From Escherichia phage JohannLBurckhardt: a stretch of DNA of 49,715 nt. The notes under the pieces are model-generated. The model was not told the origin of the DNA. It did no database searches and was given only the letters and a program-made list of their open reading frames with translations. Each line of letters starts with the position of its first letter. Positions within the stretch are counted from its first letter, which is position 1. This document shows, piece after piece, positions 1-49,715 of the stretch. Location: sequence record MZ501085; one strand, given 5' to 3'. The position numbers and the translations under genes were made by a program.

Positions 1-531
1 ATGAGCAGAGAAGAAAAACAAAAGCCCTTCACGGCTTACAACTTCAAGAAGCTATATAACAAGCAATATGGCGACATTGCCACTCTAGGCAAGCAACACC
101 GATACACGCCGGAGCAGGTTTTTAATCTTGCGGTCAAATACTTTGAGTGGGCGGAGTCCAACGCACTAAAGGCGGCTGAATCTTCATCGTTCCAGGGTCG
201 CACTTACCAGGACGAGGTAAACAAGCCGCGCGTTTTCACGTTCAACGGTCTGCGCCTGTTTTGCGGCTGGTCGCGCTGCGCTATGGAGAAGTGGAAGAAA
301 GAGCCTGGCTTCTCTGAGGTCATGGAGTTTATCGAATCCGTGATCTATGAGCAGAAATTCCAGCTTGCGGCTAACGGCGTGATTAACGCTGCATTCATCG
401 CCAAAGACTTGGGAGTTGACCAGCCGACGCAAATCAACGTTAGCGCAAACTCCGAGTCAAGCGCTGCAATCGCAGAGGTTGGGGCTGATGAAGTGCGCGA
501 GGCGGTTCGTGATATCCTGGCGGAGATCTGA
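1..531 (+). CDS. putative terminase small subunit
   Basis: 176-aa ORF ending 2 nt before the large-terminase ATG; size and position typical of TerS; its SD lies at the 3' end of the window (permuted record). Confidence 0.55.
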   Translation: MSREEKQKPFTAYNFKKLYNKQYGDIATLGKQHRYTPEQVFNLAVKYFEWAESNALKAAESSSFQGRTYQDEVNKPRVFTFNGLRLFCGWSRCAMEKWKKEPGFSEVMEFIESVIYEQKFQLAANGVINAAFIAKDLGVDQPTQINVSANSESSAAIAEVGADEVREAVRDILAEI

Positions 532-533
532 TT

Positions 534-2105
534 ATGCTGATATGGGAAGATTTAACAGTGGCGCAGAAACGCGCCATTAAAGAAATGAGTGAATACTCTT
601 TTGAGAAGATGATCCGAATCTGGTTCCAGTTGCTACAGGGTCAGAAATTCCTGGGTAACTGGCATTTCAGTTATTTGTGTCATGAGGTGGAGAAAATCAT
701 TTCCGGCGAGTCGCAGAACGTGATCTTTAATATCACTCCAGGCTCAGGCAAAACTGAGGTTTTCTCGATCCATATGTCGCCATATGCGTCACTGAAAAGC
801 AGGAAGGTGCGAAACCTTAACTTGTCATTCTCTGATGGACTTGTCCAGCAGAACAGCAACCGGATAAAAGAAATTATAGGCTCCCCAGAGTGGCAGGAGT
901 TATGGCCTGGAAAGCTGGCAAAAGCAAGCGCGAAAGATCTGATTGTTCAGGACGGTAACGGCAAGGTTAAATTGCAGGTCAACTCTCGCTCCATAGGCGG
1001 ACAGGTAACTGGTTTGCGTGGCGGCTATATGGATGATGGGTTTACCGGAATGTTGGTGCTTGACGATCCAGATAAACCTGACGACATGTTTTCAAAGGTG
1101 CGGCGCGAAGCGATTCACAACCGCTTAAAAAATACCGTCCGATCTCGTCGAATGAAGGACACAACGCCTATTGTGATGGTTCAGCAGCGGCTACACGTCA
1201 ACGATTCGACATGGTTTATGACTAGCGGCGGCATGGGTGGCATTGAGTTTAAAGTTGTAAGCATTCCGGCACTGGTCACGAAAGAGTATGGCGATTCACT
1301 CCCTGATTGGTTAAAGCCAGAGTTTGAGCGTGACGTGCTGAATAGCGAGCCAGTTTACATTGACGGCGTGGCGCACTACTCTTTCTGGCCTGCAAAGGAG
1401 AGTGCAAAGGACTTGCTCGCGCTACGCGAAGCTGATCCATATACTTTTGCGTCTCAGTACCAGCAGCAGCCAATAGCTCTGGGTGGCAACGTATTCAAGG
1501 TGGATTGGTTCCAGTTTTACGGCGACGGCGAGAAATGCACGCTACCGAAACCGGATCGCTTTGAATATACGTTTATCACTGGCGATACGGCGCAGAAAGC
1601 CGGAGAGCTTAACGACTACTCTGTTTTCTGTTATTGGGGAATGTTCAAGAATCGCGTTTACTTCATTGACGGCATCCGTGGAAAGTGGGAGGCTCCAGAT
1701 CTTGAAACCAATTTTAAGGCGTTTGTCAATCAGTGCTGGAAGCGTAATAAAGAGTGCGGAAGCTTGCGACGGATCCACATAGAGGACAAAGCGAGCGGTA
1801 CGGGGCTTATTCAGGGTGCGCAAAAGAGCTTGCCTATTGATATAAATCCCGTTCAGCGCAGCACGGACAAAGTTACCCGCGCAATGGATGCCGCGCCAGT
1901 TATGCGAGCCGGACGCGTTGCGCTGCCAGAGAGTCACCATATGTTAAACGAGATTCTCGCAGAGGTAGCGGCTTTCACTTTCGACGACTCGCACCCGAAC
2001 GACGATATCGTAGATAACATCGTTGATGCGGTTAACGTTGAAATGAACCTTGCAGACGATCCAGTGGCGCGAATGAAAAAGCTTGCTGGGCTACGGAAGA
2101 AATAG
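534..2105 (+). CDS. terminase large subunit
   Basis: 523 aa; N-terminal Walker A-like NITPGSGKT; follows TerS-like gene; acidic C-terminal nuclease-like half. Confidence 0.85.
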   Translation: MLIWEDLTVAQKRAIKEMSEYSFEKMIRIWFQLLQGQKFLGNWHFSYLCHEVEKIISGESQNVIFNITPGSGKTEVFSIHMSPYASLKSRKVRNLNLSFSDGLVQQNSNRIKEIIGSPEWQELWPGKLAKASAKDLIVQDGNGKVKLQVNSRSIGGQVTGLRGGYMDDGFTGMLVLDDPDKPDDMFSKVRREAIHNRLKNTVRSRRMKDTTPIVMVQQRLHVNDSTWFMTSGGMGGIEFKVVSIPALVTKEYGDSLPDWLKPEFERDVLNSEPVYIDGVAHYSFWPAKESAKDLLALREADPYTFASQYQQQPIALGGNVFKVDWFQFYGDGEKCTLPKPDRFEYTFITGDTAQKAGELNDYSVFCYWGMFKNRVYFIDGIRGKWEAPDLETNFKAFVNQCWKRNKECGSLRRIHIEDKASGTGLIQGAQKSLPIDINPVQRSTDKVTRAMDAAPVMRAGRVALPESHHMLNEILAEVAAFTFDDSHPNDDIVDNIVDAVNVEMNLADDPVARMKKLAGLRKK

Positions 2106-2132
2106 CACGAATTGCTAAAAGCGTGTACAATA

Positions 2133-2160
2133 AAGGCTGGACTTTTCCAGCCTTTATTAT
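2133..2160 (+). terminator. stem-loop with weak T tract after terL
   Basis: AAGGCTGGA-cttt-TCCAGCCTT followed by TATTATT. Confidence 0.45.
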
Positions 2161-2176
2161 TATGGGAGATCAGATA

Positions 2177-3451
2177 ATGACCGAGAAAACAAAACTCGTT
2201 AAGGCTGACGGCTACAACGAGATCTTTAAGGGAGAGCAGCGAGTAGAGACGCCATTTTATATGCAGGGCGGCGTTGCAAAACAAAGTCTTGCAACATTCT
2301 ACGAGCGTGACGGCATGGCGAAGCGAATCATCGACGTTATCCCGGAGGACATGGTTACGCCAGGCTTTAACGTTGACGGTGTGAAAGACGAGGCAGCATT
2401 CCGCTCTTTGTGGGATGAAAAGAAGCTAAACGCTAAAATCATTGACGCGCTTTGCTGGTCGCGCTTGTTTGGCGGCTCCGCCATTGTCGCAGTTATCAAC
2501 GATGGGCGCATGTTGAAATCTCCAGTTAAAGAAGGAGCGCCACTTGAAGATATTCGCGTTTATGACCGATTCCAGATCCGAGTTGAGAAGCGAGAAACAA
2601 ACGCGCGTAGCGTGCGCTACGGCGAGCCTGTTTTGTACACCATCATGCCAGGCGGCGAGATTCCAGAGTATCAGGTGCATTACACGCGAATCTGCATCAT
2701 TGACGGAGAGCGCTTGCCTAACGAGCAGCGCCGGAAAAATGATGGTTGGGGTGCGTCAGTCCTCAACAAGAAGCTGATCGAAGCAATCCACGATTACAAC
2801 TATTGTGAGGAGTTAGCAACTCAGCTTTTGCGACGCAAGCAGCAAGCAGTTTGGAAAGCTAAAGGACTCGCGGATTTGTGCGACGATGAAGAAGGTGTGT
2901 CGGCGGCGCGGCTGCGATTGGCTCAAGTTGACGACGAGGGCGGCGTTGGTCGGGCAATCGGCATTGACGCAACGGACGAGGAATATGAGGTGCTTAACTC
3001 TGATATTTCCGGCGTAGACGCTTTCCTTGAGAAGAAAATGGATCGCATCGTTTCGCTTACTGGCATCCATGAAATCATCTTGAAGAACAAAAACACCGGA
3101 GGCGTTAGCGCAAGCCAAAACACCGCGCTTGATACATATCACAAGCTAATTGAGCGCAAGCGCAAAGAGGACTACAAGCCGATCCTGGAGTTCCTCTTGC
3201 CATTCATGATCGCAGAGCAAGAATGGTCTATTTCGTTTGATCCGCTTTCGGTTCCAAGCAGCAAAGACCAGGCCGAGATCTTGAATAAAAACATTGACTC
3301 GATCAGTAAGGCGATTGAAGGTCAGTTTATGGATGTTGAGGAAGGACGCGACACATTGCGCTCTATTGCTCCGTCTCTTAAACTGAAAGACGGAAACAAA
3401 ATCAAGCTACCGGAGCCGGAATCTGAGCCGGAGCCAGGAACGGAGGTATAA
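2177..3451 (+). CDS. portal protein
   Basis: 424 aa directly after terL; ATG 2177 chosen (GGAG 9 nt upstream); the GTG 2123 start of the track ORF would contain the hairpin 2133-2160. Confidence 0.75.
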   Translation: MTEKTKLVKADGYNEIFKGEQRVETPFYMQGGVAKQSLATFYERDGMAKRIIDVIPEDMVTPGFNVDGVKDEAAFRSLWDEKKLNAKIIDALCWSRLFGGSAIVAVINDGRMLKSPVKEGAPLEDIRVYDRFQIRVEKRETNARSVRYGEPVLYTIMPGGEIPEYQVHYTRICIIDGERLPNEQRRKNDGWGASVLNKKLIEAIHDYNYCEELATQLLRRKQQAVWKAKGLADLCDDEEGVSAARLRLAQVDDEGGVGRAIGIDATDEEYEVLNSDISGVDAFLEKKMDRIVSLTGIHEIILKNKNTGGVSASQNTALDTYHKLIERKRKEDYKPILEFLLPFMIAEQEWSISFDPLSVPSSKDQAEILNKNIDSISKAIEGQFMDVEEGRDTLRSIAPSLKLKDGNKIKLPEPESEPEPGTEV

Positions 3452-3454
3452 TCC

Positions 3455-4204
3455 ATGAAGGTAAAAGGAATCGTTAAACAGTGGCGATTCCCAGAAGCCA
3501 GCGAGCGGCAATTAAGCCGCTCCATTAAAGAGGCTGTAAGGGATCTTGTTGTGTTTATGCGCAGTAAAACAAAGGCGATGAAGTTTGACGCTACAGATCA
3601 GGAGATCAGCAGCGCAGAGGACGAAGTAAAGGAGTTCGCAAAAGATCTTGCGCTCTCCCTGATTGGTCTACTTCCCGCGCTCGCGTCGGCTGTTTACAAG
3701 TTCAACTCAAAACAGTGGGTTAATGTTGCGAAGTCAACCGGAGGGGCTAACAATCCAGTTATCATCCTGCTAATCGCAGTCGGAGCCAATCAGGGCGAGG
3801 ATTGGTATAAAACGCTTTACGGCGAGTGGTACAACATGAGCGCTGCCTCGTTTGACAAGCTTTTCACCAACATAATTAACGACTGGTCTGCTAACATACG
3901 CCAGGCCAATTTTACCGGAAAGAAAGCGGAGCAGGTGAACGAGATCGCGGAGCGTCGTTTCATGGTCTACTCGTCTTGGGCTGGCAACCGCGCAACCGGA
4001 ATCATTGGATCGTGGAATAGCCGACTCATGCGCCAGAGGTTGCTAGATGCTGGGGTGAATTCTTATTACTGGCATGGTATGCTAGACGAGCGCGAGCGAC
4101 TCAAGCACTTACAATGGGAGGGAAAGGAGATCTGGATTGACGAGATTCACCCGTTCCCTGGTGAGGAGTACGGTTGCAGATGTTGGGCGATTCCAAAATG
4201 GTAG
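3455..4204 (+). CDS. head morphogenesis protein (Mu F / SPP1 gp7-like)
   Basis: C-terminal IHP..GCRCW resembles the conserved H-x-C-R-C end of Mu F-family minor head proteins; follows portal. Confidence 0.65.
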   Translation: MKVKGIVKQWRFPEASERQLSRSIKEAVRDLVVFMRSKTKAMKFDATDQEISSAEDEVKEFAKDLALSLIGLLPALASAVYKFNSKQWVNVAKSTGGANNPVIILLIAVGANQGEDWYKTLYGEWYNMSAASFDKLFTNIINDWSANIRQANFTGKKAEQVNEIAERRFMVYSSWAGNRATGIIGSWNSRLMRQRLLDAGVNSYYWHGMLDERERLKHLQWEGKEIWIDEIHPFPGEEYGCRCWAIPKW

Positions 4205-4215
4205 AGGAGAATTGA

Positions 4216-5331
4216 ATGAAAAAGGTACAGCGTTTTGATAGCGTTCAGGTGAAAGCAAAGATTGACGAGCACGGTTTTCTTGTAGACCGTCCGATTGTTG
4301 CTCGTATCGGCTTGCAGGTTTACAAAACACCGTTTGGGGAGCGCCGAGAGTTTCGCCCCGCCTCGGAGGTTTTTAAGGCTGACTCACTGGCTACGTTTTC
4401 AGGTAAGCCGATCACAATCGGGCACGTAACAGTTACGCCGGAGAATGCAAAAGAGGTTGTAGTTGGTGCGTGTGCTGGCGCTGGCGTGCCAAACGGGATC
4501 GGCGTTGAGGTTCCGTTGAGCATTTACGACAAGCGAGCCATTCAGAGCGCGAAGGAAAAACAGACGGCGGAGTTATCGGTTGGTTACACCTCCGTTGATA
4601 TTGATAAACCAGGTTGGGGTAATAATGCCACTGGTGAGTATTTCTTTGATGAAGATATGCCTGAGGGCTGGAAAGCTGACTCGGATGATTGGGTGCGATT
4701 CGATGCGGTTCAAACGAATATCAGCGTGAATCATATCGCTATGGTGTTCAAAGGCCGCGCAGGTATCGCAAAATTAAATCTTGATAGCGAGCAGGAATTC
4801 CCGTATCATGACGAGGAATTTTCAAACAAAGAGGATGAAGTTATGACCGTAAAAATCAAACTGGACGGCGCGGTAGAGTTTGACGTGCCAAAAGAGGTAG
4901 CAGCTCACATCAACGCGATCACCGCAAAAGCAGATGCAGCAACCGCAAAAGCTGACGGCCTGGAAGCGGAGCGTGATGCACTTCAAGCGAAAGTAGACGG
5001 CATTCCGGCACAAATCGAGGCTGCGGTTGCTAAGGCAAAAGCTGACGCAGAGGCGCACGCCGAACTGGTTGCGGTTGCTGGTGAGGCTGGCGTTAAGTGC
5101 GACGGCCTGGACGCAAAAGCGATCAAAGTTGCCTACGTCAAAGAGGTTACTGGCGCTGACATCGCAGAGAAAACCGACGCTTATATTGATGCGGCGTTTG
5201 ATCTGGCGAAAAACTCTGATAAAATGGCAGCACAGCGCAAAGCCATTAAAGGCGATGCAGAGAAGCAAGAGAAGCAAGACGGCGAAGATAAACCGCTGAA
5301 TCCTGCGGCTCGTTTGGCTAAAGTACAGTAA
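4216..5331 (+). CDS. putative scaffolding / prohead-associated protein
   Basis: 371 aa, acidic, Ala/Lys-rich coiled-coil-like C-terminal half; between head-morphogenesis and capsid genes. Confidence 0.45.
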   Translation: MKKVQRFDSVQVKAKIDEHGFLVDRPIVARIGLQVYKTPFGERREFRPASEVFKADSLATFSGKPITIGHVTVTPENAKEVVVGACAGAGVPNGIGVEVPLSIYDKRAIQSAKEKQTAELSVGYTSVDIDKPGWGNNATGEYFFDEDMPEGWKADSDDWVRFDAVQTNISVNHIAMVFKGRAGIAKLNLDSEQEFPYHDEEFSNKEDEVMTVKIKLDGAVEFDVPKEVAAHINAITAKADAATAKADGLEAERDALQAKVDGIPAQIEAAVAKAKADAEAHAELVAVAGEAGVKCDGLDAKAIKVAYVKEVTGADIAEKTDAYIDAAFDLAKNSDKMAAQRKAIKGDAEKQEKQDGEDKPLNPAARLAKVQ

Positions 5332-5343
5332 GGAGAAATAAAC

Positions 5344-5823
5344 ATGGCAATTCCAGCAACTTATCAAGCTACAATGGCACGCGCCCTGCCTGGCCAGGTA
5401 TCCGACACCTCAGCTTATAACATCGACGGCGCTTGCGTTCTTGACGGCAGCGCGAATGTGTTCGTTGGCGTAGCGGTTCAGAATGGCGGCGTTGATTCTA
5501 TGGGTAACAAGCTGATCAAGCCTATGGCATCCGGCGGCGCAGCTTACGGCGTGGCGATTCGTTCCCACTTCCAGACAACTTCCGCTGATGGTCGAATGGT
5601 TTACGTGCCTGGCGGCGGGATCAACGTAATGAACGAGGGTCGCGTTTGGATGCTGGCTGTAGATGGTCAGACTAAACAGCCATACGGCACTGCGATCAAG
5701 GTTGACGAATCTACTGGTAAAGTAGATACCACTTCCGGCACTGTAGAGCCGAACTGGATCGCCACTGGCGACTTCACTGAGTTTGACGGCCTCAAGCTGA
5801 TCGAGGTACAGGTTAAACCGTAA
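5344..5823 (+). CDS. putative head accessory/decoration protein, paralog 1
   Basis: 159 aa, strong RBS AAGGAGAAA; shares GRVWxxxxDG and W(I/V)xTGD(F/Y) segments with the next ORF. Confidence 0.4.
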   Translation: MAIPATYQATMARALPGQVSDTSAYNIDGACVLDGSANVFVGVAVQNGGVDSMGNKLIKPMASGGAAYGVAIRSHFQTTSADGRMVYVPGGGINVMNEGRVWMLAVDGQTKQPYGTAIKVDESTGKVDTTSGTVEPNWIATGDFTEFDGLKLIEVQVKP

Positions 5824-5830
5824 TAAACAG

Positions 5831-5854
5831 GGCGCTCATTGAGCGCCTTTTTTT
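5831..5854 (+). terminator. rho-independent terminator
   Basis: GGCGCTC-att-GAGCGCC followed by 7 T. Confidence 0.8.
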
Positions 5855-5867
5855 ATGGAGGTGTTAA

Positions 5868-6329
5868 ATGATTGATTACGGCGTCATTTCTGGATGCGCA
5901 AATCCTGGGTATCTCGTTGATTCTACGATAAGCGTGATAAACGGCGGCGGCGTTGTATATGGCGATGCTGTTTTCCCTGGGTTTGCCGTGTCTCACTACG
6001 GGATTATTGACGGCTGTCACACATACGGTCAATTTGATGGTGATCGAGCCGCTTGCGGGATTGTGATCGCAGGTAATGAAATTTGCGTTGAGGATGGAAT
6101 ACCTAACGGGGAAGCTTTGAGCGTTTTAGTTAAGGGCAGGGTTTGGGCTGTAATGCTTTCAGATGAAGGAGCGCCGAGAGAGGGCGATAGCGTCATGATC
6201 TCAGATGGTGGCGTGATAACTTCACTCGCTGAGCGGTTCATTCAAGCCCCTAGAGGCTGGGTATTTACAGGGGACTACGAGAAATTTTCTCATGATCTAT
6301 CACTAGTTGGCGTGTGGATTACCCAATAA
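5868..6329 (+). CDS. putative head accessory/decoration protein, paralog 2
   Basis: 153 aa; RBS GGAGGTG; paralogous to 5344..5823. Confidence 0.4.
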   Translation: MIDYGVISGCANPGYLVDSTISVINGGGVVYGDAVFPGFAVSHYGIIDGCHTYGQFDGDRAACGIVIAGNEICVEDGIPNGEALSVLVKGRVWAVMLSDEGAPREGDSVMISDGGVITSLAERFIQAPRGWVFTGDYEKFSHDLSLVGVWITQ

Positions 6330-6341
6330 CATAAAAACCTA

Positions 6342-6369
6342 TTGCACGTTTAACAAAAAGTGCTATCAT
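6342..6369 (+). promoter_or_regulatory. sigma70-like promoter with extended -10, containing a degenerate copy of the palindrome
   Basis: TTGCAC - 16 nt - TGcTATCAT; palindrome variant TAACA-aaaag-TGCTA at 6351-6365; upstream of capsid gene. Confidence 0.45.
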
Positions 6370-6410
6370 TGAGGCTGTTAATCGCTAACAGCCTTTAAGG
6401 AGAAAGAAAC

Positions 6411-7373
6411 ATGACTAAAAAGTATGACGAATTTGACGCTAGCGTAGTTACCGCTCACCTGCAAATGCAGGGCGTTAAGGCTGACGCTTCCGACATGGGT
6501 ATCTGGACTGCGCAGGAGCTTCACAAGATCCGCTCCTCTGCATACGAAAAAGAATACCCTGTAGGCTCCGCACTGCGTGTGTTCCCTGTCACCAACGAAC
6601 TGAGCGACACGGATAAGACTTTCGAATACCAGACTTTCGATAAAGTTGGCTACGCGAAAATCATCGCAGACTACACCGACGACCTGCCAACCGTTGACGC
6701 GCTGATGTCTACTGAGTTTGGTAAAGTGTTCCGCCTGGGTAACGCGTTCCTGATCTCCATTGACGAAATCAAAGCGGGTCAACGTACTGGTAAGAGCCTG
6801 AGCGCTCGCAAGGCAAACGCCGCGCAGAATGCTCACGATCAGCTTGTTAACTTCCTGGTGTTCAAGGGTTCCAAGCCGCACAAAATTCTGAGCGTGTTTG
6901 ATCACCCTAACCTCACCAAGATTGTTGCGGCTAAACAGTGGTACGACTCAAGCACTAAGACGAAAGAGCCAGAGCAAGCTTTCGACGATCTGACTGCGGC
7001 AATCGAAGCGCTGGAAACTCAGACCAACGGGCAGCACCGCGCCACCCACATTCTGATCCCGCCAAGCGTGCGCAAAGTCCTGACGGTTCGCATGGAAAAC
7101 ACCACTGAGAGCTACCTGGAATACTTCCAGAAGCAAAACGGCGGCATCACCATTGAAGCAATCGCAGAACTTGAAGATATCGACGGCTCCGGCGGCAAGG
7201 GCGTACTGGTATACGAAAAAGATCCAATGAATATGTCCATTGAGATCCCTGAGGCATTCAATATGCTGCCAGCGCAGCCTAAAGACCTGCATTTCAAAGT
7301 GCCTTGCACCTCCAAATGCACTGGCCTGACAATCTATCGCCCGTTAACTCTTGTGTTAATCACTGGCGTGTAA
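6411..7373 (+). CDS. major capsid protein
   Basis: 320 aa; strong RBS AGGAGAAAG; preceded by promoter and 5' hairpin, followed by terminator; position after scaffold. Confidence 0.7.
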   Translation: MTKKYDEFDASVVTAHLQMQGVKADASDMGIWTAQELHKIRSSAYEKEYPVGSALRVFPVTNELSDTDKTFEYQTFDKVGYAKIIADYTDDLPTVDALMSTEFGKVFRLGNAFLISIDEIKAGQRTGKSLSARKANAAQNAHDQLVNFLVFKGSKPHKILSVFDHPNLTKIVAAKQWYDSSTKTKEPEQAFDDLTAAIEALETQTNGQHRATHILIPPSVRKVLTVRMENTTESYLEYFQKQNGGITIEAIAELEDIDGSGGKGVLVYEKDPMNMSIEIPEAFNMLPAQPKDLHFKVPCTSKCTGLTIYRPLTLVLITGV

Positions 7374-7379
7374 TATCAT

Positions 7380-7408
7380 GGGAGCCTCTTTGGAGGTTCC
7401 CTTTTTTT
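7380..7408 (+). terminator. rho-independent terminator
   Basis: GGGAGCCTC-ttt-GAGGTTCCC (one mismatch) followed by 7 T. Confidence 0.7.
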
Positions 7409-7425
7409 ATTCAGGAGATAAAGTA

Positions 7426-7698
7426 ATGGCTAAAGAAAAAAATGTAACACTGGTAAACTCTGGCGTTTGCTCAATTTTCATCAAAGGTGATCGCTATGTT
7501 CCAGGTGATGAAATTGAAGTCCTTGAGTCGGATCTGGAAACTTCCGGCATTGAAATGTTGATCGCTCGCGGCGATCTGAAAGTTAAGAACGACGAAGAAA
7601 AGACCGAAGAAGTAAGGGAGCGCGTTACCAAGCGCAAGAAAACAAGCCCAACCGAGGGCAAGACGAAAAACGAGCTTGAGGACGGCGGCGAGTTTTAA
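7426..7698 (+). CDS. hypothetical small acidic/lysine-rich protein
   Basis: 90 aa from ATG 7426 (RBS CAGGAG); bracketed by two terminators. Confidence 0.5.
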   Translation: MAKEKNVTLVNSGVCSIFIKGDRYVPGDEIEVLESDLETSGIEMLIARGDLKVKNDEEKTEEVRERVTKRKKTSPTEGKTKNELEDGGEF

Positions 7699-7704
7699 TA
7701 ACAA

Positions 7705-7729
7705 GGGAGCCTATGCTCCCTTTTCTTTT
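7705..7729 (+). terminator. rho-independent terminator
   Basis: GGGAGC-ctat-GCTCCC followed by TTTTCTTTT. Confidence 0.75.
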
Positions 7730-7740
7730 AGGGGGAAATC

Positions 7741-8139
7741 ATGAATCAAGATGTTATTGACCAGATCGTAAAAATTGCGCCTCCTTTCGCTGGTGTTGAT
7801 CCGGCTTTACTCCAGGCGTGGATTGAGCTAGCAGAGGAGTTTGTTTGTAAGAAGCGTTTCAAGGACTCATACACCAAAGCGGTTGCGCTCTACACTTTGC
7901 ACCTCATGACGCTTGACGGAGCCATGAAGCAAGAAGGGGAAAGCGTAGAATCTTACTCTCAGCGCGTCGCGTCATTCTCCCTGACTGGTGAGTTTTCGCA
8001 GACGTTTGATCGCGTCTCCTCAGATTCCTCAGGCAAGGAGATCCGACAAACTCCGTGGGGGAAAATGTATGAGGCTTTAAACCGCAAGAGAGGCGGAGGG
8101 TTTGGGCTTGTAACTGGATTGCGTCGGAGGTCTTGCTGA
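7741..8139 (+). CDS. putative head-tail adaptor/connector protein
   Basis: 132 aa; function by position between capsid and tail genes only. Confidence 0.35.
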
Positions 8140-8510
8140 TGAATTACGCTAACATTGCACGAATGGCTAAATCTGGAATCGCGTTTTTCAGTGATCGCAA
8201 TGGGGTGTTTAAGCTTATCACTAGCGGAGGCGGCGTTGAGATTATCGGCGGTGTTGAGGTTGAAAAGCCTGAGCAATCAACCACCATCAAAGGGCTTATT
8301 CGAGCGCCGAAGATTCGAGAGGTTGACGGCGAAACAATCCGCGTAACGGATAAGCTCGGAGTTTTTGACGCAGACATTGAGATCAAAAATGGGAACCAGA
8401 TCGAGGTTGACGGCGAGCGGTATGTTGTCGTTGAGGCAAGACCAATCAGACCGACAGGGATCACGGTTGCTTATCGTCCGATACTGCGGAGGGTTGCGGT
8501 TCATGGCTAA
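8139..8510 (+). CDS. putative head closure / neck protein
   Basis: ATG 8139 overlaps upstream stop (TGATG), GGAGG 8 nt upstream; function by position. Confidence 0.35.
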   Translation: MNYANIARMAKSGIAFFSDRNGVFKLITSGGGVEIIGGVEVEKPEQSTTIKGLIRAPKIREVDGETIRVTDKLGVFDADIEIKNGNQIEVDGERYVVVEARPIRPTGITVAYRPILRRVAVHG

Positions 8511-8943
8511 CTACTCAATCCGAGAATTTCAGGGAAATATTGATAAGTGGATTAACTCAGTAGAGAGTGGGTTGACTGATTGCATTGAGATTTTCGGCGG
8601 AAAGGTTCAGGAGGCGCTCGTTAAGGGATCGCCAGTTGATACGGGAAGATTCCGAGGGAACTGGCAGGTAACAGCAAACGAGCCTCCGCTCTACGCGCTC
8701 AACCAGTACGACAAGGACGGAAACAAAACAATCGCATACGGAGAGCGAGCAATTCGCGCCATAATGCGTGGCGGCGGGGCGGTTCGTGCAATCTACTTTT
8801 CAAACATGCTTATCTACGCCAACGCGCTAGAGTACGGGCATTCAAAACAGGCTCCCGCTGGCGTTGTTGGCATCGTTGCAATTCGCTTGCGCTCATTCAT
8901 GGCGGAGGCGATCAGAGAGTCGAGGGCTAAAAATGGATTATGA
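8503..8943 (+). CDS. putative neck/tail component
   Basis: 146 aa from ATG 8503 overlapping the upstream stop; the longer track ORF from 8365 would overlap the previous gene out of frame. Confidence 0.4.
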   Translation: MANYSIREFQGNIDKWINSVESGLTDCIEIFGGKVQEALVKGSPVDTGRFRGNWQVTANEPPLYALNQYDKDGNKTIAYGERAIRAIMRGGGAVRAIYFSNMLIYANALEYGHSKQAPAGVVGIVAIRLRSFMAEAIRESRAKNGL

Positions 8944-9334
8944 TCTTATGCTGGCGGCACGCAAGGCATTCGCCGCCGAATACGAAAACAGATACGCAAT
9001 CGCTTATGAAAACGTTGAGTTTACGCCTCCTGGCGATGGCTCTATGTGGTTGGCGTTCCATTATATTGAGTCGGAGCCGTTGAGGTTGTCGCTTGATCGC
9101 AAATGCGTGTCGTATATGGGAATGGTGCAAATAAATGTCACGTTTGCACCTGGCACCGGAACGGATAAGCCGCGCAAGCTGGCAAAAGAGATTGCCGATT
9201 TTTTCAAAGATGGTAAAATGCTGGACGTGGGCTACATCTACGAGGGCGCTAGCGTCCGGTCAGTCCAAAAATCAGAAACAGGCTGGATTGTTCCGATCCG
9301 CTTTGTTGTAAGAGTTGATATAAAAGGAGAATAA
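8933..9334 (+). CDS. putative tail completion protein
   Basis: 133 aa from ATG 8933 (overlap with upstream gene); function by position before major tail gene. Confidence 0.35.
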   Translation: MDYDLMLAARKAFAAEYENRYAIAYENVEFTPPGDGSMWLAFHYIESEPLRLSLDRKCVSYMGMVQINVTFAPGTGTDKPRKLAKEIADFFKDGKMLDVGYIYEGASVRSVQKSETGWIVPIRFVVRVDIKGE

Positions 9335-9335
9335 C

Positions 9336-9995
9336 ATGCATCTTCCAAACGGTTCACAGATTTTTATCGAAGCGTCTCGCGGCTCCGAGCTTTCCGCTAG
9401 CGCAATCACAAATGCAGCAAAGCCAGCTTTCACTATGTCTGACACTGGCGATCTAGAAAAGGGCGATTATGTTATTGTAACAGAGTCCTCTTGGGGCAAA
9501 CTGCTAGATCGCGTTCTGCGTGTTAGCGCATTAACCAGTAACGAAAGCGTCACGCTTGAAGGTATCGACACCACCGACACTAACGTTTTCCCTAGCGGCG
9601 CAACCGCAAAGATCGCAAAAATTTCCGCGTGGTCTGAAATCCCTTGCGTTCAGGATCTTGCGCAGGACGGCGGCGAGCAGCAATATTATACATACCAGTG
9701 CTTGTCCGACGACCAGGAGCAGCAGCTACCAACCTACAAAAGCGCCGTCTCCCTGACGTACACCTTTGCGCACGAGTACGATAACGCAATCTATCCTCTG
9801 CTGCGTAAAGCAGATGAAAGCGGCGAAGTCACCGCAATGCGTATGTACGTACCGAAAGCGAAGGAAATGCGTTGCTGGGCTGGCGTGCTGTCATTCAACG
9901 AGATCCCGCAAACTGCGGTTAACGAAATGGAAACTGTTTCCCTTTCTTGCTCGCTGAAAGGCCGATACACATTCCTTCCTGCATCACAGGATTAA
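9336..9995 (+). CDS. major tail protein
   Basis: 219 aa; RBS AAGGAG; immediately upstream of chaperone/tape-measure genes; followed by strong terminator. Confidence 0.6.
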   Translation: MHLPNGSQIFIEASRGSELSASAITNAAKPAFTMSDTGDLEKGDYVIVTESSWGKLLDRVLRVSALTSNESVTLEGIDTTDTNVFPSGATAKIAKISAWSEIPCVQDLAQDGGEQQYYTYQCLSDDQEQQLPTYKSAVSLTYTFAHEYDNAIYPLLRKADESGEVTAMRMYVPKAKEMRCWAGVLSFNEIPQTAVNEMETVSLSCSLKGRYTFLPASQD

Positions 9996-10001
9996 TCACA
10001 A

Positions 10002-10022
10002 GGGGCGTTGCGCCCCTTTTTT
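10002..10022 (+). terminator. rho-independent terminator
   Basis: GGGGCG-ttg-CGCCCC followed by 6 T. Confidence 0.8.
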
Positions 10023-10070
10023 ATTTGATGTAATATTACCTCAACATTTAACCACTAAGGAGAAACACCA

Positions 10071-10385
10071 ATGGCTAAAATGAAATTGACTCTTGCCCCG
10101 CTTCCAGATTTCAAACTTCCAGTTAAATTTGTATTGCCGGATGGTAACGAGCAAAAAATTGTGTTTACCGTTAAGCATAAAAAGGCAAGCGAGATTCAAG
10201 AGCTTTACCAGAAAGAGGGTATTAAAGATCCTGAATTCATCATGAATGTTGCCGTAGGTTGGGATCTGGAAGAAGAATTCAACGAAGAAAACGCGCAACT
10301 GTTAGTTGATTACTATCCTGGCGCGGCGCTGGCTCTCATGGGATCTTATTTAAGCGCACTTGCGGGGCAGCGCGTAAAAAACTGA
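10071..10385 (+). CDS. tail assembly chaperone (gpG-like)
   Basis: 104 aa, acidic; located between major tail and tape measure genes; ends at slippery site. Confidence 0.7.
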   Translation: MAKMKLTLAPLPDFKLPVKFVLPDGNEQKIVFTVKHKKASEIQELYQKEGIKDPEFIMNVAVGWDLEEEFNEENAQLLVDYYPGAALALMGSYLSALAGQRVKN

Positions 10386-10699
10386 AACGGGCGGTCTATC
10401 TGTACTACCAGAAGCCGCCCACAGATGCAGAGCTTGAGGCGGTAGGTTTAACCCGCGCAGACTATGAGGGAGAGGAGCCGCCAGAGGTTATCTTTGATGA
10501 GGAAATGATGCAGTCATGGGATGTATTCTGCGCAATGCAGACTCAATGGCGATCTGCTGGTGGCGGCGCTTATGGCCTTGATTACAATGTTTTGCCTATG
10601 TTGTTCAAAATCTATAAAATAGACGATGAAGAAATGGCATTGAACGACTTGCGGATCATGGAAAGTAAAGCGCTCGAAATGATGCACGCAGGAAAATAA
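10071..10699 (+). CDS. tail assembly chaperone G-T fusion (via -1 frameshift at 10376-10382)
   Basis: Downstream ORF (track 10505..10699) is in the -1 frame relative to G and open back to the slippery site; classic G/GT arrangement upstream of tape measure. Confidence 0.6.
10376..10382 (+). other. -1 programmed ribosomal frameshift slippery heptamer A_AAA_AAC
   Basis: X_XXY_YYZ heptamer 1 nt before the G stop codon; the -1 frame is open from 10382 to 10699. Confidence 0.65.
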
Positions 10700-10701
10700 A
10701 C

Positions 10702-10726
10702 GAGCGCCTTTTGGCGCTCTTTTCTT
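10702..10726 (+). terminator. terminator-like hairpin
   Basis: AGCGCC-tttt-GGCGCT followed by CTTTTCTT. Confidence 0.6.
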
Positions 10727-10741
10727 ATCTGGAGGTACTTA

Positions 10742-13645
10742 ATGGCGGAACAATACGCAGGCTTGACGTTAGGCGTTGACGTTCAGCAGGTAAACAACGC
10801 AGTTAAATCCCTGAGGGATTTTAAGACCGCTTCCGAGGGTGCGGCTGATGGTCTTGAGTCTTTCGTCAATGAGGAGCAGATTGCCCGACAGAGAGCCAAA
10901 GATTTGGCCTCCGAGCTTGCAAAGCAGAGAAAGGAATTTCAGAGCGTACAGGCCGCAATAGATCCGACTGCGGCAAAAATGGAGCGACTAAAGGTTGCGG
11001 CGGCTGACCTTGATAAGCTTTGGAAAAAGGGAGTGGTTCCAGACGAGACATTTTTCCAGCTTGGAGAAATGCTTGAGGCTCAGACAAACAAGCTTGCAGC
11101 AAACAGAAAAGCGTTAACGGCTGAGGGCATGGCGGCAATCGAGGAGTCAAAGCAGAAAGCTAAAGCGGCGGCTGAGGCTCAGAAATTCATTGCGGCTCTT
11201 GAGGCGCAAGCTGCTGCTGCTGGCAAGACGCAATCCGAACTGATGGAAATGAAAGCGGCTCAACTTGGTGTAAGTGCTCAGGCCGCGCCATTCATTGCAC
11301 AGCTTAAAGCGCAAGAAAAACAGATGAAGTTAACCGGAATTAGCGCAGGGCAATATAACCAGGCCATGCGAATGCTTCCGGCTCAGATCACTGATGTTGT
11401 AACGTCTCTGGCTTCCGGTATGCCTATTTGGTTGGTTGCAATCCAGCAGGGTGGACAGATTAAAGATTCTTTCGGCGGCGTTGGTAATACGTTTAAAGCG
11501 TTGTTGTCTTTTCTGAATCCGGTAAACGTTGGCCTTGCAGCCTTAGTCGTTTCAATGGGTGCTCTTGTTAAGGCTGGTTATGATGCGTATAAATCACAAC
11601 GTGACTTGCAAGAGGCATTGGTTCTGACTGGTGGATATGCTGGCACAAGCGGCGCACAGTTTGATAAGCTGGCGCAGGACATTAATAACAGCACTGATGC
11701 GACGATAGGAAATATCCGATCCATCGCAACAGAGCTTGCAAAGTCCGGCAAGTTCACGATTGATCAGATTAAAGCAATCACGAAAACCACCGCTCAGTGG
11801 TCAACTGTAACTGGTGAATCAAGCGACAAGATAACCGATTACTTTAATAAGATTGCTGGAGATCCGGTTAAAGGTCTTGCAGAGCTAAACGAGCAATTCA
11901 ACTTTTTAAGCGAAGGGCAGTTAACTTATATTGCAGATCTTGAGAAAACGAAAGGCAAGACAGAAGCAGTAACGACGGCAACAAAGTTATTTGCTGATGT
12001 TATGGATCAGAGATTAGCTGAACTGGCGGACTCCGCAACGCCATTAGAAAAGATGTGGACTGACATTAAAAAATGGGCGTCAGATGCGTGGGGTTGGGTT
12101 GGTGATCATACTCTGGCGGCGCTTAACCTGATCATTGACGTTGTAGCTGGAACGGTTGAGCAGGTTCGTTATTTGCTTAATCAGGGTGATATTCTCATTG
12201 GTGAGTTTATTGTATCTGCAACAAAGGCTATGCAAAAAATACCTGGTCTTAATGGCGTTGGTGACTCAGTAATTGCACAGCAACAGAATATCATCAATAA
12301 CGCTAAGGAGAACAACAAGGAGCTATTAAAATCAATTGCCGAACGTAACGAGCGAGTCAAAAAAGGCGAGCAGGGTTACATTGACATGATGAAAAATCGT
12401 GCAGCGGTTGAGCAGCAATATGCGACAAAAACAAAAGAGAATATCAGGAAGGAAGCCGAGGAGTTAGCTAAGCGCGATAAAAAGCAAAAGGCTGAAAAAG
12501 CTAAGGTATCGGCTGGCGATAAGCTGGAAGAACAATATCAGCGTGATATCCTTGCGCTAGAAACTCAATTAAGAGTTTTGAAAGAGCACAAGACGATCAC
12601 AGATACCATAAGCCAGCAACGTAAATCTTTATGGGCTGAACAAGCTAAAATTCAGATTTTGCAAGAAGCCTCAACAAAACGGCAACTTACTGATGAAGAA
12701 AAAAGCATTTTAGCCAACAAAGATAAGATCCTGGCGATGGCTGAACAAAAAGCTATTTTGGGCGATCAGATTGTTGCGCAAACGCGCCTTAATCAGTTGC
12801 AAGATAGCTCAATCAAGTTTATCCAGCAGCAGAAAGCAGCAACAGAAGCACTAGCAAAAACAAGAGGGTTAAGCGAGCGTGAAGCAGCAAGAGCGGCGGA
12901 ACGTGCAAAGGTTGAGGCTGATTATCTTGCCAAAGGAGGCAAGGAAGGAGATCCGCAACTCACCGCAATGATGGATGCCTTAGACAATCGCTATAAAGAG
13001 GAAGATGATAAACGTGCTGATTGGTTAGCTGGCGCTAAAAATGCCTTTGCGGAGTACGGAGAGGAAGCAATGAACATGTATGATAATATCGGCAACATTG
13101 CGAGCCAAGCTCTAAACGGACTATCGCAACAAATGGCTGATTTTTTGACTACTGGACAAGCCAACTTCAAAGACTTTGCAAAATCGATCATTAGCCTGAT
13201 TGTTCAGATGATCACAAAGATGGTTATCTTCAATAGCATTTCCGGCATGATGGGCGGCTCAACCTGGACAATGGGATCGCTGATGAATGGATTCTCTGGC
13301 GGCGGGTACACTGGCGACGGCGGCAAGTATGATCCGGCTGGCATTGTTCACAAAGGCGAGTTTGTTTTCACTAAGGAAGCAACGCAGCGAATCGGGGCGC
13401 GAAACCTTTACCGCCTGATGCGTGGATATGCCAACGGCGGCAGTGTTGGCGGCTCAGGTTACAGCAGGGCGTCAACTGGTGGCGCTGGACTTGCTTACTC
13501 GTTCGGTGATATCAACGTTGATATCAACAACGGGAGCGATCCAAAAGGTCTTGAAACTGGTGTTAGAATGCTGGTTACTGATATGCTCAAGCGTGAAATG
13601 GGTCAAGGCGGCAGCATTTATAATTTCGTTATGGAAAGGAGGTAA
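10742..13645 (+). CDS. tape measure protein
   Basis: 967 aa, long coiled-coil/Ala-Gln-Lys-rich, hydrophobic and Gly-rich C-terminal segments; downstream of chaperone pair. Confidence 0.85.
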   Translation: MAEQYAGLTLGVDVQQVNNAVKSLRDFKTASEGAADGLESFVNEEQIARQRAKDLASELAKQRKEFQSVQAAIDPTAAKMERLKVAAADLDKLWKKGVVPDETFFQLGEMLEAQTNKLAANRKALTAEGMAAIEESKQKAKAAAEAQKFIAALEAQAAAAGKTQSELMEMKAAQLGVSAQAAPFIAQLKAQEKQMKLTGISAGQYNQAMRMLPAQITDVVTSLASGMPIWLVAIQQGGQIKDSFGGVGNTFKALLSFLNPVNVGLAALVVSMGALVKAGYDAYKSQRDLQEALVLTGGYAGTSGAQFDKLAQDINNSTDATIGNIRSIATELAKSGKFTIDQIKAITKTTAQWSTVTGESSDKITDYFNKIAGDPVKGLAELNEQFNFLSEGQLTYIADLEKTKGKTEAVTTATKLFADVMDQRLAELADSATPLEKMWTDIKKWASDAWGWVGDHTLAALNLIIDVVAGTVEQVRYLLNQGDILIGEFIVSATKAMQKIPGLNGVGDSVIAQQQNIINNAKENNKELLKSIAERNERVKKGEQGYIDMMKNRAAVEQQYATKTKENIRKEAEELAKRDKKQKAEKAKVSAGDKLEEQYQRDILALETQLRVLKEHKTITDTISQQRKSLWAEQAKIQILQEASTKRQLTDEEKSILANKDKILAMAEQKAILGDQIVAQTRLNQLQDSSIKFIQQQKAATEALAKTRGLSEREAARAAERAKVEADYLAKGGKEGDPQLTAMMDALDNRYKEEDDKRADWLAGAKNAFAEYGEEAMNMYDNIGNIASQALNGLSQQMADFLTTGQANFKDFAKSIISLIVQMITKMVIFNSISGMMGGSTWTMGSLMNGFSGGGYTGDGGKYDPAGIVHKGEFVFTKEATQRIGARNLYRLMRGYANGGSVGGSGYSRASTGGAGLAYSFGDINVDINNGSDPKGLETGVRMLVTDMLKREMGQGGSIYNFVMERR

Positions 13646-13647
13646 TT

Positions 13648-14001
13648 TTGGCTAACCTGGAAATGTTTAAATGGTGTACCCAAACGCAGGGAGGCGGCGG
13701 GAGCATGACGACTGAGGACACCGTGAGAGAGGTTGTTTTTGGGAATGGCTACACGCAAGTTGCGTCGTCTGGTTTAAACACGACGAAGCGCAGCTTTAGT
13801 GTTATCTACGCTGGTGCTGATTACATGGATGTGATCAGCTTCATGCAAAGGCATCTTGTTAAACCTTTCGCGTGGATTGCGCCGGATGGAAAGGCTGGAT
13901 TGTTCAGGGTTAAAACTGGAACCATCGCAGCCAAGCCAATCTCCCCAACCGTTCAGGAGGTAGCGGCGACTTTCGTCGAGCAGTTTACCAGCATGGAATA
14001 A
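13648..14001 (+). CDS. minor tail protein (lambda gpM-like)
   Basis: 117 aa, TTG start after AAGGAGG; motif VVFGNGYTQVASSGLN resembles lambda M (VRFGDGYSQRAPAGLN). Confidence 0.75.
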   Translation: MANLEMFKWCTQTQGGGGSMTTEDTVREVVFGNGYTQVASSGLNTTKRSFSVIYAGADYMDVISFMQRHLVKPFAWIAPDGKAGLFRVKTGTIAAKPISPTVQEVAATFVEQFTSME

Positions 14002-14004
14002 TCA

Positions 14005-14028
14005 AAGCCGCCTTTGTGCGGCTTTTTT
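14005..14028 (+). terminator. rho-independent terminator
   Basis: AAGCCGC-ctttgt-GCGGCTT followed by 6 T. Confidence 0.8.
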
Positions 14029-14043
14029 ATTGGTGCTACAATA

Positions 14044-14052
14044 CGCAATTAT
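14044..14052 (+). promoter_or_regulatory. extended -10 element TGcTACAAT
   Basis: TGn + TACAAT immediately after terminator, about 19 nt upstream of the gpL-like gene. Confidence 0.4.
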
Positions 14053-14070
14053 CACAAAGGAGGTCTATCA

Positions 14071-14823
14071 ATGGCTACAGGCAAAGAAGAATTTGAGAAC
14101 TGCTTACAGAGCCTTTACCCTGGCGAGATCATGACGCTTGTAGAGGTTGACGGCTCTAAGTTCGGCGCTGGCGTTTACAGATTCCACAATGAGAATGTGC
14201 AATACACGCCGGAGGAGATTATGAGGGCGGTTGAGAGCGGCACGCTACCGCCTAAGGAAATTATTTTCCAGGGCGAGGCATACGGTGCGCGGCCTTTCGG
14301 GATCACTGGTATCAGCTTTACAAGTGACGGCAAGGCCGGAAAGCCGGAGTTAACCCTGTCAAACATTGACAGCCAGGTATCCGCACTTATCCGATCATTT
14401 AATGGGATGATGCAAGCAAAGGTCACAATATGGGTCACGTCAAAAGAAATGATTCAGAGTGACGGCAGCGTAAAAGACGGCGCTTATCGCAAGCTTGTCT
14501 ACTACGTCGAGCGGCCTAGCTACTGCAACAAGAGCATAGCACGCTTTGAGCTTACATCGCCGTATGATATGGATGGTATAATGATCCCTCCGCGAATCAC
14601 TCAGAGCGTTTGCTATTGGGCGCAGCGTGGATGGTATAGAAGCGGAAAGGGTTGCGGCTATAACGGATCGCGAATGTTCGACAAGGACAATAACCCCGTA
14701 ACAGATCCGAGCCGCGACCAGTGCGCCGGAACAGTAACGGCGTGCAAACTGCGTTTTGGTGCGGATCAAGAGTTGGATTTTGGCGGCTGCGCCGTCGCAT
14801 CACTTTTAAGGAGCTACCAATGA
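14071..14823 (+). CDS. minor tail protein (lambda gpL-like)
   Basis: 250 aa from ATG 14071 (RBS AAGGAGG); C-terminal Cys cluster and CKLRFG..NFGG-like end resembling lambda L. Confidence 0.75.
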   Translation: MATGKEEFENCLQSLYPGEIMTLVEVDGSKFGAGVYRFHNENVQYTPEEIMRAVESGTLPPKEIIFQGEAYGARPFGITGISFTSDGKAGKPELTLSNIDSQVSALIRSFNGMMQAKVTIWVTSKEMIQSDGSVKDGAYRKLVYYVERPSYCNKSIARFELTSPYDMDGIMIPPRITQSVCYWAQRGWYRSGKGCGYNGSRMFDKDNNPVTDPSRDQCAGTVTACKLRFGADQELDFGGCAVASLLRSYQ

Positions 14824-15536
14824 TTAGCGCAAAAATTAAACTGGAAATAATGCGCCACGCGCAAGACGTATACCCCGCTGAGTGTTGCGGGGTTGTAACC
14901 CAAAAGTCACGCGTCCAGCGATATCACCGAATCAATAACGTGCATGATGATCCAGAAAATCATTTCTTGATGGATGCAGACGAGTACGCAGAGATTGAGG
15001 GAGGGGATCATGAAATTATCGCAATCGTTCACAGTCACACCGGAGACGGCGCAACAACGCTACCGAGCGCACACGATACTTGCATGTGCGATGAAATGGG
15101 CGTGACGTGGGTTATCGTTTCATTGCCAGAAGGTGATATGCGCATGGTGGAGCCTGCAACACGTCCTCTGATTGGTCGCCCGTGGTCGCTCGGTTCGTAT
15201 GATTGCTGGGGCTTGATTATGGCGTGGCACAAGGAGCAAGGCGTGATCTTGAATGACTTCCGCAAGCCTTACGAGTGGTGGAAGCCGGAGCATGGCGAAA
15301 ATCTCTACCAGGAGAACTACCTGAAAGAGGGTTTCATTCCAACAGGAAAGGAGCCGGAGCATGGCGACGTGATCATAATGCAGCTTCAAGCGCCAGTATG
15401 GAACCATGCCGGAATCTACTTAGGAAACAATCAAATCCTGCATCATGCTTTCGGCAAGCTGTCAAGAACTGATATCTATTCTGGATGGTATCAGGAGCAC
15501 ACGGTAATGATTTGCAGACATAAGGAGCTAAAGTAA
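14820..15536 (+). CDS. tail assembly protein (lambda gpK-like; MPN/JAMM plus NlpC/P60-like)
   Basis: 238 aa from ATG 14820 (ATGA overlap); HSH-x-G metal-binding-like motif (IVHSHTGDG) and Cys/His C-terminal half as in gpK. Confidence 0.7.
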   Translation: MISAKIKLEIMRHAQDVYPAECCGVVTQKSRVQRYHRINNVHDDPENHFLMDADEYAEIEGGDHEIIAIVHSHTGDGATTLPSAHDTCMCDEMGVTWVIVSLPEGDMRMVEPATRPLIGRPWSLGSYDCWGLIMAWHKEQGVILNDFRKPYEWWKPEHGENLYQENYLKEGFIPTGKEPEHGDVIIMQLQAPVWNHAGIYLGNNQILHHAFGKLSRTDIYSGWYQEHTVMICRHKELK

Positions 15537-16135
15537 TGCAGACACTAAAGAGAATTAAGCTTTCTGGCTCGCTGGGGCGGCGTTTCGGCGTTTTTCATGA
15601 GTTAGCCGTTGAATCATACCCCGAAGCGATTCGTGCGCTCTCCGTTGCGCTGGAGGGCTTTAAAGACTATATGCAAAGTGAAGTTGGATCGCGTATGCAC
15701 TACGCTGTTTTTGTTGACGGAAAAAATGTAGGGCAGTATGACGAAAAGGCGTGGAAGTGCGGCAAGGAAATCAGAATCATCCCGATCCCGTCCGGCTCAA
15801 AATCTGGTGGATTGTTCCAGGTTGTTTTAGGAGCAGCAATTATGGCTACGGCGTTCTTTACTGGCGGTGCATCGCTTGCCGCAATGGGCGCTCTCGCTTC
15901 CTCAGCGTTCATGATGGGCGGCGCGATGGTTTTGGGCGGTGTTATGCAGATGATATCACCACAGCGCGGCGGAATTCAGATGGAAGTAAAGAGCACGGAA
16001 AATAAGCCGTCCTACGCGTTCGGCGGTGCTGTAAACACAACAGCAGCAGGTTATCCGCTACCGCTGCCATATGGCTATCGAACGGTTGGCGGCGCTATCT
16101 GGAGTTCAGGCAGCTACGCAGAGGACAAAGTATAA
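15536..16135 (+). CDS. tail assembly protein (lambda gpI-like)
   Basis: 199 aa; Gly/Ala-rich hydrophobic C-terminal region; position between K-like and J-like genes. Confidence 0.65.
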   Translation: MQTLKRIKLSGSLGRRFGVFHELAVESYPEAIRALSVALEGFKDYMQSEVGSRMHYAVFVDGKNVGQYDEKAWKCGKEIRIIPIPSGSKSGGLFQVVLGAAIMATAFFTGGASLAAMGALASSAFMMGGAMVLGGVMQMISPQRGGIQMEVKSTENKPSYAFGGAVNTTAAGYPLPLPYGYRTVGGAIWSSGSYAEDKV

Positions 16136-16140
16136 ATCAA

Positions 16141-16162
16141 GCCCCGCATTGCGGGGTTTTTT
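16141..16162 (+). terminator. rho-independent terminator
   Basis: CCCCGC-att-GCGGGG followed by 6 T. Confidence 0.85.
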
Positions 16163-16177
16163 ATTGGTTGCTATAAT
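16149..16177 (+). promoter_or_regulatory. sigma70-like promoter with extended -10 (TGcTATAAT) overlapping the terminator
   Basis: TTGCGG - 17 nt - TATAAT preceded by TG; leader contains a degenerate palindrome copy AGCAC-aaat-TGTTA at about 16190-16204. Confidence 0.5.
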
Positions 16178-16222
16178 GCAACCTCAAAACAGCACAAATT
16201 GTTAAAACTGGAGGCCAAAACT

Positions 16223-19200
16223 ATGATAAGCGGCAATAAGGGCGGCTCCTCTAAGCCGTATACGCCAAAGGAGATGGAGGACAACCTGATCTCCATCAAC
16301 AAAATCAAGATCCTCCTGGCGGTTTCAGACGGCGAGGTAGACGGCGAGTTTTCGTTAAAAAATCTCTATCTTGACGATGTGCCAGTGCAAAACGCAGACG
16401 GCTCGATTAACTATAGCGGTGTTAGTGCTGAGTTCCGGCCAGGCACTCAAACGCAGGACTACATTAAGGGGTTTTCCGACACGTCAAGCGAGATCACGAT
16501 TCAGCGAGATCTCGCGCAGAATAACCCTTACAGCATTGCGGTAACAAACAAATCACTATCTGCTATCAGAATCAAAATCCTGATGCCTCAGGGCTACAAG
16601 CAGGAGGATAACGGCGATCTGGTTGGTGTATCAGTGCAATACGCGGTTGATATGGCTGTAGACGGTGGCTCATTCCAGCGAGTTCTGACTGATACGATCA
16701 CTGGCAAGACAACAAGCGGCTACGACCGCAGCCAGCGAATCGACCTACCAGCATTCAACGAGCAGGTGATTTTGCGCGTTAGCCGAATCACGCCGGACTC
16801 TAACACAAGCCGAGTTGTTGACGCGATCAGATTGCAGAGCTATGCGGAGGTTGTTGATGCAAAATTCCGTTACCCTCTGACTGGTCTTGTTTACGTTGAG
16901 TTTGATAGCGAGCTTTTCCCGACTCAGCTACCGAACATTTCTATCAAGAAGAAATGGAAGCTGATCAAGGTTCCTGTTAACTACGATCCAGATTCGCGCA
17001 CCTATAGCGGATCATGGAATGGTTTATTCAAGACGGCGTGGAGCAATAACCCTGCTTGGGTTCTGTATGATCTGATCACCAATCAGCGCTACGGACTCGA
17101 CCAAAGGGAGCTTGGGATTGAGATCGACAAGTGGAGCATCTACGAGGCGGCGCAGTATTGCGATCAGATGGTTCCCGATGGTAAGGGCGGTTTAGAGCCT
17201 CGCTATCTTTGTGATGTGGTTATCCAGAGCCAGATTGAGGCGTTTAACCTTATCCGCGATATTTGCTCAATCTTTCGTGGTATGAGCTTTTGGAACGGCG
17301 AGAGCCTTTCCATTGTGGTGGATAAGCCGCGCGATCCGTCTTACATTTTCAGCAATGACAACGTGGTAAACGGCGATTTTCAGTACACATTTGCGAGCGA
17401 AAAAAGCATGTACACGCAGTGCAACGTGACTTTCGACGACGAGCAAAACATGTACAGCCAGGATATTGAGGGCGTTTTCGATACTGAGGCCGCTTTGCGT
17501 TTTGGTCACAATCCGACAAGCATCACCGCAATCGGATGCACACGACGCAGCGAGGCGAACCGCCGAGGGCGCTGGATTCTCAAGACCAACCTGCGCAGCA
17601 CTACGGTAAACTTTGCAACTGGTCTTGAGGGCATGATCCCGACAATCGGAGACGTGATCGCAATCGCGGACAACTTCTGGGCTAGCAACTTGACGCTTAA
17701 TCTTTCGGGGCGCGTCATGGAGGTTTCAGGGCTGCAAGTTTTCCTCCCGTTCCGAGTTGATGCGCGGCATGGTGATTTTATCCTGATCAACAAGCCGGAC
17801 GGAAAGCCAGTTAAGCGCACTATTTCACGAGTTAGCGCAGACGGGAAAACTATTGAGTTAAACGTTGGCTTTGGTTTCGACGTTAAGCCGGACACGGTTT
17901 TTGCAATCGACAGGACTGATCTTGCGTTGCAGCAGTACGTTGTTACCGGAATCACCAGGGGTGACGATACGGAGCAATTCACGTACTCAATAACGGCGGT
18001 CGAATACGATCCAAACAAGTACGACGAAATTGATTACGGAGTGAACATTGACGACAGGCCAACAAGCATTGTAAACCCTGGTGTGATGAAAGCGCCTGAA
18101 AATGTCCAGGTGTCCTCTTACTCTCGCATTGTTCAGGGGCAGAGCGTAGAAACGATGGTTGTTAGCTGGGACAAGGTAGAATATGCAAGCTTGTACGAGG
18201 TGCAATGGAGAAAGGACAATAGCAACTGGCTAAACGTTCCTCAGACTGCAAACAAAGAGGTTAGCGTTGAGGGTATTTACTCAGGCAACTACTTTGTAAG
18301 GGTGCGATCTGTTTCTGCATCCGGCAGCACTTCCCCGTGGTCTGAGATTGTATCGGCGGCGCTGACAGGTAAGGTGGGGGAGCCAAGCGCACCAATAAAC
18401 CTAACTGCCTCCGACGATGAAATTTTCGGGATTAGGATCAAATGGGGTATGCCAGAAGGATCAGGTGACACTGCATACGTAGAGCTACAGCAAGCGCCGG
18501 ACGTAGACGGAAGGGCTAGCGAAGAAAACGCAACACTGCTAACTCTCGTTCCGTATCCTCAAATGGAGTATTGGCACGCAACGTTACCACCTGGATATAT
18601 CAACTGGTATCGAGTTCGAAGTGTTGACAGGATCGGAAACGTTTCTGCATGGACTGACTTTGCGCGCGGTATGTCGTCAACTAACGTTGATGATATTTTA
18701 GGCGACATTCTTGATGATATTTTAAACTCTGCTGGGTTTGATGAGTTCAAAGAGAATGCCGTAGATACTGCAAACAAGGTTAAAGACCAGGCGCAAAGCG
18801 TGATCCAGAATGCGCTAGCTATTGATACCAATCTGCGCTGGAACCGAGTAGAAAACGGGAAGCGTAAAGCTGAGCACGGACAGGCGCTTGAGCTTATCGC
18901 AAACGAGACTGAGGCGAGAATCCAGGCGGTTGACATTCTCCGTACTGAGTTTGACGAGGGAATATCCTCAGGAATCACAGAGGTTAAATCCCTTATCTCT
19001 AATGAGTCGGAGACGCGAGCGCAGCAGGTGCAGCAGCTTGAATCTACGTTCACAACCGAGATCGGAAAGACAAACGCAAACGTGAGTAGCGCACAGCAAG
19101 CGATTGCAAACGAGACTGAGGCAAGGACTCAAGCGGTTAGCTCTCTCGATGCCAAATTCTCAGGGCAGATTGACGGCGTGAATCAAGAAATCGCGTCAAA

Positions 19201-19759
19201 TATCAGCCAGGTTAACCAGGCGATTGCTAACGAGGCTTCCGCGCGATCCTCAGCAGATACGGCGTTATCTACTCGGATCGGAAACACTGAGTCAGCAGTA
19301 ACGCAGAAACTTGACTCATGGATTGATAACGGTCAAGTGGGTGCTCAGTACGCGCTCAAGCTTGGGATTAAGAGCGGCGGCCTTGAGTACACCTCTGGTG
19401 TCTCATTGTCTCTTGTGCAAACTGGATCCGGCGTTCAATCTCAATTCCTGGTAGATGCGGCCAGGTTTGGGGTAATGACTCAACAGGGGGGCAGCTACAC
19501 ATTGCCGTTTGTAGTTGATAATGGAACGGTTATCATGAATACGGCGCTAATTAAAAACGGCTCTATAACCAACGCAATGATTGGTAACGTGATTCAGTCA
19601 AACGATTATGTTGCTGGTTATTCCGGTTGGAGGCTGGACAAAAACGGAAACCTTGAGATTAACGGCAGAGCCGGAAATGGCAGACTGACCATTAACAACA
19701 ACATTATCGCGGTTTACGATGGTAATGGCGTCTTGAGGGTTCGAATGGGATTGTTCTAA
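16223..19759 (+). CDS. host specificity / central tail fibre protein (lambda gpJ-like)
   Basis: 1178 aa from ATG 16223 (RBS CTGGAGG); largest tail gene after M/L/K/I-like genes; C-terminal tandem NETEAR-type repeats. Confidence 0.85.
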   Translation: MISGNKGGSSKPYTPKEMEDNLISINKIKILLAVSDGEVDGEFSLKNLYLDDVPVQNADGSINYSGVSAEFRPGTQTQDYIKGFSDTSSEITIQRDLAQNNPYSIAVTNKSLSAIRIKILMPQGYKQEDNGDLVGVSVQYAVDMAVDGGSFQRVLTDTITGKTTSGYDRSQRIDLPAFNEQVILRVSRITPDSNTSRVVDAIRLQSYAEVVDAKFRYPLTGLVYVEFDSELFPTQLPNISIKKKWKLIKVPVNYDPDSRTYSGSWNGLFKTAWSNNPAWVLYDLITNQRYGLDQRELGIEIDKWSIYEAAQYCDQMVPDGKGGLEPRYLCDVVIQSQIEAFNLIRDICSIFRGMSFWNGESLSIVVDKPRDPSYIFSNDNVVNGDFQYTFASEKSMYTQCNVTFDDEQNMYSQDIEGVFDTEAALRFGHNPTSITAIGCTRRSEANRRGRWILKTNLRSTTVNFATGLEGMIPTIGDVIAIADNFWASNLTLNLSGRVMEVSGLQVFLPFRVDARHGDFILINKPDGKPVKRTISRVSADGKTIELNVGFGFDVKPDTVFAIDRTDLALQQYVVTGITRGDDTEQFTYSITAVEYDPNKYDEIDYGVNIDDRPTSIVNPGVMKAPENVQVSSYSRIVQGQSVETMVVSWDKVEYASLYEVQWRKDNSNWLNVPQTANKEVSVEGIYSGNYFVRVRSVSASGSTSPWSEIVSAALTGKVGEPSAPINLTASDDEIFGIRIKWGMPEGSGDTAYVELQQAPDVDGRASEENATLLTLVPYPQMEYWHATLPPGYINWYRVRSVDRIGNVSAWTDFARGMSSTNVDDILGDILDDILNSAGFDEFKENAVDTANKVKDQAQSVIQNALAIDTNLRWNRVENGKRKAEHGQALELIANETEARIQAVDILRTEFDEGISSGITEVKSLISNESETRAQQVQQLESTFTTEIGKTNANVSSAQQAIANETEARTQAVSSLDAKFSGQIDGVNQEIASNISQVNQAIANEASARSSADTALSTRIGNTESAVTQKLDSWIDNGQVGAQYALKLGIKSGGLEYTSGVSLSLVQTGSGVQSQFLVDAARFGVMTQQGGSYTLPFVVDNGTVIMNTALIKNGSITNAMIGNVIQSNDYVAGYSGWRLDKNGNLEINGRAGNGRLTINNNIIAVYDGNGVLRVRMGLF

Positions 19760-19766
19760 TAGAAAA

Positions 19767-19793
19767 GGGAGCCTTTCGGCTCCCTCTTTTTTT
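19767..19793 (+). terminator. rho-independent terminator
   Basis: AGGGAGCC-tttc-GGCTCCCT followed by 8 T. Confidence 0.85.
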
Positions 19794-20124
19794 ACATCAA
19801 TTTGTTGTGGTCTACAGGGGTTCTGTTTGTTTGCTTAGTGATCATATCGAGCTTGTATTCATCGCCGCGATTCCACTCGAAGCGAAGGGTATACGTGTTA
19901 GCGTCACCGTAACACATTACGTGCTTGAATTTGCGCAAGTGCTTGTCAAAGATCACGTTTGTGCTCTCCTCAATCTTCACCGTTCGATCCGAGCAGTTTA
20001 CAACGGCGACGGTTGAGCCAGTAAGAGACATTCTGGAAGCGTCAACCGGATAGCCGATATTAACGTTCAAAGCCATAGCGTTTAAAGGTGCTACAAGAGC
20101 CATAGCGAGCATGATTTTTTTCAT
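19792..20124 (-). CDS. secreted/periplasmic protein with signal peptide; candidate superinfection-exclusion (Cor/Llp-like) protein
   Basis: 110 aa from ATG 20124 (RBS GAGGA); N-terminus MKKIMLAMALVAPLNAMA is a signal peptide; sits directly downstream of gene J on the opposite strand with its own promoter motif. Confidence 0.45.
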   Translation of the reverse strand: MKKIMLAMALVAPLNAMALNVNIGYPVDASRMSLTGSTVAVVNCSDRTVKIEESTNVIFDKHLRKFKHVMCYGDANTYTLRFEWNRGDEYKLDMITKQTNRTPVDHNKLM

Positions 20125-20155
20125 TGGTATTTCCTCGATTCGTTGATTTGAATTG

Positions 20156-20199
20156 ATTATAGACACCAATCAGGACGGATGTTTAGCAATTCGTGCTAT
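20156..20199 (-). promoter_or_regulatory. palindrome-type promoter element (site m)
   Basis: On - strand: TAGCA-cgaat-TGCTA, 22 nt, TATAAT; TAA stop of upstream gene abuts motif; leader has CAACGAA. Confidence 0.55.
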
Positions 20200-20849
20200 T
20201 AGTTCCATCCGAGGAATTTAGCCATTGGGATCTTAAAGTTTCCGCGCCCGTTAAAGATATCGTTAAAACCTCGCTGATTTCGCTTTATCCACGTTGTCTG
20301 CAATTCCGAGCCAGTCCAGCGCATTAGGTTTCCAGAATATCCGCTAACCACTCCGTCGTCGCTGATTTCACCCACGCACGACTCCCACAGAAAGAATGGG
20401 TTGTAACCAGGGTAAACGCTCGCAATGTTACCCTCAAGAGGCCAGTTTCCGGCAACCTCAAGGAATCCAGTAACGCGAGGCATTGAAGCAGCGCCAACGG
20501 CAGACCAGATCAATTGACCCGAACCGTCGAAAACGTCAAGCACTCCAGATGGAAAGTTTGCGTTTCTCGTTGTCCTGATAACGCGTATTGAGTTGGGGAG
20601 AAATAAGTTATCTCCAGGGAATCCCCAAGCGCCGTTAAAAAGGAATTGCACCCAATGCAAGTATCCATCCTGCTTCCAGTAGTTTTGGTTTAGCGATGCC
20701 AGCGAGCTAACATTTCCAAACGGGGTGTTTAGATTGTAATCGCCAGTGTTTAAGTATGTTGGGGTGTACGACGAATGATAGATCGTGTGTTTCTGATCTG
20801 AATTAATCATCATCGCGCCAGAGTTATTGTATACCTCAAAACCAGGCAT
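20199..20849 (-). CDS. hypothetical protein (Asn/Gly/Tyr-rich), paralog of 20859..21158
   Basis: 216 aa; RBS GGAGGT; contains two copies of the SG(L/V)xxxDG(A/S)G(N/Q)LI module found at the N-terminus of the neighbouring ORF. Confidence 0.6.
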   Translation of the reverse strand: MPGFEVYNNSGAMMINSDQKHTIYHSSYTPTYLNTGDYNLNTPFGNVSSLASLNQNYWKQDGYLHWVQFLFNGAWGFPGDNLFLPNSIRVIRTTRNANFPSGVLDVFDGSGQLIWSAVGAASMPRVTGFLEVAGNWPLEGNIASVYPGYNPFFLWESCVGEISDDGVVSGYSGNLMRWTGSELQTTWIKRNQRGFNDIFNGRGNFKIPMAKFLGWN

Positions 20850-20858
20850 ATTACCTCC

Positions 20859-21158
20859 CTAATTAAATTTATAAACTTCAATATCCATAACAACATCGCT
20901 AAACGGGTTGCTGGTTGGTAGATATATCACATCAACCGCACCGTCCCGCGTAACGCACGCGTAAGAGCTTCCTATGTAGGCGTTAGACCACTTTATAGCG
21001 GCAAACGAGTTGTAGCCGTTTATACCCCCAACGGCAAACGAAACGATCGCGGTTGTTCGAGGGAATACTATTTGCTGGCGATGCACAAAACGAGTGCTGA
21101 AGTCGCCCAGGTCAACAATCAGATTCCCCGCCCCATCCCACGCTTGAAGACCAGACAT
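20859..21158 (-). CDS. hypothetical protein
   Basis: 99 aa; RBS GAGGTGG; first gene of - strand operon transcribed from the AT-rich region. Confidence 0.6.
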   Translation of the reverse strand: MSGLQAWDGAGNLIVDLGDFSTRFVHRQQIVFPRTTAIVSFAVGGINGYNSFAAIKWSNAYIGSSYACVTRDGAVDVIYLPTSNPFSDVVMDIEVYKFN

Positions 21159-21194
21159 AATGCCACCTCACTAGTTTGCTTGTTAAGTGCATTT

Positions 21195-21223
21195 AATATA
21201 CAGGCGTGGCGTAATCATTTCAA
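21195..21223 (-). promoter_or_regulatory. sigma70-like promoter for - strand cluster
   Basis: On - strand TTGAAA - 17 nt - TATATT about 37 nt upstream of ATG 21158. Confidence 0.45.
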
Positions 21224-21343
21224 TAACAAGTGAGAATCCTTGCCGTTATTGTTTTTCTTGTTTCTCGGTGTTCTCTATTGCACCCACCGCAGAATCGCAC
21301 AACGTTTCAGAACAGAAAAAACAAATAAATCATCTATAATATA

Positions 21344-21384
21344 TAATAAAATCAATAGTTTAGTTTATATGTATTTGTATATTG
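21344..21384 (+). repeat. AT-rich conserved block, copy 1 (direct repeat with 40699..40737)
   Basis: TAATAAAATCAATAGTTTA identical 19-mer plus similar flanks in both AT-rich intergenic regions. Confidence 0.7.
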
Positions 21385-21606
21385 TTATTTATTGTTTCCA
21401 CTGTTTCAGTGTTAATTGATGCACTGGCTTGCTTTCGTCTGGATATCTCTATTAGCCATTTGATGTGTGTATTTATATAAACCCCACCGCAAATCCGCGA
21501 ACAATGAAACAAAAAATAACGACGTTTAAAATCATGCACTTAATCGCTGATTTTGTTATCTTGGTTGAAAGATGCGTTTCGAGAACAGAAAAAACAATTG
21601 ATGGTA

Positions 21607-21634
21607 TTGACTAAACGCCACAAATGGCTACAAT
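21607..21634 (+). promoter_or_regulatory. sigma70-like promoter for recombination module
   Basis: TTGACT - 16 nt - TACAAT, about 30 nt upstream of ATG 21665. Confidence 0.55.
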
Positions 21635-21664
21635 GCACGTATACCAACACACAGGAGCGAAAGA

Positions 21665-22723
21665 ATGAGTGAGTTTAAAGTTTTCACTAGCGCAGAAATG
21701 CCAAACAGTGAGTATCACGATCCGAATAGCTGGACGGCTGAGTACACAAGCGGATCGAATCTGGCTGAGGTTTTCCAGTCCTCACCAGCATCCTGGAAAT
21801 TCAAAGAGCGAGACGACAACGCAAAGCCGCTAATTTTCGGCACTCAGTCGCATACAAACTTTGAGAGCAAGGCACTGTTTGAGGCTCAATATCGCAGAGC
21901 GCCAGCGCCGGAGGAGTTCAAGGATCTTATTACCAGTCAAACGGCTCTCGCTGCGAAACTGAAATCTTTCGGCCTGAAAGGTACAAGCGGGAAGCAGTAT
22001 CCAGATCTGATTAAGATGATGGTTGATTGTGGTGAGGATTTGCAGGTTCAATGGCTGATTGAAATGATCGCAGAATCAGAAGCGCGTGCTGCTGGAGTCG
22101 AGCTTGTAAACGCAAAAGATTATGACGCTTGTGTAGCCATGCGCCAGGTTCTTGAGTCGATACCGGAGCATAACGCGTGCATGAACAGCCCAACCGCGCA
22201 GCGCGAGCTTTCGATTTTTGGCGTTATCAACGGCGTCAAGGTAAAAGTCAGACTGGATCACATTGACGAATGCGAAAACGTAGAGTTTACGCTAATCACT
22301 GGATATGACGACAAAGGACAACCAATTTGCGAAGACGTTGTTTATCCTGAGGCTATTGTGATCACGGACTACAAAACCACAATGAGTGCCAACCCCCTCG
22401 AATTTGAGCGCCTGGCATTCAATCACGGCTACTATTTAAAAATGGCCTTGCAGCATGATTTATTCCGCAAGGCTTACCCGAACGAAACGCGCCCCATAGT
22501 GGTTCGACTGCTGGCGCAGGAGAAGAAAAAGCCTTACTTGCCGCTGGCGTACCGCATGAACAGCGAGCAACTCAAGATCGGGCGCATTCAGTACATGAGC
22601 GTGATCAATCAGTTTGCAATGTGCCAGGCGCATAACATCTGGCCTTCATACGCAAACGGAGCGCCGGAGGTTTCACTGACCACTCCTGATTGGGTGAGAC
22701 GCCAGTACAAAGAATTTCTGTAA
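21665..22723 (+). CDS. PD-(D/E)XK recombination exonuclease (RecB/Cas4/YqaJ-like)
   Basis: 352 aa; D..(ITDYK) nuclease motif order; first gene of module that also has Erf and SSB. Confidence 0.6.
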   Translation: MSEFKVFTSAEMPNSEYHDPNSWTAEYTSGSNLAEVFQSSPASWKFKERDDNAKPLIFGTQSHTNFESKALFEAQYRRAPAPEEFKDLITSQTALAAKLKSFGLKGTSGKQYPDLIKMMVDCGEDLQVQWLIEMIAESEARAAGVELVNAKDYDACVAMRQVLESIPEHNACMNSPTAQRELSIFGVINGVKVKVRLDHIDECENVEFTLITGYDDKGQPICEDVVYPEAIVITDYKTTMSANPLEFERLAFNHGYYLKMALQHDLFRKAYPNETRPIVVRLLAQEKKKPYLPLAYRMNSEQLKIGRIQYMSVINQFAMCQAHNIWPSYANGAPEVSLTTPDWVRRQYKEFL

Positions 22724-22724
22724 A

Positions 22725-22739
22725 CAGCACAAATAGCTA
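22725..22739 (+). promoter_or_regulatory. degenerate palindrome copy CAGCA-caaat-AGCTA
   Basis: Directly after the exonuclease TAA stop, 25 nt before next ATG; no -10 at the canonical spacing. Confidence 0.3.
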
Positions 22740-22764
22740 AACAAGTGAAAATGGAGGTGTTATA

Positions 22765-23094
22765 ATGCCTCCATCAAGTCAACAAAGAGAGGATATCAAA
22801 ATGGAAAACATCACCAATGAAGAAATGATTAGCGCGGTATGTGAAGCTCATATGCGTATGTTTGTACACCGCGTCACTTTCGCAATGAAGGACTTTGTTA
22901 AGCCTCTTAATCCGGCAGACGGCGAAGAAGAAATGAAATACATCCGTGATGTGATGGAGGCGGTTGACAACGTTGTGGCGACTGCGCTGATGGTCAAAGA
23001 GGATCCAGAAGCAATCAAGATGATGAAGGAATCCACCGACAAGCTGATCAATCAGCTTATCGAGATCCATAACGGCGGCGAAGTTAAGCACTAA
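22765..23094 (+). CDS. hypothetical protein
   Basis: 109 aa; RBS GGAGG 7 nt upstream (alternative start 22801). Confidence 0.5.
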   Translation: MPPSSQQREDIKMENITNEEMISAVCEAHMRMFVHRVTFAMKDFVKPLNPADGEEEMKYIRDVMEAVDNVVATALMVKEDPEAIKMMKESTDKLINQLIEIHNGGEVKH

Positions 23095-23134
23095 TTAATA
23101 ACAGGCGGCGAGAGCCGCCTTTAAGGAGAAAGAA

Positions 23135-23788
23135 ATGAAGTTATCCGAGAAATTTGACGAGATTTTGCCAGCACTGCACAAAGCGCGAAGCCAGTTTGTT
23201 AAGGTAAAGAAAGATCGCCAAAACACACACCTAAAAAACAAATACGCCACCCTTGATAGCGTTCTTGACGCAATCACGCCAGCGCTTACTGATAATTCTC
23301 TAATGGTCATGCAGGACATGATCGAGAACGAGTTGGGAGGGAAAATTAAGGTTGAAACAACCGTCATGCATGTTTCCGGTCAGTGGGTGAAATTCTACGT
23401 GGAAATACCAATCGTTAAGAACGATCCGCAAGGCGTAGGATCCGCGTTCACATACGCACGACGCTACGCGCTCGCAGCCGCTTTCGGTTTGAGCCAGGCA
23501 GACGACGACGCGCAAATCGCTGTTAAATCTGCGCAGGATTGGAAGCGCGATATTGAAAAATGCTATAACGTTGACGACCTGCAAAAAGTCCTTAAAGCCG
23601 CATGGCAATCATGCGACGCAGCAAGCAAGCAGATCGTAAAAGAACATTATGAGCGACGCAAAGCAGAGATTGAGATCGGAAGCGCTCGCGGGTTTAGCGC
23701 CGCCACTCCAAAGCAAAACCTTGCCCCAAAGGTTGACGAGCCGCAAAATCAAGCTGTAGAATCTCAGCCAATCACCAGTTTTGAATGA
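23135..23788 (+). CDS. Erf-like single-strand annealing protein
   Basis: 217 aa; [18 protein letters not shown] segment typical of Erf family; strong RBS AAGGAGAAAG. Confidence 0.7.
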
Positions 23789-23830
23789 TAACTCGGGGCG
23801 CTAGCCGCCCCAATTTTACAGGAGAAAGCA

Positions 23831-24253
23831 ATGCACATTATCACCGGAGAAATTCGAAAAGAGCCTCGAATCAAGCAGACTCAAAACGGCACTCTATACG
23901 TTGTTGAGTTATCAGAGCGCTATAAAGATCGAGAAGGTAACGCTCAATACACGAACTACACGTTTTTCTTTAATGCTCGCGCCGGATCTGAGGGAATGAA
24001 AAACTGGTATGATGAAGCGTTCCAGGTTGGCAAGGTAATCTCTGTTTCTTGCGAAACGCTAAAGGCTGAATTGCGAGAGTATGAGGGCAAGACGTATGTC
24101 ACCATGCAAGCGGCAGACTTCCCGAAACTGCTGTTTAGCCAGCGCGGAGGCGCAGCGCCACAACAGCAAAGCAAACCGCGACAGCAAGCGCAGAGCCAAC
24201 CACGGCAGAGCCAAGAGCCGCCGATTGACTTTGACGACGATATCCCATTCTAA
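23831..24253 (+). CDS. ssb: single-stranded DNA-binding protein
   Basis: 140 aa; Gln/Pro-rich linker and acidic C-terminal tail DFDDDIPF characteristic of SSB. Confidence 0.85.
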   Translation: MHIITGEIRKEPRIKQTQNGTLYVVELSERYKDREGNAQYTNYTFFFNARAGSEGMKNWYDEAFQVGKVISVSCETLKAELREYEGKTYVTMQAADFPKLLFSQRGGAAPQQQSKPRQQAQSQPRQSQEPPIDFDDDIPF

Positions 24254-24283
24254 AAAGAAACCCCGCGATTGCGGGGTTTTTTG
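24252..24283. terminator. bidirectional rho-independent terminator
   Basis: A tract, CCCCGC-gatt-GCGGGG, T tract; shared by ssb (+) and the tail fibre gene (-). Confidence 0.85.
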
Positions 24284-26767
24284 TTACTTCTCAATAAGTT
24301 TTGAAATCATAGCTTTCAACTCCTCAACCTCAGCTTTAAGGTTGTCAATCTCCTCCTGCTGTTTTTCCACGATTCCTCCGATGTAGCGAGTCGCAAGCGC
24401 CGTGTCAATCATGATAACGTTGTTATCAAGCCCAAGAGTATCATCCTTGTAATCAATGATAACTGGCTTGTCTCCTTCCTTGCCATCATTATTGTCAATA
24501 ACCGGAGCGCCTGGAATGATTCGCACATATTCAGGATCGATCTCGTACAGGTCTTGCGCAATAACTCCACGACGCACGCGATTGTACTTATCAGATTTGT
24601 ACACAAACGTTGACGGCTTGAACTGCATGATGTTGTCAAATGACGCCTTACCATCATCATATTCAATATCCTTTTTCAAATCCCTGTCAGACGTTGCCAC
24701 GCGCTGAAACTCAAAGTTACCACCCCAAACGCTGTTAGTATCCCAGCATGTTATTTGGCCTGAAACGTGGAACTCAAATCCACGATGCCATGATTCATCA
24801 CCTTGCATATGGATAGCTGCGCGAGGCCATGAACTAGTGCCGCCAGATATTGCTCCAAGAGAGTAGCGCAAACGGTATCCACCAGAGCTGTAACTGCCCC
24901 CAGCAACAACCGGAGAATAGCCAGCATCATTTCCACCTACTGAGTCGGCGTAGAATGGCGCACCCATGTACTCACCATCCACAGACCAGGCGCCTTGTAT
25001 GCACTGACCTTTGAATCCGCGTTGGGCTGTGATGTGACCACCATAAGAGTTGTTGAAATCAAAATACTTCCAATCCGTACCACTATTGTTAACACCAAGT
25101 CTAACCGTTGAGATATCCGTTCCAGATCCGCGAATTGCTCCAAACTGCCAGTAACCGTTATACCAGTTACCTTGCAGGAGGTTAATCCACGAACCCGCGT
25201 TACCATCTCCAGGCACGTTTTGCAGCATAATGTTTTTATTGCCGCCGTCAGTTGTTATAACCCCAACAGCCTTACCTTGCGCAGCCCAAACATCACCGTT
25301 AGATCTCAGCAGACCAGCGCGAGCAGTGCCAGCAACGAGAATCTCCTGAAGTCCAGACATAGAACCATCTTCATTTATCTGAACATAGTTGTTTTTGCCA
25401 TTTCCAGACGTGTGGATTGTTGTCTTGCAGATCCCGCCCTGAACCTCACTATAAATCCTTGATTGACTAACGCGCGCACCGGAGGAATTTAGGTTGTCAC
25501 TAATTAATATCCCGCCGTTTGCGCCGTTCAATTGCTTACTAGTGATTTGAGCGAATGTTACAGCCTGACGTTCCCCAAGACCGAAGTTATCACGAGCGCC
25601 AGCAACATCCGTTGCACCAGTTCCACCTGATGAAATAGGGATTGGAACAGTTTGCCCGTCTTTAGTCTGCCACACGAAAAGACCGTCATTACCCAAAACC
25701 AAGCGGTGCGACAAATCAGGCGATGAAAGCAAGCTATTGCCATATGCGCTGTCTATCCACCCCAAACCCAAGTTATTAACAGCAGAGCGGCGATCAGCTA
25801 CGTCTGAAAGGTTAGCGTCCTTTCGCATTAGGTTAGTAGCGTCAAGCTGATCAGCCAAATCCGCTGCGCGTTCTGCATCGCTTTTTGCGCTTGCTGCTGA
25901 CTGCGCTGCTGCGTCTTTGCTTGCGTTCGCTTCATTTCTTGCGTTAGTTGAGATAGCCGCCGCCGCCTGAGACTCATTTTTTGATGCGTCAGAAGCCGCT
26001 GCGCTTGCCGCCGCGTTTATCTCGCTTTGTTTCGACGCGCTCTCACTTGCCGCCGCCGCGCTAGCTGATGCGCTTGCGCTCTTGCTATGCTCGAATGCAT
26101 TTCGCTCAGATTGCAGGGTGTTTGCTTCGCTTGCTGCTGCCGCATTCTTTGACGCCAGAGCCGCCTGATCGTGCGCTGCTGCTGAGTTTGCGCTGTTTTC
26201 TGCCGCCTCTCTGTAAGCGTTGGCGTTACTCTCGCTAACGTGAGCCGCTTGTGCGCTTTGACCTGCTGCGCTCTCGCTTGCTGCTGCTGCGCCAGCCGAT
26301 GCGCTTGCGCTCTGGCTATGCGCGAATGCGTTTTTTTCGGACTGCAAAGCATTTGCAGCGCTACCCGCTGCCGCTGCTGCGTTATCTTTCACTCCAGCGT
26401 CGATTGCCTCTAGCTTTTCCCAATCGAAATCTTTCAGGAATTCAATGAATCCCTCGATCATGCTTTCCTTGCCCTGGTAATAGCGCAGGGTTTCAGCTAC
26501 ATCCTGAGCCAAACCGTCAACAGTGATTGAGTCATGCAGCAGGATCACATAGTCGACCTGAGGAACGACAGCGCCGCCAGTTGAGGTGGCACGCAGTGAG
26601 GTATCATTTATGATCTCGCTAATTGTTGCATACGCAACCGGATTGGTTGCAAACACAATGGTTGCGCCTGGTCGAATAAGCGTCAACGCCGTTTTCCAGT
26701 TTGTGCCGTATCCGGTGATATATCCGTCAGCGTCCATTGACGCTTGACCCTTGCGGTAAATAGCCAT
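24284..26767 (-). CDS. L-shaped tail fibre protein with C-terminal intramolecular chaperone (peptidase S74-like) domain
   Basis: 827 aa; Ala/Ser-rich coiled region with internal duplication; C-terminal ...TSDRDLKKDIEYDDGKASFDNIMQFKP... resembles the autoproteolytic chaperone domain of T5 pb1 / endosialidase fibres. Confidence 0.8.
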   Translation of the reverse strand: MAIYRKGQASMDADGYITGYGTNWKTALTLIRPGATIVFATNPVAYATISEIINDTSLRATSTGGAVVPQVDYVILLHDSITVDGLAQDVAETLRYYQGKESMIEGFIEFLKDFDWEKLEAIDAGVKDNAAAAAGSAANALQSEKNAFAHSQSASASAGAAAASESAAGQSAQAAHVSESNANAYREAAENSANSAAAHDQAALASKNAAAASEANTLQSERNAFEHSKSASASASAAAASESASKQSEINAAASAAASDASKNESQAAAAISTNARNEANASKDAAAQSAASAKSDAERAADLADQLDATNLMRKDANLSDVADRRSAVNNLGLGWIDSAYGNSLLSSPDLSHRLVLGNDGLFVWQTKDGQTVPIPISSGGTGATDVAGARDNFGLGERQAVTFAQITSKQLNGANGGILISDNLNSSGARVSQSRIYSEVQGGICKTTIHTSGNGKNNYVQINEDGSMSGLQEILVAGTARAGLLRSNGDVWAAQGKAVGVITTDGGNKNIMLQNVPGDGNAGSWINLLQGNWYNGYWQFGAIRGSGTDISTVRLGVNNSGTDWKYFDFNNSYGGHITAQRGFKGQCIQGAWSVDGEYMGAPFYADSVGGNDAGYSPVVAGGSYSSGGYRLRYSLGAISGGTSSWPRAAIHMQGDESWHRGFEFHVSGQITCWDTNSVWGGNFEFQRVATSDRDLKKDIEYDDGKASFDNIMQFKPSTFVYKSDKYNRVRRGVIAQDLYEIDPEYVRIIPGAPVIDNNDGKEGDKPVIIDYKDDTLGLDNNVIMIDTALATRYIGGIVEKQQEEIDNLKAEVEELKAMISKLIEK

Positions 26768-26784
26768 ATGTAAACTCTCCTAAA

Positions 26785-26799
26785 TAGCACGTTTTGTTA
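26785..26799 (-). promoter_or_regulatory. palindrome copy directly upstream of tail fibre RBS
   Basis: + strand TAGCA-cgttt-TGTTA; 18 nt upstream of fibre ATG, so not a canonical motif-promoter. Confidence 0.3.
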
Positions 26800-26833
26800 A
26801 TGACAAGTCGGATTATAGCATTGCGCAAGGCAT

Positions 26834-26856
26834 AAAAAAACCCCGCCGAAGCGGGG
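26834..26856 (-). terminator. rho-independent terminator (reads on - strand)
   Basis: CCCCGC-cgaa-GCGGGG with A tract on + strand (T tract on - strand) just downstream of primase gene. Confidence 0.8.
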
Positions 26857-26871
26857 CAAGAAAGCAATGGT

Positions 26872-27828
26872 TTACCGTGTCGGGAGTAAGGTTTCCGGCT
26901 TGTAAAGCTTTCGCTCTATCCCTTGCCGGAAATTATCGTTAATAGGAAGCATCACGTCAAGCCCTCTCTCCTCTGCGGCAATTATCACGTCCTGATCGGT
27001 TGACTTACACACCACGCGCATTTTTCGATCTCCTTTATATCGGTGCGCAACAATCTCAACGTTATAACTTGAGAAGCAAGCCCACACCTCTTGACCCGTA
27101 GACAGGTGAATGTGTTGCGCGTCCACCCAATCAACACACAGATAGATCGTGTTGTCAGTTTTACCAGTCACCGCAACGGAGCCTCGCGTATAGTCCTTTG
27201 CATAAAAAACACTCTCCCCTAACTCGTCAATCATGAGGATGTTACACATTTCATCATCAAGACCATCGTCATGCACCAGGTAGCACGGAATAGCATGAAT
27301 AAGCGAATCTCCGCCATTCTCCAGCGTTTTCACGCCTACGGAGTACATTTCATCATCTGGTGGCGCGATACCCTCAAAAACGCTTAGATGGGTTTTAATC
27401 ACGCCTTTCGTTCTCTCCATTACTGCAACGCAGTTTTCATGAGGGGCTTGGGATCCGAAAGAGTAACCTGACGCGCGGGAGGCTCGCTTGTTCGCCTTAA
27501 CTATATACTCCTGAGGAACCTTTCCGAGAAAGCGCCCTAAAATGTTGATGCACTCGCTATATGGTTCGCCAGTGAGCTTCATTAGCCAGCCAATGCCGCT
27601 ATCGCTCCCGCAACCGTTGCACACTGCGCCGCCGTCGCCGTCAGTGCTAAGTTTGTCAGTCCAACGGAATCGGTCTTTACCTCCGCAATGGGGGCAGGGC
27701 TGGTGTTTTTTGTTGAAAACGTCATTGCTCAATCCGCAAAGGCTTTGCAACGCATCGCGCCACATCCCTTTCATGTACGGCAAAACGTCCTCTTTCTGAA
27801 ACATCATGTTTGGGTGTACTTCTTGCAT
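26872..27828 (-). CDS. DNA primase-like protein (zinc-ribbon N-terminus)
   Basis: 318 aa from ATG 27828 (RBS GGAG); CPHCGG...CNGCG zinc-binding motif; adjacent to helicase. Confidence 0.55.
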   Translation of the reverse strand: MQEVHPNMMFQKEDVLPYMKGMWRDALQSLCGLSNDVFNKKHQPCPHCGGKDRFRWTDKLSTDGDGGAVCNGCGSDSGIGWLMKLTGEPYSECINILGRFLGKVPQEYIVKANKRASRASGYSFGSQAPHENCVAVMERTKGVIKTHLSVFEGIAPPDDEMYSVGVKTLENGGDSLIHAIPCYLVHDDGLDDEMCNILMIDELGESVFYAKDYTRGSVAVTGKTDNTIYLCVDWVDAQHIHLSTGQEVWACFSSYNVEIVAHRYKGDRKMRVVCKSTDQDVIIAAEERGLDVMLPINDNFRQGIERKLYKPETLLPTR

Positions 27829-27841
27829 GATTCGCTCCAAT

Positions 27842-27880
27842 AAAAAAATCGCGTAGCCGGATGATACCAGATACGCGATC
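27842..27880 (-). terminator. terminator hairpin overlapping a degenerate motif-promoter
   Basis: On - strand ATCGCGTA...TACGCGAT stem with TATCAT in loop, then 7 T; preceded by CAGCA-caaat-AGCTA. Confidence 0.55.
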
Positions 27881-27886
27881 TTTGAT

Positions 27887-28327
27887 TTAGCTATTTGTGC
27901 TGTTTATGAAGTCCGACTCTTTCACCACGCGAAGCATTTCGTATCGGTCGCATTTCGTCGTTAACGCCTTGCCGTTTGAGTCGAATCGCAAATCTGGACG
28001 GCAGAATGAAGAACGATAGCCCTTGCAGCCGTTTCGCTTATAGTCGGCGTGAACCTTTTCGGCTCCAGAAACGGAAATCATTCCGCGCTTGCGCCACTGC
28101 TGTATAACCTGGTGAGTAACCTTTAAGCGCCTTGTCATTTCTGCCTGAGATCCGTAATATTCGCAAACGGCATCCAGGCGAGCACGCAATCCGGCTTTGA
28201 CTTCATCCTTTAGAACGTAGTAGCCTGTTTTGCGCTTGCGCTTTTTCTTGTCTTTACCGCGCTTTACACCGTTGTTGCCATTGATTGTGCGCTTGTCAAT
28301 TTCGCCAGTTGATGCAGCAATTTTCAT
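27887..28327 (-). CDS. HTH DNA-binding protein (Cro/YdaS-like), putative transcriptional regulator
   Basis: 146 aa from ATG 28327 (RBS GGAGGT); basic N-terminus, GSQAEMTRRLKVTHQVIQQWRKRG HTH-like segment. Confidence 0.5.
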   Translation of the reverse strand: MKIAASTGEIDKRTINGNNGVKRGKDKKKRKRKTGYYVLKDEVKAGLRARLDAVCEYYGSQAEMTRRLKVTHQVIQQWRKRGMISVSGAEKVHADYKRNGCKGYRSSFCRPDLRFDSNGKALTTKCDRYEMLRVVKESDFINSTNS

Positions 28328-28340
28328 ATTAAACCTCCGA

Positions 28341-28383
28341 TAGCACTTTTTGCTAAAAACACTCAAAACGTATGCGCTATTAT
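28341..28383 (+). promoter_or_regulatory. palindrome-type promoter element (site c)
   Basis: TAGCA-ctttt-TGCTA, 22 nt, TATTAT; 33 nt upstream of helicase ATG; divergent from HTH gene. Confidence 0.6.
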
Positions 28384-28415
28384 ACATTCAATCGGTTAAC
28401 GAATAAAGGTTAAAA

Positions 28416-30416
28416 ATGGCAATTCCAAACATTGACAAACAACTTTCCGCTTTGGGTGAGGCGGTAATTAAGGCGATTCAAGATCGCTTTACGTTTGGCG
28501 GAATCACCCCATACCCTTACCAGTGCGTTGCGTACACTGAGATCGCAAAACGCATGAAAAATTACGAGCATCCTTTCTTTGTGAAAGCGTCCGTATCTGC
28601 TGGCAAAACAATGATTTTTGCAATGGTAGCGGCTCAGTGTCAGAGAATGGGGCTTAAAATGATGGTTCTTGCTCGCCAGGGTGAGATCGTGGATCAGGAT
28701 TCAGAGGAGATCAGTAATTTCGGCGTGCCTAACTCCGTTTACTGCGCGGCGCTGAAACTAAAGGGCGTACACTTCCCCATCGTTGTTGGATCTGAGGGAA
28801 CCGTTTCAAACGGATTGTTTAAAGCGCTGGGCGACTACGTGCCGCACGTTATCGGGATTGACGAATGTCACCAGGTGGATTGGGAGGATTTAGCGGAGGC
28901 AATCGAAAACGAGGAGCCGTGGGAGCAAATGACCACGAAAAAAGGCGAGATTGTCCTGAATGGTGACGGCTCCCGCGCTCTCAACAATGACGGCGAAGCA
29001 ATGGAGGGAACCGGGCGCACGCAATACACGCTTATCATTCGAGAAATGCAGCGCAGATGTAAAGAGGCATACGGGCACGAGTTGCGCATTTTTGGAATGA
29101 CAGGATCTGAGTTTCGCGGCGTTGTTCCAATCCTGGTTGAAGATAAGCGCCAGCGCGGTTTCTGGCGCGAGCAGGTTACGAATATTGATACAAACTACCT
29201 GATCAAGTTCGGCTCCGTTGTTCCTACAAACTTTGGCGGTGTTGATGGGTTGGGTTATGACCTTTCAGAGTTCACGGCATATAGCGAGGACGGCGTAGCA
29301 GACTTTGACCAGAAAACCCTGCGCAAGATGGAGGAGAAGATCCATAAAGATGCAACCATGACGCAAAAAATCATGGCACGCGTGCATGAGATCTGCAAAG
29401 ACCGCAACGGCGTGCTGGTAACTTGCGCGGGTGAGCGTCACTGTAAAGAGGCCGCTGCCGCACTTCCGCCAGGAGCAACATACAGGATCATCACTGGCAA
29501 GACCGGAGAGAAACAACGTAAGGAATGGTTAAAAGAGGCGTTTGAGGGGAAAGTAAAATACATTTTCCAGGTTCAGGCTTTGACAACTGGCGTAAACGTC
29601 CCATATTGGGATACATCTGTAATTCTGCGCAAAATCGGATCGCTTACTCTGCTGATCCAGCTTTTGGGGCGCGGTATGCGACTTTTAAAGAAATGGCACG
29701 TCGAGCAAGGATTCAAGAAAGACGATCACCTTGTTCTCGACTTTGCCGGATGTATGGACGAGTTGGGGCAACTTTACTTTGATCCTATTCTTGAACAGGC
29801 GCAATATCAGCGCCGTGGCGATAACGGAAAGGATCCCAAATTCTGCCCTGACTGCGGCACTGAAAACTCATTCTATGCACGCCGTTGCGTTCACGTTGAC
29901 GAAAACGGGAATCGCTGCGAGTATTTTTGGAAGTATCGAGAGTGCGAGGATCAGGTAGACCCGCGCACTAAAAAGGTTGTCGTCAAAGGCTGCGGCACTA
30001 AAAACGACATAGCCGCGAGGGTTTGCCGCTACTGCGATGTGTCGCTCATTGACCCAAACGAAAAACTATCCGGCAAGCACTACACAAAGAATGATTGGTG
30101 CGATGTGAAATCTTTCCGTGTCGATATGACCAAAAACCAGCGCGGGATCGTGTTCTGTTATGAGCTTGAGGCTCACGGCGAAACGTTCAAAGCTTATGAG
30201 CGATTCTTCCCTGAGTCTGACAACCAGATCTGCAAGACGCTATGGAGGCAAACGGCGCTCAAGCATATTGCAGATCGCAGGATTGCAGGTGTTACTGCGA
30301 GCTATCGCAACGCTCGCAAGATTATGCAAAACGCGCATCACATTATGGCTCCGAAACGCGTTACACATCGCAAAAACGCGAAAGGAGAGGACATTATTTA
30401 TCATCGGGAGTTTTGA
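28416..30416 (+). CDS. SF2 DNA helicase (DEAD/DEAH-like) with C-terminal zinc ribbons
   Basis: 666 aa; Walker A SAGKT, DECH box, C-terminal CPDCG...C..C motifs. Confidence 0.75.
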   Translation: MAIPNIDKQLSALGEAVIKAIQDRFTFGGITPYPYQCVAYTEIAKRMKNYEHPFFVKASVSAGKTMIFAMVAAQCQRMGLKMMVLARQGEIVDQDSEEISNFGVPNSVYCAALKLKGVHFPIVVGSEGTVSNGLFKALGDYVPHVIGIDECHQVDWEDLAEAIENEEPWEQMTTKKGEIVLNGDGSRALNNDGEAMEGTGRTQYTLIIREMQRRCKEAYGHELRIFGMTGSEFRGVVPILVEDKRQRGFWREQVTNIDTNYLIKFGSVVPTNFGGVDGLGYDLSEFTAYSEDGVADFDQKTLRKMEEKIHKDATMTQKIMARVHEICKDRNGVLVTCAGERHCKEAAAALPPGATYRIITGKTGEKQRKEWLKEAFEGKVKYIFQVQALTTGVNVPYWDTSVILRKIGSLTLLIQLLGRGMRLLKKWHVEQGFKKDDHLVLDFAGCMDELGQLYFDPILEQAQYQRRGDNGKDPKFCPDCGTENSFYARRCVHVDENGNRCEYFWKYRECEDQVDPRTKKVVVKGCGTKNDIAARVCRYCDVSLIDPNEKLSGKHYTKNDWCDVKSFRVDMTKNQRGIVFCYELEAHGETFKAYERFFPESDNQICKTLWRQTALKHIADRRIAGVTASYRNARKIMQNAHHIMAPKRVTHRKNAKGEDIIYHREF

Positions 30417-30418
30417 AT

Positions 30419-30835
30419 ATGGTTACTGACAAAGGCGATTATCTGGAATATTACGAGCGGGATCCGAGCGATACGCGCAAGGAAGATTCTCACCAGGTTG
30501 ATTGTGTGGCGTGGTTGCGCCACCATCACCAACACTTACTTTTTTGGCACACTGTAAACGAGGGTAGCAAGACGATCACCGCCGCGCTGCGTGACGAACA
30601 GGCCGGATTGCTAAAGGGCGTATCCGACTTTGTTATCCTGATTGGTTCAGGTAAATATCCGTTTGCAGCCATAGAGCTAAAGCAAGCCAACAAATCAGGA
30701 AAGCGTAAGGCTTCACCAGTCAGCGACAACCAGAAAGCTTTCTTGAGTAGGGTTAGACACTTGGGAGGTTTCGCAGCCGTTTGCTATGGCGTGAAGCAAT
30801 TCAAGCTTGCAATTGCAGATCTCTTGCAGGAATAG
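30419..30835 (+). CDS. VRR-NUC domain nuclease
   Basis: 138 aa from ATG 30419; D-x(n)-E-x-K arrangement (GVSDFVIL...AIELKQ). Confidence 0.55.
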   Translation: MVTDKGDYLEYYERDPSDTRKEDSHQVDCVAWLRHHHQHLLFWHTVNEGSKTITAALRDEQAGLLKGVSDFVILIGSGKYPFAAIELKQANKSGKRKASPVSDNQKAFLSRVRHLGGFAAVCYGVKQFKLAIADLLQE

Positions 30836-30875
30836 CACTTTTTGCTAAAACACGCTCCTGCTGGTTTTGTATTAT
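30833..30875 (+). promoter_or_regulatory. palindrome-type promoter element (site d)
   Basis: TAG stop of VRR-NUC gene is first triplet of TAGCA-ctttt-TGCTA; 22 nt; TATTAT. Confidence 0.6.
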
Positions 30876-30925
30876 TGCATCAAGAAACGCAGCTAAATTC
30901 TACATGATGAAATAAGGATCGAAAA

Positions 30926-31672
30926 ATGGCTAAAGACATTCTTGATAACTCAACAATCGACGGTATCGAGCAGGTTGATGAAATGGACTTTCACGAATTG
31001 CAGCACGGCAAGTATTCAGACATAGCCCTGCGCTCAGGCGGTCATTACCAGGCCGTGAAACCTTGCCAGTATTACAAGGTTACAGGCAACCGTTACGCCG
31101 GAAGCAACACTCCAGATGTTGTCCGTGACCTTTGGGCTACTCCGCGCGATGTTGTCGCGTATATGGAAAGCCGCTACGGTAAATATGATCTTGACGCTGC
31201 GGCTAGCGAGGACAATAAAGTCTGTGAAAAATTCTACAGCAAAGAAACAAACTGCTTAAAGCGTTGGTGGGGTAGCAAGAAGCACGTATGGCTGAATCCT
31301 CCATATTCGAATCCAGATCCGTTTGTGCTAAAGGCCATTGAGCAAATGGAGCACGACAATCAGATCGACATATTGCTTCCAGCCGACAACTCAACGGCAT
31401 GGTTTAGCGACGCACAAAAGCACGCTGCTGAAATTATCTGGATCACTGGCGAGACCTGGAAAGATGAAGATGGGCGCGAGTATTCACGAACCGGACGATT
31501 AGCGTTTATTTCCGGTCTGACAGGTGAACCAGTTAGCGGTAACAACAAGGGCAGCGTAATTTTTGTTATGCGCAAACTGAAAGAGGGTGAGCAGCAACAA
31601 ACGCACTACGTGAAAATTAGCGAAATCTGCCCGTCCGTAAAAAACAAGCGAGCAAAAGCAAGGAGTTTTTAA
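30926..31672 (+). CDS. dam: DNA N6-adenine methyltransferase (Dam-like)
   Basis: 248 aa; catalytic NPPY motif (LNPPYS). Confidence 0.8.
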   Translation: MAKDILDNSTIDGIEQVDEMDFHELQHGKYSDIALRSGGHYQAVKPCQYYKVTGNRYAGSNTPDVVRDLWATPRDVVAYMESRYGKYDLDAAASEDNKVCEKFYSKETNCLKRWWGSKKHVWLNPPYSNPDPFVLKAIEQMEHDNQIDILLPADNSTAWFSDAQKHAAEIIWITGETWKDEDGREYSRTGRLAFISGLTGEPVSGNNKGSVIFVMRKLKEGEQQQTHYVKISEICPSVKNKRAKARSF

Positions 31673-31785
31673 TGAAAGATGATGTTGCAGCACTTGGAAT
31701 TTTGTGCGCCTTTATGATTGGCGGCGGCTTTTGTTCTTATGCGCTCCTGGCGCTCATTATCAAAATCGGAGAGTTGATCCAATGA
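31672..31785 (+). CDS. small hydrophobic peptide (37 aa)
   Basis: ATG overlaps dam TAA (TAATG), AAGGAG 7 nt upstream; MKDDVAALGILCAFMIGGGFCSYALLALIIKIGELIQ; stop overlaps next ATG. Confidence 0.4.
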   Translation: MKDDVAALGILCAFMIGGGFCSYALLALIIKIGELIQ

Positions 31786-32030
31786 CAGAGAGAAATGTTG
31801 CACTTAACGAAACAGGAATGTTTTTGCTGTATCGCGCTATGGTATGCCAGGCGCTTGATCTGAATCCGCACATTAAGGAAGTGATAGGAGTTGACCCGTG
31901 GGAATATTCAAGCGCCCTTGATATGAGCTTTGAAGAAACAGCGCGGCTACCTCTTGAAAAGTGGCATATCAAGATTGCTGATGATCTTGATGAAATGTGG
32001 CAAGACCTTAAAAAACGAACGGCTCACTAA
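31782..32030 (+). CDS. hypothetical protein
   Basis: 82 aa from ATG 31782 (RBS GGAGAG). Confidence 0.5.
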   Translation: MTERNVALNETGMFLLYRAMVCQALDLNPHIKEVIGVDPWEYSSALDMSFEETARLPLEKWHIKIADDLDEMWQDLKKRTAH

Positions 32031-32031
32031 A

Positions 32032-32074
32032 TAGCACGAATTGCTAAAACTGCCCGGCGAAAGTCGGGCATAAT
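32032..32074 (+). promoter_or_regulatory. palindrome-type promoter element (site e)
   Basis: TAGCA-cgaat-TGCTA, 22 nt, CATAAT; hairpin TGCCCG/CGGGCA; leader CCAACGAAAAC. Confidence 0.6.
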
Positions 32075-32106
32075 TATTTCCAACGAAAACCACTTAGGAA
32101 AACGAA

Positions 32107-32298
32107 ATGAAAATCTACAGCAAACGCTCTTTCAAAATCGCGCAGGAATTAGCACGCGAGGCGGTAGCCGGAGGCAGCAAAGAGGGCTACGGTTTCGATT
32201 GGGATATAGCAATGATTTACTTGCAGGTGGCGACAGGTCACGCTCCAATCGAGAAAATCGAGCAGGTTGACAAGGTTATTGAGGAGGGATTGATTTAA
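32107..32298 (+). CDS. hypothetical protein
   Basis: 63 aa; RBS; follows site e. Confidence 0.5.
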   Translation: MKIYSKRSFKIAQELAREAVAGGSKEGYGFDWDIAMIYLQVATGHAPIEKIEQVDKVIEEGLI

Positions 32299-32546
32299 TG
32301 AAGGTTGAGCAAGGCCGCGAGGCCGTTTGGAATCACGCCAAAGAAACCGGAATGGCAGACGATATAGCACGAATTGCTAAAATCTTTGATCTGGCTGATG
32401 TTAGTATTATCAGCAACGGGAAAATGACTTACTTACACGAGAGGCCACGCAAAATGCACCGCGTGCCAGCAATCCCGACAAAAATTGACTTCAAAGAAGC
32501 AATGGCAAAAATCAGAGAGCCGAAAAAGTATTATAAAGGAGAATAG
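32298..32546 (+). CDS. hypothetical protein (contains an internal palindrome copy)
   Basis: 82 aa; ATG overlaps upstream TAA; motif site f lies in-frame inside this ORF. Confidence 0.45.
   Translation: MKVEQGREAVWNHAKETGMADDIARIAKIFDLADVSIISNGKMTYLHERPRKMHRVPAIPTKIDFKEAMAKIREPKKYYKGE
32365..32407 (+). promoter_or_regulatory. intragenic palindrome-type element (site f)
   Basis: TAGCA-cgaat-TGCTA, 22 nt, TAGTAT (TATTAT at 25 nt). Confidence 0.4.
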
Positions 32547-32551
32547 TTATC

Positions 32552-32623
32552 ATGTGGCGCTTGCTTGTTCTTCCAATGCCCGTTATCATTGCCGCCGTTG
32601 TTATGTACGCACTTGTTATGTGA
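32552..32623 (+). CDS. possible 23-aa hydrophobic peptide
   Basis: ATG 10 nt after AAGGAG; MWRLLVLPMPVIIAAVVMYALVM; speculative. Confidence 0.25.
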   Translation: MWRLLVLPMPVIIAAVVMYALVM

Positions 32624-32640
32624 TTTAAGAGGAAAAATTA

Positions 32641-33759
32641 ATGATTCAGAAAATGACAGATCAGCAGTTTAAAGACGCGCGAGCGGAGGGCAAAACCTAC
32701 AAGCAGATCGCGGACGAGTTCGGCTTGAATGTTCGCACCGTTGAGCGCCGCGCGGCACGCCTTGCTCGCCAGGGTGAGACTGACACGAAAGGCGCACCAG
32801 GTTTTGCGGTTGTTCGTGAGTCAGTCCTGACCCGCGCAAACGGCGAAGAAGTGATGCGCTGGACTATCACCAACAAAGATAAAGAGCAGTTGGAGGCGCT
32901 CATGCAAGCCGCGATGGACGCATTCGCTGAGGAAGTGCCGCGCCTGGAGCCTCAGCAGGAAAGCCGAAAGGACTACAGCGAAAGCCTGGCGCTATACCCT
33001 ATTTTTGACATGCACATTGGCGCAATGGCTCACAAGCATGAATGTGGTGAGAATTGGGATACAGCAACAGCCGAGAAAGTCATGAATGACTTCTTTGATT
33101 ATGCGGTTGAGTGTGCGCCAAATAGCGAGAAAGCCGTGCTCCTGATTGGTGGAGACATGCTTCACAGTGACGGCCTTGAGGCTGTAACACCTGCCAGCGG
33201 TCACGTTCTGGATCAGGATAGCCGATACGCCAAACTTGTTTATGTCGCAATCCGAGCAACTCGCCGCGCTATCTCATTGATGTTGACCAAGCACAAAGAG
33301 GTTGAAATTCAGGTGATCGAGGGCAATCATGACCAATCAGGCATGATCTGGCTACGCGCAGCAATGGCGGCGGCATACGAGGACGAGCCGCGCGTGATGG
33401 TTGATGTTTCTCCTCGCGTAGTGCATCACACGCAGTATGGTAAAACATTCCTCGCTTATCATCACGGTCACACCGTGCGCAAGCCGGAAACGTTATTGAT
33501 GATGTGCGCGGCAGATTGGCGCGAGGATTTTGGCAAATCAAAATCAATGTATGCTCATGTAGGCCATTGGCATCACCAGACCGTAACAGAAACCAGCCTG
33601 GGGATTGTTGAAGTTCATAGCACAATGGCGGCCAAAGATGCGTATGCGGCACGCGGCGGCTGGCGCTCTCGTCGTCGCGCTGCGGTTATCATCTACGATA
33701 AAGAGCACGGAGAGATCGGGCGCTTTATGTTCTACCCTGAAATGATGGAGTCAAAATAA
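32641..33759 (+). CDS. calcineurin-like metallophosphoesterase with N-terminal HTH domain
   Basis: 372 aa; DMH...GGDMLHSD...GNHDQ phosphoesterase motifs; N-terminal KTYKQIADEFGLNVRTVERR HTH-like. Confidence 0.65.
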   Translation: MIQKMTDQQFKDARAEGKTYKQIADEFGLNVRTVERRAARLARQGETDTKGAPGFAVVRESVLTRANGEEVMRWTITNKDKEQLEALMQAAMDAFAEEVPRLEPQQESRKDYSESLALYPIFDMHIGAMAHKHECGENWDTATAEKVMNDFFDYAVECAPNSEKAVLLIGGDMLHSDGLEAVTPASGHVLDQDSRYAKLVYVAIRATRRAISLMLTKHKEVEIQVIEGNHDQSGMIWLRAAMAAAYEDEPRVMVDVSPRVVHHTQYGKTFLAYHHGHTVRKPETLLMMCAADWREDFGKSKSMYAHVGHWHHQTVTETSLGIVEVHSTMAAKDAYAARGGWRSRRRAAVIIYDKEHGEIGRFMFYPEMMESK

Positions 33760-33929
33760 TGAAAGTTAAATGCGTTGAGAATTCATCTAAAACACTGCCT
33801 TACTACGAGGGCTTTGTGTACGAGGCCGATCAATTACCTGGCGGGATGTACAAGATTAAAGATGAATCAGGGCAGCATGTTATTGCGCCGCTAAAAGGGT
33901 ATTATCTGGAGTTTTTACAGATTGATTAA
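33759..33929 (+). CDS. small protein (56 aa), MK.IR-family-like N-terminus
   Basis: ATG overlaps upstream TAA (TAATG), GGAG 8 nt upstream; not in ORF track (<60 aa). Confidence 0.45.
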   Translation: MKVKCVENSSKTLPYYEGFVYEADQLPGGMYKIKDESGQHVIAPLKGYYLEFLQID

Positions 33930-33952
33930 CATTTAATTTCATGAGCTTACAA

Positions 33953-33981
33953 AGGGCTGGCGTTTGCTAGCCCTTTTTTTA
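33953..33981 (+). terminator. rho-independent terminator
   Basis: AGGGCT...AGCCCT hairpin followed by 7 T. Confidence 0.8.
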
Positions 33982-34056
33982 TTGTTTCGCTTTTGCTCAT
34001 TGCTGGTTAACATACACTCACTTAATTATTGACATTTTGCACGAGGAGGTTAGATC

Positions 34057-34272
34057 ATGAGAGAATTTTTAAACGCAGCAACCACCAGCACCGGAGGAGC
34101 ATCACTGACGGGCGCGGCGACGGGGCAAATGACCATTGCGGTTGCTGGTCTTATCCTAATGGCGGCCTTTGGCTTTTGGGGCGCGTATCTGCGCTGGAGG
34201 GATAGCAAGGCGCTGCGAGAGGCTTTGGATCGTGAAGATATCAAAGAGGCAATTCGAATCAGGGGGAAATAA
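34057..34272 (+). CDS. holin (pinholin-like)
   Basis: 71 aa; Gly/Ala-rich first hydrophobic segment plus second TMD, charged C-terminus; immediately upstream of SAR endolysin. Confidence 0.6.
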
Positions 34273-34274
34273 TC

Positions 34275-34769
34275 ATGAGTTTACAGAGAAGCGCGGCATA
34301 CGCTTTATTTGGCGCTGCGCTCTCGCTAACTTCTCCACTCCTGGAGGAGATCGAGGGCATTCGCTACAAGCCTTATAAAGATATTGCCGGAATCTGGACA
34401 GTATGCGCGGGTATTACCGGATCTGACGTTGTTCTTGGTAAGACGTACACGCAGAGAGAATGTGACGCACTTCTTGCCAAGCATATCGGTATTGCAAAGG
34501 CAGAAGTCGATAAGCGCGTTAAGGTTGAGATACCGGACACTATGCGTGCGGCGATGTATAGCTTCACTTACAACGCTGGTACTGGAGCGTTTCGAAAGTC
34601 AACCATGCTCAAGAAGATCAACAATGGTGATCTTTATGGGGCGTGCGACGAGCTTTGGAAATGGACGTATTACTACAATCCAAAAACGGGCAAGCGCGAG
34701 AAGTCCAGAGGGTTAAAAAACCGTCGCGCGGTTGAGTATAAATATTGCACTAAGGATCTGAAAAAATGA
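34275..34769 (+). CDS. SAR endolysin (GH24 lysozyme)
   Basis: 164 aa; catalytic triad spacing E-x8-D-x5-T ([16 protein letters not shown]); N-terminal weakly hydrophobic Gly/Ala/Ser-rich signal-anchor-release segment. Confidence 0.85.
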
Positions 34770-35161
34770 AACGATTAGCTTTAGCGGTACTGGTTGCCGC
34801 CTCTCTTTCTGGTTGTTCGGCGTCAAGCGCCCTGAGTGGTTTAGTCGGCAGCAAGCCGGAAATTACAGCACAGGCAGGAGCCGAAAACGTAAAGCAAACA
34901 GTAGGCGTAACGGCAAAGAATGACGAGAGCAGCAAGCAGGAAAACACGATCAAGGATTCGCAGGTTGGCAAGGTTGACTCCTCCAACAAAAAGAAGGTGA
35001 GCACTTCAAGCATCCAGGCTGAGACAATCACAGCCGACAAGATCGAGATCAGAAACAGCGAGAGCGATTTGTATGTGATATTCTTTGCGCTGGCTTGCTT
35101 ATTTGTTGCTGGCTTTGCCGCTGGCGTTTTTTGGAAGGGCAGAAAAAACAAAGGGGCATAA
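34766..35161 (+). CDS. unimolecular spanin (u-spanin)
   Basis: 131 aa; lipoprotein signal with lipobox LSGC at N-terminus and C-terminal TMD ([22 protein letters not shown]). Confidence 0.75.
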
Positions 35162-35173
35162 TGCCCCTTTTTT
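35141..35173. terminator. bidirectional rho-independent terminator
   Basis: A tract, GGGGC-ataat-GCCCC, T tract; between convergent spanin and - strand genes. Confidence 0.85.
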
Positions 35174-35293
35174 CATTCCAGTAGTCTGACGTTGACCAAT
35201 ACAACTCCGTCCCCGTCGTGCAGGTTGTGCTCCTTTGCCGGATTAGCTCGCATATCGCTGTACAGGATCAGGAGAAGCGCCGCAATCATTTCG

Positions 35294-35686
35294 TCATGCG
35301 ATACCGAATTTACGGCGCAGTGCTTCATAATCGCATCTATTAGGCTTTGTGTTGAATAATTCATCGTCGCTTAACTCGTCAAGGTGAAACAGATCGTAAA
35401 TATATTTATTGCTCTCACCCTCCAGGCTATACAGTTCAAATCCAAACGGCCTCTTGTGCGAGCCGTAGCACGTCACTACGCCTTTATCTATCCCAAGATA
35501 ACCCAATGTAGCCATGCGTGGGATAAACTCAAGAGAAACGCTTGAGGCGAATTTCCGAGGCGTCATATTTGCGGCTCTTGCGAGCCGCTCACATTCTTTG
35601 TGCTGAAAAACAAATCTGGCTAAGTGCTGGCGATTAAACCAATCGTAGCTTTCGCAAAACTTATACAGATCCAGCAGAAACATCAT
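35294..35686 (-). CDS. hypothetical protein
   Basis: 130 aa; ATG 3 nt after stop of upstream P-loop gene. Confidence 0.5.
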   Translation of the reverse strand: MMFLLDLYKFCESYDWFNRQHLARFVFQHKECERLARAANMTPRKFASSVSLEFIPRMATLGYLGIDKGVVTCYGSHKRPFGFELYSLEGESNKYIYDLFHLDELSDDELFNTKPNRCDYEALRRKFGIA

Positions 35687-35689
35687 TTA

Positions 35690-37267
35690 TCACCCCATTA
35701 AAGCAGGATTCACAAACACGCGCCCATTCGTGAGGCATACGTAATTAAGATCTTCAAGGATTGGAAGCAAGTGATCCTCAATTCGCTTCATCACACCAGC
35801 CTGACCCAGGAACGGACGAACCTTGCGCACGGATTCGTAAATCGCCCGTGCAGTGATAGCGCCCTTATTGGCTTTTCCGAGCCTTGTTATCGTGTCGATA
35901 ATCTTGATCAACTCCGCATCCTGACCAGCATGACCGGAAGCATTTGCAGCGCTGATGTAGGTCTTGCTCAACTCCTGGAACATCAAGAGCGCCTCCTGCA
36001 TCGTCTCAACGTCAATCTCTCGTGACTTTGTGGCGGTTCCGTTAACATCCTGCCAGTTTCGGATCGTGTGAATAACGGATGCCAGGCGAATGACTTGTTT
36101 ATCCATTTTACCCAATGCGCCGCGTAGCATGGTGTGAGAATATTCTCCTCCGTCTGCAAGCTTTGGCTCCATTTCCTGGCGTGCAATGTTGAGCACCCGC
36201 ATAGCGGAGCGGCTAACCTTCAATGAAACGGATTGCTCCGTCATGATATTGTGGATCAGCTTGTAATAGTCCGCTTTAAGACCTGCATCAACTGGCGTGT
36301 AGGTTGTGTCTCCTTTGTCGTCAACAAACTTACGGCGGCCTAAGAATGATTCCTCTCGCACAAGCAAGAAACGTTCAGAAACACCGATACCACGAGCACC
36401 AGCCTCCATAATGCCGCTGATTGTTTCGTCCTGCGCAATCACAGCCATGCAACCTAGAGCCGTAAAGCTCATGTTGTTTTCTGCATTTGCACGGGCGATG
36501 GAAACGTGACCGCTATCCCAAGCCTTTAGCACCAATTCGCTGTTAGTCTTGCGCTCGCTATTGGCGTATGTCAGTCCGAGCAGTGAGTTGATACTTGTTG
36601 CCTCGTCCGAGATAACAGCAAAGTTACCCTGGCGAAAGTTGATTTTAGCCAAACCCTCTGGAGTGGTATCTGAAACAGGAAACACAACGTCGCACAGTTT
36701 AGCCAGCTTTTCCTCGTACTCCTCTTTCTCCTCGTAAAGCGCAGCGTACTCAGTGCCGGAGCGCTCGCTCTTTAATTCCTTTGCGATCCCGTTGAGTTTC
36801 GCCTGAATCTTTTTGCGCTCTTTCTTGCGTTGCTCGTTGATTCGCTCAACCTCTGCAACAATCGGAGCAATCGCCATTGAGTTGATCGCAGATTTACCAG
36901 TAGACGGCGGCTGGCTTGTAACAACGTATAGCGCCGTTGGCTGATCGGTTCCGTGGTATTCAACGGAGAATCTCCCGAGCATCGCGGCAGACACGCAGCC
37001 TACAAAGTGCATATAGGCAGATGAAACAGGGAATTGCACAGACTCCGCCAGGCTGCGAGACAACTTGCCTACAACGTCGCAATCGTTGCCGAGGGAAATA
37101 ACAGGGTATTTGTCGTTTCCGCTGTTAATGTCCTTCACGTCACCCCAAAAACCAGACGAGCGAGAGTATCCGTTTGCCTGGATTGCAACCTTAACGGCGC
37201 TCAAGCCTTGAGCCTCAGCCGTTGAAATGATTTGTTGTGGTGTCAGCGTGGATTGTTCAAAAAACAT
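35690..37267 (-). CDS. P-loop NTPase (putative replication/helicase-type protein)
   Basis: 525 aa; Walker A SQPPSTGKSA and Walker B-like VISDEAT; RBS AAGGAG; downstream of motif site n. Confidence 0.5.
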   Translation of the reverse strand: MFFEQSTLTPQQIISTAEAQGLSAVKVAIQANGYSRSSGFWGDVKDINSGNDKYPVISLGNDCDVVGKLSRSLAESVQFPVSSAYMHFVGCVSAAMLGRFSVEYHGTDQPTALYVVTSQPPSTGKSAINSMAIAPIVAEVERINEQRKKERKKIQAKLNGIAKELKSERSGTEYAALYEEKEEYEEKLAKLCDVVFPVSDTTPEGLAKINFRQGNFAVISDEATSINSLLGLTYANSERKTNSELVLKAWDSGHVSIARANAENNMSFTALGCMAVIAQDETISGIMEAGARGIGVSERFLLVREESFLGRRKFVDDKGDTTYTPVDAGLKADYYKLIHNIMTEQSVSLKVSRSAMRVLNIARQEMEPKLADGGEYSHTMLRGALGKMDKQVIRLASVIHTIRNWQDVNGTATKSREIDVETMQEALLMFQELSKTYISAANASGHAGQDAELIKIIDTITRLGKANKGAITARAIYESVRKVRPFLGQAGVMKRIEDHLLPILEDLNYVCLTNGRVFVNPALMG

Positions 37268-37295
37268 CTTAAAGTCTCCTTGTTGGTTGACCCGT

Positions 37296-37338
37296 ATTAT
37301 AGGTCAACCATCTTACAGCCTTTTAGCAATTCGTGCTA
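37296..37338 (-). promoter_or_regulatory. palindrome-type promoter element (site n)
   Basis: On - strand TAGCA-cgaat-TGCTA, 22 nt, TATAAT inside GGTTGACC/GGTCAACC inverted repeat; TAG is stop of upstream gene. Confidence 0.6.
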
Positions 37339-37581
37339 TTTTAAACGTTCAACTTTTGCTAATAATCTTCCGTCAACTATTGAGTGACACTCAAGCGTTT
37401 CAGGATCAAAATCAAGCGACTTATGGAAGGTGTGACCAATCAGCCACTTGTCGCCACGGTCACGTATAAGATAAACCTCCTCACCCTCAACCAGGCTTGA
37501 TGTTGTTCCGTACACGACGCGGAACCTGTTTTTGCGCATCGCGGCTGGTACGTGCTTTTGGTAGTCAACGCCTGTGATCAT
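37336..37581 (-). CDS. hypothetical protein
   Basis: 81 aa; ATGA overlap with upstream gene. Confidence 0.5.
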   Translation of the reverse strand: MITGVDYQKHVPAAMRKNRFRVVYGTTSSLVEGEEVYLIRDRGDKWLIGHTFHKSLDFDPETLECHSIVDGRLLAKVERLK

Positions 37582-37943
37582 GAATATTTAGCCTCAAAAA
37601 GATAAGAACCACCAGCAGAGAAACCAACCTCCTCCCGATACAGAGTGAAGCGGTCGCCGTCCTCGTCAAACACATAGCCAGCAACGCCGCCCAATACGCG
37701 CCCTTGTTCGATCTGGTAGCGCTTGCCAGCCTTGAACGTTTTCTTGTGCTTCATGCTATGGTCTACCCAGGTGCATTTTATTGTTTTGGTCTTGATCTCA
37801 CGGAAATCATTAAAATTTGCGTTCTCCCACTTTGCGCCTTTGGTTAACTCCTTAACCTGGAAGGAACCAGTTTCAAAGAATTGAACCTCGTCAACAATAC
37901 GACCTTTCATTAACTTGTTGTCAGAGTTGCGGATAACTTTCAT
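37578..37943 (-). CDS. hypothetical protein (MK.IR / AGK.Y small-protein family)
   Basis: 121 aa; RBS AAGGAG; contains FKAGKRYQIEQG segment shared with several + strand small proteins. Confidence 0.55.
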   Translation of the reverse strand: MKVIRNSDNKLMKGRIVDEVQFFETGSFQVKELTKGAKWENANFNDFREIKTKTIKCTWVDHSMKHKKTFKAGKRYQIEQGRVLGGVAGYVFDEDGDRFTLYREEVGFSAGGSYLFEAKYS

Positions 37944-37972
37944 GATTTGCTCCTTTCGTTTGATGTGGTTGC

Positions 37973-38015
37973 ATAATAGCGGATCTTATCGACCCGCTTT
38001 TAACAAAAAGTGCTA
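37973..38015 (-). promoter_or_regulatory. palindrome-type promoter element (site o)
   Basis: On - strand TAGCA-ctttt-TGTTA, 22 nt, TATTAT in AGCGG/CCGCT hairpin; leader CAAACGAAAGGAG. Confidence 0.6.
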
Positions 38016-38726
38016 TTTTGAGTTAGCCAGCCATACAGCAATAGCCAGGCCGCGAGGAGTGAGCGAGCGAATCAGTTTTGTTCGCGCTGATTTACCGCCT
38101 AATTTCTTCCAGCCTGGATTGTCATTCCCAACCGGATACACTGGCAAAGCCTCAGGCATCACAAAGCCGTTACCAGTCCAAAGGCAAGTTTGCTTATTGT
38201 AAGCGTCACTCGCTGGGATGATATCAGGAAAGGCAGGGTGAGCTTCATCCTTGATATGGATGTAGCCGCCATAGTCGCACGGATGGAATTTATGATCCGG
38301 CTTGCGCCATAGCGTTGACAGCTTGCCTACAGGGTTTTCGATCATGTACGGCACGCCGAAATGATCAGCAATGTCAGCCGCAATCTTGCAGGTGTTTGCC
38401 GCCTCAACCTGGAATTTCGGATTCAACTCAGCTTTGCGCTTCCAGTGGCGAGAGCCGGAGTTAGCCAGGTCTGTGCATGGCGGGAATGCCATAATGAAAT
38501 CAGGCTTGCCGTAAAATTCCATTTGCGCACGGTGGCGGAAATCGCTGTCAATCCATGCGTTAACATATTCGATGTTCGGATGCGTTACGCGCACTGATTG
38601 GTACGATCCGTGATCACCTTTATCGGCATTAAAGCAAATCACTTTGTAACCAGCTTTCGCCCACGGCAGAGCCGCATAGCCGGAGCCGTCGAACATTGAG
38701 AAAACCAGACCTTTGATGTTGTTCAT
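38013..38726 (-). CDS. putative DNA (cytosine-5)-methyltransferase
   Basis: 237 aa; motif order FSMFDGSG (motif I-like), PPCTD (PC motif IV-like), ENP (motif VI-like) with C5-MTase-like spacing; short for the family. Confidence 0.5.
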   Translation of the reverse strand: MNNIKGLVFSMFDGSGYAALPWAKAGYKVICFNADKGDHGSYQSVRVTHPNIEYVNAWIDSDFRHRAQMEFYGKPDFIMAFPPCTDLANSGSRHWKRKAELNPKFQVEAANTCKIAADIADHFGVPYMIENPVGKLSTLWRKPDHKFHPCDYGGYIHIKDEAHPAFPDIIPASDAYNKQTCLWTGNGFVMPEALPVYPVGNDNPGWKKLGGKSARTKLIRSLTPRGLAIAVWLANSK

Positions 38727-38736
38727 TTTTTAACCC

Positions 38737-39021
38737 TCAGAATGGGAAGCAACGCTTGCAAGCCGGATCGAATTCACAGCCGCAGTCATTTACAATCATG
38801 GTTGGATCGGCAAACATCGCTCCGCTTTCCATATCCATATCCATATCGCCAAGCGCATCATCCAGCGTGCGCAGTTTATAAGCAACCTCAAGCGCTGCCT
38901 CTTTATTCAGTCCAGCAGCCTCCGCTTCATGTAGGCGGGCAAAGAAACCATCTTGTACCACAATTTTCTCCTCTAAACTGGCGGCGCAATTGCCGCCTTT
39001 AAACCAATCAGGACTTATCAA
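38737..39021 (-). CDS. hypothetical protein (acidic, Cys-containing C-terminus)
   Basis: 94 aa; coupled to upstream gene. Confidence 0.5.
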   Translation of the reverse strand: MISPDWFKGGNCAASLEEKIVVQDGFFARLHEAEAAGLNKEAALEVAYKLRTLDDALGDMDMDMESGAMFADPTMIVNDCGCEFDPACKRCFPF

Positions 39022-39245
39022 GCTTTCCAGGTTTCGATATACATCGAATTTTCATCCAGGAAGTTAATCACGTCTTGCTTGCTGTACTGGCGCAGGGTGC
39101 AGCGCGGTGATGTTCCAACGGTGTAGCAGCCTTTACCCTCGGTGATGGTCACTTGCTTGATTTTCTCGCCTGGGATGTCGCACTTGATGATCACGCGATG
39201 GTGGCTATCAAGGGTTTTCATGATGTTTTCGGTTTTGAGTTTCAT
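39018..39245 (-). CDS. hypothetical protein
   Basis: 75 aa; RBS GAGGA; first gene after motif site p. Confidence 0.5.
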   Translation of the reverse strand: MKLKTENIMKTLDSHHRVIIKCDIPGEKIKQVTITEGKGCYTVGTSPRCTLRQYSKQDVINFLDENSMYIETWKA

Positions 39246-39276
39246 TCGTTTATCCTCGTTCGTTGTTGATGGCGCT

Positions 39277-39319
39277 ACTATAACGGGACGAAGCGCCGGA
39301 GTTTTAACAAAAAGTGCTG
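39277..39319 (-). promoter_or_regulatory. palindrome-type promoter element (site p)
   Basis: On - strand CAGCA-ctttt-TGTTA, 22 nt, TATAGT inside GGCGC/GCGCC inverted repeat; TGA stop of upstream gene abuts motif. Confidence 0.55.
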
Positions 39320-39586
39320 TCAGTTGTAGATAACACTTTTAATCTTCTTGATCTCGTCAACTAGCTCTTGTTCGTCGTGAATCATGGAGGGCGAGCACTC
39401 CCAACAAGCGGAGGGAAGTTTCTTGTTCTTGCCCTTAATCAGAAAGCCGCCCATTAACTCCCAATTGCAGATAAGGCGATCATCACGCATATCGTACAGG
39501 TTGAACAGGTTGCGACGCTCGCCACTAACGTAAATCTTCACCCCATTGTTGCGGCAGAATACGCGCAATTCTTTCGTCGCTCGCAT
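39320..39586 (-). CDS. hypothetical protein
   Basis: 88 aa; coupled. Confidence 0.5.
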   Translation of the reverse strand: MRATKELRVFCRNNGVKIYVSGERRNLFNLYDMRDDRLICNWELMGGFLIKGKNKKLPSACWECSPSMIHDEQELVDEIKKIKSVIYN

Positions 39587-39780
39587 TATTCACTCTCCAG
39601 TACAGTAACAGGTTCCAGGCGCTCCAGTACAACTTTAAAATCCGCAAAGAATGTCGGCCTACGTTCGGTTAGCTCGGTATAGGTGTCAATCGCTAGAGTT
39701 GCGCGATCACCTTCATAGCACACCACACGCTTTCCACCTGCGCGGCTGATTGCCACCACGCGATAGGTATTCTTGATCAT
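39586..39780 (-). CDS. hypothetical protein
   Basis: 64 aa; ATGA overlap. Confidence 0.5.
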   Translation of the reverse strand: MIKNTYRVVAISRAGGKRVVCYEGDRATLAIDTYTELTERRPTFFADFKVVLERLEPVTVLESE

Positions 39781-39980
39781 TAAATAACCTCCATAACAGT
39801 ATGCTCGTCACCAGCCAGTGACCAGAGAGTGTTAGTAAGTTGCTTCACTTTCCAGGTGAGGCCGGAGTGATAGCAGACCATTTCCTCAAGGTCGATTGTG
39901 ATCTCAATGCCTTTCTTGAAGATTCCAGGCGTCAGCTCTGGATTGCGGCGAATAACTTTAGCGTCTATCTGGTCTTGCAT
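39780..39980 (-). CDS. hypothetical protein
   Basis: 66 aa from ATG 39980 (RBS GAGGAA); longer track ORF start would lie inside the promoter element. Confidence 0.5.
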   Translation of the reverse strand: MQDQIDAKVIRRNPELTPGIFKKGIEITIDLEEMVCYHSGLTWKVKQLTNTLWSLAGDEHTVMEVI

Positions 39981-40012
39981 TTTTGATTCCTCAGTTTCGT
40001 TTTGTTGAGGCA

Positions 40013-40055
40013 ATGATACCGCATCGCATCTGACTGGTTTTAACAAAAAGTGCTA
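40013..40055 (-). promoter_or_regulatory. palindrome-type promoter element (site q)
   Basis: On - strand TAGCA-ctttt-TGTTA, 22 nt, TATCAT; leader CAACAAAACGAAACTGAGGAA. Confidence 0.6.
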
Positions 40056-40334
40056 TCACTTCATCATATGCAGATTGTTAGCGATAAACTTGACAACTTC
40101 ACGCAGTTGCTTTTCGTCAAAGATAGTCGCTGGCAATTCTTCTTTCAAATCCTGGTGCAGATAAACGTTTCCGTGCCAGGCGAGTTTGTCATGCTCGATG
40201 CGATAGCTACACATCCACTCACAATCGTTGTCAGCTTCCCAAATGCACAGAGCGGTGTAGTCGCCCAAATCCTCAACGGTTAACTCAATGCCGCGTTTCT
40301 TTGCCATGTTGAAAGTGGTCTTGCTGATGTTCAT
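40056..40334 (-). CDS. hypothetical protein
   Basis: 92 aa from ATG 40334 (RBS GAGGAAAA). Confidence 0.5.
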   Translation of the reverse strand: MNISKTTFNMAKKRGIELTVEDLGDYTALCIWEADNDCEWMCSYRIEHDKLAWHGNVYLHQDLKEELPATIFDEKQLREVVKFIANNLHMMK

Positions 40335-40365
40335 TTCGTTTTCCTCAGTTCGTTTCGTTGAATGC

Positions 40366-40409
40366 ATTATGACAAATCCTATCCGCTCTTTTTTTAGCAA
40401 AAAGTGCTA
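40366..40409 (-). promoter_or_regulatory. palindrome-type promoter element (site r)
   Basis: On - strand TAGCA-ctttt-TGCTA, 23 nt, CATAAT; leader TTCAACGAAACGAACTGAGGAA. Confidence 0.55.
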
Positions 40410-40424
40410 TTTAATCGGTAGTCA

Positions 40425-40525
40425 GTGATTTTGATGATTGCTTGACCACTTTTGCAATGATGTTTTTGATGTCCGTCAACTTTTGTGTGATTGTGATGAT
40501 TGTTGATGTTTTTTGATGTGATTTG
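40425..40525 (+). repeat. degenerate short tandem repeats (TGATG / TTTTGATG units)
   Basis: gattttgatgattg...caatgatgtttttgatg...gattgtgatgattgttgatgttttttgatgtgatttgaatg in AT-rich noncoding region. Confidence 0.5.
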
Positions 40526-40698
40526 AATGTGGGAATCAGCATGGCCTGGCGGTGTCGTTTTTGCGCTCTCGAAAACTCCGCCCTGTTATCTTCTGTTTGC
40601 ACTCGTTTCCTCTTGTTACCGAAAGTACGGTGGCGTAGTTTGTTCGTGTTTTTCGCGTAGCAGAAACAAAAAAAACTTTTAATTACCCTATAAACAAC

Positions 40699-40737
40699 TA
40701 ATAAAATCAATAGTTTATTTATATATATTATATTTGT
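40699..40737 (+). repeat. AT-rich conserved block, copy 2 (direct repeat with 21344..21384)
   Basis: TAATAAAATCAATAGTTTA identical 19-mer plus similar flanks. Confidence 0.7.
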
Positions 40738-40995
40738 TTTCACTACGTTATACTTGTTCCATATGGTATGGGGTGGTTATGGGATTTTATTATTGGTGGT
40801 ATTGGTTAATTTATAGGCATGTTCCGCTCAGGATGTGTGCGATTCATCATTTCGTTGTGGTTGCTTTGGGTGACATATACATATTTATTATGTCCTCCGA
40901 AAAAACTGTAACGGCTGTAACATGCAAAAAACAGAATTTATAATCATAAAAATCAACAACTTGCGATAAATTTTGTTTTTCGGCTCAAAAAAAAC

Positions 40996-41024
40996 TTGTG
41001 GAAACCGATTGTAACATGCATAAT
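40996..41024 (+). promoter_or_regulatory. candidate sigma70-like promoter for right-hand early operon
   Basis: TTGTGG - 17 nt - CATAAT; leader CACGAAACGAAC then GGAGG and ATG 41057. Confidence 0.4.
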
Positions 41025-41056
41025 GCACCACGAAACGAACAAGCGGAGGTAAAACT

Positions 41057-41482
41057 ATGTCAGATCAATCATTTGGCGATCAGTTGCGTGCAGCGGCGAG
41101 AATGTTGGCGAGTGGTGAGCGTGATGAGATTATCATGACCGACTACCAGTTACAGCAAGCGTCCGGCAGGGAGAAAATCAACCCAAGCCATATCCGTACA
41201 ACTATGGCGCGAGAGGTTCGCACCCTGGGAGCTATCAGCGTGAAGCGCATCACGGATCCGATTGGGTACGTTTGCACATTCAACCCTGACCCAAAAAAGC
41301 GAGCGATTGCCAGCGACGAGCTACCAGCAATCAAGGCGCGTGCGACTAACAAAGCACTGAAAGCGATTGCAGACGTGATGCCAAACCTCACAGACCTGGA
41401 GGGCGAGCAGTTGCAGGGTGCTATCATTGCGGTGCAGCGCTACCAGGATTTAATCAAGAAGCAAATCAACGAGGAGGTTTAA
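41057..41482 (+). CDS. hypothetical protein
   Basis: 141 aa; RBS GGAGG; first gene after AT-rich region. Confidence 0.55.
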   Translation: MSDQSFGDQLRAAARMLASGERDEIIMTDYQLQQASGREKINPSHIRTTMAREVRTLGAISVKRITDPIGYVCTFNPDPKKRAIASDELPAIKARATNKALKAIADVMPNLTDLEGEQLQGAIIAVQRYQDLIKKQINEEV

Positions 41483-41484
41483 TT

Positions 41485-41745
41485 ATGTGCAACGAGAAAA
41501 TCGATCAGCTTGTAGACGAAATCATTGAGGCGCACGACCGCGCCGGATTCAACTCTATCTTTATGGTATGCCCTGACGCTTTCGGCATTACAGAAAGCGA
41601 GCTTAAAGAGGCGGTTGAGCAGGTGGAGTCCGTACTCCGAACCGATAACTCTGGTGACGAAATCTTTTCAGCCTTGACTGCTTGCGATGGTGGCGGAGTG
41701 TTTACTCTTTCGCTTGTTAACGCAAACACGATCCTGACCATCTGA
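41485..41745 (+). CDS. hypothetical acidic protein
   Basis: 86 aa; strongly acidic. Confidence 0.5.
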   Translation: MCNEKIDQLVDEIIEAHDRAGFNSIFMVCPDAFGITESELKEAVEQVESVLRTDNSGDEIFSALTACDGGGVFTLSLVNANTILTI

Positions 41746-41753
41746 TTGGTAAA

Positions 41754-41796
41754 TAGCACTTTTTGCTAAAACAGCCCCGCGCGAGTGGGGCATAAT
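41754..41796 (+). promoter_or_regulatory. palindrome-type promoter element (site g)
   Basis: TAGCA-ctttt-TGCTA, 22 nt, CATAAT; leader CTCAACGAAACGAATTGAGGAG. Confidence 0.6.
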
Positions 41797-41829
41797 GCAC
41801 TCAACGAAACGAATTGAGGAGACTGCAAA

Positions 41830-41985
41830 ATGTTTACACTGATTACCTGGGAGCACGAAAACAGCGAGCCAGTATCCGTAACATACGATTGGCTGGCTCA
41901 GTGCTACAATATCGCCAAAAACGGTGGTTTCTACAAAGCGCAGATTGTTAACGAATTTGGGGTTGTTGAGTATGAGTTTCATTAA
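41830..41985 (+). CDS. small protein (51 aa)
   Basis: ATG 7 nt after GAGGAG, first ORF after site g; not in track (<60 aa). Confidence 0.4.
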   Translation: MFTLITWEHENSEPVSVTYDWLAQCYNIAKNGGFYKAQIVNEFGVVEYEFH

Positions 41986-42181
41986 TGCATGTGACGTCAA
42001 GCCTGGCGTTGTGTACCGCTCAAAATACACAGATCGGCTGTGGCGCTGGGATGGTGCAACTATGTGGACGAAAGGCGCGGGAGATGTGATTTGGCATGAA
42101 TCCGGCTGGCCTCACCCAACAATGACGCGCAAGGACATCGCTTATTATCTGGCAGTTGGCGAATTCGAGGAGGTTAAATAA
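41972..42181 (+). CDS. hypothetical protein
   Basis: 69 aa from ATG 41972, overlapping end of previous small ORF. Confidence 0.45.
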   Translation: MSFINACDVKPGVVYRSKYTDRLWRWDGATMWTKGAGDVIWHESGWPHPTMTRKDIAYYLAVGEFEEVK

Positions 42182-42369
42182 TGCTCAAGACGGTTCACCC
42201 TGACACGCACGGCGACGAAATGAGAATCTACGGGCGGCATGACAAGATCCACATTGACGGATGCTTTGACGGCGAGCGAATCGCCTGGCGTGGAATATAC
42301 ACGCATAAGCAAGCGCGTGAGATTGCAGAGAGACTTAACGACCTTGCAGACATTATGGAGGGCAAATAA
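42181..42369 (+). CDS. hypothetical protein
   Basis: 62 aa; TAATG overlap. Confidence 0.5.
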   Translation: MLKTVHPDTHGDEMRIYGRHDKIHIDGCFDGERIAWRGIYTHKQAREIAERLNDLADIMEGK

Positions 42370-42554
42370 TGATCAGATTCAACGTTGACTATCCAGGCTT
42401 TATTGCTGGCAAGACCTATCAAGCGAAATACGCAGCGCACCCATTCTACGGCTACCTTGCAATCAAGGTTGTGGACGAGGACGGCGATGCGCGTTACCTG
42501 GCGATTGAGTTGCTGGAGGACGGATCCATTGTTGAGGTGGATGATGAAGATTAA
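42369..42554 (+). CDS. hypothetical acidic protein (MK.IR / AGK.Y family)
   Basis: 61 aa; FIAGKTYQ motif; acidic C-terminus. Confidence 0.5.
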   Translation: MIRFNVDYPGFIAGKTYQAKYAAHPFYGYLAIKVVDEDGDARYLAIELLEDGSIVEVDDED

Positions 42555-42894
42555 CGCACAAGCACGCAACTACGCGCTAAAGCACGGGATTCACATCTAC
42601 GGACTGACCAACGAGCAGAGCCGCGCCTTGGTTTTCTACGATATCGCCAGCGGAACAAAGCTATGCACTTACAAGAGCTACAGCGATGATAACCCATTGC
42701 AGAAGTCGCTCAACTACAAGATGAAGCCGGAAACCTGGCAAGCGATGCCGGATGATATCCGCACGGCTCAGGGTGTGCAAAAGGCAATCGAGGCTATGGT
42801 TGCAACTGGCACGGCGCGACCGCTGGACGAGGACGAGCTAGCGGAGGCACGCAACAAGATCCTCAGTCGGTCAACTGGAGTTAAGATCATATGA
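42541..42894 (+). CDS. hypothetical protein
   Basis: 117 aa from ATGATG 42541 (RBS GAGGTGG); N-terminal extension in track overlaps previous gene. Confidence 0.5.
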   Translation: MMKINAQARNYALKHGIHIYGLTNEQSRALVFYDIASGTKLCTYKSYSDDNPLQKSLNYKMKPETWQAMPDDIRTAQGVQKAIEAMVATGTARPLDEDELAEARNKILSRSTGVKII

Positions 42895-42955
42895 GCAGTT
42901 GGCACAATGAGCACGTCATGCAATTCTACCGCCAAAGGATAAAGAAAATCCTCAA

Positions 42956-42998
42956 TAGCACGAATTGCTAAAACACCAGATCGGGGTTGCGCTATAGT
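42956..42998 (+). promoter_or_regulatory. palindrome-type promoter element (site h)
   Basis: TAGCA-cgaat-TGCTA, 22 nt, TATAGT inside GGGGT/ACCCC inverted repeat; leader ATCGAAACGAAAC. Confidence 0.6.
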
Positions 42999-43034
42999 AA
43001 CCCCATCGAAACGAAACACGCTGAGGAGCACAAA

Positions 43035-43202
43035 ATGAAATCTCGCAAATACCGCAACATCTTCAACAACCTGACATACTGGCTGGAGGACGGCGCTGTC
43101 ATGGTTAGCAACGGCGAGCAAACAAATAAATCGCTGTTAAGCGCAGAGGAGTTTTTCATTGCGGTAGGCCGTGACGTTCTGGTACTGATTGAGGGGGAAT
43201 AA
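43035..43202 (+). CDS. small protein (55 aa)
   Basis: ATG 43035 after GAGGAGCA; first ORF after site h. Confidence 0.45.
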   Translation: MKSRKYRNIFNNLTYWLEDGAVMVSNGEQTNKSLLSAEEFFIAVGRDVLVLIEGE

Positions 43203-43205
43203 TAC

Positions 43206-43448
43206 ATGCTGTCAATTCGAAACTGGTTTATGCGCTTCATCGGGAAAGAGGTTGAGGCTTTCGGCTACAACATTCCGGCAAACTTCAAGCGTGCCTGCCC
43301 TGGCAATGCCAGCGGGGTTTATTGGGAAATGCCAGACGGCACATACTGGTTCACGATAATTTCTGGAATGCCGATCCAGGTTAGTGAGCGCGACTATGAG
43401 CGCGGGACGTGGTTTAAAGCAATGCTTGAAGTAGGGGAGGAATTTTAA
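43206..43448 (+). CDS. hypothetical protein
   Basis: 80 aa. Confidence 0.5.
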   Translation: MLSIRNWFMRFIGKEVEAFGYNIPANFKRACPGNASGVYWEMPDGTYWFTIISGMPIQVSERDYERGTWFKAMLEVGEEF

Positions 43449-43984
43449 TGATCAAATTTGAGCTTTGGGGTTACACGTACCATCTGCGCGGCACTTACGG
43501 CGTTGCAATCGTTGACCTGGACGGCACGCTTTCTGACGGCACGCACCGATTGCACCTGCTACCAACAAAGGACTTGCACCTCACCGAAAGTTGGAGCGAG
43601 TTTAACAAGGCTGCTGTAAACGATAAGCCGATTCAGAGCACGATTGATGTTGTGCGTAACCTTTGGCGTGCTGGAATGGGCGTCGTTATCCTGACTGGTC
43701 GCAGTGACGAGGTGGAAACCGACACTATCCTTTGGCTCGACCGCCACAAGGTGAAATATGACTGGCTTATCATGCGCCGCGCAGAGGATAACCGCAAAGA
43801 CACCGTTATCAAAGAGGAGGTGTTGCGTGCAATCGGTCTGCATCATATTACGTGCGCCTTTGACGATTCGCCAAACGTGATCAGCCATTTTCGCAGCCTG
43901 GGAATCACAACCTATCAGGTGACGGAATACGACAAGCCGCACTCTCATTTACAGAGTCACGGCGTGGATGAATTAGATGGATAA
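43448..43984 (+). CDS. HAD-superfamily phosphatase (polynucleotide 3'-phosphatase/nucleotidase-like)
   Basis: 178 aa; motif I VDLDGTL (DxDGT), later ILTGR and FDD motifs. Confidence 0.6.
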   Translation: MIKFELWGYTYHLRGTYGVAIVDLDGTLSDGTHRLHLLPTKDLHLTESWSEFNKAAVNDKPIQSTIDVVRNLWRAGMGVVILTGRSDEVETDTILWLDRHKVKYDWLIMRRAEDNRKDTVIKEEVLRAIGLHHITCAFDDSPNVISHFRSLGITTYQVTEYDKPHSHLQSHGVDELDG

Positions 43985-44189
43985 GATCGTAACCTGGATT
44001 TTCGGATCGGTGATTACCGCTCTATCCGTCCTGCTGGTGCTCATAATTGGGGCGGCGGTATACATGGCAGCGAGCGACGATTACACCTGCGAGAAAACAG
44101 GCCGCCAGGTTCTTGTGATGATTCCGGCTGGTAAAGTAATGGTTCCTATCATGCAGGACGAAACTATTTGCAAGAGGGTTGAGAAATGA
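43977..44189 (+). CDS. small membrane protein
   Basis: 70 aa; N-terminal TM helix. Confidence 0.5.
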   Translation: MDKIVTWIFGSVITALSVLLVLIIGAAVYMAASDDYTCEKTGRQVLVMIPAGKVMVPIMQDETICKRVEK

Positions 44190-44401
44190 TTGTGACGCAC
44201 AACGTAGAGCAGAGCGAAAACACCGCGCAGGATATGATTGCCGGAATGACGCCAAAATCTCACAGAATGGTGCGAGTGTGGGGTTTTCAGGGCAATGTAA
44301 GCCAAACGCTCAAGGAAATTTTAGACCTGCCACAAGTTGATACAGCGCTTGTGGGGGTGCATACAAACGAATATGTTTCTTTCCACATTGTGACAAAGTG
44401 A
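44186..44401 (+). CDS. hypothetical protein
   Basis: 71 aa; ATGA overlap. Confidence 0.5.
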   Translation: MIVTHNVEQSENTAQDMIAGMTPKSHRMVRVWGFQGNVSQTLKEILDLPQVDTALVGVHTNEYVSFHIVTK

Positions 44402-44407
44402 GGACTC

Positions 44408-44617
44408 ATGATCTTGAATGTTGCCTTTGCCAATCCGAGAGGGTGCAATATTTACGGCTTCAAGGTTGGCGCAGCGGTTAACGCCAGGCGCGACGACAAA
44501 GGGAGGCTCATAGTAAAGGCTCCCAAAACTGGAGTTGATATGTGGATAAAGGAGAACGGCGTACGGCTATTTATCCGCTCAATGTCGGGGCAAACGCTAG
44601 CGACTTTCACAAAATAG
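44408..44617 (+). CDS. hypothetical protein
   Basis: 69 aa; stop TAG is first triplet of motif site i. Confidence 0.5.
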   Translation: MILNVAFANPRGCNIYGFKVGAAVNARRDDKGRLIVKAPKTGVDMWIKENGVRLFIRSMSGQTLATFTK

Positions 44618-44657
44618 CACGAATTGCTAAAACGCGCTCCGCCAGGGGCGCTACAAT
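44615..44657 (+). promoter_or_regulatory. palindrome-type promoter element (site i)
   Basis: TAGCA-cgaat-TGCTA, 22 nt, TACAAT; leader resembles that of the 21665 promoter (TACAATGCAC..ATACCAAC). Confidence 0.6.
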
Positions 44658-44689
44658 GCACCCATACCAACCAACGAGAGGAAAGCAAG

Positions 44690-44923
44690 ATGCAAGCAAA
44701 GATTAAAACCATTGGCGGATACACCGGAATGAAAAACGTCAAGCTGCCGCTGACACTAAAGGCGGTTTCCAGTGGTTACGGCACGGTTGATGTGAGCATG
44801 GCGGAACTGATTCACCACGGCTATGATTTTGCAGCAGGTCAGGCAGACGAAATCCCGGACTGCGAACCAAACGCTCAAACACTAACTTTCATCATCGGAT
44901 CAGAGGCGGAGATTGTAGAATGA
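44690..44923 (+). CDS. hypothetical protein
   Basis: 77 aa from ATG 44690 (RBS GAGAGGAAA). Confidence 0.5.
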   Translation: MQAKIKTIGGYTGMKNVKLPLTLKAVSSGYGTVDVSMAELIHHGYDFAAGQADEIPDCEPNAQTLTFIIGSEAEIVE

Positions 44924-45150
44924 AATATCAGATTTTTAAGGCAGTAGACAAGCTGGACGGCGATGTATCACTTTTCGCTTTTGATGAGCAAGAAAACTAC
45001 ACAGTCATTTATCACTCTGACTACATGCTTGGAAGGCTGGTTGAGGAGATTAAATCCGGCAAAGGTTGCCACTGGTCAGCGGATTCAATCAGCTACCCGC
45101 GCCGCAATGATATGGTTAATCCGGTTCTGCTTTGCGAGATTGAAGCATGA
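44920..45150 (+). CDS. hypothetical protein (MK..I family-like)
   Basis: 76 aa; ATGA overlap. Confidence 0.5.
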   Translation: MKYQIFKAVDKLDGDVSLFAFDEQENYTVIYHSDYMLGRLVEEIKSGKGCHWSADSISYPRRNDMVNPVLLCEIEA

Positions 45151-45338
45151 AGTGCATACGGTCAACATACGATATATTCAAGGCTGGTGAAAGTTACCAG
45201 CTAATTGAGAAAGGCCAGGCTGGGCGGTTCACGGTGTACGAATACACCGACGCGCAAGGTTGGGTTTACACGTTCGGACTTGACGAGAACGGCGAGAACG
45301 AAACAGACGGCAATTTCATTAAATTTACAAAGGAGTAA
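45147..45338 (+). CDS. hypothetical protein (MK.IR / AGK.Y family)
   Basis: 63 aa; MKCIRSTYDIFKAGESYQLIE. Confidence 0.5.
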   Translation: MKCIRSTYDIFKAGESYQLIEKGQAGRFTVYEYTDAQGWVYTFGLDENGENETDGNFIKFTKE

Positions 45339-45342
45339 CAAG

Positions 45343-45573
45343 ATGATTGAGATTCTATTCGAGGGCAACTCTAAGCCATTCAACGGCGTACAGATCCACA
45401 AAGACGCAACGCACGCGGTAGCGGGTCGCAATTTCGGTACTTACTTTAAGCTCAATGGGGAATGGTATTTTACTGTTTTCACCTGCCACGCGCTTAAAGC
45501 AACGGTTGCGTCTCATGACTTTGATATCCGCGATCACATAAGAGACGACGCAAAAATCACAGCGCTTAAATAG
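45343..45573 (+). CDS. hypothetical protein
   Basis: 76 aa from ATG 45343 (RBS AAGGAG); stop TAG is first triplet of motif site j. Confidence 0.5.
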   Translation: MIEILFEGNSKPFNGVQIHKDATHAVAGRNFGTYFKLNGEWYFTVFTCHALKATVASHDFDIRDHIRDDAKITALK

Positions 45574-45614
45574 CACTTTTTGCTAAAGACTTTCCGCGAG
45601 GCCATTGATATAGT
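45571..45614 (+). promoter_or_regulatory. palindrome-type promoter element (site j)
   Basis: TAGCA-ctttt-TGCTA, 23 nt, TATAGT inside GAGGCCA/TGGCCTC inverted repeat. Confidence 0.6.
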
Positions 45615-45652
45615 GGCCTCATTGAAAGCAACCACGCAAACAGGAGATAAAA

Positions 45653-45811
45653 ATGCGTAACTTTGAGAAAATCCGCACTAACAAAGACCGTCGCGCCGCT
45701 GGTGAGATTGTGGACTCACACCGTCGCCGCAAGAAAACCCAAAAGCGCGGGAGTGCGGAAAAGCGCATGGATTGGGATCAGCTTCAAACTAACTACAAGG
45801 CAGGTCGATAA
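45653..45811 (+). CDS. small basic (Arg/Lys-rich) protein (52 aa)
   Basis: ATG after CAGGAG; stop TAA overlaps the kinase ATG; the longer track ORF 45663..45905 is in another frame and overlaps the kinase gene. Confidence 0.45.
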   Translation: MRNFEKIRTNKDRRAAGEIVDSHRRRKKTQKRGSAEKRMDWDQLQTNYKAGR

Positions 45812-46380
45812 TGAAAAAGGTTATTATCCTCAACGCGCCGCCAGGTGCTGGCAAAGATACGGTTGGCAACCTGATTTGCAAGCACGCGCCGCAATACATT
45901 GTTAAGCGCTCGTTCAAAGAGCCGATGTTTAAGATAGCAAAAGCCATGCTGGGCGATTATCGTTTCAGCCTGTTTATGCAAGCGTATGACGACAGGGAGC
46001 GGAAGGAAAGAGCACAACCATTCCTGAATGGTAAATCTCCGCGCCAGTTTATGATCTGGATTAGCGAGGACGTGATAAAACCTCAGTTTGGGGATCAGTA
46101 TTTTGGCGCAGTAATGGCTGAGGCAGTGCGCGATAGCCATGCCCCGATTGTCATTACTGACGGCGGTTTCCCCGATGAAGTTAAGCCGCTGGTCAGCGCT
46201 GGCATTCAGGTAAATATTTGCCGCCTACATCGAGACGGCTACACGTTCGCCGGAGATAGCCGAGACTATCTCAACCTTGGGGGCTACCATCACCGAATCG
46301 TGACGCGGGATTATATTATGGTGCATGGTGATCCAATGCACACGGTAGACCAGATTTGCGAGGATATACTAAGTGATTAG
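45811..46380 (+). CDS. P-loop kinase (dNMP kinase / polynucleotide kinase-like)
   Basis: 189 aa; N-terminal Walker A LNAPPGAGKDTVG. Confidence 0.55.
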   Translation: MKKVIILNAPPGAGKDTVGNLICKHAPQYIVKRSFKEPMFKIAKAMLGDYRFSLFMQAYDDRERKERAQPFLNGKSPRQFMIWISEDVIKPQFGDQYFGAVMAEAVRDSHAPIVITDGGFPDEVKPLVSAGIQVNICRLHRDGYTFAGDSRDYLNLGGYHHRIVTRDYIMVHGDPMHTVDQICEDILSD

Positions 46381-46476
46381 CACACCGAACGATCCAAAAG
46401 AGCCGTTTGACTTCCACAAGGCCGCCGTTATCGGCCTTACAATCCTAACTGTCATTTACACTGTACGAGGTATTTT

Positions 46477-46674
46477 ATGGCTGTTAACACACTAAAGCGA
46501 ATTGGCGTTATCATGCTAATTATCGGAGGGTCATTACTAACAGAGCCAGGTTTTGCAAACGCGGCTGGAAGTATGGCGCTGTTAATCGGCGGTCTTATTG
46601 GCGGCTACATGGACGGCGTAAAGGCTGGACGGCGTGAGGCGTTCGGCGGCGAAGATAAAAATCCGATCAAATAG
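46477..46674 (+). CDS. small membrane protein
   Basis: 65 aa; Gly-rich hydrophobic segments; stop TAG is first triplet of site k. Confidence 0.5.
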   Translation: MAVNTLKRIGVIMLIIGGSLLTEPGFANAAGSMALLIGGLIGGYMDGVKAGRREAFGGEDKNPIK

Positions 46675-46714
46675 CACGAATTGCTAAAACTTCCGCGAGG
46701 GCATTTGATAAAGT
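46672..46714 (+). promoter_or_regulatory. palindrome-type promoter element (site k)
   Basis: TAGCA-cgaat-TGCTA, 22 nt, TAAAGT in imperfect inverted repeat. Confidence 0.6.
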
Positions 46715-46755
46715 GTCCTCATTGAAGTAAAGCAACCAATCAAGGAGATAACGAA

Positions 46756-47034
46756 ATGGCTACTATCCGCAAACACCTGGTAAACGCATTCGAGAACGTT
46801 GGCGAGAGCTACGGCTGGGATGATGGACTAAAAACACCGTACACGGCACGCCGTCAAGGTTTCAAAACACTGCGCGAGTGGGCGCGTTGCATGGCGGCTA
46901 ACTACATGCCGGAGAACTGGCAACTCATGCCTGACACTCTGCGCGAAATGATCGAAGAAGCACAGGCGGCGGGTGTGCCACTCACTCAGCATGATTTTGA
47001 CGCGTTCGCAGAGGAGGAGATTTCATGCTGGTGA
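46756..47034 (+). CDS. hypothetical protein
   Basis: 92 aa; RBS AAGGAG. Confidence 0.5.
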   Translation: MATIRKHLVNAFENVGESYGWDDGLKTPYTARRQGFKTLREWARCMAANYMPENWQLMPDTLREMIEEAQAAGVPLTQHDFDAFAEEEISCW

Positions 47035-47219
47035 AAATCCGCACTGATTATGAGGACTCGCCGTGGATAGCGGCGGGTAAGATTTACGAGGCGGTATTGG
47101 TCAAAACAGGCCGCTACGCAGGAATGTATAAGTTTATTGGGGAGTTAGGCTCCCCGTGCTACACAAGGCTTGAGCGTTCAATTCACATCGGCGGGAAAGA
47201 TTGGGAGATTGTAGAATGA
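47025..47219 (+). CDS. hypothetical protein (MK.IR / AGK.Y family)
   Basis: 64 aa; IAAGKIYEA motif. Confidence 0.5.
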   Translation: MLVKIRTDYEDSPWIAAGKIYEAVLVKTGRYAGMYKFIGELGSPCYTRLERSIHIGGKDWEIVE

Positions 47220-47653
47220 AATATTATGTACGCCCTACTGTAGATGGTGAAAACTTTACTGCTGGCAAGCTCTACGAGATCCAGCATGTTTTCGGCGGAG
47301 GTCGCGTTGTAGTGCTCAACGATGCAAAAGAGGAAATCATTGTGCGGTGCGATGGTGTTGTGTCGGCTCGCCTGGATTGGCGCGGGAAGTTTGATCGCGT
47401 GAACATCCCAAGCGCTCAAGAGGCGATGGAGCAAGCGCTCAAAACTGCGGAGTGGACAATTAGCAAGATCGGCTCCATGAACATAAGCGACGGCAAAATC
47501 TACGCAAGCGCATCGCCTCGCAACGAGTACGCCGAAGTGCTGGAACAGCTACGCGAAATTCTGCGCGTGCCAGAGGGCGAGAATATCCTGACTCATGCGA
47601 AAGTTGTTCGCGTGCTGGCTGATGGGTTGATCAACCTCCAGAAAACGAAATAG
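47216..47653 (+). CDS. hypothetical protein (MK.IR / AGK.Y family N-terminus)
   Basis: 145 aa from ATG 47216 (ATGA overlap); FTAGKLYEI motif; stop TAG starts site l. Confidence 0.5.
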   Translation: MKYYVRPTVDGENFTAGKLYEIQHVFGGGRVVVLNDAKEEIIVRCDGVVSARLDWRGKFDRVNIPSAQEAMEQALKTAEWTISKIGSMNISDGKIYASASPRNEYAEVLEQLREILRVPEGENILTHAKVVRVLADGLINLQKTK

Positions 47654-47693
47654 CACTTTTTGCTAAAACTCCGATGGGGTAGGCTGGTATAGT
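47651..47693 (+). promoter_or_regulatory. palindrome-type promoter element (site l)
   Basis: TAGCA-ctttt-TGCTA, 22 nt, TATAGT inside GGGGTA/TACCCC inverted repeat; leader ATCGAAACGAAAC. Confidence 0.6.
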
Positions 47694-47725
47694 TACCCCA
47701 TCGAAACGAAACGGAGACACCAAAA

Positions 47726-47938
47726 ATGAAAATTCGCATTACCAACGTACACAACCGCAAAACCCCAGAGGAATTAACCCTCGAGGAGTGCGGATTCAAG
47801 GTTGGCGACGTGGTAGAAATCGACGGTCACTTTAATGATGGGTCTTACTGCGTGATTGCTATCAGAAACACTGATTACATCTTTAAGGGTGATAACGTTA
47901 GCGTAGGCAAAGACGAGTGCGAGGTTGTAGAAGAATGA
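47726..47938 (+). CDS. hypothetical acidic protein (MK.IR family-like)
   Basis: 70 aa; MKIRITNVHN N-terminus. Confidence 0.5.
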   Translation: MKIRITNVHNRKTPEELTLEECGFKVGDVVEIDGHFNDGSYCVIAIRNTDYIFKGDNVSVGKDECEVVEE

Positions 47939-48171
47939 TCACGATTAACCTTTCAGACGAGCAAGCGCGTGAATTGCTGAAAGCTACCGGATGGGGCGAC
48001 ATGATGCCCCGCCACCTTGAGCAAGAGATTTTCCGCCAGCTTGAGAATAAGCTGACACCGCCAGGAACCGAACAGGCTAACCTGGCGGCATGGCGAGCAG
48101 AGGTTGGTTACACTGCAAAGGCTGTCGAGGACTGGAAACGCAAACACGAAACGATGGAGGGATTTGAATGA
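47935..48171 (+). CDS. hypothetical protein
   Basis: 78 aa from ATG 47935 (ATGA overlap). Confidence 0.5.
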   Translation: MITINLSDEQARELLKATGWGDMMPRHLEQEIFRQLENKLTPPGTEQANLAAWRAEVGYTAKAVEDWKRKHETMEGFE

Positions 48172-48512
48172 TTTTTGTACACACTTACAAGATCGGAACC
48201 AACGAGAACAAGAAAGAGCGCCGCGCTCTTTGGGATGCTGAGGAGCAAGCGCTGGCGCAGCAGCGAGTTTTAGGTGGTGTCGTTCAGGCGTTTGAATCTA
48301 TTGAAAACATTGAAACCGAGTACGCAGAGCGAGAGCACATTAAAGAGCTTGTTATTGACGAGGTGGCTTGTTTGATTGATGATCTGACAACCGACGCGCC
48401 AGGCTCTCCACGAAACTATGAGCCAGGTTCGGCGGAGTGGGATAGCTGGAAGGTGAAAACGCTTAATAACCTCCGCAATATCCTTGATGGAAAATTTAAC
48501 GAAATTCGATAG
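48168..48512 (+). CDS. hypothetical protein
   Basis: 114 aa; ATGA overlap. Confidence 0.5.
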   Translation: MIFVHTYKIGTNENKKERRALWDAEEQALAQQRVLGGVVQAFESIENIETEYAEREHIKELVIDEVACLIDDLTTDAPGSPRNYEPGSAEWDSWKVKTLNNLRNILDGKFNEIR

Positions 48513-48568
48513 TGTTTAAAGCGCCTCAGAGCGATTCTAAGAGGCGCAAAAATTGGAGGTATGATTGC

Positions 48569-48697
48569 ATGGATAACTACGAAAAACCGTCTCAGTGGTG
48601 CGCACGCAAGCAGGAGGAAGCGCTTGAGCACGGCGACCATGAATCAGCTTTAGACTATTTCCAGATGTTCCAACTTTGGCAGAGCAGGGGGCTATAA
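48569..48697 (+). CDS. small protein (42 aa)
   Basis: ATG 48569, GGAGG 9 nt upstream; preceded by hairpin GCGCCTC...GAGGCGC. Confidence 0.4.
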   Translation: MDNYEKPSQWCARKQEEALEHGDHESALDYFQMFQLWQSRGL

Positions 48698-48698
48698 A

Positions 48699-48929
48699 AT
48701 GTTCGGATTGAACGAGGCAGAATTCAACATCGTCAAGCGTGCGGCAAAAGATTGCGTAAACGATATCGCTGATCGCATTGAGCAGAAGGATGAAAAATAT
48801 GATCGCATAGCTGCGGGTATTATCTGCAAACACTATCAGCCAGTTAGCACCCTCTTGACCAAAACGCAATTTATTTGGCTAGCCGGATATCTGCGCGGGC
48901 GCTGGGGAAAGAATTTTGACCGCGAATGA
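48699..48929 (+). CDS. hypothetical protein
   Basis: 76 aa. Confidence 0.5.
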   Translation: MFGLNEAEFNIVKRAAKDCVNDIADRIEQKDEKYDRIAAGIICKHYQPVSTLLTKTQFIWLAGYLRGRWGKNFDRE

Positions 48930-49020
48930 TTGACGTCACGGCTCTGATTGGTTAACCTAAGCCCCGTGAACATAAGAACGGCCTTTTAGCCGAACGAGTA
49001 GCGCGGAGCTACACAACAAC

Positions 49021-49066
49021 GGCGCTATGCTGGTGTATAACCGTAAGACGTAGCGCCTTTTTTTTA
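49021..49066 (+). terminator. long-loop hairpin with 9-T tract (terminator or structured RNA 3' end)
   Basis: GGCGCTA...(23-nt loop)...TAGCGCC followed by TTTTTTTTT; preceded by small hairpin GTAGC-gcgga-GCTAC. Confidence 0.5.
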
Positions 49067-49078
49067 CAGGAGAAAGCA

Positions 49079-49246
49079 ATGAAACGATATCCAGAAGAAA
49101 CAGCCAAAGTGACCATCATCGTAGAGCGAAACGGCGTTAAGACTCGCTACAAGAAACGATTCAAGAAAGGCGAGGCGATGTTAGGCCGAATCTCTGACTT
49201 CATGATCAAGATCCAAGAGGATAAGCCAGATGAAGTGGAAGGTTAA
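49079..49246 (+). CDS. small basic protein (55 aa)
   Basis: ATG after ACAGGAGAAAGCA, a 20-nt initiation region identical to that of ssb; not in track. Confidence 0.4.
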   Translation: MKRYPEETAKVTIIVERNGVKTRYKKRFKKGEAMLGRISDFMIKIQEDKPDEVEG

Positions 49247-49415
49247 GCTGACCATCCGGCGAATGGGGCGACAATGCCGCTCCTGCAAGCAAGTTTTTGA
49301 ATGCGAGGTTTCAGCCTCAAACGAGGTAGAGGCGGCGCAGTTTGCAAAAGAGCTTTCTGGCGCAGATCCAGAAACACATAAATTTTCAATCGACTATTTA
49401 AGGAGCTTATCATGA
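49230..49415 (+). CDS. hypothetical protein (Cys-containing, possible zinc-ribbon)
   Basis: 61 aa; CRSCKQVFEC; overlaps previous ORF by about 17 nt. Confidence 0.45.
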   Translation: MKWKVKLTIRRMGRQCRSCKQVFECEVSASNEVEAAQFAKELSGADPETHKFSIDYLRSLS

Positions 49416-49645
49416 TTTTAGGTTTTGTAATTGGATTCATTGCCGCTATCGCTATGGTTTTGGTTGTTGGTGGAATTGCGCAGAAATACGCAATCAAAAA
49501 AGGCTGGTACGCCTCCGCGATCTGGATTGAAAAAGAGAAGTGCTGGAAAGTGCGCGGCCGATTCCTCAGTGTGGCATCAAAGATTCACTCTGGAATCCTT
49601 GAAGAATACCGCTCAGGGCGGAAAACCGTCAAATACGTAGAATAA
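49412..49645 (+). CDS. small membrane protein
   Basis: 77 aa; N-terminal TM helix; RBS AAGGAG; last gene before terS. Confidence 0.5.
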   Translation: MILGFVIGFIAAIAMVLVVGGIAQKYAIKKGWYASAIWIEKEKCWKVRGRFLSVASKIHSGILEEYRSGRKTVKYVE

Positions 49646-49649
49646 CCGA

Positions 49650-49675
49650 AGCCCCGCGTTTGCGGGGTTTTTTTG
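49650..49675 (+). terminator. rho-independent terminator
   Basis: CCCCGC-gttt-GCGGGG followed by 7 T; then TTATAAT and the SD for terS at window end. Confidence 0.85.
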
Positions 49676-49715
49676 TGCCTGTTATAATTGGCCTCCAACA
49701 AGAGGAGGATTAACC

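Follow-up and report, generated by a model that had tools for sequence, protein, structure and literature searches.

We analysed a window of 49,715 nucleotides, the whole stretch of DNA from the T1-like phage JohannLBurckhardt (Bas11; MZ501085), and describe here the segment that follows gene J. In agreement with the coordinates given by the sequence-only reading, the ORF list places three reading frames on the minus strand 3' of J, in a cluster (19792-21158) lying directly downstream of the stop codon of the gpJ homologue at 19759. The genes and features of the locus are as follows.

16199..19759, plus strand: gene J, GpJ-like central tail fibre/tail-tip protein of 1186 aa, with Pfam domains FNIII-A_GpJ, Phage-tail_3, fn3 and Phage_Tail_Tip (residues 1034-1167); presumed docking platform
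19703..19756, plus strand: last 18 codons of J, IIAVYDGNGVLRVRMGLF; module-type-specific C-terminal signature and putative docking site
19766..19785, both strands: bidirectional intrinsic terminator hairpin between the convergent J and 110-aa genes (terminator scan, RNA fold)
19792..20124, minus strand: gene of the 110-aa exported protein (bas11_0023; SIP-1 homologue; phrog_25729), candidate periplasmic superinfection-exclusion factor for YncD/PqqU
20071..20124, minus strand: signal peptide MKKIMLAMALVAPLNAMA, residues 1-18 of the 110-aa protein; probable cleavage after AMA, no lipobox
20156..20185, minus strand: sigma-70-like promoter candidate upstream of the 110-aa gene, TAAACA-18-TATAAT (consensus match)
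20199..20849, minus strand: gene of the 216-aa protein, predicted large receptor-binding subunit (bas11_0024; RBP-1 homologue; phrog_4524; precomputed Pfam PF28254)
20508..20549, minus strand: hairpin motif SGVLDVFDGSGQLI, residues 101-114 of the 216-aa protein, opening its second half; predicted strands E105-107 and E113-116
20805..20846, minus strand: degenerate N-terminal hairpin copy PGFEVYNNSGAMMI, residues 2-15 of the 216-aa protein; low confidence in the monomer model
20859..21158, minus strand: gene of the 99-aa protein, predicted small receptor-binding subunit (bas11_0025; RBP-2 homologue; phrog_7961)
21117..21155, minus strand: N-terminal hairpin motif SGLQAWDGAGNLI, residues 2-14 of the 99-aa protein; best-conserved part of the small-subunit family
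21195..21223, minus strand: sigma-70-like promoter candidate for the three-gene operon, TTGAAA-17-TATATT (consensus match)

Each of the three genes is preceded by a Shine-Dalgarno sequence, and the small-subunit gene lies immediately upstream of the 216-aa gene with a gap of 9 nt. The 110-aa frame is counted from its ATG; a TTG-extended form reaches 20169. Compared with Skenny and LF82-10, all three have dN/dS values of 0.07-0.16, as expected under purifying selection, for which reason we take the three ORFs to be real genes. In the minus-strand RNA, the terminator hairpin has a folding energy of -19.6 kcal/mol (z = -4.3) and is followed by UUUUCU, and on the plus strand it is followed by a T7 run. 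An Rfam scan of 19700-21700 gave no match.

The evidence for promoters is less clear-cut, as the scan of the region returned 7 sites where 4.2 are expected by chance. Skenny and LF82-10 keep the -10 element of the candidate in front of the 110-aa gene, Bas10 has TATACT in its place, and the 24-nt promoter region of this gene occurs once in the whole window. The sequence-only reading had given the gene a palindrome-type promoter of its own, a claim that found no support: the repeat finder detected no inverted repeat in 20125-20198, where by eye only the 6-bp arms GAATTG/CAATTC can be paired. In KL3, the sigma-70-like site upstream of the SIP-1-type gene is absent and the intergenic gap measures 10 nt, such that a private promoter for the exported-protein gene is not universal.

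Relatives of the three genes and the end of J

The three products match bas11_0023, bas11_0024 and bas11_0025 of JohannLBurckhardt exactly (for the 110-aa protein, the exact database match is QXV81627.1). A gpJ-downstream locus of this type was called a 'bona fide RBP locus' in the BASEL work, and the terminal receptor of Bas11 is given there as YncD, that is, PqqU (BASEL Table S5; PMC8594841). The closest described counterpart is the trio of phage IsaakIselin (Bas10), whose members were named RBP-1, RBP-2 and SIP-1 in 2025 (Sci Adv; PMC12124388): it shares with Bas11 the families, gene order, strand, position after J and the terminal receptor YncD. In the AlphaFold-multimer models of that study, the RBP-1/RBP-2 heterodimer contacts open PqqU from outside the cell, and SIP-1, which is TonB-C-terminal-like, is bound to its periplasmic face; PQQ blocks IsaakIselin infection (PMC12124388). 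The YncD dependence of IsaakIselin and of IME347, both of which carry homologues of all three genes, is experimental and comes with complementation and adsorption data.

The alleles, however, differ. Over 100% coverage, the 216-aa protein is 59-60% identical to IsaakIselin RBP-1 (QXV80560), which places it within the published RBP-1 family (>30% identity, >99% coverage), and 66% identical to its IME347 homologue; it matches phrog_4524 with an E value of 5.6e-54, and the precomputed Pfam PF28254 is present on every large-subunit homologue. The 99-aa protein is 63-65% identical to RBP-2 (QXV80561; bas10_0026). RBP identities of only about 60% and 65% thus stand against 96% between the 110-aa protein and SIP-1 (QXV80559). 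At the DNA level, the two RBP genes form a divergent block between Bas11 and Bas10 (53-74% identity) within flanks of 95-99%, and the SIP-1 gene is 95-98% identical; both phages use the YncD of E. coli K-12. The Bas11 RBP allele is about 95% identical to those of the Klebsiella phages Samwise, Skenny and mtp and 85-90% identical to those of the E. coli LF82 phages.

We then looked at related loci in IMG/VR, which were collected with the large-subunit alignment because the SIP-1 alignment found only 5. All three genes occur together in 79 of the 80 loci, the same proportion (79/80) have the small gene next to the large one and in the same orientation, and a SIP-1 homologue lies near the RBP pair in every one (80/80). 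The pair stands directly behind J, on the strand of J itself, in 73 loci, and in these lambdoid loci the SIP-1 homologue is on the strand opposite to the late genes. In HK639 and ENT39118, stop and start codons overlap at the J-pair junctions. As a separate observation, KW1E_UTAR, KLB22 and KLB16 have a SIP-1-like domain about 28 kb from the RBP pair, which in KW1E_UTAR is contained in an ORF of 256 aa.

The extreme C-terminus of J is type-specific in sequence. The commonest YncD-type tails end in ...YDxNxxLRVRMGL[WF] and account for at least 72 of the 78 loci in which a J C-terminus was detected; FhuA-type tails end in ...LRVQ[IV]G[RK]LTGx[FW] among the listed tails of 50 loci, and LptD-type tails in ...GGRVVVGxW(S/T) among those listed for 80 loci.

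The predicted receptor-binding pair and its hairpin motif

The sequence-only reading described the 99- and 216-aa proteins as Asn/Gly-rich paralogs sharing a module, once in the smaller and twice in the larger. The composition holds for the 216-aa protein (N+G 22% versus a background of 12.6%) and is marginal for the 99-aa protein (15%). The module is present as a single copy in the 99-aa protein, residues 2-14 being the only match to the exact pattern SG[LV]xxxDG[AS]G[NQ]LI; allowing one residue of slack adds residues 101-114 of the 216-aa protein, and a looser pattern adds its residues 3-14, so that 'twice' is obtained only with degenerate matching. Over six frames of the whole window, these patterns gave totals of only 1, 2 and 4 matches, respectively, from which we take the motif to be specific. 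A separate, stricter pattern that covers residues 3-14 of both proteins gave a count equalled in 1 of 20,000 shuffles of the two. The degenerate copy at the N-terminus of the 216-aa protein falls in a low-confidence part of the monomer model, and may therefore be a partner-binding segment.

Paralogy was not evident on direct comparison, as BLASTP, HMM comparison and a first hhalign run of the 99-aa against the 216-aa protein gave no significant match. A remote relation appeared in profile comparisons, only with the broader family and by way of the T1 families and phrog_2427, and it links the 99-aa family to the C-terminal half of the large subunit. With hhalign, the 99-aa family aligned to the T1 gp32 family over 88 columns (probability 80.8%; E 1.3e-5) and to residues 110-206 of T1 gp31 (probability 87.3%; E 3.8e-6), and the 216-aa family fell in register with the gp31 family (102-186 versus 111-200) at an E value of 0.03 and a probability of 1.7%. 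By these profile alignments, T1 gp32/gp31 and the C-terminal half of the large subunit are distant homologues of the 99-aa family, which belongs to a different PHROG from the T1 small subunit. An exhaustive HMMER search with the 99-aa profile recovered 56 clusters, which with few exceptions consist of free-standing proteins of about 100 aa; the 216- and 320-aa types were absent. In addition, four giant proteins carried five partial matches to the same profile. Cronobacter phages seemed to offer a Rosetta-stone case, with the 99-aa domain fused to J; we discarded it, since the apparent overlap comes from an unannotated gene whose start coincides with the stop codon of J.

In the small-subunit family, the N-terminal 25 residues are near-invariant and the rest is variable; the AF2 model of the 99-aa protein has a pLDDT of 72. 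Neither protein has a hydrophobic segment (maximum Kyte-Doolittle(19) 1.24 and 0.98). In a fold search, the best structural match was a solved RBP bound to its receptor, the LptD binder. A Pfam scan of the three proteins gave only sub-threshold noise (DUF6334, RM6_Med14), and sequence and profile searches of the PDB with all three families found no meaningful match.

The FhuA-type cassette of T1, N15, HK022 and phi80 has a similar layout, with gp32 (101 aa), gp31 (229 aa) and then the small exported lipoprotein Cor in place of proteins of about 100 and 220 aa and the 110-aa protein, and it shares the hairpin motif, with one copy in the small protein and two in the large; the N15 counterparts of gp32/gp31 are gp22/gp23. 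It differs in its receptor, FhuA, in its distinct J C-terminal signature and in its large subunit, whose profile alignment with that of the YncD type is not significant (E 0.03). The LptD-type cassette combines a single-chain RBP (DUF6453; the Oekolampad RBP, PDB 9rpt chain C; Rtp44) with the exclusion lipoprotein Rtp45, whereas Bas11 has two RBP chains; DUF6453 showed no similarity to the Bas11 families at the profile level, with no Pfam match and hhalign E values above 0.1. In T5, which uses FhuA, pb5 is a single chain of 640 aa, and the genes are at another genomic locus than the Bas11 cassette.

The 110-aa signal-peptide protein

The signal peptide assigned to this protein by the sequence-only reading is supported: MKKIMLAMALVAPLNAMA is its most hydrophobic stretch, the junction MKKIMLAMALVAPLNAMA|LN resembles by eye a signal-peptidase-I site, and the AMA that precedes the cut is invariant among the Drexlerviridae homologues. 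There is no lipobox, the site being AMA|LN and the first Cys being residue 44. The signal peptides of the lambdoid homologues end in Cys, as in L(L/A)AG|C. Of the 80 SIP-1 homologues of the IMG/VR loci, 60 match a strict lipobox pattern. As judged from these signals, the exported family takes the form of a lipoprotein encoded on the opposite strand in the 73 lambdoid loci and has a signal-peptidase-I-type signal peptide here.

The comparison with Cor and Llp made in the sequence-only reading stands in part. As with Cor, Llp and Rtp45, a small exported protein is encoded beside the RBP genes of a siphophage that targets an outer-membrane protein; the Bas11 protein, however, has no lipobox and belongs to an unrelated family. 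Its only PHROG match is phrog_25729, and neither phrog_1119, the family of Cor, nor the Rtp45-like phrog_4281 was matched, whereas T1 Cor and OzMSK_039 do match phrog_1119 and phrog_4281. Rtp45 is a lipoprotein of about 6 kDa that sterically displaces loops of LptD, which is not a TonB-dependent transporter, and T5 Llp is acylated and without similarity to the 110-aa protein. The likeness of SIP-1 to the TonB C-terminal domain is a Foldseek result (PMC12124388); at the sequence level, the 110-aa protein matched neither TonB_C nor any PDB entry.

A probable receptor-specificity cassette and the alternatives to it

It is established which genes these are, that they are syntenic with J and homologous to the IsaakIselin trio, and that Bas11 depends on YncD according to published work; we regard the cluster, with high confidence, as a YncD/PqqU-type receptor-specificity cassette of a T1-like phage (Drexlerviridae, Tempevirinae). 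The sequence-only reading had proposed a receptor-recognition/exclusion module beside the tail-tip gene, and this is supported by the exact match to the Bas11 proteins, the published YncD receptor, the IsaakIselin models and the model-based fold search. It was also in the literature already, as the IsaakIselin homologues were named and modelled in 2025; with genetics and modelling published, the cassette is known and its finding is no discovery. What is new here is the remote homology of the 99-aa family, the 79/80 co-occurrence, the J end residues characteristic of each module type, and the lipoprotein and signal-peptidase-I-type forms of the exported protein.

Other assignments of the two RBP genes have been made or can be conceived. 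The PHROG annotations of T1 ST32 and ST31 (membrane protein) and the 2026 KanT1 paper, which found no Foldseek or HHpred match for the T1 pair and read it as membrane proteins that may assist Cor, would make the 99- and 216-aa proteins accessories in the host membrane that aid the exported protein in superinfection exclusion, instead of virion adhesins, and in the IMG/VR loci the pair is indeed always near an exclusion-type gene. We consider this very unlikely, given that neither protein has a signal peptide or transmembrane segment, that in 73 of the 80 loci the pair belongs to the late tail operon directly after J with the exported gene on the other strand, and that the J C-terminus varies with module type; the modelled evidence (a receptor-bound RBP as best structural match, and a published pose on the extracellular receptor face) points the same way. 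A division of labour in which only the 216-aa protein is a virion adhesin and the 99-aa protein serves its folding or attachment as a chaperone or adaptor, comparable to the Tfa or gp38-type tail-fibre assembly factors and without contacting the receptor, would suit a small protein encoded always immediately upstream of the large gene, with a strongly conserved N-terminus and a monomer model of lower confidence. It seems to us unlikely: the 99-aa family is remotely homologous to half of the large subunit and not to a known chaperone family, its variable C-terminal two-thirds diverge together with the large subunit between Bas10 and Bas11, as would a receptor- or partner-facing surface, and its homologue is part of the receptor-binding heterodimer in the published model. 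That J carries the specificity, as in lambda and the TolC- and LamB-type T1-like phages, with the three genes as dispensable passengers, is scarcely credible. Several annotations and the 2023 FhuA paper (J Virol) call J the RBP of T1-like phages, and distal J (19000-19500) also differs from Bas10; yet in two large phage collections the receptor is tracked by locus type and not by J phylogeny, conservation of the J tip domain is wide, and the cassette shows strong purifying selection on its genes as well as recombination as one block. The 2023 FhuA paper and the T1 cryo-EM paper say nothing on the small proteins.

As to the 110-aa protein, it might be no excluder at all and serve another manipulation of the host, such as blocking TonB-dependent PQQ uptake, or an unrelated periplasmic role. 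The TonB-CTD-like fold reported from modelling would also be compatible with simple uncoupling of the transporter, and the distant SIP-1-like domains of KW1E_UTAR, KLB22 and KLB16 fit with a role apart from the pair. We find this improbable, because a SIP-1 homologue accompanies YncD-type RBPs in all 80 loci, the gene takes the position of proven exclusion lipoproteins in FhuA- and LptD-type loci, its strand and the mostly present lipobox in the 73 lambdoid loci fit expression apart from the late operon, and the protein is still 96% identical in Bas10 while the RBP genes diverge.

If the cluster is a receptor-specificity cassette, the 216- and 99-aa proteins would be all-beta cytoplasmic proteins made late, and their heterodimer would attach to the C-terminus of the trimeric J fibre, probably docking through the conserved N-terminal WDxxGxL-type hairpins. 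It would then bind the extracellular face of open, PQQ-free YncD/PqqU, a TonB-dependent PQQ importer, and this binding would commit the phage to DNA injection. The 110-aa protein would be exported by Sec, have its signal peptide cut off by signal peptidase I, and bind the periplasmic face of YncD/PqqU, as a mimic of the TonB C-terminal domain in the published model. A receptor so blocked would be unusable for incoming phages, and progeny would not be wasted on debris; by analogy, the logic would be that of T5 Llp, T1 Cor and Rtp45, achieved with an unrelated protein.

A wider reading is possible, and we offer it tentatively, at somewhat less than even confidence. An old duplication of the C-terminal half of the large subunit may have given rise to the small one, and the YncD-type pair, the FhuA-type gp32/gp31 (T1/N15/phi80) and possibly the single-chain LptD-type RBP may descend from one modular tail-tip adhesin. 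Each of its beta-sandwich repeats, of about 100 residues, would begin with a WDxxGxL-type hairpin resembling the one at the end of J; a module would contain three of them, fused or split 1+2, and would be plugged onto a J C-terminus specific to its type. Exchange of the exclusion factor would have happened independently, bringing in a Cor/Llp-type lipoprotein, Rtp45 or a SIP-1 domain, of which lipidated and soluble forms exist. At the sequence level, the three-repeat idea gave no signal for the N-terminal halves, for internal repeats in DUF6453 or for DUF6453 against the other families. If true, RBP families lately called 'unrelated' would be one superfamily.

The remote homology ties the YncD-type pair to the poorly understood T1 gp32/gp31, and the fold may tie it to the solved LptD binder; these links argue against the 'membrane protein' annotation of gp32/gp31 and suggest a common two-subunit architecture at the J tip. 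The 110-aa protein is in turn a non-lipoprotein exclusion candidate for a TonB-dependent transporter, and YncD/PqqU is a conserved importer of a vitamin-like cofactor in E. coli, Klebsiella, Salmonella and Pseudomonas. The choice of outer-membrane protein in a T1-like phage lies with the cassette, which makes it a natural handle for predicting or re-engineering host range.

Gene layout and receptor class of the cassette

The three minus-strand ORFs of 99, 216 and 110 aa that the sequence-only reading had placed behind the J gene were found at the positions it gave. They are named here the small subunit, the large subunit and the exported protein.

Features from the J gene to the end of the cassette (window coordinates)
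16199..19759, plus strand: J gene, GpJ-like protein of 1186 aa; Pfam FNIII-A_GpJ, Phage-tail_3, fn3 and Phage_Tail_Tip (residues 1034-1167)
19766-19785: GC-rich hairpin, 7 bases past the J stop, A-run on one side and T-run on the other
20124..19792, minus strand: 110-aa ORF, exact protein match to bas11_0023, after a 74-nt gap behind the 216-aa ORF
20849..20199, minus strand: 216-aa ORF, exact protein match to bas11_0024, 9 nt downstream of the 99-aa ORF
21158..20859, minus strand: 99-aa ORF, exact protein match to bas11_0025

A good Shine-Dalgarno sequence stands in front of each of the three ORFs, and purifying selection acts on all of them, with dN/dS values of 0.07-0.16 against the homologues in Klebsiella phage Skenny and E. 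coli phage LF82-10. The hairpin at 19766-19785, which as minus-strand RNA reaches -19.6 kcal/mol (z = -4.3), is a bidirectional terminator serving two convergent transcription units. On the other side, an AT-rich intergenic region of 506 nt (21159-21664) separates the RBP operon from a divergent exonuclease VIII-like gene; it holds promoter-like sites in both directions (minus strand 21223..21195, plus strand 21607..21634) and AT-rich inverted repeats at 21316-21383, and had no match in Rfam. A similar gap of ~530 nt lies between cor and the exonuclease gene of T1.

The cluster had been proposed as a receptor-recognition and exclusion module, and published work on the same genes supports this. 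Table S5 of the BASEL paper (PMC8594841) lists YncD as the terminal receptor of both Bas11 (Escherichia phage JohannLBurckhardt, MZ501085; Drexlerviridae, Tempevirinae) and IsaakIselin (Bas10); the requirement of IsaakIselin for yncD was shown there with complementation. That paper matched allelic variants of the gpJ-downstream locus to each terminal receptor of the small siphoviruses and proposed that these loci encode RBPs and exclusion proteins; a 2026 preprint confirmed the locus-receptor correlation and listed a YncD-associated family, terming the four RBP families unrelated. Phage IME347, which has homologues of all three genes, depends on YncD to adsorb, and its infection does not need TonB. 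YncD has since been renamed PqqU, a TonB-dependent importer of pyrroloquinoline quinone (PQQ), and PQQ blocks infection by IsaakIselin (PMC12124388). [quoted passage not shown] Foldseek showed SIP-1 to be similar to the TonB C-terminal domain, and SIP-1 was proposed as a superinfection excluder like Llp of T5. We assign the trio bas11_0023-0025 of Bas11 to the YncD/PqqU type of cassette, with predicted roles in receptor binding and exclusion.

Distribution and allelic exchange

Counts for the three families in the GenBank phage set were 56, 49 and 43 records. In a sample of 80 IMG/VR loci, each with a large-subunit homologue, the small gene adjoins the large one on the same strand in 79, and a SIP-1 homologue is present in all 80. 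In 73 of these loci, HK639-like lambdoid elements, J, small and large genes follow in order on one strand with the SIP-1 gene on the opposite strand, and in HK639 and ENT39118 the stop and start codons of the series overlap; the inverted Drexlerviridae layout of the window was seen in six loci. The pair also lies directly behind the giant tail protein of the N4-like Acinetobacter podophage XC38 (Schitoviridae; 2593-3657 of the fetched locus L007; hhalign probabilities 97% and 99%). This tail protein ends in YDDNNKLRVRMGLW, the same tail as in YncD-type J proteins, and the XC38 small-subunit homologue has an additional hydrophobic N-terminus of 28 residues. Several genes are missing from public records: the SIP-1-like lipoprotein gene of HK639 (L004 3607-3969, minus strand) and the small subunits of Cronobacter phages SG01 (L006 about 2214-2500) and ENT39118 (L008 about 3001-3290), which start at or overlap the J stop codon.

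Over its first 25 kb the window shares 96% identity with Klebsiella phage Samwise, its best DNA match in a GenBank phage collection that lacks Bas11 itself, and 93-95% with Escherichia phages IsaakIselin and Henu7. That the best match is a Klebsiella phage could mislead the assignment of a host, which for Bas11 is E. coli K-12. Compared with Bas10, the J end, the SIP-1 gene and the intergenic region upstream are 95-99% identical in DNA, and the drop to 53-74% coincides exactly with the pair of RBP genes (20200-21100); the proteins are 60% (RBP-1), 65% (RBP-2) and 96% (SIP-1) identical. The RBP allele of the window is found at about 95% identity in Klebsiella phages Samwise, Skenny and mtp, and at 85-90% in the E. 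coli LF82 phages. Since YncD is the listed receptor of both phages, the Bas10/Bas11 divergence falls within one receptor class, and a conserved binder of the periplasmic face beside diverging binders of the outer face is what the structural model predicts. The distal shaft of J just before Phage_Tail_Tip (19000-19500, residues ~934-1100) is a second mosaic patch beside the RBP cassette, its DNA only 67-84% identical to IsaakIselin; over the final ~250 nt of J the identity is 91-99%.

Relation of the two subunits and proposed docking to J

The two RBP genes had been read as paralogues sharing a repeated SG(L/V)xxxDG(A/S)G(N/Q)LI module, once in the small and twice in the large protein. The exact pattern held at residues 2-14 of the 99-aa protein and, with one residue of slack, at residues 101-114 of the 216-aa protein; the copy at residues 3-14 of the latter was found only with a looser hairpin pattern. 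The three segments are almost the sole pattern matches in the six-frame translation of the window and rank among the best-conserved stretches of their families. BLASTP and a first profile comparison of the two proteins were not significant. With a broader small family of 58 sequences, 66 columns could be aligned to large-family residues 103-172, at an E of about 1e-3 to 3e-3 and a probability of only 11-20%. Family phrog_2427 was matched by HK639 gp24 of the small family (E 1.3e-8), by residues 102-177 of HK639 gp25 of the large family (E 4.7e-4) and by the 99-aa protein itself (E 0.0019).

In T1, whose receptor is FhuA, the layout is the same as in the window, with gp32 (101 aa), gp31 (229 aa) and Cor on the opposite strand; here too the small protein has one copy of the hairpin motif and the large protein two. 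A 2026 paper on T1 found no structural or HHpred matches for gp32 and gp31 and guessed that they are Cor helpers. The broad small family aligned with the second half of gp31 (residues 110-206; probability 87%, E 3.8e-6) and with gp32 (81%, E 1.3e-5), and gp31 residues 109-210 aligned with gp32 (58%, E 9.6e-5). For the 216-aa protein, AF2 gave a confident all-beta model (pLDDT 87, pTM 0.81) in which the first 20 residues are poorly defined; the predicted strands of the 99-aa model are almost in register with the first half of this larger model, and the first three elements also match its second half. From the profile alignments, the common phrog_2427 matches, the T1 alignments and the strand register, we conclude that the 99-aa protein and the C-terminal half of the 216-aa protein are remote paralogues; for the N-terminal half, profile comparison gave no sequence signal. 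Neither protein has a hydrophobic segment. Some 20 uncharacterised proteins in BFVD, from phages of Gram-negative bacteria, share the large-subunit fold, and a curated family exists, as the precomputed Pfam accession PF28254.1 lies on 25/25 large-subunit homologues. The core of the 99-aa profile (positions ~29-90) was also matched, with E down to 1e-10, in five stretches each of four metagenomic proteins of 1380-2520 aa (P0071, P0074, P0089 and P0106); these may be surface proteins rich in repeats that carry a related beta-sandwich domain, or the matches may be an artefact of composition.

The C-terminus of J differs by receptor type. The commonest YncD-type tails end in ...YDxNxxLRVRMGL[WF] (at least 72 of the 78 loci in which a J C-terminus was detected), the listed FhuA-type tails (50 loci) in ...LRVQ[IV]G[RK]LTGx[FW] and the listed LptD-type tails (80 loci) in ...GGRVVVGxW(S/T); distal J was not resolved in the T1 cryo-EM study. 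The N-terminal hairpin of the small subunit (LQAWDGAGNLIVDLG) resembles the final hairpin of J (IAVYDGNGVLRVRMG), and the N-terminal 25 residues of its family are nearly invariant while the rest is variable. These features are consistent with N-terminal docking of the small subunit onto J, which would leave a variable working surface. The LptD type has a single 320-aa RBP (DUF6453) with a small lipoprotein; by eye, this RBP shows three hairpin-like motifs about 100 residues apart, and the two subunits of the window sum to 315 residues (99 + 216). A three-repeat origin common to single-chain and two-subunit RBPs stays speculative, as profile comparisons gave it no support.

The exported protein and its expression

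The signal peptide read in the 110-aa protein agrees with our inspection: its N-terminus, MKKIMLAMALVAPLNAMA|LN, is the sole hydrophobic stretch, the first 43 residues lack cysteine and, judged by eye, the cleavage site looks like that of signal peptidase I. In the 73 HK639-type loci, most homologues have the signal peptide of a lipoprotein (LLAG|C, for example); 60 of the 80 SIP-1 homologues fit a strict lipobox pattern, and most others also have a signal peptide ending in GC. All Drexlerviridae versions have AMA|(L/F)N, without cysteine there, and thus the family is predicted to exist in lipidated and soluble periplasmic forms. The position of the lambdoid SIP-1 gene opposite to the late genes fits expression apart from the late operon, and it may be expressed from a prophage. 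The 110-aa protein belongs to neither the sequence family of Cor (phrog_1119) nor that of Rtp45-like proteins (phrog_4281), and sequence searches with its family showed nothing of a TonB-like fold. In the ~45-kb phages KW1E_UTAR, KLB22 and KLB16, a SIP-1-like domain lies about 28 kb away from the RBP pair; in KW1E_UTAR (L012 2021-2791) it makes up the last 100 residues of a 256-aa ORF in the annotation and is preceded by a hydrophobic segment that ends in SPAQA, an arrangement that may reflect an internal start or a membrane-anchored form.

The palindrome-type promoter claimed for the 110-aa gene was not supported: the site is a consensus-like -10/-35 pair with a 6-bp inverted repeat, and a promoter scan of the region gave 7 sites versus 4.2 expected. 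In KL3 the SIP-1 gene begins 10 nt behind the RBP gene. The IsaakIselin spacer (L001 about 4426-4499) contains a GC hairpin (GCCCCGCAAATGGGGC) and TATACT where the window (20125-20198), Skenny and LF82-10 have TGATTGGTGTCTATAAT; from this difference, regulation of the exported gene may differ among close relatives.

The locus is already in the literature through receptor genetics and structure modelling, and what the present analysis adds is modest: the remote paralogy of the small subunit with one half of the large subunit, the homology with T1 gp32/gp31, a possible fold link between the cassette and a solved RBP, the type-specific J tails counted across loci, and the lipidated versus soluble forms of the exclusion candidate.

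Follow-up and report, generated by a model that had tools for sequence, protein, structure and literature searches.

The window, the whole 49,715-nt stretch of Escherichia phage JohannLBurckhardt DNA analysed here (MZ501085), comes from a T1-like phage of the Drexlerviridae with ~95% identity to IsaakIselin. It contains a repeated element, TAGCA-N5-TGCTA, that occurs as 14 exact copies versus 0.04 expected and as 19 copies with at most one mismatch versus 1.67 expected, which confirms the repeat described in an earlier sequence-only reading. The predicted promoter modules built on this element, the other box copies and the regulator gene are as follows.

20156..20199 (−), promoter module: box ATAGCACGAATTGCTAAACA at 20180-20199, 18-bp gap, -10 TATAAT at 20156-20161; predicted +1 ~20149, start codon 20124.
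22724..22766 (+), module: AAA-centred box ACAGCACAAATAGCTAAACA (marbox matrix score 16.99), 17-bp gap, tgtTATAAT, with the -10 in the loop of hairpin ATGGAGG/CCTCCAT; start codon 22801.
27861..27903 (−), module before the primase gene: box ACAGCACAAATAGCTAAATC, which also encodes the regulator gene's final residues (S-T-N-S-stop), 17-bp gap, tggTATCAT, with the -10 in the loop of hairpin ATCGCGTA/TACGCGAT, then a T-run.
27887..28327 (−), HTH regulator of the T1 gp23 family: conserved in phages, with a box on either side.
28340..28383 (+), module serving the helicase (gene start 28416), within the 88 bp between the divergent helicase and regulator genes: a − strand TATAAT at 28380-28385 overlaps its -10, which would put the box within the regulator's leader.
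30832..30875 (+), module: box ATAGCACTTTTTGCTAAAAC, 18-bp gap, extended -10 ttgTATTAT.
32031..32074 (+), module: spacer filled by a tight GAAA-loop hairpin TGCCCGGCGAAAGTCGGGCA, then CATAATTATTT; terminator-like, with its T-rich tail provided by the -10.
32364..32407 (+), module, an internal promoter in ORF 32298-32546: hairpin GCTGAT/ATCAGC surrounds the -10.
37296..37339 (−), module of a helicase-like gene (start 37267): TATAAT in the loop of the 9-bp hairpin TGGTTGACC/GGTCAACCA.
37973..38016 (−), module, TTGTTA variant: hairpin 5' of TATTAT.
39277..39320 (−), module: box ACAGCACTTTTTGTTAAAAC; TATAGT in a GGCGCT/AGCGCC loop.
40013..40056 (−), module, TTGTTA variant: -10 TATCAT.
40366..40410 (−), module: 19-bp gap, extended -10 tgtCATAAT.
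41753..41796 (+), module: hairpin GCCCCGCGCGAGTGGGGC adjoins CATAAT.
42955..42998 (+), module: TATAGT in a GGGGTT/AACCCC loop.
44614..44657 (+), module: imperfect hairpin, then TACAAT.
45570..45614 (+), module: 19-bp gap, tgaTATAGT in a GAGGCCA/TGGCCTC loop.
46671..46714 (+), module: tgaTAAAGT within imperfect hairpin GAGGGCA/TGTCCTC.
47650..47693 (+), module: 10-bp stem CGATGGGGTA/TACCCCATCG with tggTATAGT in its loop.
2102..2121 (+), exact box at the terL/portal junction: terminator hairpin after the box; no -10 hexamer found 18 bp downstream.
6347..6366 (−), box copy of TTGTTA type, antisense to capsid genes: no good -10 found at 18 bp.
16189..16208 (+), box copy ACAGCACAAATTGTTAAAAC immediately before the tail-tip gene: no -10 found at 18 bp.

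The positions given in the sequence-only reading all hold, with small corrections: the − strand site listed as 20199 starts at 20198, the site at 39319 deviates at two palindrome positions (CAGCAC...TTGTTA), and the copy at 2103, which had been called degenerate, is in fact exact, though without a -10 hexamer at the right distance. All copies point the same way as a downstream gene, as had been proposed, and their placement at cistron boundaries fails only at 32365, which sits within an ORF and has its nearest good start codon 277 nt further downstream. In 16 of 18 modules the box starts 72-85 nt before the ATG, with predicted leaders of 22-35 nt, and the common leader sequence (C)AACGAAAC is found at most sites and absent from some. 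The overlap with stop codons is real, and the earlier figure of nine was too low: the motif's own TAG is the stop of the upstream gene at seven sites (30833, where it ends the VRR-NUC gene, 37338 (−), 38015 (−), 44615, 45571, 46672 and 47651), and a TAA or TGA immediately adjoins the motif at five more (20198 (−), as TAA at 20199-20201, 32032, 39319 (−), 40055 (−) and 40409 (−)).

Spacing was read after aligning the sites on the motif without gaps, which places TAtaaT at a fixed offset. All 16 core copies have a -10-like hexamer downstream of TGCTA, as claimed, at 22 nt in 14 of them and at 23 nt in two (40409 (−) and 45571), and the gap is 21 nt in the AAA-centred copies at 22725 and 27902 (−). 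The reported lack of a -35 hexamer is also upheld, with canonical -35/-10 pairs not enriched in the region (26 versus 23.7 expected, and 17 versus 17.8 expected). Among 103 box sites pooled from six genomes, G stands at -14 in 85 (83%), the TG of an extended -10 is found in 45, and the seventh nucleotide downstream of the hexamer is A in 81, where a CA start site is predicted; the -10 hexamers themselves are near consensus. An upstream element centred near -41 in the absence of a -35 hexamer is class II geometry, and the assignment of these sites to a phage-family-specific promoter class stands. Judged from sequence, the box repeat marks what is predicted to be this T1-like phage's main class of promoter, the transcription start sites of the modules likewise being predicted.

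The conservation check suggested earlier was run, and both element and spacing are kept in T1, TLS, Rtp, KP36 and IsaakIselin and recur in three divergent metagenomic relatives, so that the spacing from box to -10 is conserved across subfamilies; in IsaakIselin the first leftward gene also lies behind a box promoter. The TLS box has already been published as a 21-nt direct repeat, aaATAGCACnnnTTGnTAAAA, with a stoperator, an enhancer site or a UP element as candidate functions, and the available part of that paper reports neither a fixed -10 distance nor a marbox link (PMC11447400).

What is new here is the reading of the 20-mer ATAGCAC-nnn-TTG(C/T)TAAAAC as a putative oriented marbox and not a true dyad. 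The published marbox consensus, gcannwwntgnnaaa (PMC12052159), has 20 matches without mismatch in the window versus 1.1 expected, including 16 of the 16 core sites, and the variation tolerated among the pooled sites parallels marbox degeneracy, with T/C at position 2, A/T at 9-10, G at 13, C/T (65:33) at 14, T/C at 15 and AAA at 16-18; at position 19 the boxes have A where a marbox has Y, a mismatch that counts against the marbox reading. An independent matrix was built from 87 ChIP-seq sites of Salmonella MarA/SoxS/Rob/RamA (PMC10268841 Table 1; consensus GCACTAATTGCTAAA), and the phage 15-mers rank 1st to 14th against these 87 real sites. With the top-quartile score of the real sites as threshold, the matrix finds at least that score 23 times in the window, 0.35 times in shuffles and 0 times in phage lambda, as compared with 22 in IsaakIselin, 20 in T1, 21 in TLS, 14 in Rtp and 16 in KP36. 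In box orientation and in having 18 bp between box and -10, the phage modules exactly match the class II promoter of E. coli K-12 micF, which is laid out as ACAGCACTGAATGTCAAAAC, 18 bp, TAGAAT, 7 nt, +1, the phage layout being ATAGCACGAATTGCTAAAAC, 18 bp, TATAAT, 6 nt, CA. Class II sites are in forward orientation, clustered at -41 and without a -35 hexamer (PMC10268841), and RamA is positioned at ~-41 on micF. The anatomy, its conservation and the agreement with real marboxes and with class II geometry are established here.

The sequence-only reading suggested that the palindrome may need a dimeric factor, for example the HTH protein encoded at 27887-28327 or a host factor; the evidence favours the host option. 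The position-wise degeneracy fits a marbox, which is read by monomeric MarA/SoxS/Rob, and symmetry is not kept across the 103 pooled sites: position 14 varies whereas its mirror, G4, is invariant, A1, C7 and A17-18 are invariant yet asymmetric, and one relative's box, TTGCAAAAC, has a broken dyad and a retained marbox. The dyad does not appear to be what is recognised. We nonetheless regard it as possible, if unlikely, that the Cro-like protein, which has a single HTH, binds the dyad as a dimer at -42, activating through sigma region 4 like lambda cI at PRM or restriction-modification C proteins and repressing its own gene, whose leader holds a box. The half-sites are spaced 10 bp apart in an exact dyad in 14 copies, the protein is family-wide (121 homologues at ≥50% identity), and the divergence of its gene from the helicase promoter, with a box 3' of the − strand TATAAT, is a typical autoregulatory layout. 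The structural model of the protein (pLDDT 85.7) is similar to all-alpha Cro, P22 c2 and C-proteins, which are dimeric dyad binders, but the Foldseek matches are weak (E ~0.09 to 1), and the recognition helix differs among phages with an identical box (THQVIQQ, SNQTVQG, NLKTVWG, TPQAVEE, SIQVVQQ and others). Such a reader would also leave the equality of the box with the best host marboxes unexplained. Because the first leftward gene of IsaakIselin itself has a box promoter, a phage-encoded activator faces a bootstrapping problem, as it does wherever every early arm begins with one.

On balance, we think it fairly probable that these promoters are of the class II marbox type and that a host factor activates them. 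Each copy would be a compact promoter module for host sigma-70 RNA polymerase, starting with the 20-bp box A-TAGCAC-nnn-TTG(C/T)TA-AAAC, often including the upstream gene's stop codon, followed by an 18-bp spacer and an extended -10 (G at -14, often TG, and a TATAAT-like hexamer), and ending with a CA start 7 nt past the hexamer and an A/C-rich leader of 22-35 nt that carries a Shine-Dalgarno sequence. With the box in forward orientation and centred at ~-41, a host activator would bind it and supply the missing -35 contact, as at micF. Most likely, the GC-rich hairpin that lies in the spacer or surrounds the -10 acts in read-through RNA from the upstream gene, as a terminator or 3'-end stabiliser. 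If true, this suggests that the host antibiotic- and stress-response factors MarA/SoxS/Rob turn on phage early genes.

Several considerations bear on this proposal. Rob alone among these host activators is abundant without stress. Unstressed cells contain little MarA or SoxS, and most Rob is sequestered in aggregates (PMC10268841). For a phage whose latent period is very short, this is an awkward dependence. The loci known from classical T1-resistant mutants are fhuA and tonB, rob not being among them, though redundancy of activators could hide a rob effect in such genetics. Host marboxes neither show nor need the perfect 5+5 bp dyad of the 14 copies, and this excess symmetry may reflect a second reader of the box. 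The location of a conserved phage HTH regulator between two boxes is also counted against a host activator.

The near-consensus extended -10 might make box promoters active without any activator, and we give a small probability, below that of the phage HTH protein, to the extended -10 being enough and the box being kept for another reason, whether as a recombination homology patch that shuffles gene cassettes, a stoperator- or UP-like element (options named by the TLS authors, PMC11447400) or a small 3'-end RNA hairpin. The G at -14 and the hexamers fit this, as do the breakpoints of indels that distinguish the window from IsaakIselin, at modules 30833, 38001, 40041/40395 and 44615 and the exchange of GAA...TTGC for TTT...TTGT as a unit between orthologous boxes, which suggests gene conversion; module shuffling, however, agrees with promoter function and is not an alternative to it. 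The TTGCTA form gives a 5-bp RNA stem (-3.7 kcal/mol), but the TTGTTA form folds like shuffles (-1.3 kcal/mol, z -0.69), a patch or hairpin needs neither the fixed 18-bp -10 distance nor marbox-type degeneracy, and a UP element is at odds with the invariant GCAC and TG. Least probable is that the box is bound by a so far unrecognised phage protein whose specificity is marbox-like and that host factors are irrelevant, since, although most early ORFs lack a known function and phage proteins often lack detectable homology, no AraC-like protein was found by Pfam in 53 early and middle ORFs or by probes with MarA/SoxS/Rob, and such a protein would have had to converge on exactly the consensus, degeneracy and geometry of the host sites.

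Among known systems, the T4 MotA middle promoters also replace the -35 hexamer with an activator box containing TGCT, but their box has its centre at -30 and depends on MotA and AsiA, neither of which has a homologue detected by Pfam in the 53 early and middle ORFs, whereas the phage box is at -41; their earlier treatment as an analogy only was correct. PeSL cassettes of T4-type phages (PMC2839356) similarly repeat a promoter and stem-loop at small early ORF boundaries where gene-content differences of close relatives break, though they use a T4 early sigma-70 promoter in place of marbox and extended -10, carry the hairpin after and not within the promoter, and belong to an unrelated family. 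Lambda PRM (cI at OR2, -42) and C-protein promoters share an activator site near -42 overlapping the -35 region and a Cro/cI-fold HTH protein encoded nearby, but their sites are dimer-read dyads, whereas the conserved positions of the phage box are asymmetric and the phage regulator's recognition helix is not conserved. The TLS 21-nt repeats are the same element: they agree in consensus and gene co-orientation, lie ~76 nt from the start codon and fall into the same AAA, TTT and GAA subgroups (PMC11447400). The closest known system is the enterobacterial mar/sox/rob class II marbox promoters (paradigm micF; also lpxC, lpxL and rfaY), which share the asymmetric 20-bp box, its GCAC and AAA separated by 7 bp, the forward orientation, the 18-bp gap to the -10, the lack of a -35 hexamer and the centre near -41. 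The phage boxes differ in lying in a virulent phage at ~18-23 copies per 50 kb, in being all near-optimal whereas host sites are degenerate, in often holding the upstream gene's stop codon, in having a hairpin that fills the spacer or brackets the -10, and in their strongly conserved G at -14 and extra dyad symmetry.

The window is the genome, complete or nearly so, of a T1-like phage (Drexlerviridae). A 5-kb probe gives 94.7% identity to Escherichia phage IsaakIselin (Tempevirinae, Henuseptimavirus); for Henu7, Samwise, and N5822 the identity is about 92%. The repeat claimed in the sequence-only reading is borne out by 14 exact copies of TAGCA-N5-TGCTA in the window against 0.04 expected, and by 19 copies against 1.67 expected if one mismatch is allowed. 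When the 16 core copies of the box, the 20-bp element around this repeat, are aligned without gaps in the orientation TAGCAC-nnn-TTGCTA, a TAtaaT hexamer stands at a constant offset; as previously described, it begins 22 nt after TGCTA at 14 core sites and 23 nt after it at two, and in the AAA-centred copies 22725 and 27902(-) the distance is 21 nt. Eighteen modules, each consisting of box, spacer, -10 hexamer, and predicted start site, are listed in the window, with a gap between box and hexamer of 18 bp at 14 sites, 19 bp at two, and 17 bp at two, and with the box starting 72-85 nt before the start codon in 16 of the 18 (median box-ATG distance, 76 nt). All 18 point the same way as the downstream gene, as had been claimed; the placement at cistron boundaries stands apart from site 32365, which is located within an ORF, and the estimate of about nine overlaps with upstream stop codons was too low, because the motif's TAG serves as the upstream stop in seven cases and a TAA or TGA lies directly against the box in five more.

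The proposed check on relatives shows that all five compared genomes also have good -10 hexamers at precisely 22 nt past TGCTA (window, 13 sites; IsaakIselin, 14; T1, 13; TLS, 15; Rtp, 16; KP36, 13). Among 103 sites pooled from these six genomes, the 18-bp gap between box and -10 is found in 89, G at -14 in 85, and TG in 45, the A2 and T6 of the hexamer are invariant in all 103, and a C-preceded A lies seven nt past the hexamer, forming a predicted CA start, in 81. No -35 hexamer is present, in agreement with the sequence-only reading: the -35 slot has the sequence TAAAAC, and a scan with the sigma-70 consensus is at chance. The interpretation of the modules as promoters of class II type is supported by the fixed spacing, these promoter marks, the absent -35, and a box centre at about -41. 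Canonical -35/-10 pairs show no excess over shuffled sequence, which makes the modules the main promoter class. A few conventional promoters, with A-rich upstream regions, are located in the two divergent control regions rich in AT, for example:

21607-21634: conventional promoter, TTGACT-16-TACAAT

Next to the few conventional sigma-70-like promoters lies a roughly 70-bp AT-rich sequence (AAAAAAC…TAATAAAATCAATAGTTTA…TTTATAT), repeated at 21310-21385 and 40665-40735 in both divergent intergenic control regions; it may represent either an origin or regulatory sequence common to the two.

As such, the repeat is already known from phage TLS, whose 2024 re-annotation describes a 21-nt direct repeat with consensus aaATAGCACnnnTTGnTAAAA in 21 copies, co-oriented with transcription, with start codons about 76 nt downstream, and falling into AAA, TTT, and GAA subgroups (PMC11447400). 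Its authors state that T1, Rtp, and Rogue1 carry similar repeats, report only three sigma-70-like promoters in TLS, and assign no function, naming stoperator, enhancer site, and UP element as possibilities (PMC11447400). The window box has the same consensus, aaATAGCACnnnTTGnTAAAA, the co-orientation, the distance of about 76 nt, and the AAA, TTT, or GAA centre. Literature searches by sequence string and by topic surfaced the TLS paper alone and no later paper giving the repeat a function, nor did they return a paper connecting T1-like phages with marboxes (the binding sites of the host regulators MarA, SoxS, Rob, and RamA) or with MarA, SoxS, or Rob themselves; within the searchable literature, the proposed link of the repeat to class II activation at marboxes is new.

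Sites for MarA, SoxS, and Rob have the consensus AYnGCACnnWnnRYYAAAYn, with which the phage 20-mer ATAGCACGAATTGCTAAAAC agrees. The marbox as given by the Grainger laboratory, gcannwwntgnnaaa (PMC12052159), has 20 zero-mismatch matches in the window against 1.1 expected, including all 16 core sites. Column composition over the pooled sites obeys marbox degeneracy at all specified positions but 19. The variation tolerated over 103 phage sites reproduces that of the marbox:

Bases in the pooled phage sites and the corresponding marbox code
Position 2: phage sites T or C; marbox code Y
Position 10: phage sites A or T; marbox code W
Position 13: phage sites G; marbox code R
Position 14: phage sites C or T (65:33); marbox code Y
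Position 15: phage sites T or C; marbox code Y
Positions 16-18: phage sites AAA; marbox code AAA

A weight matrix derived from 87 Salmonella sites that ChIP-seq assigned to MarA, SoxS, Rob, or RamA (PMC10268841 Table 1) has the consensus GCACTAATTGCTAAA, and the phage 15-mers score 16.4-18.5 bits with it, placing them 1st to 14th among the 87 real sites. Among the phage forms, GCACAAATTGCTAAA has exactly the sequence of the best ChIP site. That sequence is the best single SoxS ChIP site of Salmonella, on plasmid pSLT (P1_0081; PMC10268841 Table 1), and it recurs as the box variants Rtp 8426 and T1 47632. With the threshold set at the top-quartile score of the real ChIP-derived sites, the window contains 23 positions at or above it against 0.35 in shuffles, and the other genomes contain 22 (IsaakIselin), 20 (T1), 21 (TLS), 14 (Rtp), 16 (KP36), and 0 (lambda). 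Further box or marbox matches lie outside the early modules:

1724-1738 (-): marbox match GCACTGATTGACAAA, 17.25 bits, antisense within the large terminase gene, no -10 at 18 bp
2102-2150: exact box at the terL/portal junction, TACAAT only 8 nt on and then a 10-bp terminator hairpin, a layout unlike that of the early modules and kept in IsaakIselin
8155-8171 (+): marbox match GCACGAATGGCTAAA, 16.29 bits, within a structural gene, no -10 at 18 bp

Class II sites of these host regulators cluster at -41 in forward orientation and have no -35 hexamer (PMC10268841); at micF, the paradigm for this class, Rob or SoxS displaces sigma region 4 (PMC10268841), and RamA sits at about -41 (PMC8811837). The phage box likewise lies over the -35 position, with its centre at about -41 and a gap of 17-19 bp (18-19 bp being the distance given for the class), and its GCAC end is distal and its AAA end beside the core promoter, as in micF. 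In sequence, orientation, placement, and possession of a -10 without a -35, the predicted sites have the features of class II marbox promoters. The mechanism we consider most likely, and moderately probable, is activation in class II fashion by host MarA/SoxS/Rob-type proteins, which would bind these near-optimal marboxes and activate the phage promoters. Activation by a host factor would also raise no bootstrapping problem, since in IsaakIselin a box promoter is present even at the first leftward gene. A caveat is that unstressed cells contain little MarA or SoxS and their Rob is for the most part sequestered (PMC10268841), and the extended -10 alone, with no activator, could give substantial activity.

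The sequence-only reading suggested as one possible binder the phage HTH protein encoded at 27887-28327 (-), a conserved regulator of the T1 gp23 family with 121 homologues. Its predicted model, a confident one (pLDDT 85.7), combines a basic N-terminal arm and a small C-terminal domain with a single HTH that resembles all-alpha Cro, P22 c2, and C-proteins, which led us to reject a hidden double-HTH protein on the strength of the model. The N-terminal arm (DKRxxNGNNG) and C-terminal domain are invariant; the recognition helix is highly variable among T1, TLS, Rtp, KP36, the window, and metagenomic relatives with the same box, so these box-sharing phages do not display the conserved helix that would be expected with a conserved operator of Cro/cI type, and the candidacy is weakened. 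What remains in its favour is that its gene lies between two boxes, one in its own leader, and it may therefore act as a repressor or modulator. The last codons of the regulator are supplied by the primase-promoter box (27884-27903 (-), AGC ACA AAT AGC TAA, encoding S-T-N-S-stop), and in the homologue alignment the tail D-S-T-D-C-stop of long TLS-type homologues is likewise encoded by the box, so the DNA element dictates a conserved protein tail.

The accompanying view of the box as a palindrome bound by a dimer is not favoured, given this variable helix and the unequal conservation of the half-sites. The 5+5 bp dyad is real, yet it does not appear to behave as the recognized feature: G4 is invariant whereas its mirror C14 is C in 65 and T in 33 pooled sites, invariant A1, C7, A17, and A18 have no symmetric partners, and C7/T11 and A1/A17 are non-complementary invariants, so that the equal conservation of both half-sites typical of Cro/cI-type operators is not seen in the pooled set. 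A divergent metagenomic relative carries TTGCAAAAC, a TTGCAA variant that breaks the dyad and is frequent among natural marboxes. Because part of the marbox consensus is self-complementary (YnGCA ... nRYYA), an optimal box is nearly a dyad even if symmetry is not selected for.

Several other explanations were rejected. T4 middle promoters have a MotA box centred at -30 and depend on phage-encoded MotA and AsiA; a promoter of this type is rejected by the box position (about -41) and by the lack of MotA or AsiA families among 53 early and middle ORFs, and the MotA analogy is rejected with it. A phage-encoded MarA-like protein is rejected since Pfam found no AraC-type HTH among the 53 ORFs, and MarA/SoxS/Rob queries recovered nothing below E ~0.5 in the window by tblastn and a small HMM. 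An UP element is rejected because invariant GCAC and TG do not suit one, TTGCTA as a -35 hexamer is rejected because a 22-bp spacer is far outside 16-19 bp, and an RNA hairpin formed by the box is weak (-3.7 kcal/mol), with the common TTGTTA form no better than shuffles. A further HTH was observed in a family-wide protein:

32641-33759 (+): N-terminal sigma-70 region-4-like HTH (Pfam E 1e-5, just below the curated cut-off), with R32, V34, E35, and R37 invariant

This protein is annotated as 'DNA repair exonuclease' in relatives and has, by eye, putative GDxxH, GNHD, and GHxH motifs, which we take to be of Mre11/SbcD phosphoesterase type; the genome is rich in hairpin-forming repeats.

Of the 103 modules, 55 have a perfect stem of at least 6 bp between the box and +8, compared with 5% of shuffles. 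The -10 hexamer lies in the loop in 36 modules and is overlapped by an arm in 19; in 14 the spacer is taken up by a tight hairpin, and the T-rich hexamer behind it resembles the tail of a terminator. The stem sequences vary from module to module with pairing preserved, and several of these hairpins are annotated as terminators in the T1 and KP36 records. Since the module's own transcript lacks the hairpin, we infer that the hairpins would act in RNA reading through from the upstream gene. Strong bidirectional terminator hairpins also stand at the two convergent gene junctions (24255-24282 and 35150-35170). Four of five early-region breakpoints between the window and IsaakIselin, a single genome pair, are at modules, and the modules may be comparable to PeSL-like mobile cassettes, which carry a promoter and stem-loop at ORF boundaries. 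Gene-content differences that start or end at modules are:

30852-30923: difference from IsaakIselin
37946-37973: difference from IsaakIselin
40056-40325: difference from IsaakIselin
44692-44919: difference from IsaakIselin

In orthologous boxes, GAA...TTGC is exchanged for TTT...TTGT as a unit, and together with the breakpoints this suggests recombination or gene conversion between modules, with cassette shuffling.

T1-like phages are frequent laboratory contaminants and therapy candidates, and the class II marbox reading of their repeat is concrete and cheap to test. We hold only tentatively the wider possibility that virulent Drexlerviridae hand nearly all early and middle transcription to host MarA/SoxS/Rob (RamA), with development tuned by stress and the regulators titrated by the boxes. 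If this were true, bile salts, salicylate, oxidants, and antibiotics would tune phage development, and the regulators would be soaked up by the optimal boxes, about 20 per genome and more as the genome replicates, which would blunt the host efflux and multidrug-resistance response during infection. If the marbox reading itself holds, phage growth would be tied to the regulators of intrinsic antibiotic resistance (AcrAB-TolC, micF/OmpF), with a bearing on phage-antibiotic combinations and on phages with TolC as receptor, and the modules would be small, transferable promoter parts that respond to MarA, SoxS, and Rob.

The comparator for the modules is the E. coli K-12 micF promoter, in which the box ACAGCACTGAATGTCAAAAC is followed by 18 bp, the hexamer TAGAAT, and 7 nt to the annotated 5' end. 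The phage box is identical to the micF box at 14 of 20 positions and to the mar box at 15 of 20, and the micF promoter and the phage modules are alike in orientation and in a gap of 18 bp.

Follow-up and report, generated by a model that had tools for sequence, protein, structure and literature searches.

The complete genome of Escherichia phage JohannLBurckhardt (MZ501085), a T1-like siphovirus (Drexlerviridae, Tempevirinae, Henuseptimavirus), was analyzed as one window of 49,715 nt, with the small terminase gene at the start of the record. The region under study, R1, is an ORF-poor gap at 21159–21664. To its left lies a leftward cassette of three small genes for proteins of 99, 216 and 125 aa, of which the 99-aa gene (20859–21158, − strand) is the direct neighbor of R1. 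To its right, exoVIII, a small ORF and the genes for Erf and SSB follow on the + strand from 21665 onward. The interval and its flanks are 95% identical to Klebsiella phage Samwise and 93–94% identical to the Escherichia phages IsaakIselin (Bas10) and Henu7. A second divergent gap, R2, is present at 40413–41056; it separates leftward early genes, among them small ORFs, methylases and a helicase, from small early genes that point rightward. In the records of T1 and TLS, the homolog of R2 forms the left end, and pac was mapped there in both phages (PMC11447400).

For the 109-aa gene between exoVIII and Erf (22765–23094), PHROG 11265 and several public records give the label "tail length tape measure protein". 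Considering the size of the gene and its place in the recombination operon, this label looks wrongly carried over. The tail, recombination and early-right gene blocks each end in a terminator hairpin, and the three hairpins (CCCCGC..GCGGGG plus a T run; 16131–16165, 24251–24285 and 49641–49675) are nearly identical. The lateral tail fiber gene (827 aa; 24284–26767, − strand) contains a 121-nt direct repeat (26023–26143 and 26254–26374; 76% identity, 231 nt apart) and is locally G+C-rich there.

The following elements were assigned to R1:

21195–21223, − strand: predicted leftward promoter TTGAAA-17-TATATT for the 99-aa/216-aa/125-aa cassette, outside the conserved module
21250–21274, + strand: hexamer array A with TGTTTT (21250), TGTTTC (21259) and TGTTCT (21269), direct repeats with a 9–10 bp period
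21283–21298, + strand: box 1, CCCACCGCAGAATCGC, a direct repeat of box 2
21309–21324, + strand: 16-mer copy 1, AGAACAGAAAAAACAA, with two hexamers inside in AACA orientation
21324–21383: AT-rich core of 60 bp with 88% A+T, the genome maximum for windows of this size
21335–21343: conserved run TATAATATA inside the AT-rich core
21344–21362, + strand: 19-mer TAATAAAATCAATAGTTTA, with an exact match at 40699–40717
21350–21362: predicted perfect IHF core WATCAANNNNTTR, present as AATCAATAGTTTA inside the 19-mer, with an A/T tract before the core
21383–21415, + strand: hexamer array B with TGTTAT, TGTTTC, TGTTTC and TGTTAA, direct repeats with an 8–10 bp period
21483–21498, + strand: box 2, CCCACCGCAAATCCGC
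21498–21521, + strand: hexamer array C in inverted orientation, CGAACAATGAAACAAAAAATAACG
21530–21542, + strand: predicted promoter-proximal IHF-type site AATCATGCACTTA, with one core mismatch in JohannLBurckhardt
21551–21559, + strand: lone conserved hexamer TTTTGTTAT
21582–21597, + strand: 16-mer copy 2, ending 9 nt before the −35 at the position of an UP element
21607–21634, + strand: predicted rightward sigma70 promoter TTGACT-16-TACAAT, of immediate-early type, for exoVIII/Erf/SSB

The corresponding elements of R2, and two genes referred to below, are:

40584–41024, + strand: paralogous module
40584–40620 and 40735–40760: hexamer arrays
40674–40733: AT core, 87% A+T
40951–40963: predicted proximal perfect IHF core
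40996–41024: promoter-like site TTGTGG-17-CATAAT
41057–41479: DUF7174 gene, the first gene behind the R2 promoter
35690–37267, − strand: replicative helicase of the DUF3987 (MCM-like) type with a winged helix in the C-terminal ~60–100 residues, a candidate hexamer binder

R1 had originally been predicted to be a single divergent control region, with internal repeats and an AT-rich block that recurs in a second region. All features listed in this prediction were found at their positions, and each was beyond chance. The internal repeats were borne out: AGAACAGAAAAAACAA, a 16-mer, occurs in two exact copies (21309 and 21582), and CCCACCGCA is found at 21283 and again at 21483. Both repeats are real but form part of a more extensive system of phased TGTT/AACA hexamer arrays. 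The spacings between the arrays fall into classes of about 10 bp; this pattern was dropped as evidence because the repeat period alone generates it.

Both promoter-like sites of the presumed divergent region are also present. Each scored 10/12, and they were the best two in the interval. They do not form one unit, however, as the leftward promoter travels with a mobile cassette. This promoter is invariant in four phages, with both hexamers unchanged in Skenny, Samwise and IsaakIselin. In Skenny, the cassette and the leftward promoter lie beside a terminator and a tail-fiber gene without the module, and sequence similarity extends only a few bases beyond the −35, which puts the module boundary at about 21228–21243. 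The homology breakpoints of other relatives fall at 21228–21249, and in several relatives the homology covers the interval only from about 21249 rightward. We concluded from the mobility of the cassette and from the breakpoints that 21159–21664 is a junction of two independent units, namely the cassette promoter at the left edge and a conserved module at about 21244–21634, and not one divergent control region. The three-gene cassette that adjoins this mosaic junction (21228–21249; 1241–1400 in the Skenny locus) occurs in Webervirus phages beside the tail-fiber gene.

The rightward promoter was confirmed by comparison with relatives. The pattern TTGACx-16-TAnAAT was present in 45/46 loci, and in 42 of these 45 it was located 28–34 nt ahead of the ATG. 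By this conservation the rightward promoter, predicted from sequence alone, is real. It corresponds to P51 of TLS, and P01 of TLS is the promoter at the end of R2. The authors of the TLS study predicted only three sigma70 promoters, P51 and P01 among them.

Most other transcription units of T1-like phages bear a 21-nt direct repeat, aaATAGCACnnnTTGnTAAAA, a family-wide intergenic cis element whose published description leaves the function open (PMC11447400). In JohannLBurckhardt, this repeat represents a 15-bp palindrome, TAGCA-N5-TGCTA, with about 20 sites. Examples are found at the following positions:

+ strand: 2103, 22725, 28341, 30833, 32032, 41754, 42956, 44615 and 47651
− strand: 20198, 37338, 38015, 39319, 40055 and 40409

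From the center of the repeat to the start of the downstream −10-like hexamer, often CATAATGCAC, the distance is 30 nt (29–31 nt in 16 copies). A position at about −42 corresponds to the geometry of a class II activator, and the repeat therefore probably stands in for the −35. The module of R1 resembles the 21-nt repeat in being a family-wide intergenic cis element. It differs from it in that the 21-nt repeat is palindromic and present in about 20 copies, and the rightward promoter of R1 has a true −35 and lacks the repeat. We would assign the HTH regulator encoded in the genome to the palindromic 21-nt element and not to the direct hexamers. Setting apart immediate-early promoters (true −35, beside the module) from promoters with the 21-nt element gives a first working model of the transcription program of the family; a search of the literature for transcriptomes or TSS maps of T1-like phages found none.

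The AT-rich block common to both regions had been described as 40–60 bp long. The sharing itself was corroborated by the exact 19-mer and by a local alignment score of 63 for 21308–21386 against 40661–40738, while shuffled sequences scored 22.7 ± 2.8 with a maximum of 33. The similarity is not confined to 40–60 bp; the block is the core of a module of about 400 bp. R1 (21240–21664) and R2 (40575–41056) are collinear over about 400 bp with 67% identity (z = 3.7 against shuffles in which the local composition was kept). Read from left to right, R1 and the right two-thirds of R2 contain their elements in identical order. The series begins with three to four direct TGTTnn hexamers with a 9–10 bp period, a CCGCAG/CCGGCG box, two AACA hexamers in an A-tract and the AT core. 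These are followed by two to four direct hexamers, a variable spacer, a second box and three inverted hexamers. An IHF-type site, one hexamer, an AACA/A-tract element and a sigma70-type promoter complete the module. The spacer is G+T-rich in most Tempevirinae and less so in R1 of JohannLBurckhardt. T1, TLS, haarsle and PeterMerian follow the same paired plan, and the direct orientation of the two copies holds for all five whole genomes. We concluded that the modules in R1 and R2 are ancient sister copies of a protein-docking DNA module, each located just upstream of an early promoter.

Alignment with related phages had been proposed as a check on the repeats, and it showed that R1 is kept with 68–70% identity in about 200 Drexlerviridae records. 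We looked for similarity to the module in E. coli genomes or plasmids and found none. In a set of 45 loci retrieved via the exonuclease gene, conservation is concentrated on islands formed by the TGT cores of the hexamers, TATAATATA, the AATCA..TTA of the proximal IHF-type core and the promoter, while the spacers between them vary in sequence and bear indels. At the position of array A, TTGTT/TGTT cores are conserved family-wide, with TGTAAC-GTATAT-TGTAAC as the T1 equivalent, and at the position of box 1 relatives carry a CCG(C/G)(C/A)G..AAT box. Such conserved islands with variable spacers are the footprint pattern of protein-binding DNA rather than of a gene, as judged from the aligned sequences. 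The view that R1 encodes a small RNA or a small protein is hardly probable on these grounds: automatic annotation puts short "hypothetical proteins" here in three relatives, TATAAT is conserved at 21335–21340 and a weak terminator-like hairpin is present at 21406–21427, but an Rfam search of R1 (gathering threshold and E ≤ 1) gave no match, RNA folding of both strands of R1 was no better than that of shuffles (z = −0.48 and +0.55), and among small ORFs in R1 no stop-free family spans the T1 clade and the Tempevirinae, with frames differing even among close relatives. A sigma70 promoter at the TATAAT was rejected, as no acceptable −35 was present on either strand.

Five whole genomes (JohannLBurckhardt, T1, TLS, haarsle and PeterMerian) were compared for the distribution of the motifs. 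The R1 core and the R2 core were the two most AT-rich 60-bp windows in 5/5 genomes, with 85–92% A+T. Phased dyads of the form TGTW-N5-6-TGTW were strongly concentrated in the two regions of JohannLBurckhardt, which hold 8 of the 20 genome copies (0.46 expected, p = 3.5e-8). The corresponding fractions were 12/32 in haarsle, 10/25 in PeterMerian, 6/23 in TLS and 4/23 in T1. The hexamers are short and degenerate, and R1 and R2 can differ within one genome, as with TGTTCT versus TGTTAT in haarsle. Between clades the type of hexamer switches at all positions together, from TGTAAC/TGTATA in T1 to TGTT(A/C/T)(T/C) in Tempevirinae. In T1, R1 and R2 contain 9 of the 24 TGTAAC hexamers and no TGTTAT, TGTTCT or TGTTTC. 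All six TGTWACA heptamers of the 48.8-kb T1 genome fall into R1 (four) or R2 (two).

The R1 of T1 aligned with the R2 of T1 with a score of 66, and with the R1 of any member of the Tempevirinae with a score of only 35–37. It is thus closer to its own sister copy than to the orthologous R1, which indicates concerted evolution. Both modules appear to evolve in concert with a sequence-specific binding protein encoded by the phage. The kind of element, an iteron/AT-rich/IHF site beside a promoter, is familiar, whereas the arrangement as paired modules with family-wide concerted evolution is new; we looked for a description of such paired modules in the literature and found none.

An IHF-like element had been among the predicted features, and the common block does contain an IHF core sequence, with a second site nearer to the promoter. 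Perfect matches to WATCAANNNNTTR, all predicted from sequence, are found at 21350–21362, 40705–40717 and 40951–40963. In the common 19-mer, the perfect core stands behind an A/T tract in both copies. The second IHF-type site is located 65 bp (R1, one mismatch) or 33 bp (R2, perfect) upstream of the −35. At the proximal site of R1, many relatives have perfect cores with differing N positions, and AATCA and TTA are kept throughout the family. The T1 clade has its proximal core on the opposite strand, a few bases away. The predicted sites thus show the core, the 5′ A/T tract and a consensus that is kept while the N positions vary, and we infer that IHF binds at the module sites.

We tentatively regard the distal part of the module as a replication-origin-type assembly site that is coupled to an early promoter, and this is the most likely reading of the data. 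At the promoter end, a host-sigma70 early promoter would drive exoVIII/Erf/SSB without the need for the palindromic 21-nt activator element. In the distal part, two direct, phased TGTW arrays would flank the AT-rich 60 bp with its IHF core, followed by the inverted array and the second IHF-type site. A phage-encoded hexamer-binding protein would coat the arrays, for which the MCM-like DUF3987 helicase, by its C-terminal winged helix, is a candidate. IHF would bend the DNA of the module, the AT core would melt, and the phage helicase and primase would be loaded. Transcription from the adjoining early promoter may aid opening. The R2 copy next to pac could be a second origin or a partner site.

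Several observations favor the origin reading. The layout is the classical one, with arrays on both sides of the most unwinding-prone DNA and with bending sites, and arrays A (21250–21274) and B (21383–21415) flank the core with 88% A+T as the iterons of an iteron origin do. The phage has its own helicase and primase and no known origin, and no other origin-like region stood out in the compared genomes. The origins of PICIs have the same layout (PMC6092414). The papers on TLS and SU57 describe 21-nt repeats, and an origin was looked for there and not found. Against the origin reading, the modules, at 21.3 kb and 40.7 kb, are not located beside the gene for the helicase (35690–37267) or the primase (26872–27840), so the neighborhood to an initiator or helicase gene that is expected of an iteron origin is absent. 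The origins of PICIs, SaPIs and phage lambda lie beside helicase/primase genes. The short, degenerate hexamers with their differences between R1 and R2 of one genome, the failure of protein divergence to point to a binder and the lack of DnaA boxes and GATC clusters also count against an origin, as does our search of the literature, which found no replication data on any member of the Drexlerviridae.

An origin of the oriC type was not supported: DnaA boxes or 9-mers similar to them, and GATC clusters, were not found in R1 and R2. The whole genome has 304 GATC sites, or 6.1 per kb compared to 3.9 per kb expected at equal base use, and the lack of any GATC in R1 and R2 is partly explained by their AT-richness. 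A Dam-type methylase is encoded at 30926–31669.

Candidate trans factors in the genome are the DUF3987 helicase, an SF2 helicase, a primase of the DnaG/T7 type and, encoded at 27887–28387, an HTH "transcriptional regulator". DUF3987 proteins are described as MCM-like replicative helicases with a C-terminal wHTH (PMC4889955), and one member was demonstrated to be a helicase (PMC11724360). A search with the sequence of the DUF3987 helicase against the PDB gave no match. The domain-wise divergence of the helicase, the primase, the HTH regulator and the SF2 helicase between motif classes did not single out a binder.

It is nearly as likely that R1 and R2 are purely transcriptional, as sister UAS/operator regions of the two main immediate-early promoters. 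IHF and AT-rich DNA would then boost these promoters, and a dedicated early protein of the phage would coat the TGTW arrays and thereby silence the promoters or set their timing. A sigma70-type early promoter stands at the end of each copy, and the paralogy and collinearity run through this promoter, which transcriptional control explains more simply than an origin does. The hexamers abut the −35 in both copies, with those of R1 at the position of an UP element (21582–21597). A TGTAACA at 41010 immediately precedes the −10 in R2, and the corresponding spot in T1 is occupied by a TGTWACA pair. In R1 as in R2, about 100 bp separate the proximal IHF-type site from the predicted start downstream of it. 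The gene that comes first after the R2 promoter, coding for a DUF7174 protein (41057–41479), is also conserved in its position, as it keeps the first place in TLS, haarsle and PeterMerian of the Tempevirinae and, weakly, in T1. In the AlphaFold model, the N-terminal domain of this protein has the order H-b-H-H-b-b, and two long helices follow in the C-terminal part. Structure matches were weak, and by this model the protein may have a winged-helix-like domain; a search for literature on DUF7174 found none. However, about a dozen sites over 400 bp, with an AT center 250–330 bp upstream of the promoter, exceed the needs of known operators. Moreover, the third sigma70 promoter of TLS, P57, leaves no room for a module, with 88 bp between divergent genes.

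Both functions could be combined, which we consider plausible, though at a rather low probability. Both modules would then constitute a bipartite, SV40-like control region: a single phage protein, for which the MCM-like helicase and the first early gene product come into question, would occupy the TGTW arrays of both copies. Together with IHF it would open the AT core and so initiate replication, and by its presence on the arrays it would also shut the two immediate-early promoters. If this is true, the transition from early expression to replication would be coupled in one nucleoprotein complex, and gene conversion would maintain the similarity of the two copies.

It is very unlikely that the hexamers are sites of a host winged-helix response regulator of the OmpR/PhoB type, which would tie early transcription to the state of the envelope or to phosphate. 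Classical half-sites of OmpR, which stand in 10-bp tandem arrays, include GTTACA and GAAACA, TGTWACAW is the ChIP-seq motif of OmpR in Salmonella, and the confinement of the T1 heptamers to R1 and R2 would fit such a regulator. We built an OmpR matrix from 21 distinct of 24 published sites and scanned the five genomes. The half-site matrix showed no enrichment in R1 and R2, with 1–6 matches versus about 1.2–2.5 expected. The 20-mer matrix was enriched only about 2–10-fold, as AT-rich DNA would be, and most top sites were elsewhere in the genomes. A host factor would also leave the concerted T-to-A switch between clades with the same hosts unexplained. An OmpR site array was therefore not supported, as the matrix of published sites gave no specific enrichment in the five genomes.

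A role as a packaging site had been among the predictions for R1. The pac site of phage P1 also has hexamer sets around an IHF site, and this likeness speaks for R1 as a second pac site or as a recombination site paired with the pac region. About 200 bp separate the sister copy from the pac site mapped to its left in T1 and TLS (PMC11447400). This role was not supported for R1 and has little probability left, since the pac-associated TGATG/TGATT cluster (11 in 150 nt, 40421–40570) is present only in the left part of R2 and has no counterpart in R1, and the T1 record begins inside the homologous repeats and not in the module. The cluster at 40421–40570 (+ strand) is the densest of its kind in the genome and is separate from the R1/R2 module; it is likely the region where terminase recognizes and cuts the DNA.

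The modules in R1 and R2 are the best candidates so far for the replication origin or the early-gene switch of the family. T1, one of the original T phages, belongs to this family. The analysis provides two bounded, family-wide candidate sites with a motif grammar of clade-specific hexamers, AT core and IHF cores. Drexlerviridae are common contaminants in laboratories and fermentations and are present in phage therapy collections.

Compared to known systems, the module shares features with several of them. At the origins of PICIs, two sets of iterons flank an AT-rich, presumed melting region, and the element encodes a primase and a helicase-type initiator (PMC6092414). The module is like the PICI/SaPI origins in that short direct repeats flank an AT-rich region and that a primase and a helicase-type protein are encoded in both. 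The PICI origin is single and located immediately 3′ of the rep gene, whereas the module is present in two copies, lies 14 kb or more from the helicase gene, has IHF-type sites and has an early promoter at its end.

The satellite phage P4 has two separated cis regions, ori and crr, with the same type I iteron, TGTTCACC, which is bound by the C-terminal winged-helix domain of the primase-helicase. Two separated cis regions with a common short repeat are also found here, and by motif comparison the hexamers of the TLS lineage have the form TGTTCAC/GTGAACA. The primase of T1 is annotated as similar to P4-type alpha proteins. In contrast to P4, T1-like phages have primase and helicase as separate genes, and the helicase is of the DUF3987/MCM-like type rather than P4 alpha. 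The TGTTCAC form occurs in some lineages only, with GTGAACA at 4/8 in TLS and 0 in JohannLBurckhardt. The cis regions are 19 kb apart here and 4.5 kb in P4.

The OL/OR operators of lambda consist of 17-bp palindromes for a dimeric HTH protein, three per promoter and overlapping the promoter core, and IHF sites are located upstream of pL. As in lambda, two paralogous multi-site regions are located at the main early promoters, with sites for a host bending protein predicted upstream. Unlike OL/OR, the module carries a dozen or so direct hexamers, which are spread over 400 bp around an extremely AT-rich core.

Follow-up and report, generated by a model that had tools for sequence, protein, structure and literature searches.

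The window analysed here—the 49,715 nt of sequence record MZ501085, from Escherichia phage JohannLBurckhardt—is a Drexlerviridae genome (Tempevirinae, Henuseptimavirus-like). On its minus strand, an open reading frame at 24284–26767 starts with ATG and encodes a precursor of 827 aa and 87.2 kDa. It is flanked by ssb (23831–24253, plus strand; phrog_44, E 3.8e-26) and by the primase gene (26872–27840, minus strand; phrog_510, E 8.8e-106, and Pfam Zn_Ribbon_Prim). The protein matches 15 tail-fibre PHROGs, and both the gene and its place between ssb and primase are as a sequence-only reading of this stretch had described them. The same reading had called the gene antisense and far from the main tail operon, which holds in a relative sense: it runs against ssb and the structural genes but with the adjoining primase and regulator genes, and it lies only about 4.5 kb from the end (19759) of the J-like central fibre gene. 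A separate locus at 19792–21158 adjoins the J-like gene. Rfam and tRNA scans of the entire window returned no matches. Alternative-frame reading frames overlapping the Ala/Ser-rich part of the gene (e.g., 26017–26352, minus strand, 111 aa), for which there is no coding evidence, were taken as artefacts of GC-rich, repetitive codons.

Transcription signals

The gene is bracketed by terminators, both of which are supported by folding. Downstream, ssb and the fibre gene converge on a bidirectional intrinsic terminator that both use (24255–24282), a GC-rich stem of 12 bp that has a T-run on either strand. Its folding energies are −19.0 and −16.9 kcal/mol, a stability reached by 0 of 200 shuffles, and it is kept in IsaakIselin, Samwise, and T1, whose record annotates terminators there. 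Upstream, the minus-strand terminator after the primase gene (26833–26857, comprising a hairpin at 26840–26857 and its T-run) consists of a 7-bp GC stem, a UUCG loop, and U7 (GCCCCGC-UUCG-GCGGGGU; −15.1 kcal/mol, with 3 of 200 shuffles equally stable). This element is identical in IsaakIselin and Samwise, whereas T1 bears a terminator of different sequence at the equivalent place.

Past the upstream terminator and ahead of the fibre ATG, a sigma-70 consensus scan listed no promoter. By eye, a candidate extended −10 element, TGcTATAAT (26812–26820, minus strand), can be read in this region—missing from the scan because its −35 is weak. The intergenic region that holds it is identical in IsaakIselin and Samwise, and at the corresponding position T1 shows TTGCAA-17-TAAAAT together with an upstream TG; it is this positional conservation that suggests the element as the fibre promoter. 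The ribosome-binding site AGGAGA (26776–26781, minus strand) lies 8 nt upstream of the ATG, and its GGAG core is kept in IsaakIselin and Samwise. The fibre gene would form a transcription unit of its own, in the order terminator, predicted promoter, ribosome-binding site, gene, and bidirectional terminator.

Modules of the fibre protein

The N-terminal domain, aa 1 to ~120 (26408–26767, minus strand), is conserved across Drexlerviridae fibres and tailspikes, including T1 ST26 and the IsaakIselin fibre, and the variable remainder of the protein follows it. AF2 models it as a small β domain (aa 6–76) with short helices, and it probably docks the fibre to the tail. Residues 1–171 align at E ~1e-45 with the N-terminal parts of Webervirus depolymerases (7VYV, 7VZ3, and 7LZJ). 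The RAD2 homologue, DpK2, has been immunogold-localised to distal tail appendages (PMC8552709), and by analogy the window fibre might be a side fibre located at the tip of the tail.

The anchor passes into an Ala/Ser-rich heptad coiled-coil rod, aa 117–307 (25847–26419, minus strand), which AF2 predicts as a single continuous helix with pLDDT values up to 93. Its hydrophobic residues recur with a period of 7.04 residues, its composition is 39% Ala and 18% Ser over aa 121–310—the Ala/Ser-rich region noticed earlier—and its length is ~28 nm if fully helical. Within the rod, a stretch of 121 nt occurs twice on the minus strand: copy 1 (26254–26374, ~aa 132–171) contains LQSEKNAF, and copy 2 (26023–26143, ~aa 209–248), 231 nt downstream of copy 1, contains LQSERNAF. 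The copies are 76% identical at the DNA level over the 121 nt, and their offset equals 77 aa or 11 heptads, corresponding to a reach of ~11 nm. For the protein core, aa 131–170 against aa 208–247, 30 of 39 residues are identical (z=15.4 against shuffles), whereas the remaining parts of the unit, aa 171–207 against aa 248–290, stay at the compositional background of the shuffles (z=0.0). Tandem Repeats Finder did not report the 231-nt repeat and listed only a 15-nt low-complexity array at 26246–26284. What had been read as a tandem duplication of ~75 aa is hence narrowed to a 40-aa core repeated at a 77-aa period; the copies of this internal repeat do not form a contiguous tandem array of high identity.

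Among relatives, this repeat is present in both copies in N5822, P0002, P0021, P0041, P0057, and P0092, in a single copy in Samwise and P0003, and absent from IsaakIselin, P0005, P0009, and P0035, where P0005 fills the same 199-residue span with unrelated Ala/Ser sequence. The rod indels against relatives measure 7, 105, 112, and 119 aa, each divisible by 7: the window fibre's rod is 112 aa longer than that of Samwise and 105+7 aa longer than that of IsaakIselin. The rod would therefore be a heptad coiled coil whose length varies among relatives by whole heptads, and, given these differences and the 77-aa repeat offset, the reach of the fibre may be tunable. We put forward only tentatively, as a possible rather than a probable course of events, that the rod is a length-adjustable spacer, evolving as blocks of whole heptads are duplicated and deleted, whose reach is possibly tuned to the thickness of the host O-antigen or capsule independently of the receptor-binding tip.

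The distal region, aa 347–692 (24692–25729, minus strand; phrog_5481), is β-rich and presumed to bind the receptor. Together with the C-terminal domain (aa 347–827), it is 51% identical (E 1e-164) to the C-terminal portion of an LtfA-type fibre, 1116 aa in full length, from Tequintavirus NBEco001. The distal region matches 296 phage records, many of them T5-like, and its motif GGTGAxDxxGARxNFGLG (aa 380–398) matches a “putative tail fiber” in the PDB, 7z47. The AF2 monomer of aa 311–827 consists mostly of strands, at low confidence (mean pLDDT 59.7), and Foldseek against the PDB with this model gave no match at E≤0.001. With such pLDDT values, its top matches (T4 gp34, sialidases) are not trustworthy as evidence for a fold, and an intertwined trimer calls for multimer prediction.

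The last 135 aa of the fibre, aa 693–827 (24287–24691, minus strand; 15.4 kDa), form an intramolecular chaperone/Peptidase S74 domain. As the sequence-only reading had supposed, there is an S74-like hit: Pfam PF13884 matches aa 693–748 with E 2.5e-13 and 50.6 bits against a cut-off of 22, covering positions 1–57 of the 58 in the model. A profile of the domain further matches solved auto-processing domains, namely 8hqz_d (1.4e-11), 6f45 of the S16 fibre (1.8e-6), and MYRF, 7dc3 (4.5e-5). The profile was needed for the latter two, as single-sequence phmmer with the last 151 aa against the PDB found only 8hqz_d and chance matches to Na/Ca exchanger domains. The SDRDLK-like site recognised earlier is present as SDRDLK at aa 693–698 (24674–24691, minus strand), with Ser693 and Lys698 as predicted catalytic residues and Thr692–Ser693 as predicted scissile bond. 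In domain alignments of 27 and 14 sequences, the Ser is nearly invariant and the Lys invariant. T5 pb1 shows the same S-x4-K spacing in Ser1264/Lys1269 and is cleaved at Thr1263–Ser1264 (PMC4690869). By this analogy, the C-terminal domain of the window fibre probably cleaves itself off, for which the predicted masses are 71.8 kDa for the mature fibre and 15.4 kDa for the fragment. A terminal helix, aa 782–826 (model residues 472–516), appears in the AF2 monomer with a pLDDT of only 43–75.

Family placement and receptor use

The gene order ssb(+)/fibre(−)/primase(−)/regulator(−)/helicase(+) recurs in IsaakIselin, Samwise, and T1, where the syntenic gene is annotated as “lateral tail fiber protein” (IsaakIselin) or “tail fiber protein” (Samwise and T1). 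For Drexlerviridae, Maffei et al. (2021) place the lateral tail fibre (LTF) locus between the recombination and the primase/helicase genes and describe it as hypervariable, with only the 5′ gene end conserved (PMC8594841, S1C Fig legend); the window fibre gene likewise has recombination genes (exonuclease, Erf, ssb) on one side and the primase/helicase genes on the other. We take it, with a probability of roughly 0.9, to be the canonical LTF gene of a T1-family siphovirus (Drexlerviridae, Henuseptimavirus-like), located at the family-wide locus as its own transcription unit.

Such a fibre would most likely be a homotrimer—by analogy with related fibres—of four modules: anchor, rod, distal region, and chaperone. 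The chaperone (aa 693–827) may nucleate the folding of the trimer and then remove itself via the Ser693/Lys698 dyad at Thr692–Ser693, leaving the mature fibre of 71.8 kDa. For the distal region (aa 347–692), the most likely primary receptor is a surface glycan, O-antigen or capsule, bound reversibly; recognition of the terminal protein receptor would fall to the separate locus that follows the J-like gene. That a glycan serves as receptor of the window fibre is suggested by analogy; Maffei et al. (PMC8594841) note that O-antigen use by the LTFs of Drexlerviridae “has never been directly demonstrated”. For DT57C LtfA, the determinant of host specificity lies in the divergent C-terminal part (PMC4728585).

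The homology of the N-terminal 171 aa to the K2 capsule depolymerases 7VYV and 7LZJ raises the alternative that the fibre is an enzymatic tailspike whose distal region degrades capsule or O-antigen, like the Webervirus proteins with which it shares its N-terminus. Klebsiella and Enterobacter phages are among its closest relatives, and sialidase and glycosidase folds appear among the weak matches from Foldseek, though none of these reaches E≤0.001 and all stem from the low-confidence model. However, the homology to the depolymerases ends at aa 171, Pfam finds S74 only and no hydrolase, lyase, or β-helix domain, and the distal half is homologous to T5-like LtfA-type fibres. An enzymatic role hence appears improbable.

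Nor do we attach much credence to the idea that this is the essential terminal receptor-binding protein, which triggers DNA ejection, instead of an accessory fibre for the primary receptor. The gene is indeed the largest variable adhesin-like gene of the genome, and work on Cronobacter phages traced host-range differences between close Drexlerviridae to this fibre (PMC12090712). Against this, the allelic variants that were matched with terminal receptor specificity in Drexlerviridae are those of the locus immediately following the J-like gene (PMC8594841), a locus present here at 19792–21158, and in the related T5 system infection of rough strains does not require the LTFs (PMC8594841).

An accessory LTF remains our reading of the gene; its interior is strongly divergent between close relatives, and the layout of the locus is constant in IsaakIselin, Samwise, and T1. 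Nucleotide identity to IsaakIselin amounts to 97% upstream of the gene and 85–90% in its first ~250 nt, drops to ~42–50% between about 26370 and about 24348, and recovers to 72–77% over the last fibre codons, the terminator, and the end of ssb. Identity stays high through the upstream terminator and collapses only after the anchor; this profile places the 5′ exchange boundary inside the gene, at ~aa 120–135, and not at the terminator, as had been supposed. The supposition of a mosaic host-range determinant, on the other hand, is supported by the PHROG matches, the identity profile, and the LtfA-type distal module. Since T1, IsaakIselin, and Samwise share position and orientation, the arrangement appears ancestral to the family, and this shared layout together with the published locus description (PMC8594841) argues that the gene is not an inverted or displaced cassette; the strand inversion is not supported as a mark of mobility. 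A host-range cassette that was recently acquired or inverted within the replication region and is exchanged at the terminators on either side would fit the convergence with ssb, the two similar GC-rich hairpins at its flanks, and a gene interior in which close relatives differ far more than they do in the flanks, but is very improbable given the synteny from T1 (Tunavirinae) to Tempevirinae relatives, the co-orientation with primase and regulator, the onset of divergence at ~aa 120–135 inside the gene, and a GC content of 0.485–0.528 across it that resembles the rest of the genome—on which ground a horizontally acquired island was likewise rejected.

For annotation, the gene can be labelled as lateral tail fibre with a C-terminal chaperone predicted to be self-cleaving, at Thr692–Ser693, with little import beyond this. 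For phage engineering, the locus offers a natural swap boundary after the anchor (~aa 120–135), a rod whose length changes by whole heptads, and a distal module that travels together with its chaperone as a unit between T1-like and T5-like phages.

Comparison with known systems

The sequence-only reading had likened the C-terminus to T5 pb1 and to endosialidase fibres. PDB searches by sequence and profile returned no chain named pb1, the PDB sequence searches returned none named endosialidase, and the sequence relationship is to LtfA-type fibres: NBEco001 gp100 shares the distal region and chaperone with the window fibre, the DT57C LtfA-like chain 8hqz_d is matched by the chaperone profile, and the SDRD(L/I)K cleavage motif is held in common. 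The similarity does not extend to the N-terminal attachment domain and proximal shaft of the NBEco001 fibre, for which there is no significant N-terminal alignment. T5-like fibres attach via a collar protein encoded by a neighbouring gene—which the NBEco001 LTF gene adjoins—whereas no such gene lies beside the window fibre, and no pb1-type collar-attachment domain was found at its N-terminus, which is the Drexlerviridae anchor instead. With the wider S74 family (endosialidase K1F, T5 pb1, S16 gp37, and MYRF), the window fibre has in common the Ser-x4-Lys dyad at the start of the domain and the C-terminal position after a fibre domain; a terminal helix is predicted here at low confidence.

The Webervirus depolymerases DpK2 (RAD2, 7LZJ) and Depo32 (GH-K3, 7VYV) belong to the same phage family, and their homologous N-terminal 171 aa comprise the anchor and the start of a triple-helix bundle. 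Their C-terminal parts are β-helix depolymerases, whereas the window fibre continues into a long rod, a T5-like distal domain, and the S74 chaperone.

The closest counterparts are the Drexlerviridae LTFs, T1 ST26, IsaakIselin bas10_0031, and Samwise CAJ1039020, which occupy the same locus in the same orientation, with the same neighbours and the same arrangement of terminator, predicted promoter, and terminator, and which share the N-terminal anchor and the coiled-coil rod. They differ in how far this likeness reaches: the Samwise fibre is 84% identical overall, the IsaakIselin fibre ends in an S74 domain as well but carries a different distal module, and T1 ST26, also with a different distal module, loses similarity at ~aa 460, with no S74 match in that comparison. 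The Drexlerviridae fibre gp28 of CRES7/9 shows the same coiled-coil and auto-processing architecture (PMC12090712). A lateral tail fibre gene with a C-terminal folding domain predicted to cleave itself is thus of an already well described kind.

Fibre locus and expression signals

The 827-aa minus-strand ORF (24284-26767) encodes a tail fibre, as the sequence-only reading held—it has tail-fibre homologues and annotated genes at the syntenic position. By megablast, the window belongs to the genus Henuseptimavirus (Drexlerviridae, Tempevirinae), and over the central 24 kb its nearest relatives are Klebsiella phage Samwise (93% identity), Enterobacter phage N5822, and Escherichia phage IsaakIselin (= Bas10). 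Downstream, ssb (23831-24253, plus strand; phrog_44, E 3.8e-26) converges with the fibre gene. Upstream lie the primase (26872-27840, minus; phrog_510, E 8.8e-106; Pfam Zn_Ribbon_Prim) and a transcriptional regulator (27887-28387, minus), beyond which the helicase is encoded on the strand opposite to the fibre.

The two claimed flanking terminators are borne out by the sequence: at 24255-24282, a 12-bp hairpin with T-runs on either strand (-19.0 / -16.9 kcal/mol; 0 of 200 shuffles were equally stable in the folding test), and, upstream of the fibre gene, GCCCCGC-UUCG-GCGGGGU followed by U7 (26857-26833, minus), found by hairpin search and folding. Between the latter and the start codon, an extended -10 element, TGcTATAAT (26820-26812, minus), can be read from the sequence as a candidate promoter of the fibre gene; the consensus promoter scan does not list it, given its weak -35 region, and hence we infer its promoter function. 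A ribosome-binding site, AGGAGA, precedes the ATG by 8 nt. Directly 5' of it, the motif CGTGCTATTTA (26781-26791) is kept in T1 at the equivalent position, unlike the remaining upstream intergenic sequence, which differs between the two phages; the motif may serve in regulation or in the initiation of translation.

The IsaakIselin order—ssb(+), "lateral tail fiber protein"(-), primase(-), regulator(-), helicase(+)—matches the window exactly, and that of Samwise is identical to both. T1, of a different subfamily, carries exonuclease VIII, Erf, ST27, an annotated bidirectional terminator, the opposite-strand tail fibre ST26, and the primase ST24. Its terminator immediately past the primase and its promoter before the fibre gene (TTGCAA-17-TAAAAT with an upstream TG) are positioned as in the window, with different sequences. 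Judged from this shared layout, the "antisense" position is the ancestral arrangement, found family-wide, and, with the terminator and promoter of T1, the fibre gene appears by the same comparison to form its own transcription unit across Drexlerviridae. An explicit description of this lateral tail fibre locus is given by Maffei et al. 2021 (PMC8594841, S1C Fig legend). In the 78,128-bp N5822 record (MW032452)—far longer than the related ~50-kb genomes—fibre, primase, and helicase are each broken into several short CDSs, which suggests that the deposited sequence contains frameshift errors, was misassembled, or represents a concatemer.

Exchange boundaries

Nucleotide identity to IsaakIselin is 97% upstream of the fibre gene, 85-90% in its first ~250 nt, and 69% in the next 150 nt. 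Between about 26370 and about 24348, the sequences are unrelated (about 42-50%), and from about 24347 identity is again 72-77%, through the last fibre codons and the terminator into the end of ssb. The 5' junction is, on this profile, inside the gene, past the anchor domain, in agreement with the published description. The upstream terminator is hence not the 5' exchange border, and the idea of an inverted cassette delimited by terminators fails, given this junction and the same layout in IsaakIselin, Samwise, and T1. At the protein level, the host-range module stands: the N-terminal and C-terminal halves match different PHROGs, the distal part is shared with a T5-like fibre, and these comparisons confirm the gene as a mosaic that determines host range. 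GC across it is unremarkable (0.485-0.528). The lowest-GC kilobase of the window, 40001-41000 (0.384 versus about 0.49 elsewhere), lies at a minus-to-plus gene switch with no ORF of at least 60 aa from about 40944 to 41056, and could be an intergenic region of regulatory or origin type.

Domain architecture and rod length

The N-terminal anchor (aa 1 to about 120) is homologous to Webervirus depolymerases and T1 ST26. In the PDB sequence search, the capsule depolymerases 7VYV, 7VZ3, and 7LZJ of Webervirus align by their N-termini with aa 1-171 (E about 1e-45), and conservation with ST26 extends over the first ~120 aa. AF2 predicts a small β domain (aa 6-76) plus short helices. For the anchor homologue DpK2 of RAD2, the N-terminal domain includes a triple-helix bundle, and immunogold places the protein on distal tail appendages (PMC8552709).

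The rod (aa 117-307) is predicted by AF2 as a single unbroken helix (pLDDT up to 93), and Ala makes up 39% and Ser 18% of aa 121-310. Its hydrophobic residues recur with a period of 7.04 residues and harmonics at 3.5 and 2.33; hence, the rod is a coiled coil built of heptads, which would span about 28 nm if helical along its whole length. Two 121-nt repeat copies, 76% identical and 231 nt apart, lie at 26254-26374 and 26023-26143 (minus; DNA self-comparison). A tandem duplication of about 75 aa had been proposed; against shuffles, aa 131-170 and 208-247 agree at 30 of 39 positions (z=15.4), whereas aa 171-207 and 248-290 are at compositional expectation (z=0.0). What recurs is therefore 40 aa long, with the copies offset by 77 aa, and apart from this extent the original observation was accurate. 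By alignment, the repeat is common to other fibres and not peculiar to JohannLBurckhardt: two copies occur in N5822 and the metagenomic homologues P0002, P0021, P0041, P0057, and P0092, one in Samwise and P0003, and none in IsaakIselin, P0005, P0009, and P0035. The offset equals 11 heptads, and the rod length differences measured against relatives are all multiples of 7—112 aa versus Samwise, 105 and 7 aa versus IsaakIselin, 105 aa versus P0003 and P0009, and 119 aa versus P0035. In P0005, the flanking motifs are 199 residues apart as in the window fibre, with unrelated Ala/Ser sequence between them. Rod length thus varies by register-preserving blocks.

The β-rich distal region (aa 347-692) carries a GGTGAxDxxGARxNFGLG motif, also present in other solved fibres (7z47), and is homologous to a T5-like fibre. 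The AF2 monomer of the distal half is poor (pLDDT 59.7), and Foldseek with this model gave no PDB match at E<=0.001. Many relatives, among them Samwise, P0002, P0005, and P0057, bear an extra module of ~63 aa between two GGTGA...GAR.N(F/L)(G/Q)L copies (…GARVNLQLDRF…GGTGA…), absent from the JohannLBurckhardt fibre at about aa 386 (about 25610); from the alignments, this is a second, independent shaft length polymorphism.

The claimed C-terminal Peptidase_S74 chaperone (aa 693-827) was borne out by Pfam (50.6 bits, cut-off 22), by conserved Ser/Lys residues—among homologues, Lys698 is invariant and Ser693 nearly so—and by profile matches to auto-processing structures (8hqz_d, 1.4e-11; S16 long tail fibre 6f45, 1.8e-6; human MYRF 7dc3, 4.5e-5). 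Predicted cleavage products are 71.8 kDa (mature) and 15.4 kDa. In P0005, a close metagenomic homologue of 891 aa, Cys stands where the fibre has the catalytic Ser693 (ANCDRDLKK versus ATSDRDLKK); this could reflect a sequencing error or a naturally occurring dyad with a Cys nucleophile.

Proposed mechanism and known fibres

By analogy, we infer that three chains would assemble via the chaperone, which would act as folding template for the intertwined distal domain before cleaving itself off and leaving the tip exposed. The anchor would attach the trimer to the tail, and the coiled coil would extend the tip about 28 nm outward. On the precedent of T5-like fibres, and in line with the BASEL analysis, reversible binding of the tip to a surface glycan would provide the primary receptor contact—a role never directly shown for Drexlerviridae lateral tail fibres, according to Maffei et al. 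(PMC8594841). Recognition of the terminal protein receptor would fall to a separate locus beside the J-like gene. There, directly downstream of this central fibre gene, 19792-21158 (minus) holds three small ORFs (125, 216, and 99 aa) matching PHROGs of unknown function and corresponding in position to IsaakIselin bas10_0024-0026; it looks like the locus tied by Maffei et al. to terminal receptor specificity.

The S-x4-K spacing of Ser693/Lys698 equals that of Ser1264/Lys1269 in T5 pb1, where cleavage falls at Thr1263-Ser1264 and is blocked by S1264A (PMC4690869). PDB sequence searches of the fibre returned no chain named pb1 or endosialidase, so the proposed pb1 resemblance is supported only by way of LtfA-type relatives. 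In T5-like DT57C, fibre proteins terminate in pfam13884 domains, and the host-specificity determinant lies in the divergent C-terminal part of LtfA (PMC4728585). Over its last 490 aa, the 1116-aa Tequintavirus NBEco001 fibre, whose gene adjoins that of the collar protein for L-shaped fibre attachment, is 51% identical to aa 347-827 (E 1e-164). Within Drexlerviridae, CRES7/9 gp28 is a published fibre that likewise combines a coiled coil with an auto-processing domain (PMC12090712), and the feature is a typical, already described lateral tail fibre of this family.

Follow-up and report, generated by a model that had tools for sequence, protein, structure and literature searches.

What does a complete regulatory-looking repeat do inside a coding region? 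The question was raised by the genome sequence of Escherichia phage JohannLBurckhardt (MZ501085), and the window analysed here is this whole stretch of 49,715 nucleotides. A first-pass annotation, made from the letters alone, had noticed a full 'promoter palindrome' together with TAGTAT/TATTAT inside ORF 32298..32546. It proposed either an internal promoter that drives the micro-ORF and the phosphoesterase gene downstream, or an ORF that is really two shorter units. Coordinates and frame were confirmed. The sequence TAGCA-cgaat-TGCTA lies at 32365-32379 within ORF 32298-32546. The in-frame translation across it is ...DDIARIAKIFD..., and the two overlapping hexamers follow behind.

The region 31600-33800 of the window is 93.5% identical to Escherichia phage IsaakIselin (Bas10) and 82-92% identical to Henu7, Samwise, BubbaBully and other Henuseptimavirus members. 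On sequence similarity, the window was assigned to Drexlerviridae, Tempevirinae, Henuseptimavirus. Drexlerviridae of the T1-like type are virulent siphoviruses of ~50 kb. They form a large family with wide use in therapy work, and repeats in their genomes have been on record since 2004. For Citrobacter phage Stevie, where the GenBank record annotates the same word as a 22-bp repeat_region, 16 copies of VWATAGCAYKWWTTGYTAAAAV were reported, and 20 copies for T1 (PMC4319613). These repeats are asymmetric, lie mainly between genes and are oriented with transcription; their role was stated as unknown (PMC4319613). The 2024 re-annotation of TLS found 21 copies of aaATAGCACnnnTTGnTAAAA, of which three are entirely intragenic and were set aside by the authors (PMC11447400). 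Just three classical sigma-70 promoters were detected in TLS. A stoperator, an enhancer site and an UP-element were named as candidate roles of the repeat, and its function was listed among the unanswered questions of T1-like phages (PMC11447400). Typical copies are intergenic, ~76 nt 5' of a start codon (PMC11447400, PMC4319613). Since TLS has three intragenic copies, this placement is typical and not obligatory (PMC11447400). Literature searches found no transcription-start data for Drexlerviridae. The term 'promoter palindrome' is half correct: a 5+5 palindrome is contained in the element, but the element itself is the asymmetric, oriented repeat of 19-22 nt that had already been described (PMC11447400, PMC4319613). 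The copy studied here, site f, is a new intragenic member of this known family, and as such unsurprising to a specialist, intragenic copies having been noticed earlier.

The coding region around it was analysed next to its homologues. ORF 32298..32546 (plus strand) encodes 82 aa and matches phrog_2817 with an E-value of 2.3e-35 over residues 1-81 of 82. Its start ATG overlaps the stop codon of an upstream 63-aa gene (TAATG) with a GAGGAGG Shine-Dalgarno ahead, an arrangement by which the gene is translationally coupled to its neighbour. In tblastn searches, the protein matched ~850 phage records, 788 of them with at least 80% protein coverage. The first 60 codons, which include the motif and the -10, are open in 108/108 distinct homologues from phages, IMG/VR and metagenomes. 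The 89 homologues followed as far as their stop are all full length, with conservation of the kind expected for a protein. By these comparisons, ORF 32298-32546 is one real gene, and the proposed division into two shorter units was rejected in view of the open, full-length phrog_2817 homologues. Comparison with homologous loci, which the first-pass annotation had named as a check, thus revealed a single, conserved ORF and a motif that is retained in many lineages and lost or absent in others. A single-sequence AlphaFold model of the protein (pLDDT 55) consists of two helices and a beta-hairpin, with the motif codons in helix 2; at this pLDDT the model is too poor for a fold search. The T1 RefSeq record NC_005833 leaves an intact 90-aa homologue (40239-40511) unannotated, and as a result the in-gene copy of T1, ATAGCATTAATTGCTAAAT, seems intergenic there. 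In Enterobacter phage N5822 the homologue is annotated with 109 aa, due to a frameshift near codon 76 that joins the micro-ORF region. This record has 78 kb compared with the ~50 kb usual for the family, and an error of sequencing or assembly is probable.

A canonical copy of the repeat, site e, lies 333 bp 5' of site f on the plus strand (32031..32074), with its 19-mer at 32031-32049, a terminator-like hairpin at 32051-32070 and a -10 CATAAT at 32069-32074. It is present in all relatives and is probably the regular promoter of this block of genes. Three genes follow the 82-aa gene on the plus strand. The first one past the predicted transcription start is a hydrophobic micro-ORF of 23 aa (MWRLLVLPMPVIIAAVVMYALVM, 32552..32623). 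It had no PHROG match, is unannotated in IsaakIselin, Henu7 and Samwise, and is kept in most Tempevirinae and, in diverged form, in Webervirus lineages, with site f present or not. An association between site f and the micro-ORF was rejected, as the micro-ORF is found with and without the motif. The second gene (phrog_704, 32641..33759) encodes a 372-aa metallophosphoesterase or 'DNA repair exonuclease', which is presumed to be the main target of an internal promoter at site f. Its N-terminus (32641-32790) resembles a sigma-70 region 4-like helix-turn-helix (HTH; Sigma70_r4_2 E 1e-5, just under the Pfam cut-off), and the T1 homologue has the same HTH-like N-terminal sequence. Possibly a nuclease that binds DNA sequence-specifically, the enzyme has its gene shortly after site f and is a candidate reader of the repeat. 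A 56-aa gene (phrog_4788, 33759..33929) is the last of the unit, which is closed on the same strand by a strong intrinsic terminator with an 11-bp stem and a T run (33951..33976).

In the window, the pattern TAGCA-N5-TGCTA occurs 19 times with at most one mismatch, compared with 1.67 expected. The oriented word is longer and asymmetric, ATAGCAYnnnTTGYTAAAA, that is ATAGCA(C/T)nnnTTG(C/T)TAAAA. Twenty copies of this 19-mer were found at up to two mismatches; 13 are exact and site f is among them. The word is near-invariant at its specified positions, with C14 to T, present in a third of copies, as the single common variant. Most copies are oriented as the downstream genes are transcribed. In 8 of the 20 window copies (2102, 30832, 37339, 38016, 44614, 45570, 46671 and 47650) the TAG of the repeat (aTAGcac) serves as stop codon of the upstream gene, and 5 more follow a stop at a distance of up to 3 nt.

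Behind the word, a hexamer of the TAnnnT type was found at a rigid distance, 19 nt in 13/15 canonical window copies and 20 nt in the remaining two. The survey covered five phages of five genera, namely the window, Roth87 (Webervirus), SH2 (Tunavirus), ACG-M12 (Guelphvirus) and Stevie (Tlsvirus). A [TC]AnnnT hexamer stands at offset 19 in 53/69 of their copies and at 19 or 20 in 57/69, with a background of 1-2 per offset. If the transcription start is taken 7 nt after the hexamer, the word occupies -50 to -32 and the centre of the 5+5 palindrome falls at ~-42. Because of this rigid hexamer geometry at offset 19, we infer that the repeat and the hexamer together probably form a promoter. The distance from TTGCTA to the hexamer is 22 nt, too far for a -35. 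TTGCTA as a true -35 was also rejected since nothing -10-like lies at 17 nt from it. A sigma-54 promoter (GG-N10-GC; TGGCAC-N5-TTGC) was rejected as well: the repeat has TAGCAC without the GG, and its spacing to TTGC is 2 nt short. Classical sigma-70 promoters occur in the window at the level of shuffled sequence, 6 versus 6.0 in one count and 17 versus 17.8 in a second one. That they are no commoner than in shuffles agrees with the finding of only three in TLS (PMC11447400).

In many canonical copies, the spacer or the surroundings of the -10 hold a hairpin or a terminator, and a conserved leader CAtCGAAACGAA comes next. This leader, CAtCGAAACGAA(A/C), lies ~5-25 nt past the -10 in many copies, for example at 42999-43012 and 47694-47707, and also in other genera. 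Transcripts would therefore begin with a common sequence. A degenerate copy, ACAGCACAAATAGCTAAAT (27840-27895, minus strand), overlaps the stop codon of the HTH regulator gene (27887-28327). Its -10 TATCAT lies within the loop that a terminator hairpin, ATCGCGTA...TACGCGAT followed by T7, makes just before the primase gene. Thus terminator and promoter share one element there. Similar hairpins flank the -10 at copies 37339, 42955, 45570, 46671 and 47650. Three copies, 2102, 16189 and 26784, have no -10 at all. The copy at 16189-16207 (plus strand) is an 'A-class' variant, ACAGCACAAATTGTTAAAA, placed ~15 nt 5' of the ATG with which the large tail fibre/tip gene begins. It cannot serve as a promoter with the geometry usual for the repeat. 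Stevie has a similar copy directly before a tail fibre gene start. Two copies face against their neighbouring genes. One (6366-6348, minus) lies in the structural module ahead of a 320-aa gene; the other (26784-26802, plus) stands between the gene for the 827-aa tail fibre and that for the primase with a terminator after it, and has counterparts at the equivalent position in SH2 and ACG-M12. These opposed copies may produce antisense transcripts or have another mode of action.

A further copy (28340-28358) was found in the divergent region 28328-28415, between the gene of an HTH regulator (ATG at 28327, minus) and a helicase gene (28416). It is placed between the perfect -10 of the regulator (TATAAT, minus, ~28384-28379) and the regulator's Shine-Dalgarno. 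The TATAAT overlaps, face to face, the TATTAT that together with the repeat would serve the helicase gene. In four other genera a repeat stands at the same place beside the HTH regulator gene. This layout suggests autoregulation or a bidirectional promoter.

Site f itself reproduces the T1-family direct repeat perfectly and is of the 'G' class with a GAA centre (32364..32382, plus strand; ATAGCACnnnTTGCTAAAA / ATAGCACGAATTGCTAAAA), with palindrome arms TAGCA at 32365-32369 and TGCTA at 32375-32379. Compared with the consensus aaATAGCACnnnTTGnTAAAA, 16/16 specified core positions are matched, and the weakly conserved 5' 'aa' reads 'at'. Its orientation is that of its host ORF and of the downstream genes. 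The copy is wholly intragenic, with the next gene start (32552) 188 nt away, and so departs from the intergenic placement typical of the family. The 19-mer covers codons I23-A-R-I-A-K28 and the first base of I29. The TAG and TAA of the word close two of its three sense frames, and the remaining frame encodes I-A-(R/L)-(I/F)-(A/V)-K. For this reason the repeat can sit inside a gene in one sense frame only, and site f uses this frame. By sequence, site f is a genuine and complete member of the T1-family repeat, placed over a real gene in the only open frame. It shows a regulatory word fitted into a gene of a dense phage genome, where the frame dictates the peptide.

A spacer of canonical length, 19 nt (32383..32401, codons 29-33, variable among relatives), separates the end of the 19-mer from the -10-like hexamer TAGTAT at 32402..32407 (codons V35-S36-I37, GTT AGT ATT), which is thus at the canonical offset. 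Together with a TG at 32399-32400, the hexamer forms an extended -10, TGtTAGTAT (32399-32407, form TGnTAnnnT), with 4/6 matches of the hexamer to TATAAT. The overlapping TATTAT at 32405-32410 is off register by 3 nt. The frequency of TAnnnT is 1.1% per position and that of TGnTAnnnT ~0.1% (about 1e-3). An exact word with an in-register TGnTAnnnT occurs in only three window copies, site f included, and was not found in shuffles (0). There is no -35-like hexamer at 17 nt from the site f hexamer, where a canonical sigma-70 promoter (16-18 nt) would have one. Position 3 of the hexamer is G, a base absent there from every canonical copy. When the -10 and the leader block were scored with a matrix from the canonical copies, site f was in the top 11% of all positions, not above chance. 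The conserved leader CAtCGAAACGAA is missing and only CAACGGGAAAA is present. A 6-bp inverted repeat (GCTGAT/ATCAGC, 32394..32414) holds the hexamer in its loop and resembles several canonical copies; it is not conserved in the deeper clade. From sigma-70 geometry and the spacing of the repeat, a transcription start is predicted at 32412..32416 on the plus strand (~32414, 7 nt past the hexamer).

Codon choice and conservation were used to judge the DNA word separately from the peptide. With the codon usage of the phage, the probability that IARIAK is spelled as the repeat is ~1/680. ATA accounts for 9% of Ile codons and AGT for 7% of Ser codons, and codon choice at site f follows the motif, not the usage of the phage. 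Synonymous diversity was determined in 38 distinct sequences of the clade with at least 80% protein identity. It was 0.059 for codons 23-28, 0.088 for codons 34-37 and 0.303 elsewhere; a comparison with codon sets drawn at random gives a p of ~1e-4. Codons 29-33, in the spacer, belong to the most variable ones. Quiet motif and -10 codons around a variable spacer are the pattern that a two-block promoter would leave. Codons 16-22 are likewise low in synonymous diversity, and among 46 contiguous windows of 15 codons the one over the element comes only 10th, so that part of the signal may be regional. Residue 25 also tracks the DNA word. Where the motif is present, the codon begins with C or T (CGA Arg, CTA/TTA Leu); where it is absent, mostly AAA/AAG Lys or AGG Arg is found, with Gly, Met or others in some lineages.

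The motif is intact across deep Tempevirinae branches (~22% nucleotide divergence) and occurs at the same codons in phage T1, L086 and L097. The peptide IA(K/R/L)IAK predates the motif. In Stevie, TLS, Webervirus and the L025-L033 group it is spelled by other codons and no motif is present. In the relatives L020 and L046 the word, the TG and the AGT were lost via synonymous changes. Tunavirus is polymorphic at the motif codons, with codon 27 in all four synonymous forms, and T1 itself carries the motif. In the L025-L033 group, Tlsvirus, Webervirus and Guelphvirus, neither site f nor a substitute copy before the phosphoesterase gene was found. Judged by this distribution, site f is dispensable. 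A gene-conversion tract at the motif was rejected, since the differences are spread over the 5' half of the gene (T1 versus L080; L020 versus L007). To our reading, the in-frame embedding of the repeat, its single open frame and its synonymous constraint have not been described before.

The explanation that we prefer, and to which we give about an even chance, is that site f acts as an auxiliary internal promoter for the micro-ORF, the phosphoesterase and the 56-aa genes. The repeat would be the upstream half of a composite promoter that has no -35, with the palindrome centre at ~-42, the position of a class II activator. Both halves would be present at site f, ATAGCACGAATTGCTAAAA in codons 23-28 and TGtTAGTAT in codons 34-37. 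The word would bind whatever reads the other copies, and RNA polymerase would open the DNA at TGtTAGTAT and start near 32414. Beyond the remainder of the 82-aa gene, such a transcript would cover the 23-aa membrane micro-ORF, the HTH-phosphoesterase and the 56-aa gene, and would stop at the terminator (33951-33976). It would be made on top of the transcripts from site e, and expression of the three downstream genes would be raised relative to the 63-aa and 82-aa genes, which would be served by site e only. The internal promoter offered by the first-pass annotation thus gains indirect support from the exact geometry, the rare codons and the reduced synonymous diversity. The weak -10, the missing canonical leader and the several lineages that do without the site speak against it.

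Site f could also have no role at its position. The peptide would then happen to be compatible with the repeat, and a harmless copy would have arrived by drift, recombination or short-patch conversion, in the latter two cases from one of roughly 20 other copies. That the peptide predates the motif, with motif-free lineages encoding IA(K/R)IAK by other codons, is consistent with this, as are the repeated loss of the site without compensation, the polymorphism in Tunavirus, the weak -10 with its insignificant downstream matrix score and the mosaic nature of the region among relatives. A copy that merely drifts along is, however, difficult to reconcile with motif and -10 codons that have 3-5 times less synonymous diversity than the rest of the gene while the spacer between them is variable, or with the retention of the rarest Ile and Ser codons over ~22% nucleotide divergence. 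The extended -10 sits exactly at the canonical offset, which has a chance of ~1e-3, and where close relatives differ, the changes do not gather at the motif as a conversion tract would. We consider this neutral history unlikely, though plausible. A site that is bound but does not start transcription appears more doubtful still. It could be a roadblock or 'stoperator'-like brake on transcription from site e, a loop partner of site e or a sink for a factor. Copies 2102, 16189 and 26784 do lack a -10, site f combines a perfect 19-mer with the weakest -10 of all copies, and the Stevie and TLS authors likened the repeats to the oriented, partly intragenic stoperators of L5 (PMC4319613, PMC11447400). 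The TG and hexamer codons are nevertheless conserved as well as those of the 19-mer and decayed together with it in L020. Moreover, the phages are virulent and no repressor is known.

The two remaining readings have little probability. An RNA element in the read-through mRNA, that is a 5-bp stem with a 5-nt loop as a signal for processing, stability or antitermination, is very improbable. A small hairpin is predicted (-4.6 kcal/mol, z -2.5), and with C14 to T, the variant of one copy in three, the pair survives as G-U in the sense strand. No pair shows a compensatory change on both sides, though, and a hairpin would not require a -10 hexamer fixed at 19 nt. The 81 nt around site f show no unusual degree of structure (z -1.3), and a search of the whole window against Rfam gave no match at gathering score. 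Hardly any weight is left for a wrongly called ORF, with either a pair of short genes or a shorter protein that the new transcript would yield by internal initiation at M43 (ATG 32424). It could be invoked because the T1 RefSeq record omits the homologous 90-aa ORF and an in-frame ATG lies ~10 nt past the predicted transcription start. The former part is contradicted by the homologues, open over 60 codons in 108/108 and full length in 89/89 cases with typical protein conservation. Translation from M43 was rejected, as other lineages have Ile, Leu or Phe at residue 43 and the preceding GGGAAA is neither a good nor a conserved Shine-Dalgarno.

If an auxiliary promoter at site f is the correct reading, a reader of the repeat has to be assumed. 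The invariance of the word points to a host component, or to RNA polymerase itself, rather than to the variable HTH regulator of the phage (27887-28327). The recognition helix of this regulator differs between subfamilies and the repeat does not; since the word is invariant while the helix varies, and since early genes carry the word too, a host component would be the better candidate. Host Lrp was tried as such a reader and rejected: matches with up to two mismatches numbered 6 compared with 8.9 expected and were all of the T class, so that Lrp is a weak lead only. A link between Lrp and T1 was not found in the literature.

A wider hypothesis follows, which we hold tentatively and with somewhat less than even confidence. 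The repeat would mark a distinct promoter class, without a -35 and with a site at -42, that drives most early and middle transcription of Drexlerviridae; its reader, being highly conserved, would probably be host-encoded, and site f would be a working internal promoter kept by selection on synonymous sites of the gene that overlaps it. This family-wide hypothesis is sharpened here by the finding that, in five genera, a -10 hexamer follows the repeat at a fixed 19 nt. The second addition is an in-frame copy whose codons are apparently under extra constraint. If the hypothesis is true, site f is a natural dual-coding site, where the repeat can be removed without altering the protein or the intergenic spacing. 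Synonymous mutations at site f thus give a direct test of what the 21-nt repeats do.

The closest known relatives of site f are the direct repeats of T1, Stevie and TLS, with which it has the sequence, the orientation rule and the 'G' class with its GAA centre in common (PMC11447400, PMC4319613). In contrast to these repeats, which usually lie ~76 nt upstream of a start codon, it is wholly intragenic. The stoperators of mycobacteriophage L5 are targets of the prophage repressor and have no -10 coupled to them, and Drexlerviridae are virulent. They are likewise short, asymmetric and oriented with transcription, and some are intragenic (PMC4319613, PMC11447400). For E. coli Lrp, the binding consensus is yAGhAwATTwTdCTr (PMC5554404). 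The repeat arms TAGCA/TGCTA with their A/T-rich centre of 5 nt fit YAGHA-N5-TDCTR, although the class of site f matches only 11/15 positions of the consensus. At the RNA level, lambda boxB has the same geometry of a 5-bp stem and a 5-nt loop as the repeat hairpin.

Among promoters with a phage-specific box, the middle promoters of T4 replace the -35 by a MotA box, and T4-type phages also have PeSL early-promoter cassettes. They share with the T1-family repeat a conserved box 5' of a normal -10 that recurs at gene boundaries, in front of many small early genes. The centre of the MotA box is at -30, that of the T1-family repeat at -42. This position is known from class II activator-dependent sigma-70 promoters, where CRP or FNR binds at -41.5, and from lambda cI at OR2, which activates PRM. 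To our knowledge, no activator of the T1-family repeat has been reported. Since early genes carry the repeat, any activator of the class II type would be a host factor or injected. A host factor, the HTH regulator of the phage (27887-28327) and the phosphoesterase HTH are candidates only. The repeat differs from a class II site in that it is asymmetric outside its 5+5 arms. As at class II promoters, site f has a dyad at ~-42 of the predicted start in place of a -35, and a -10 at a fixed distance.
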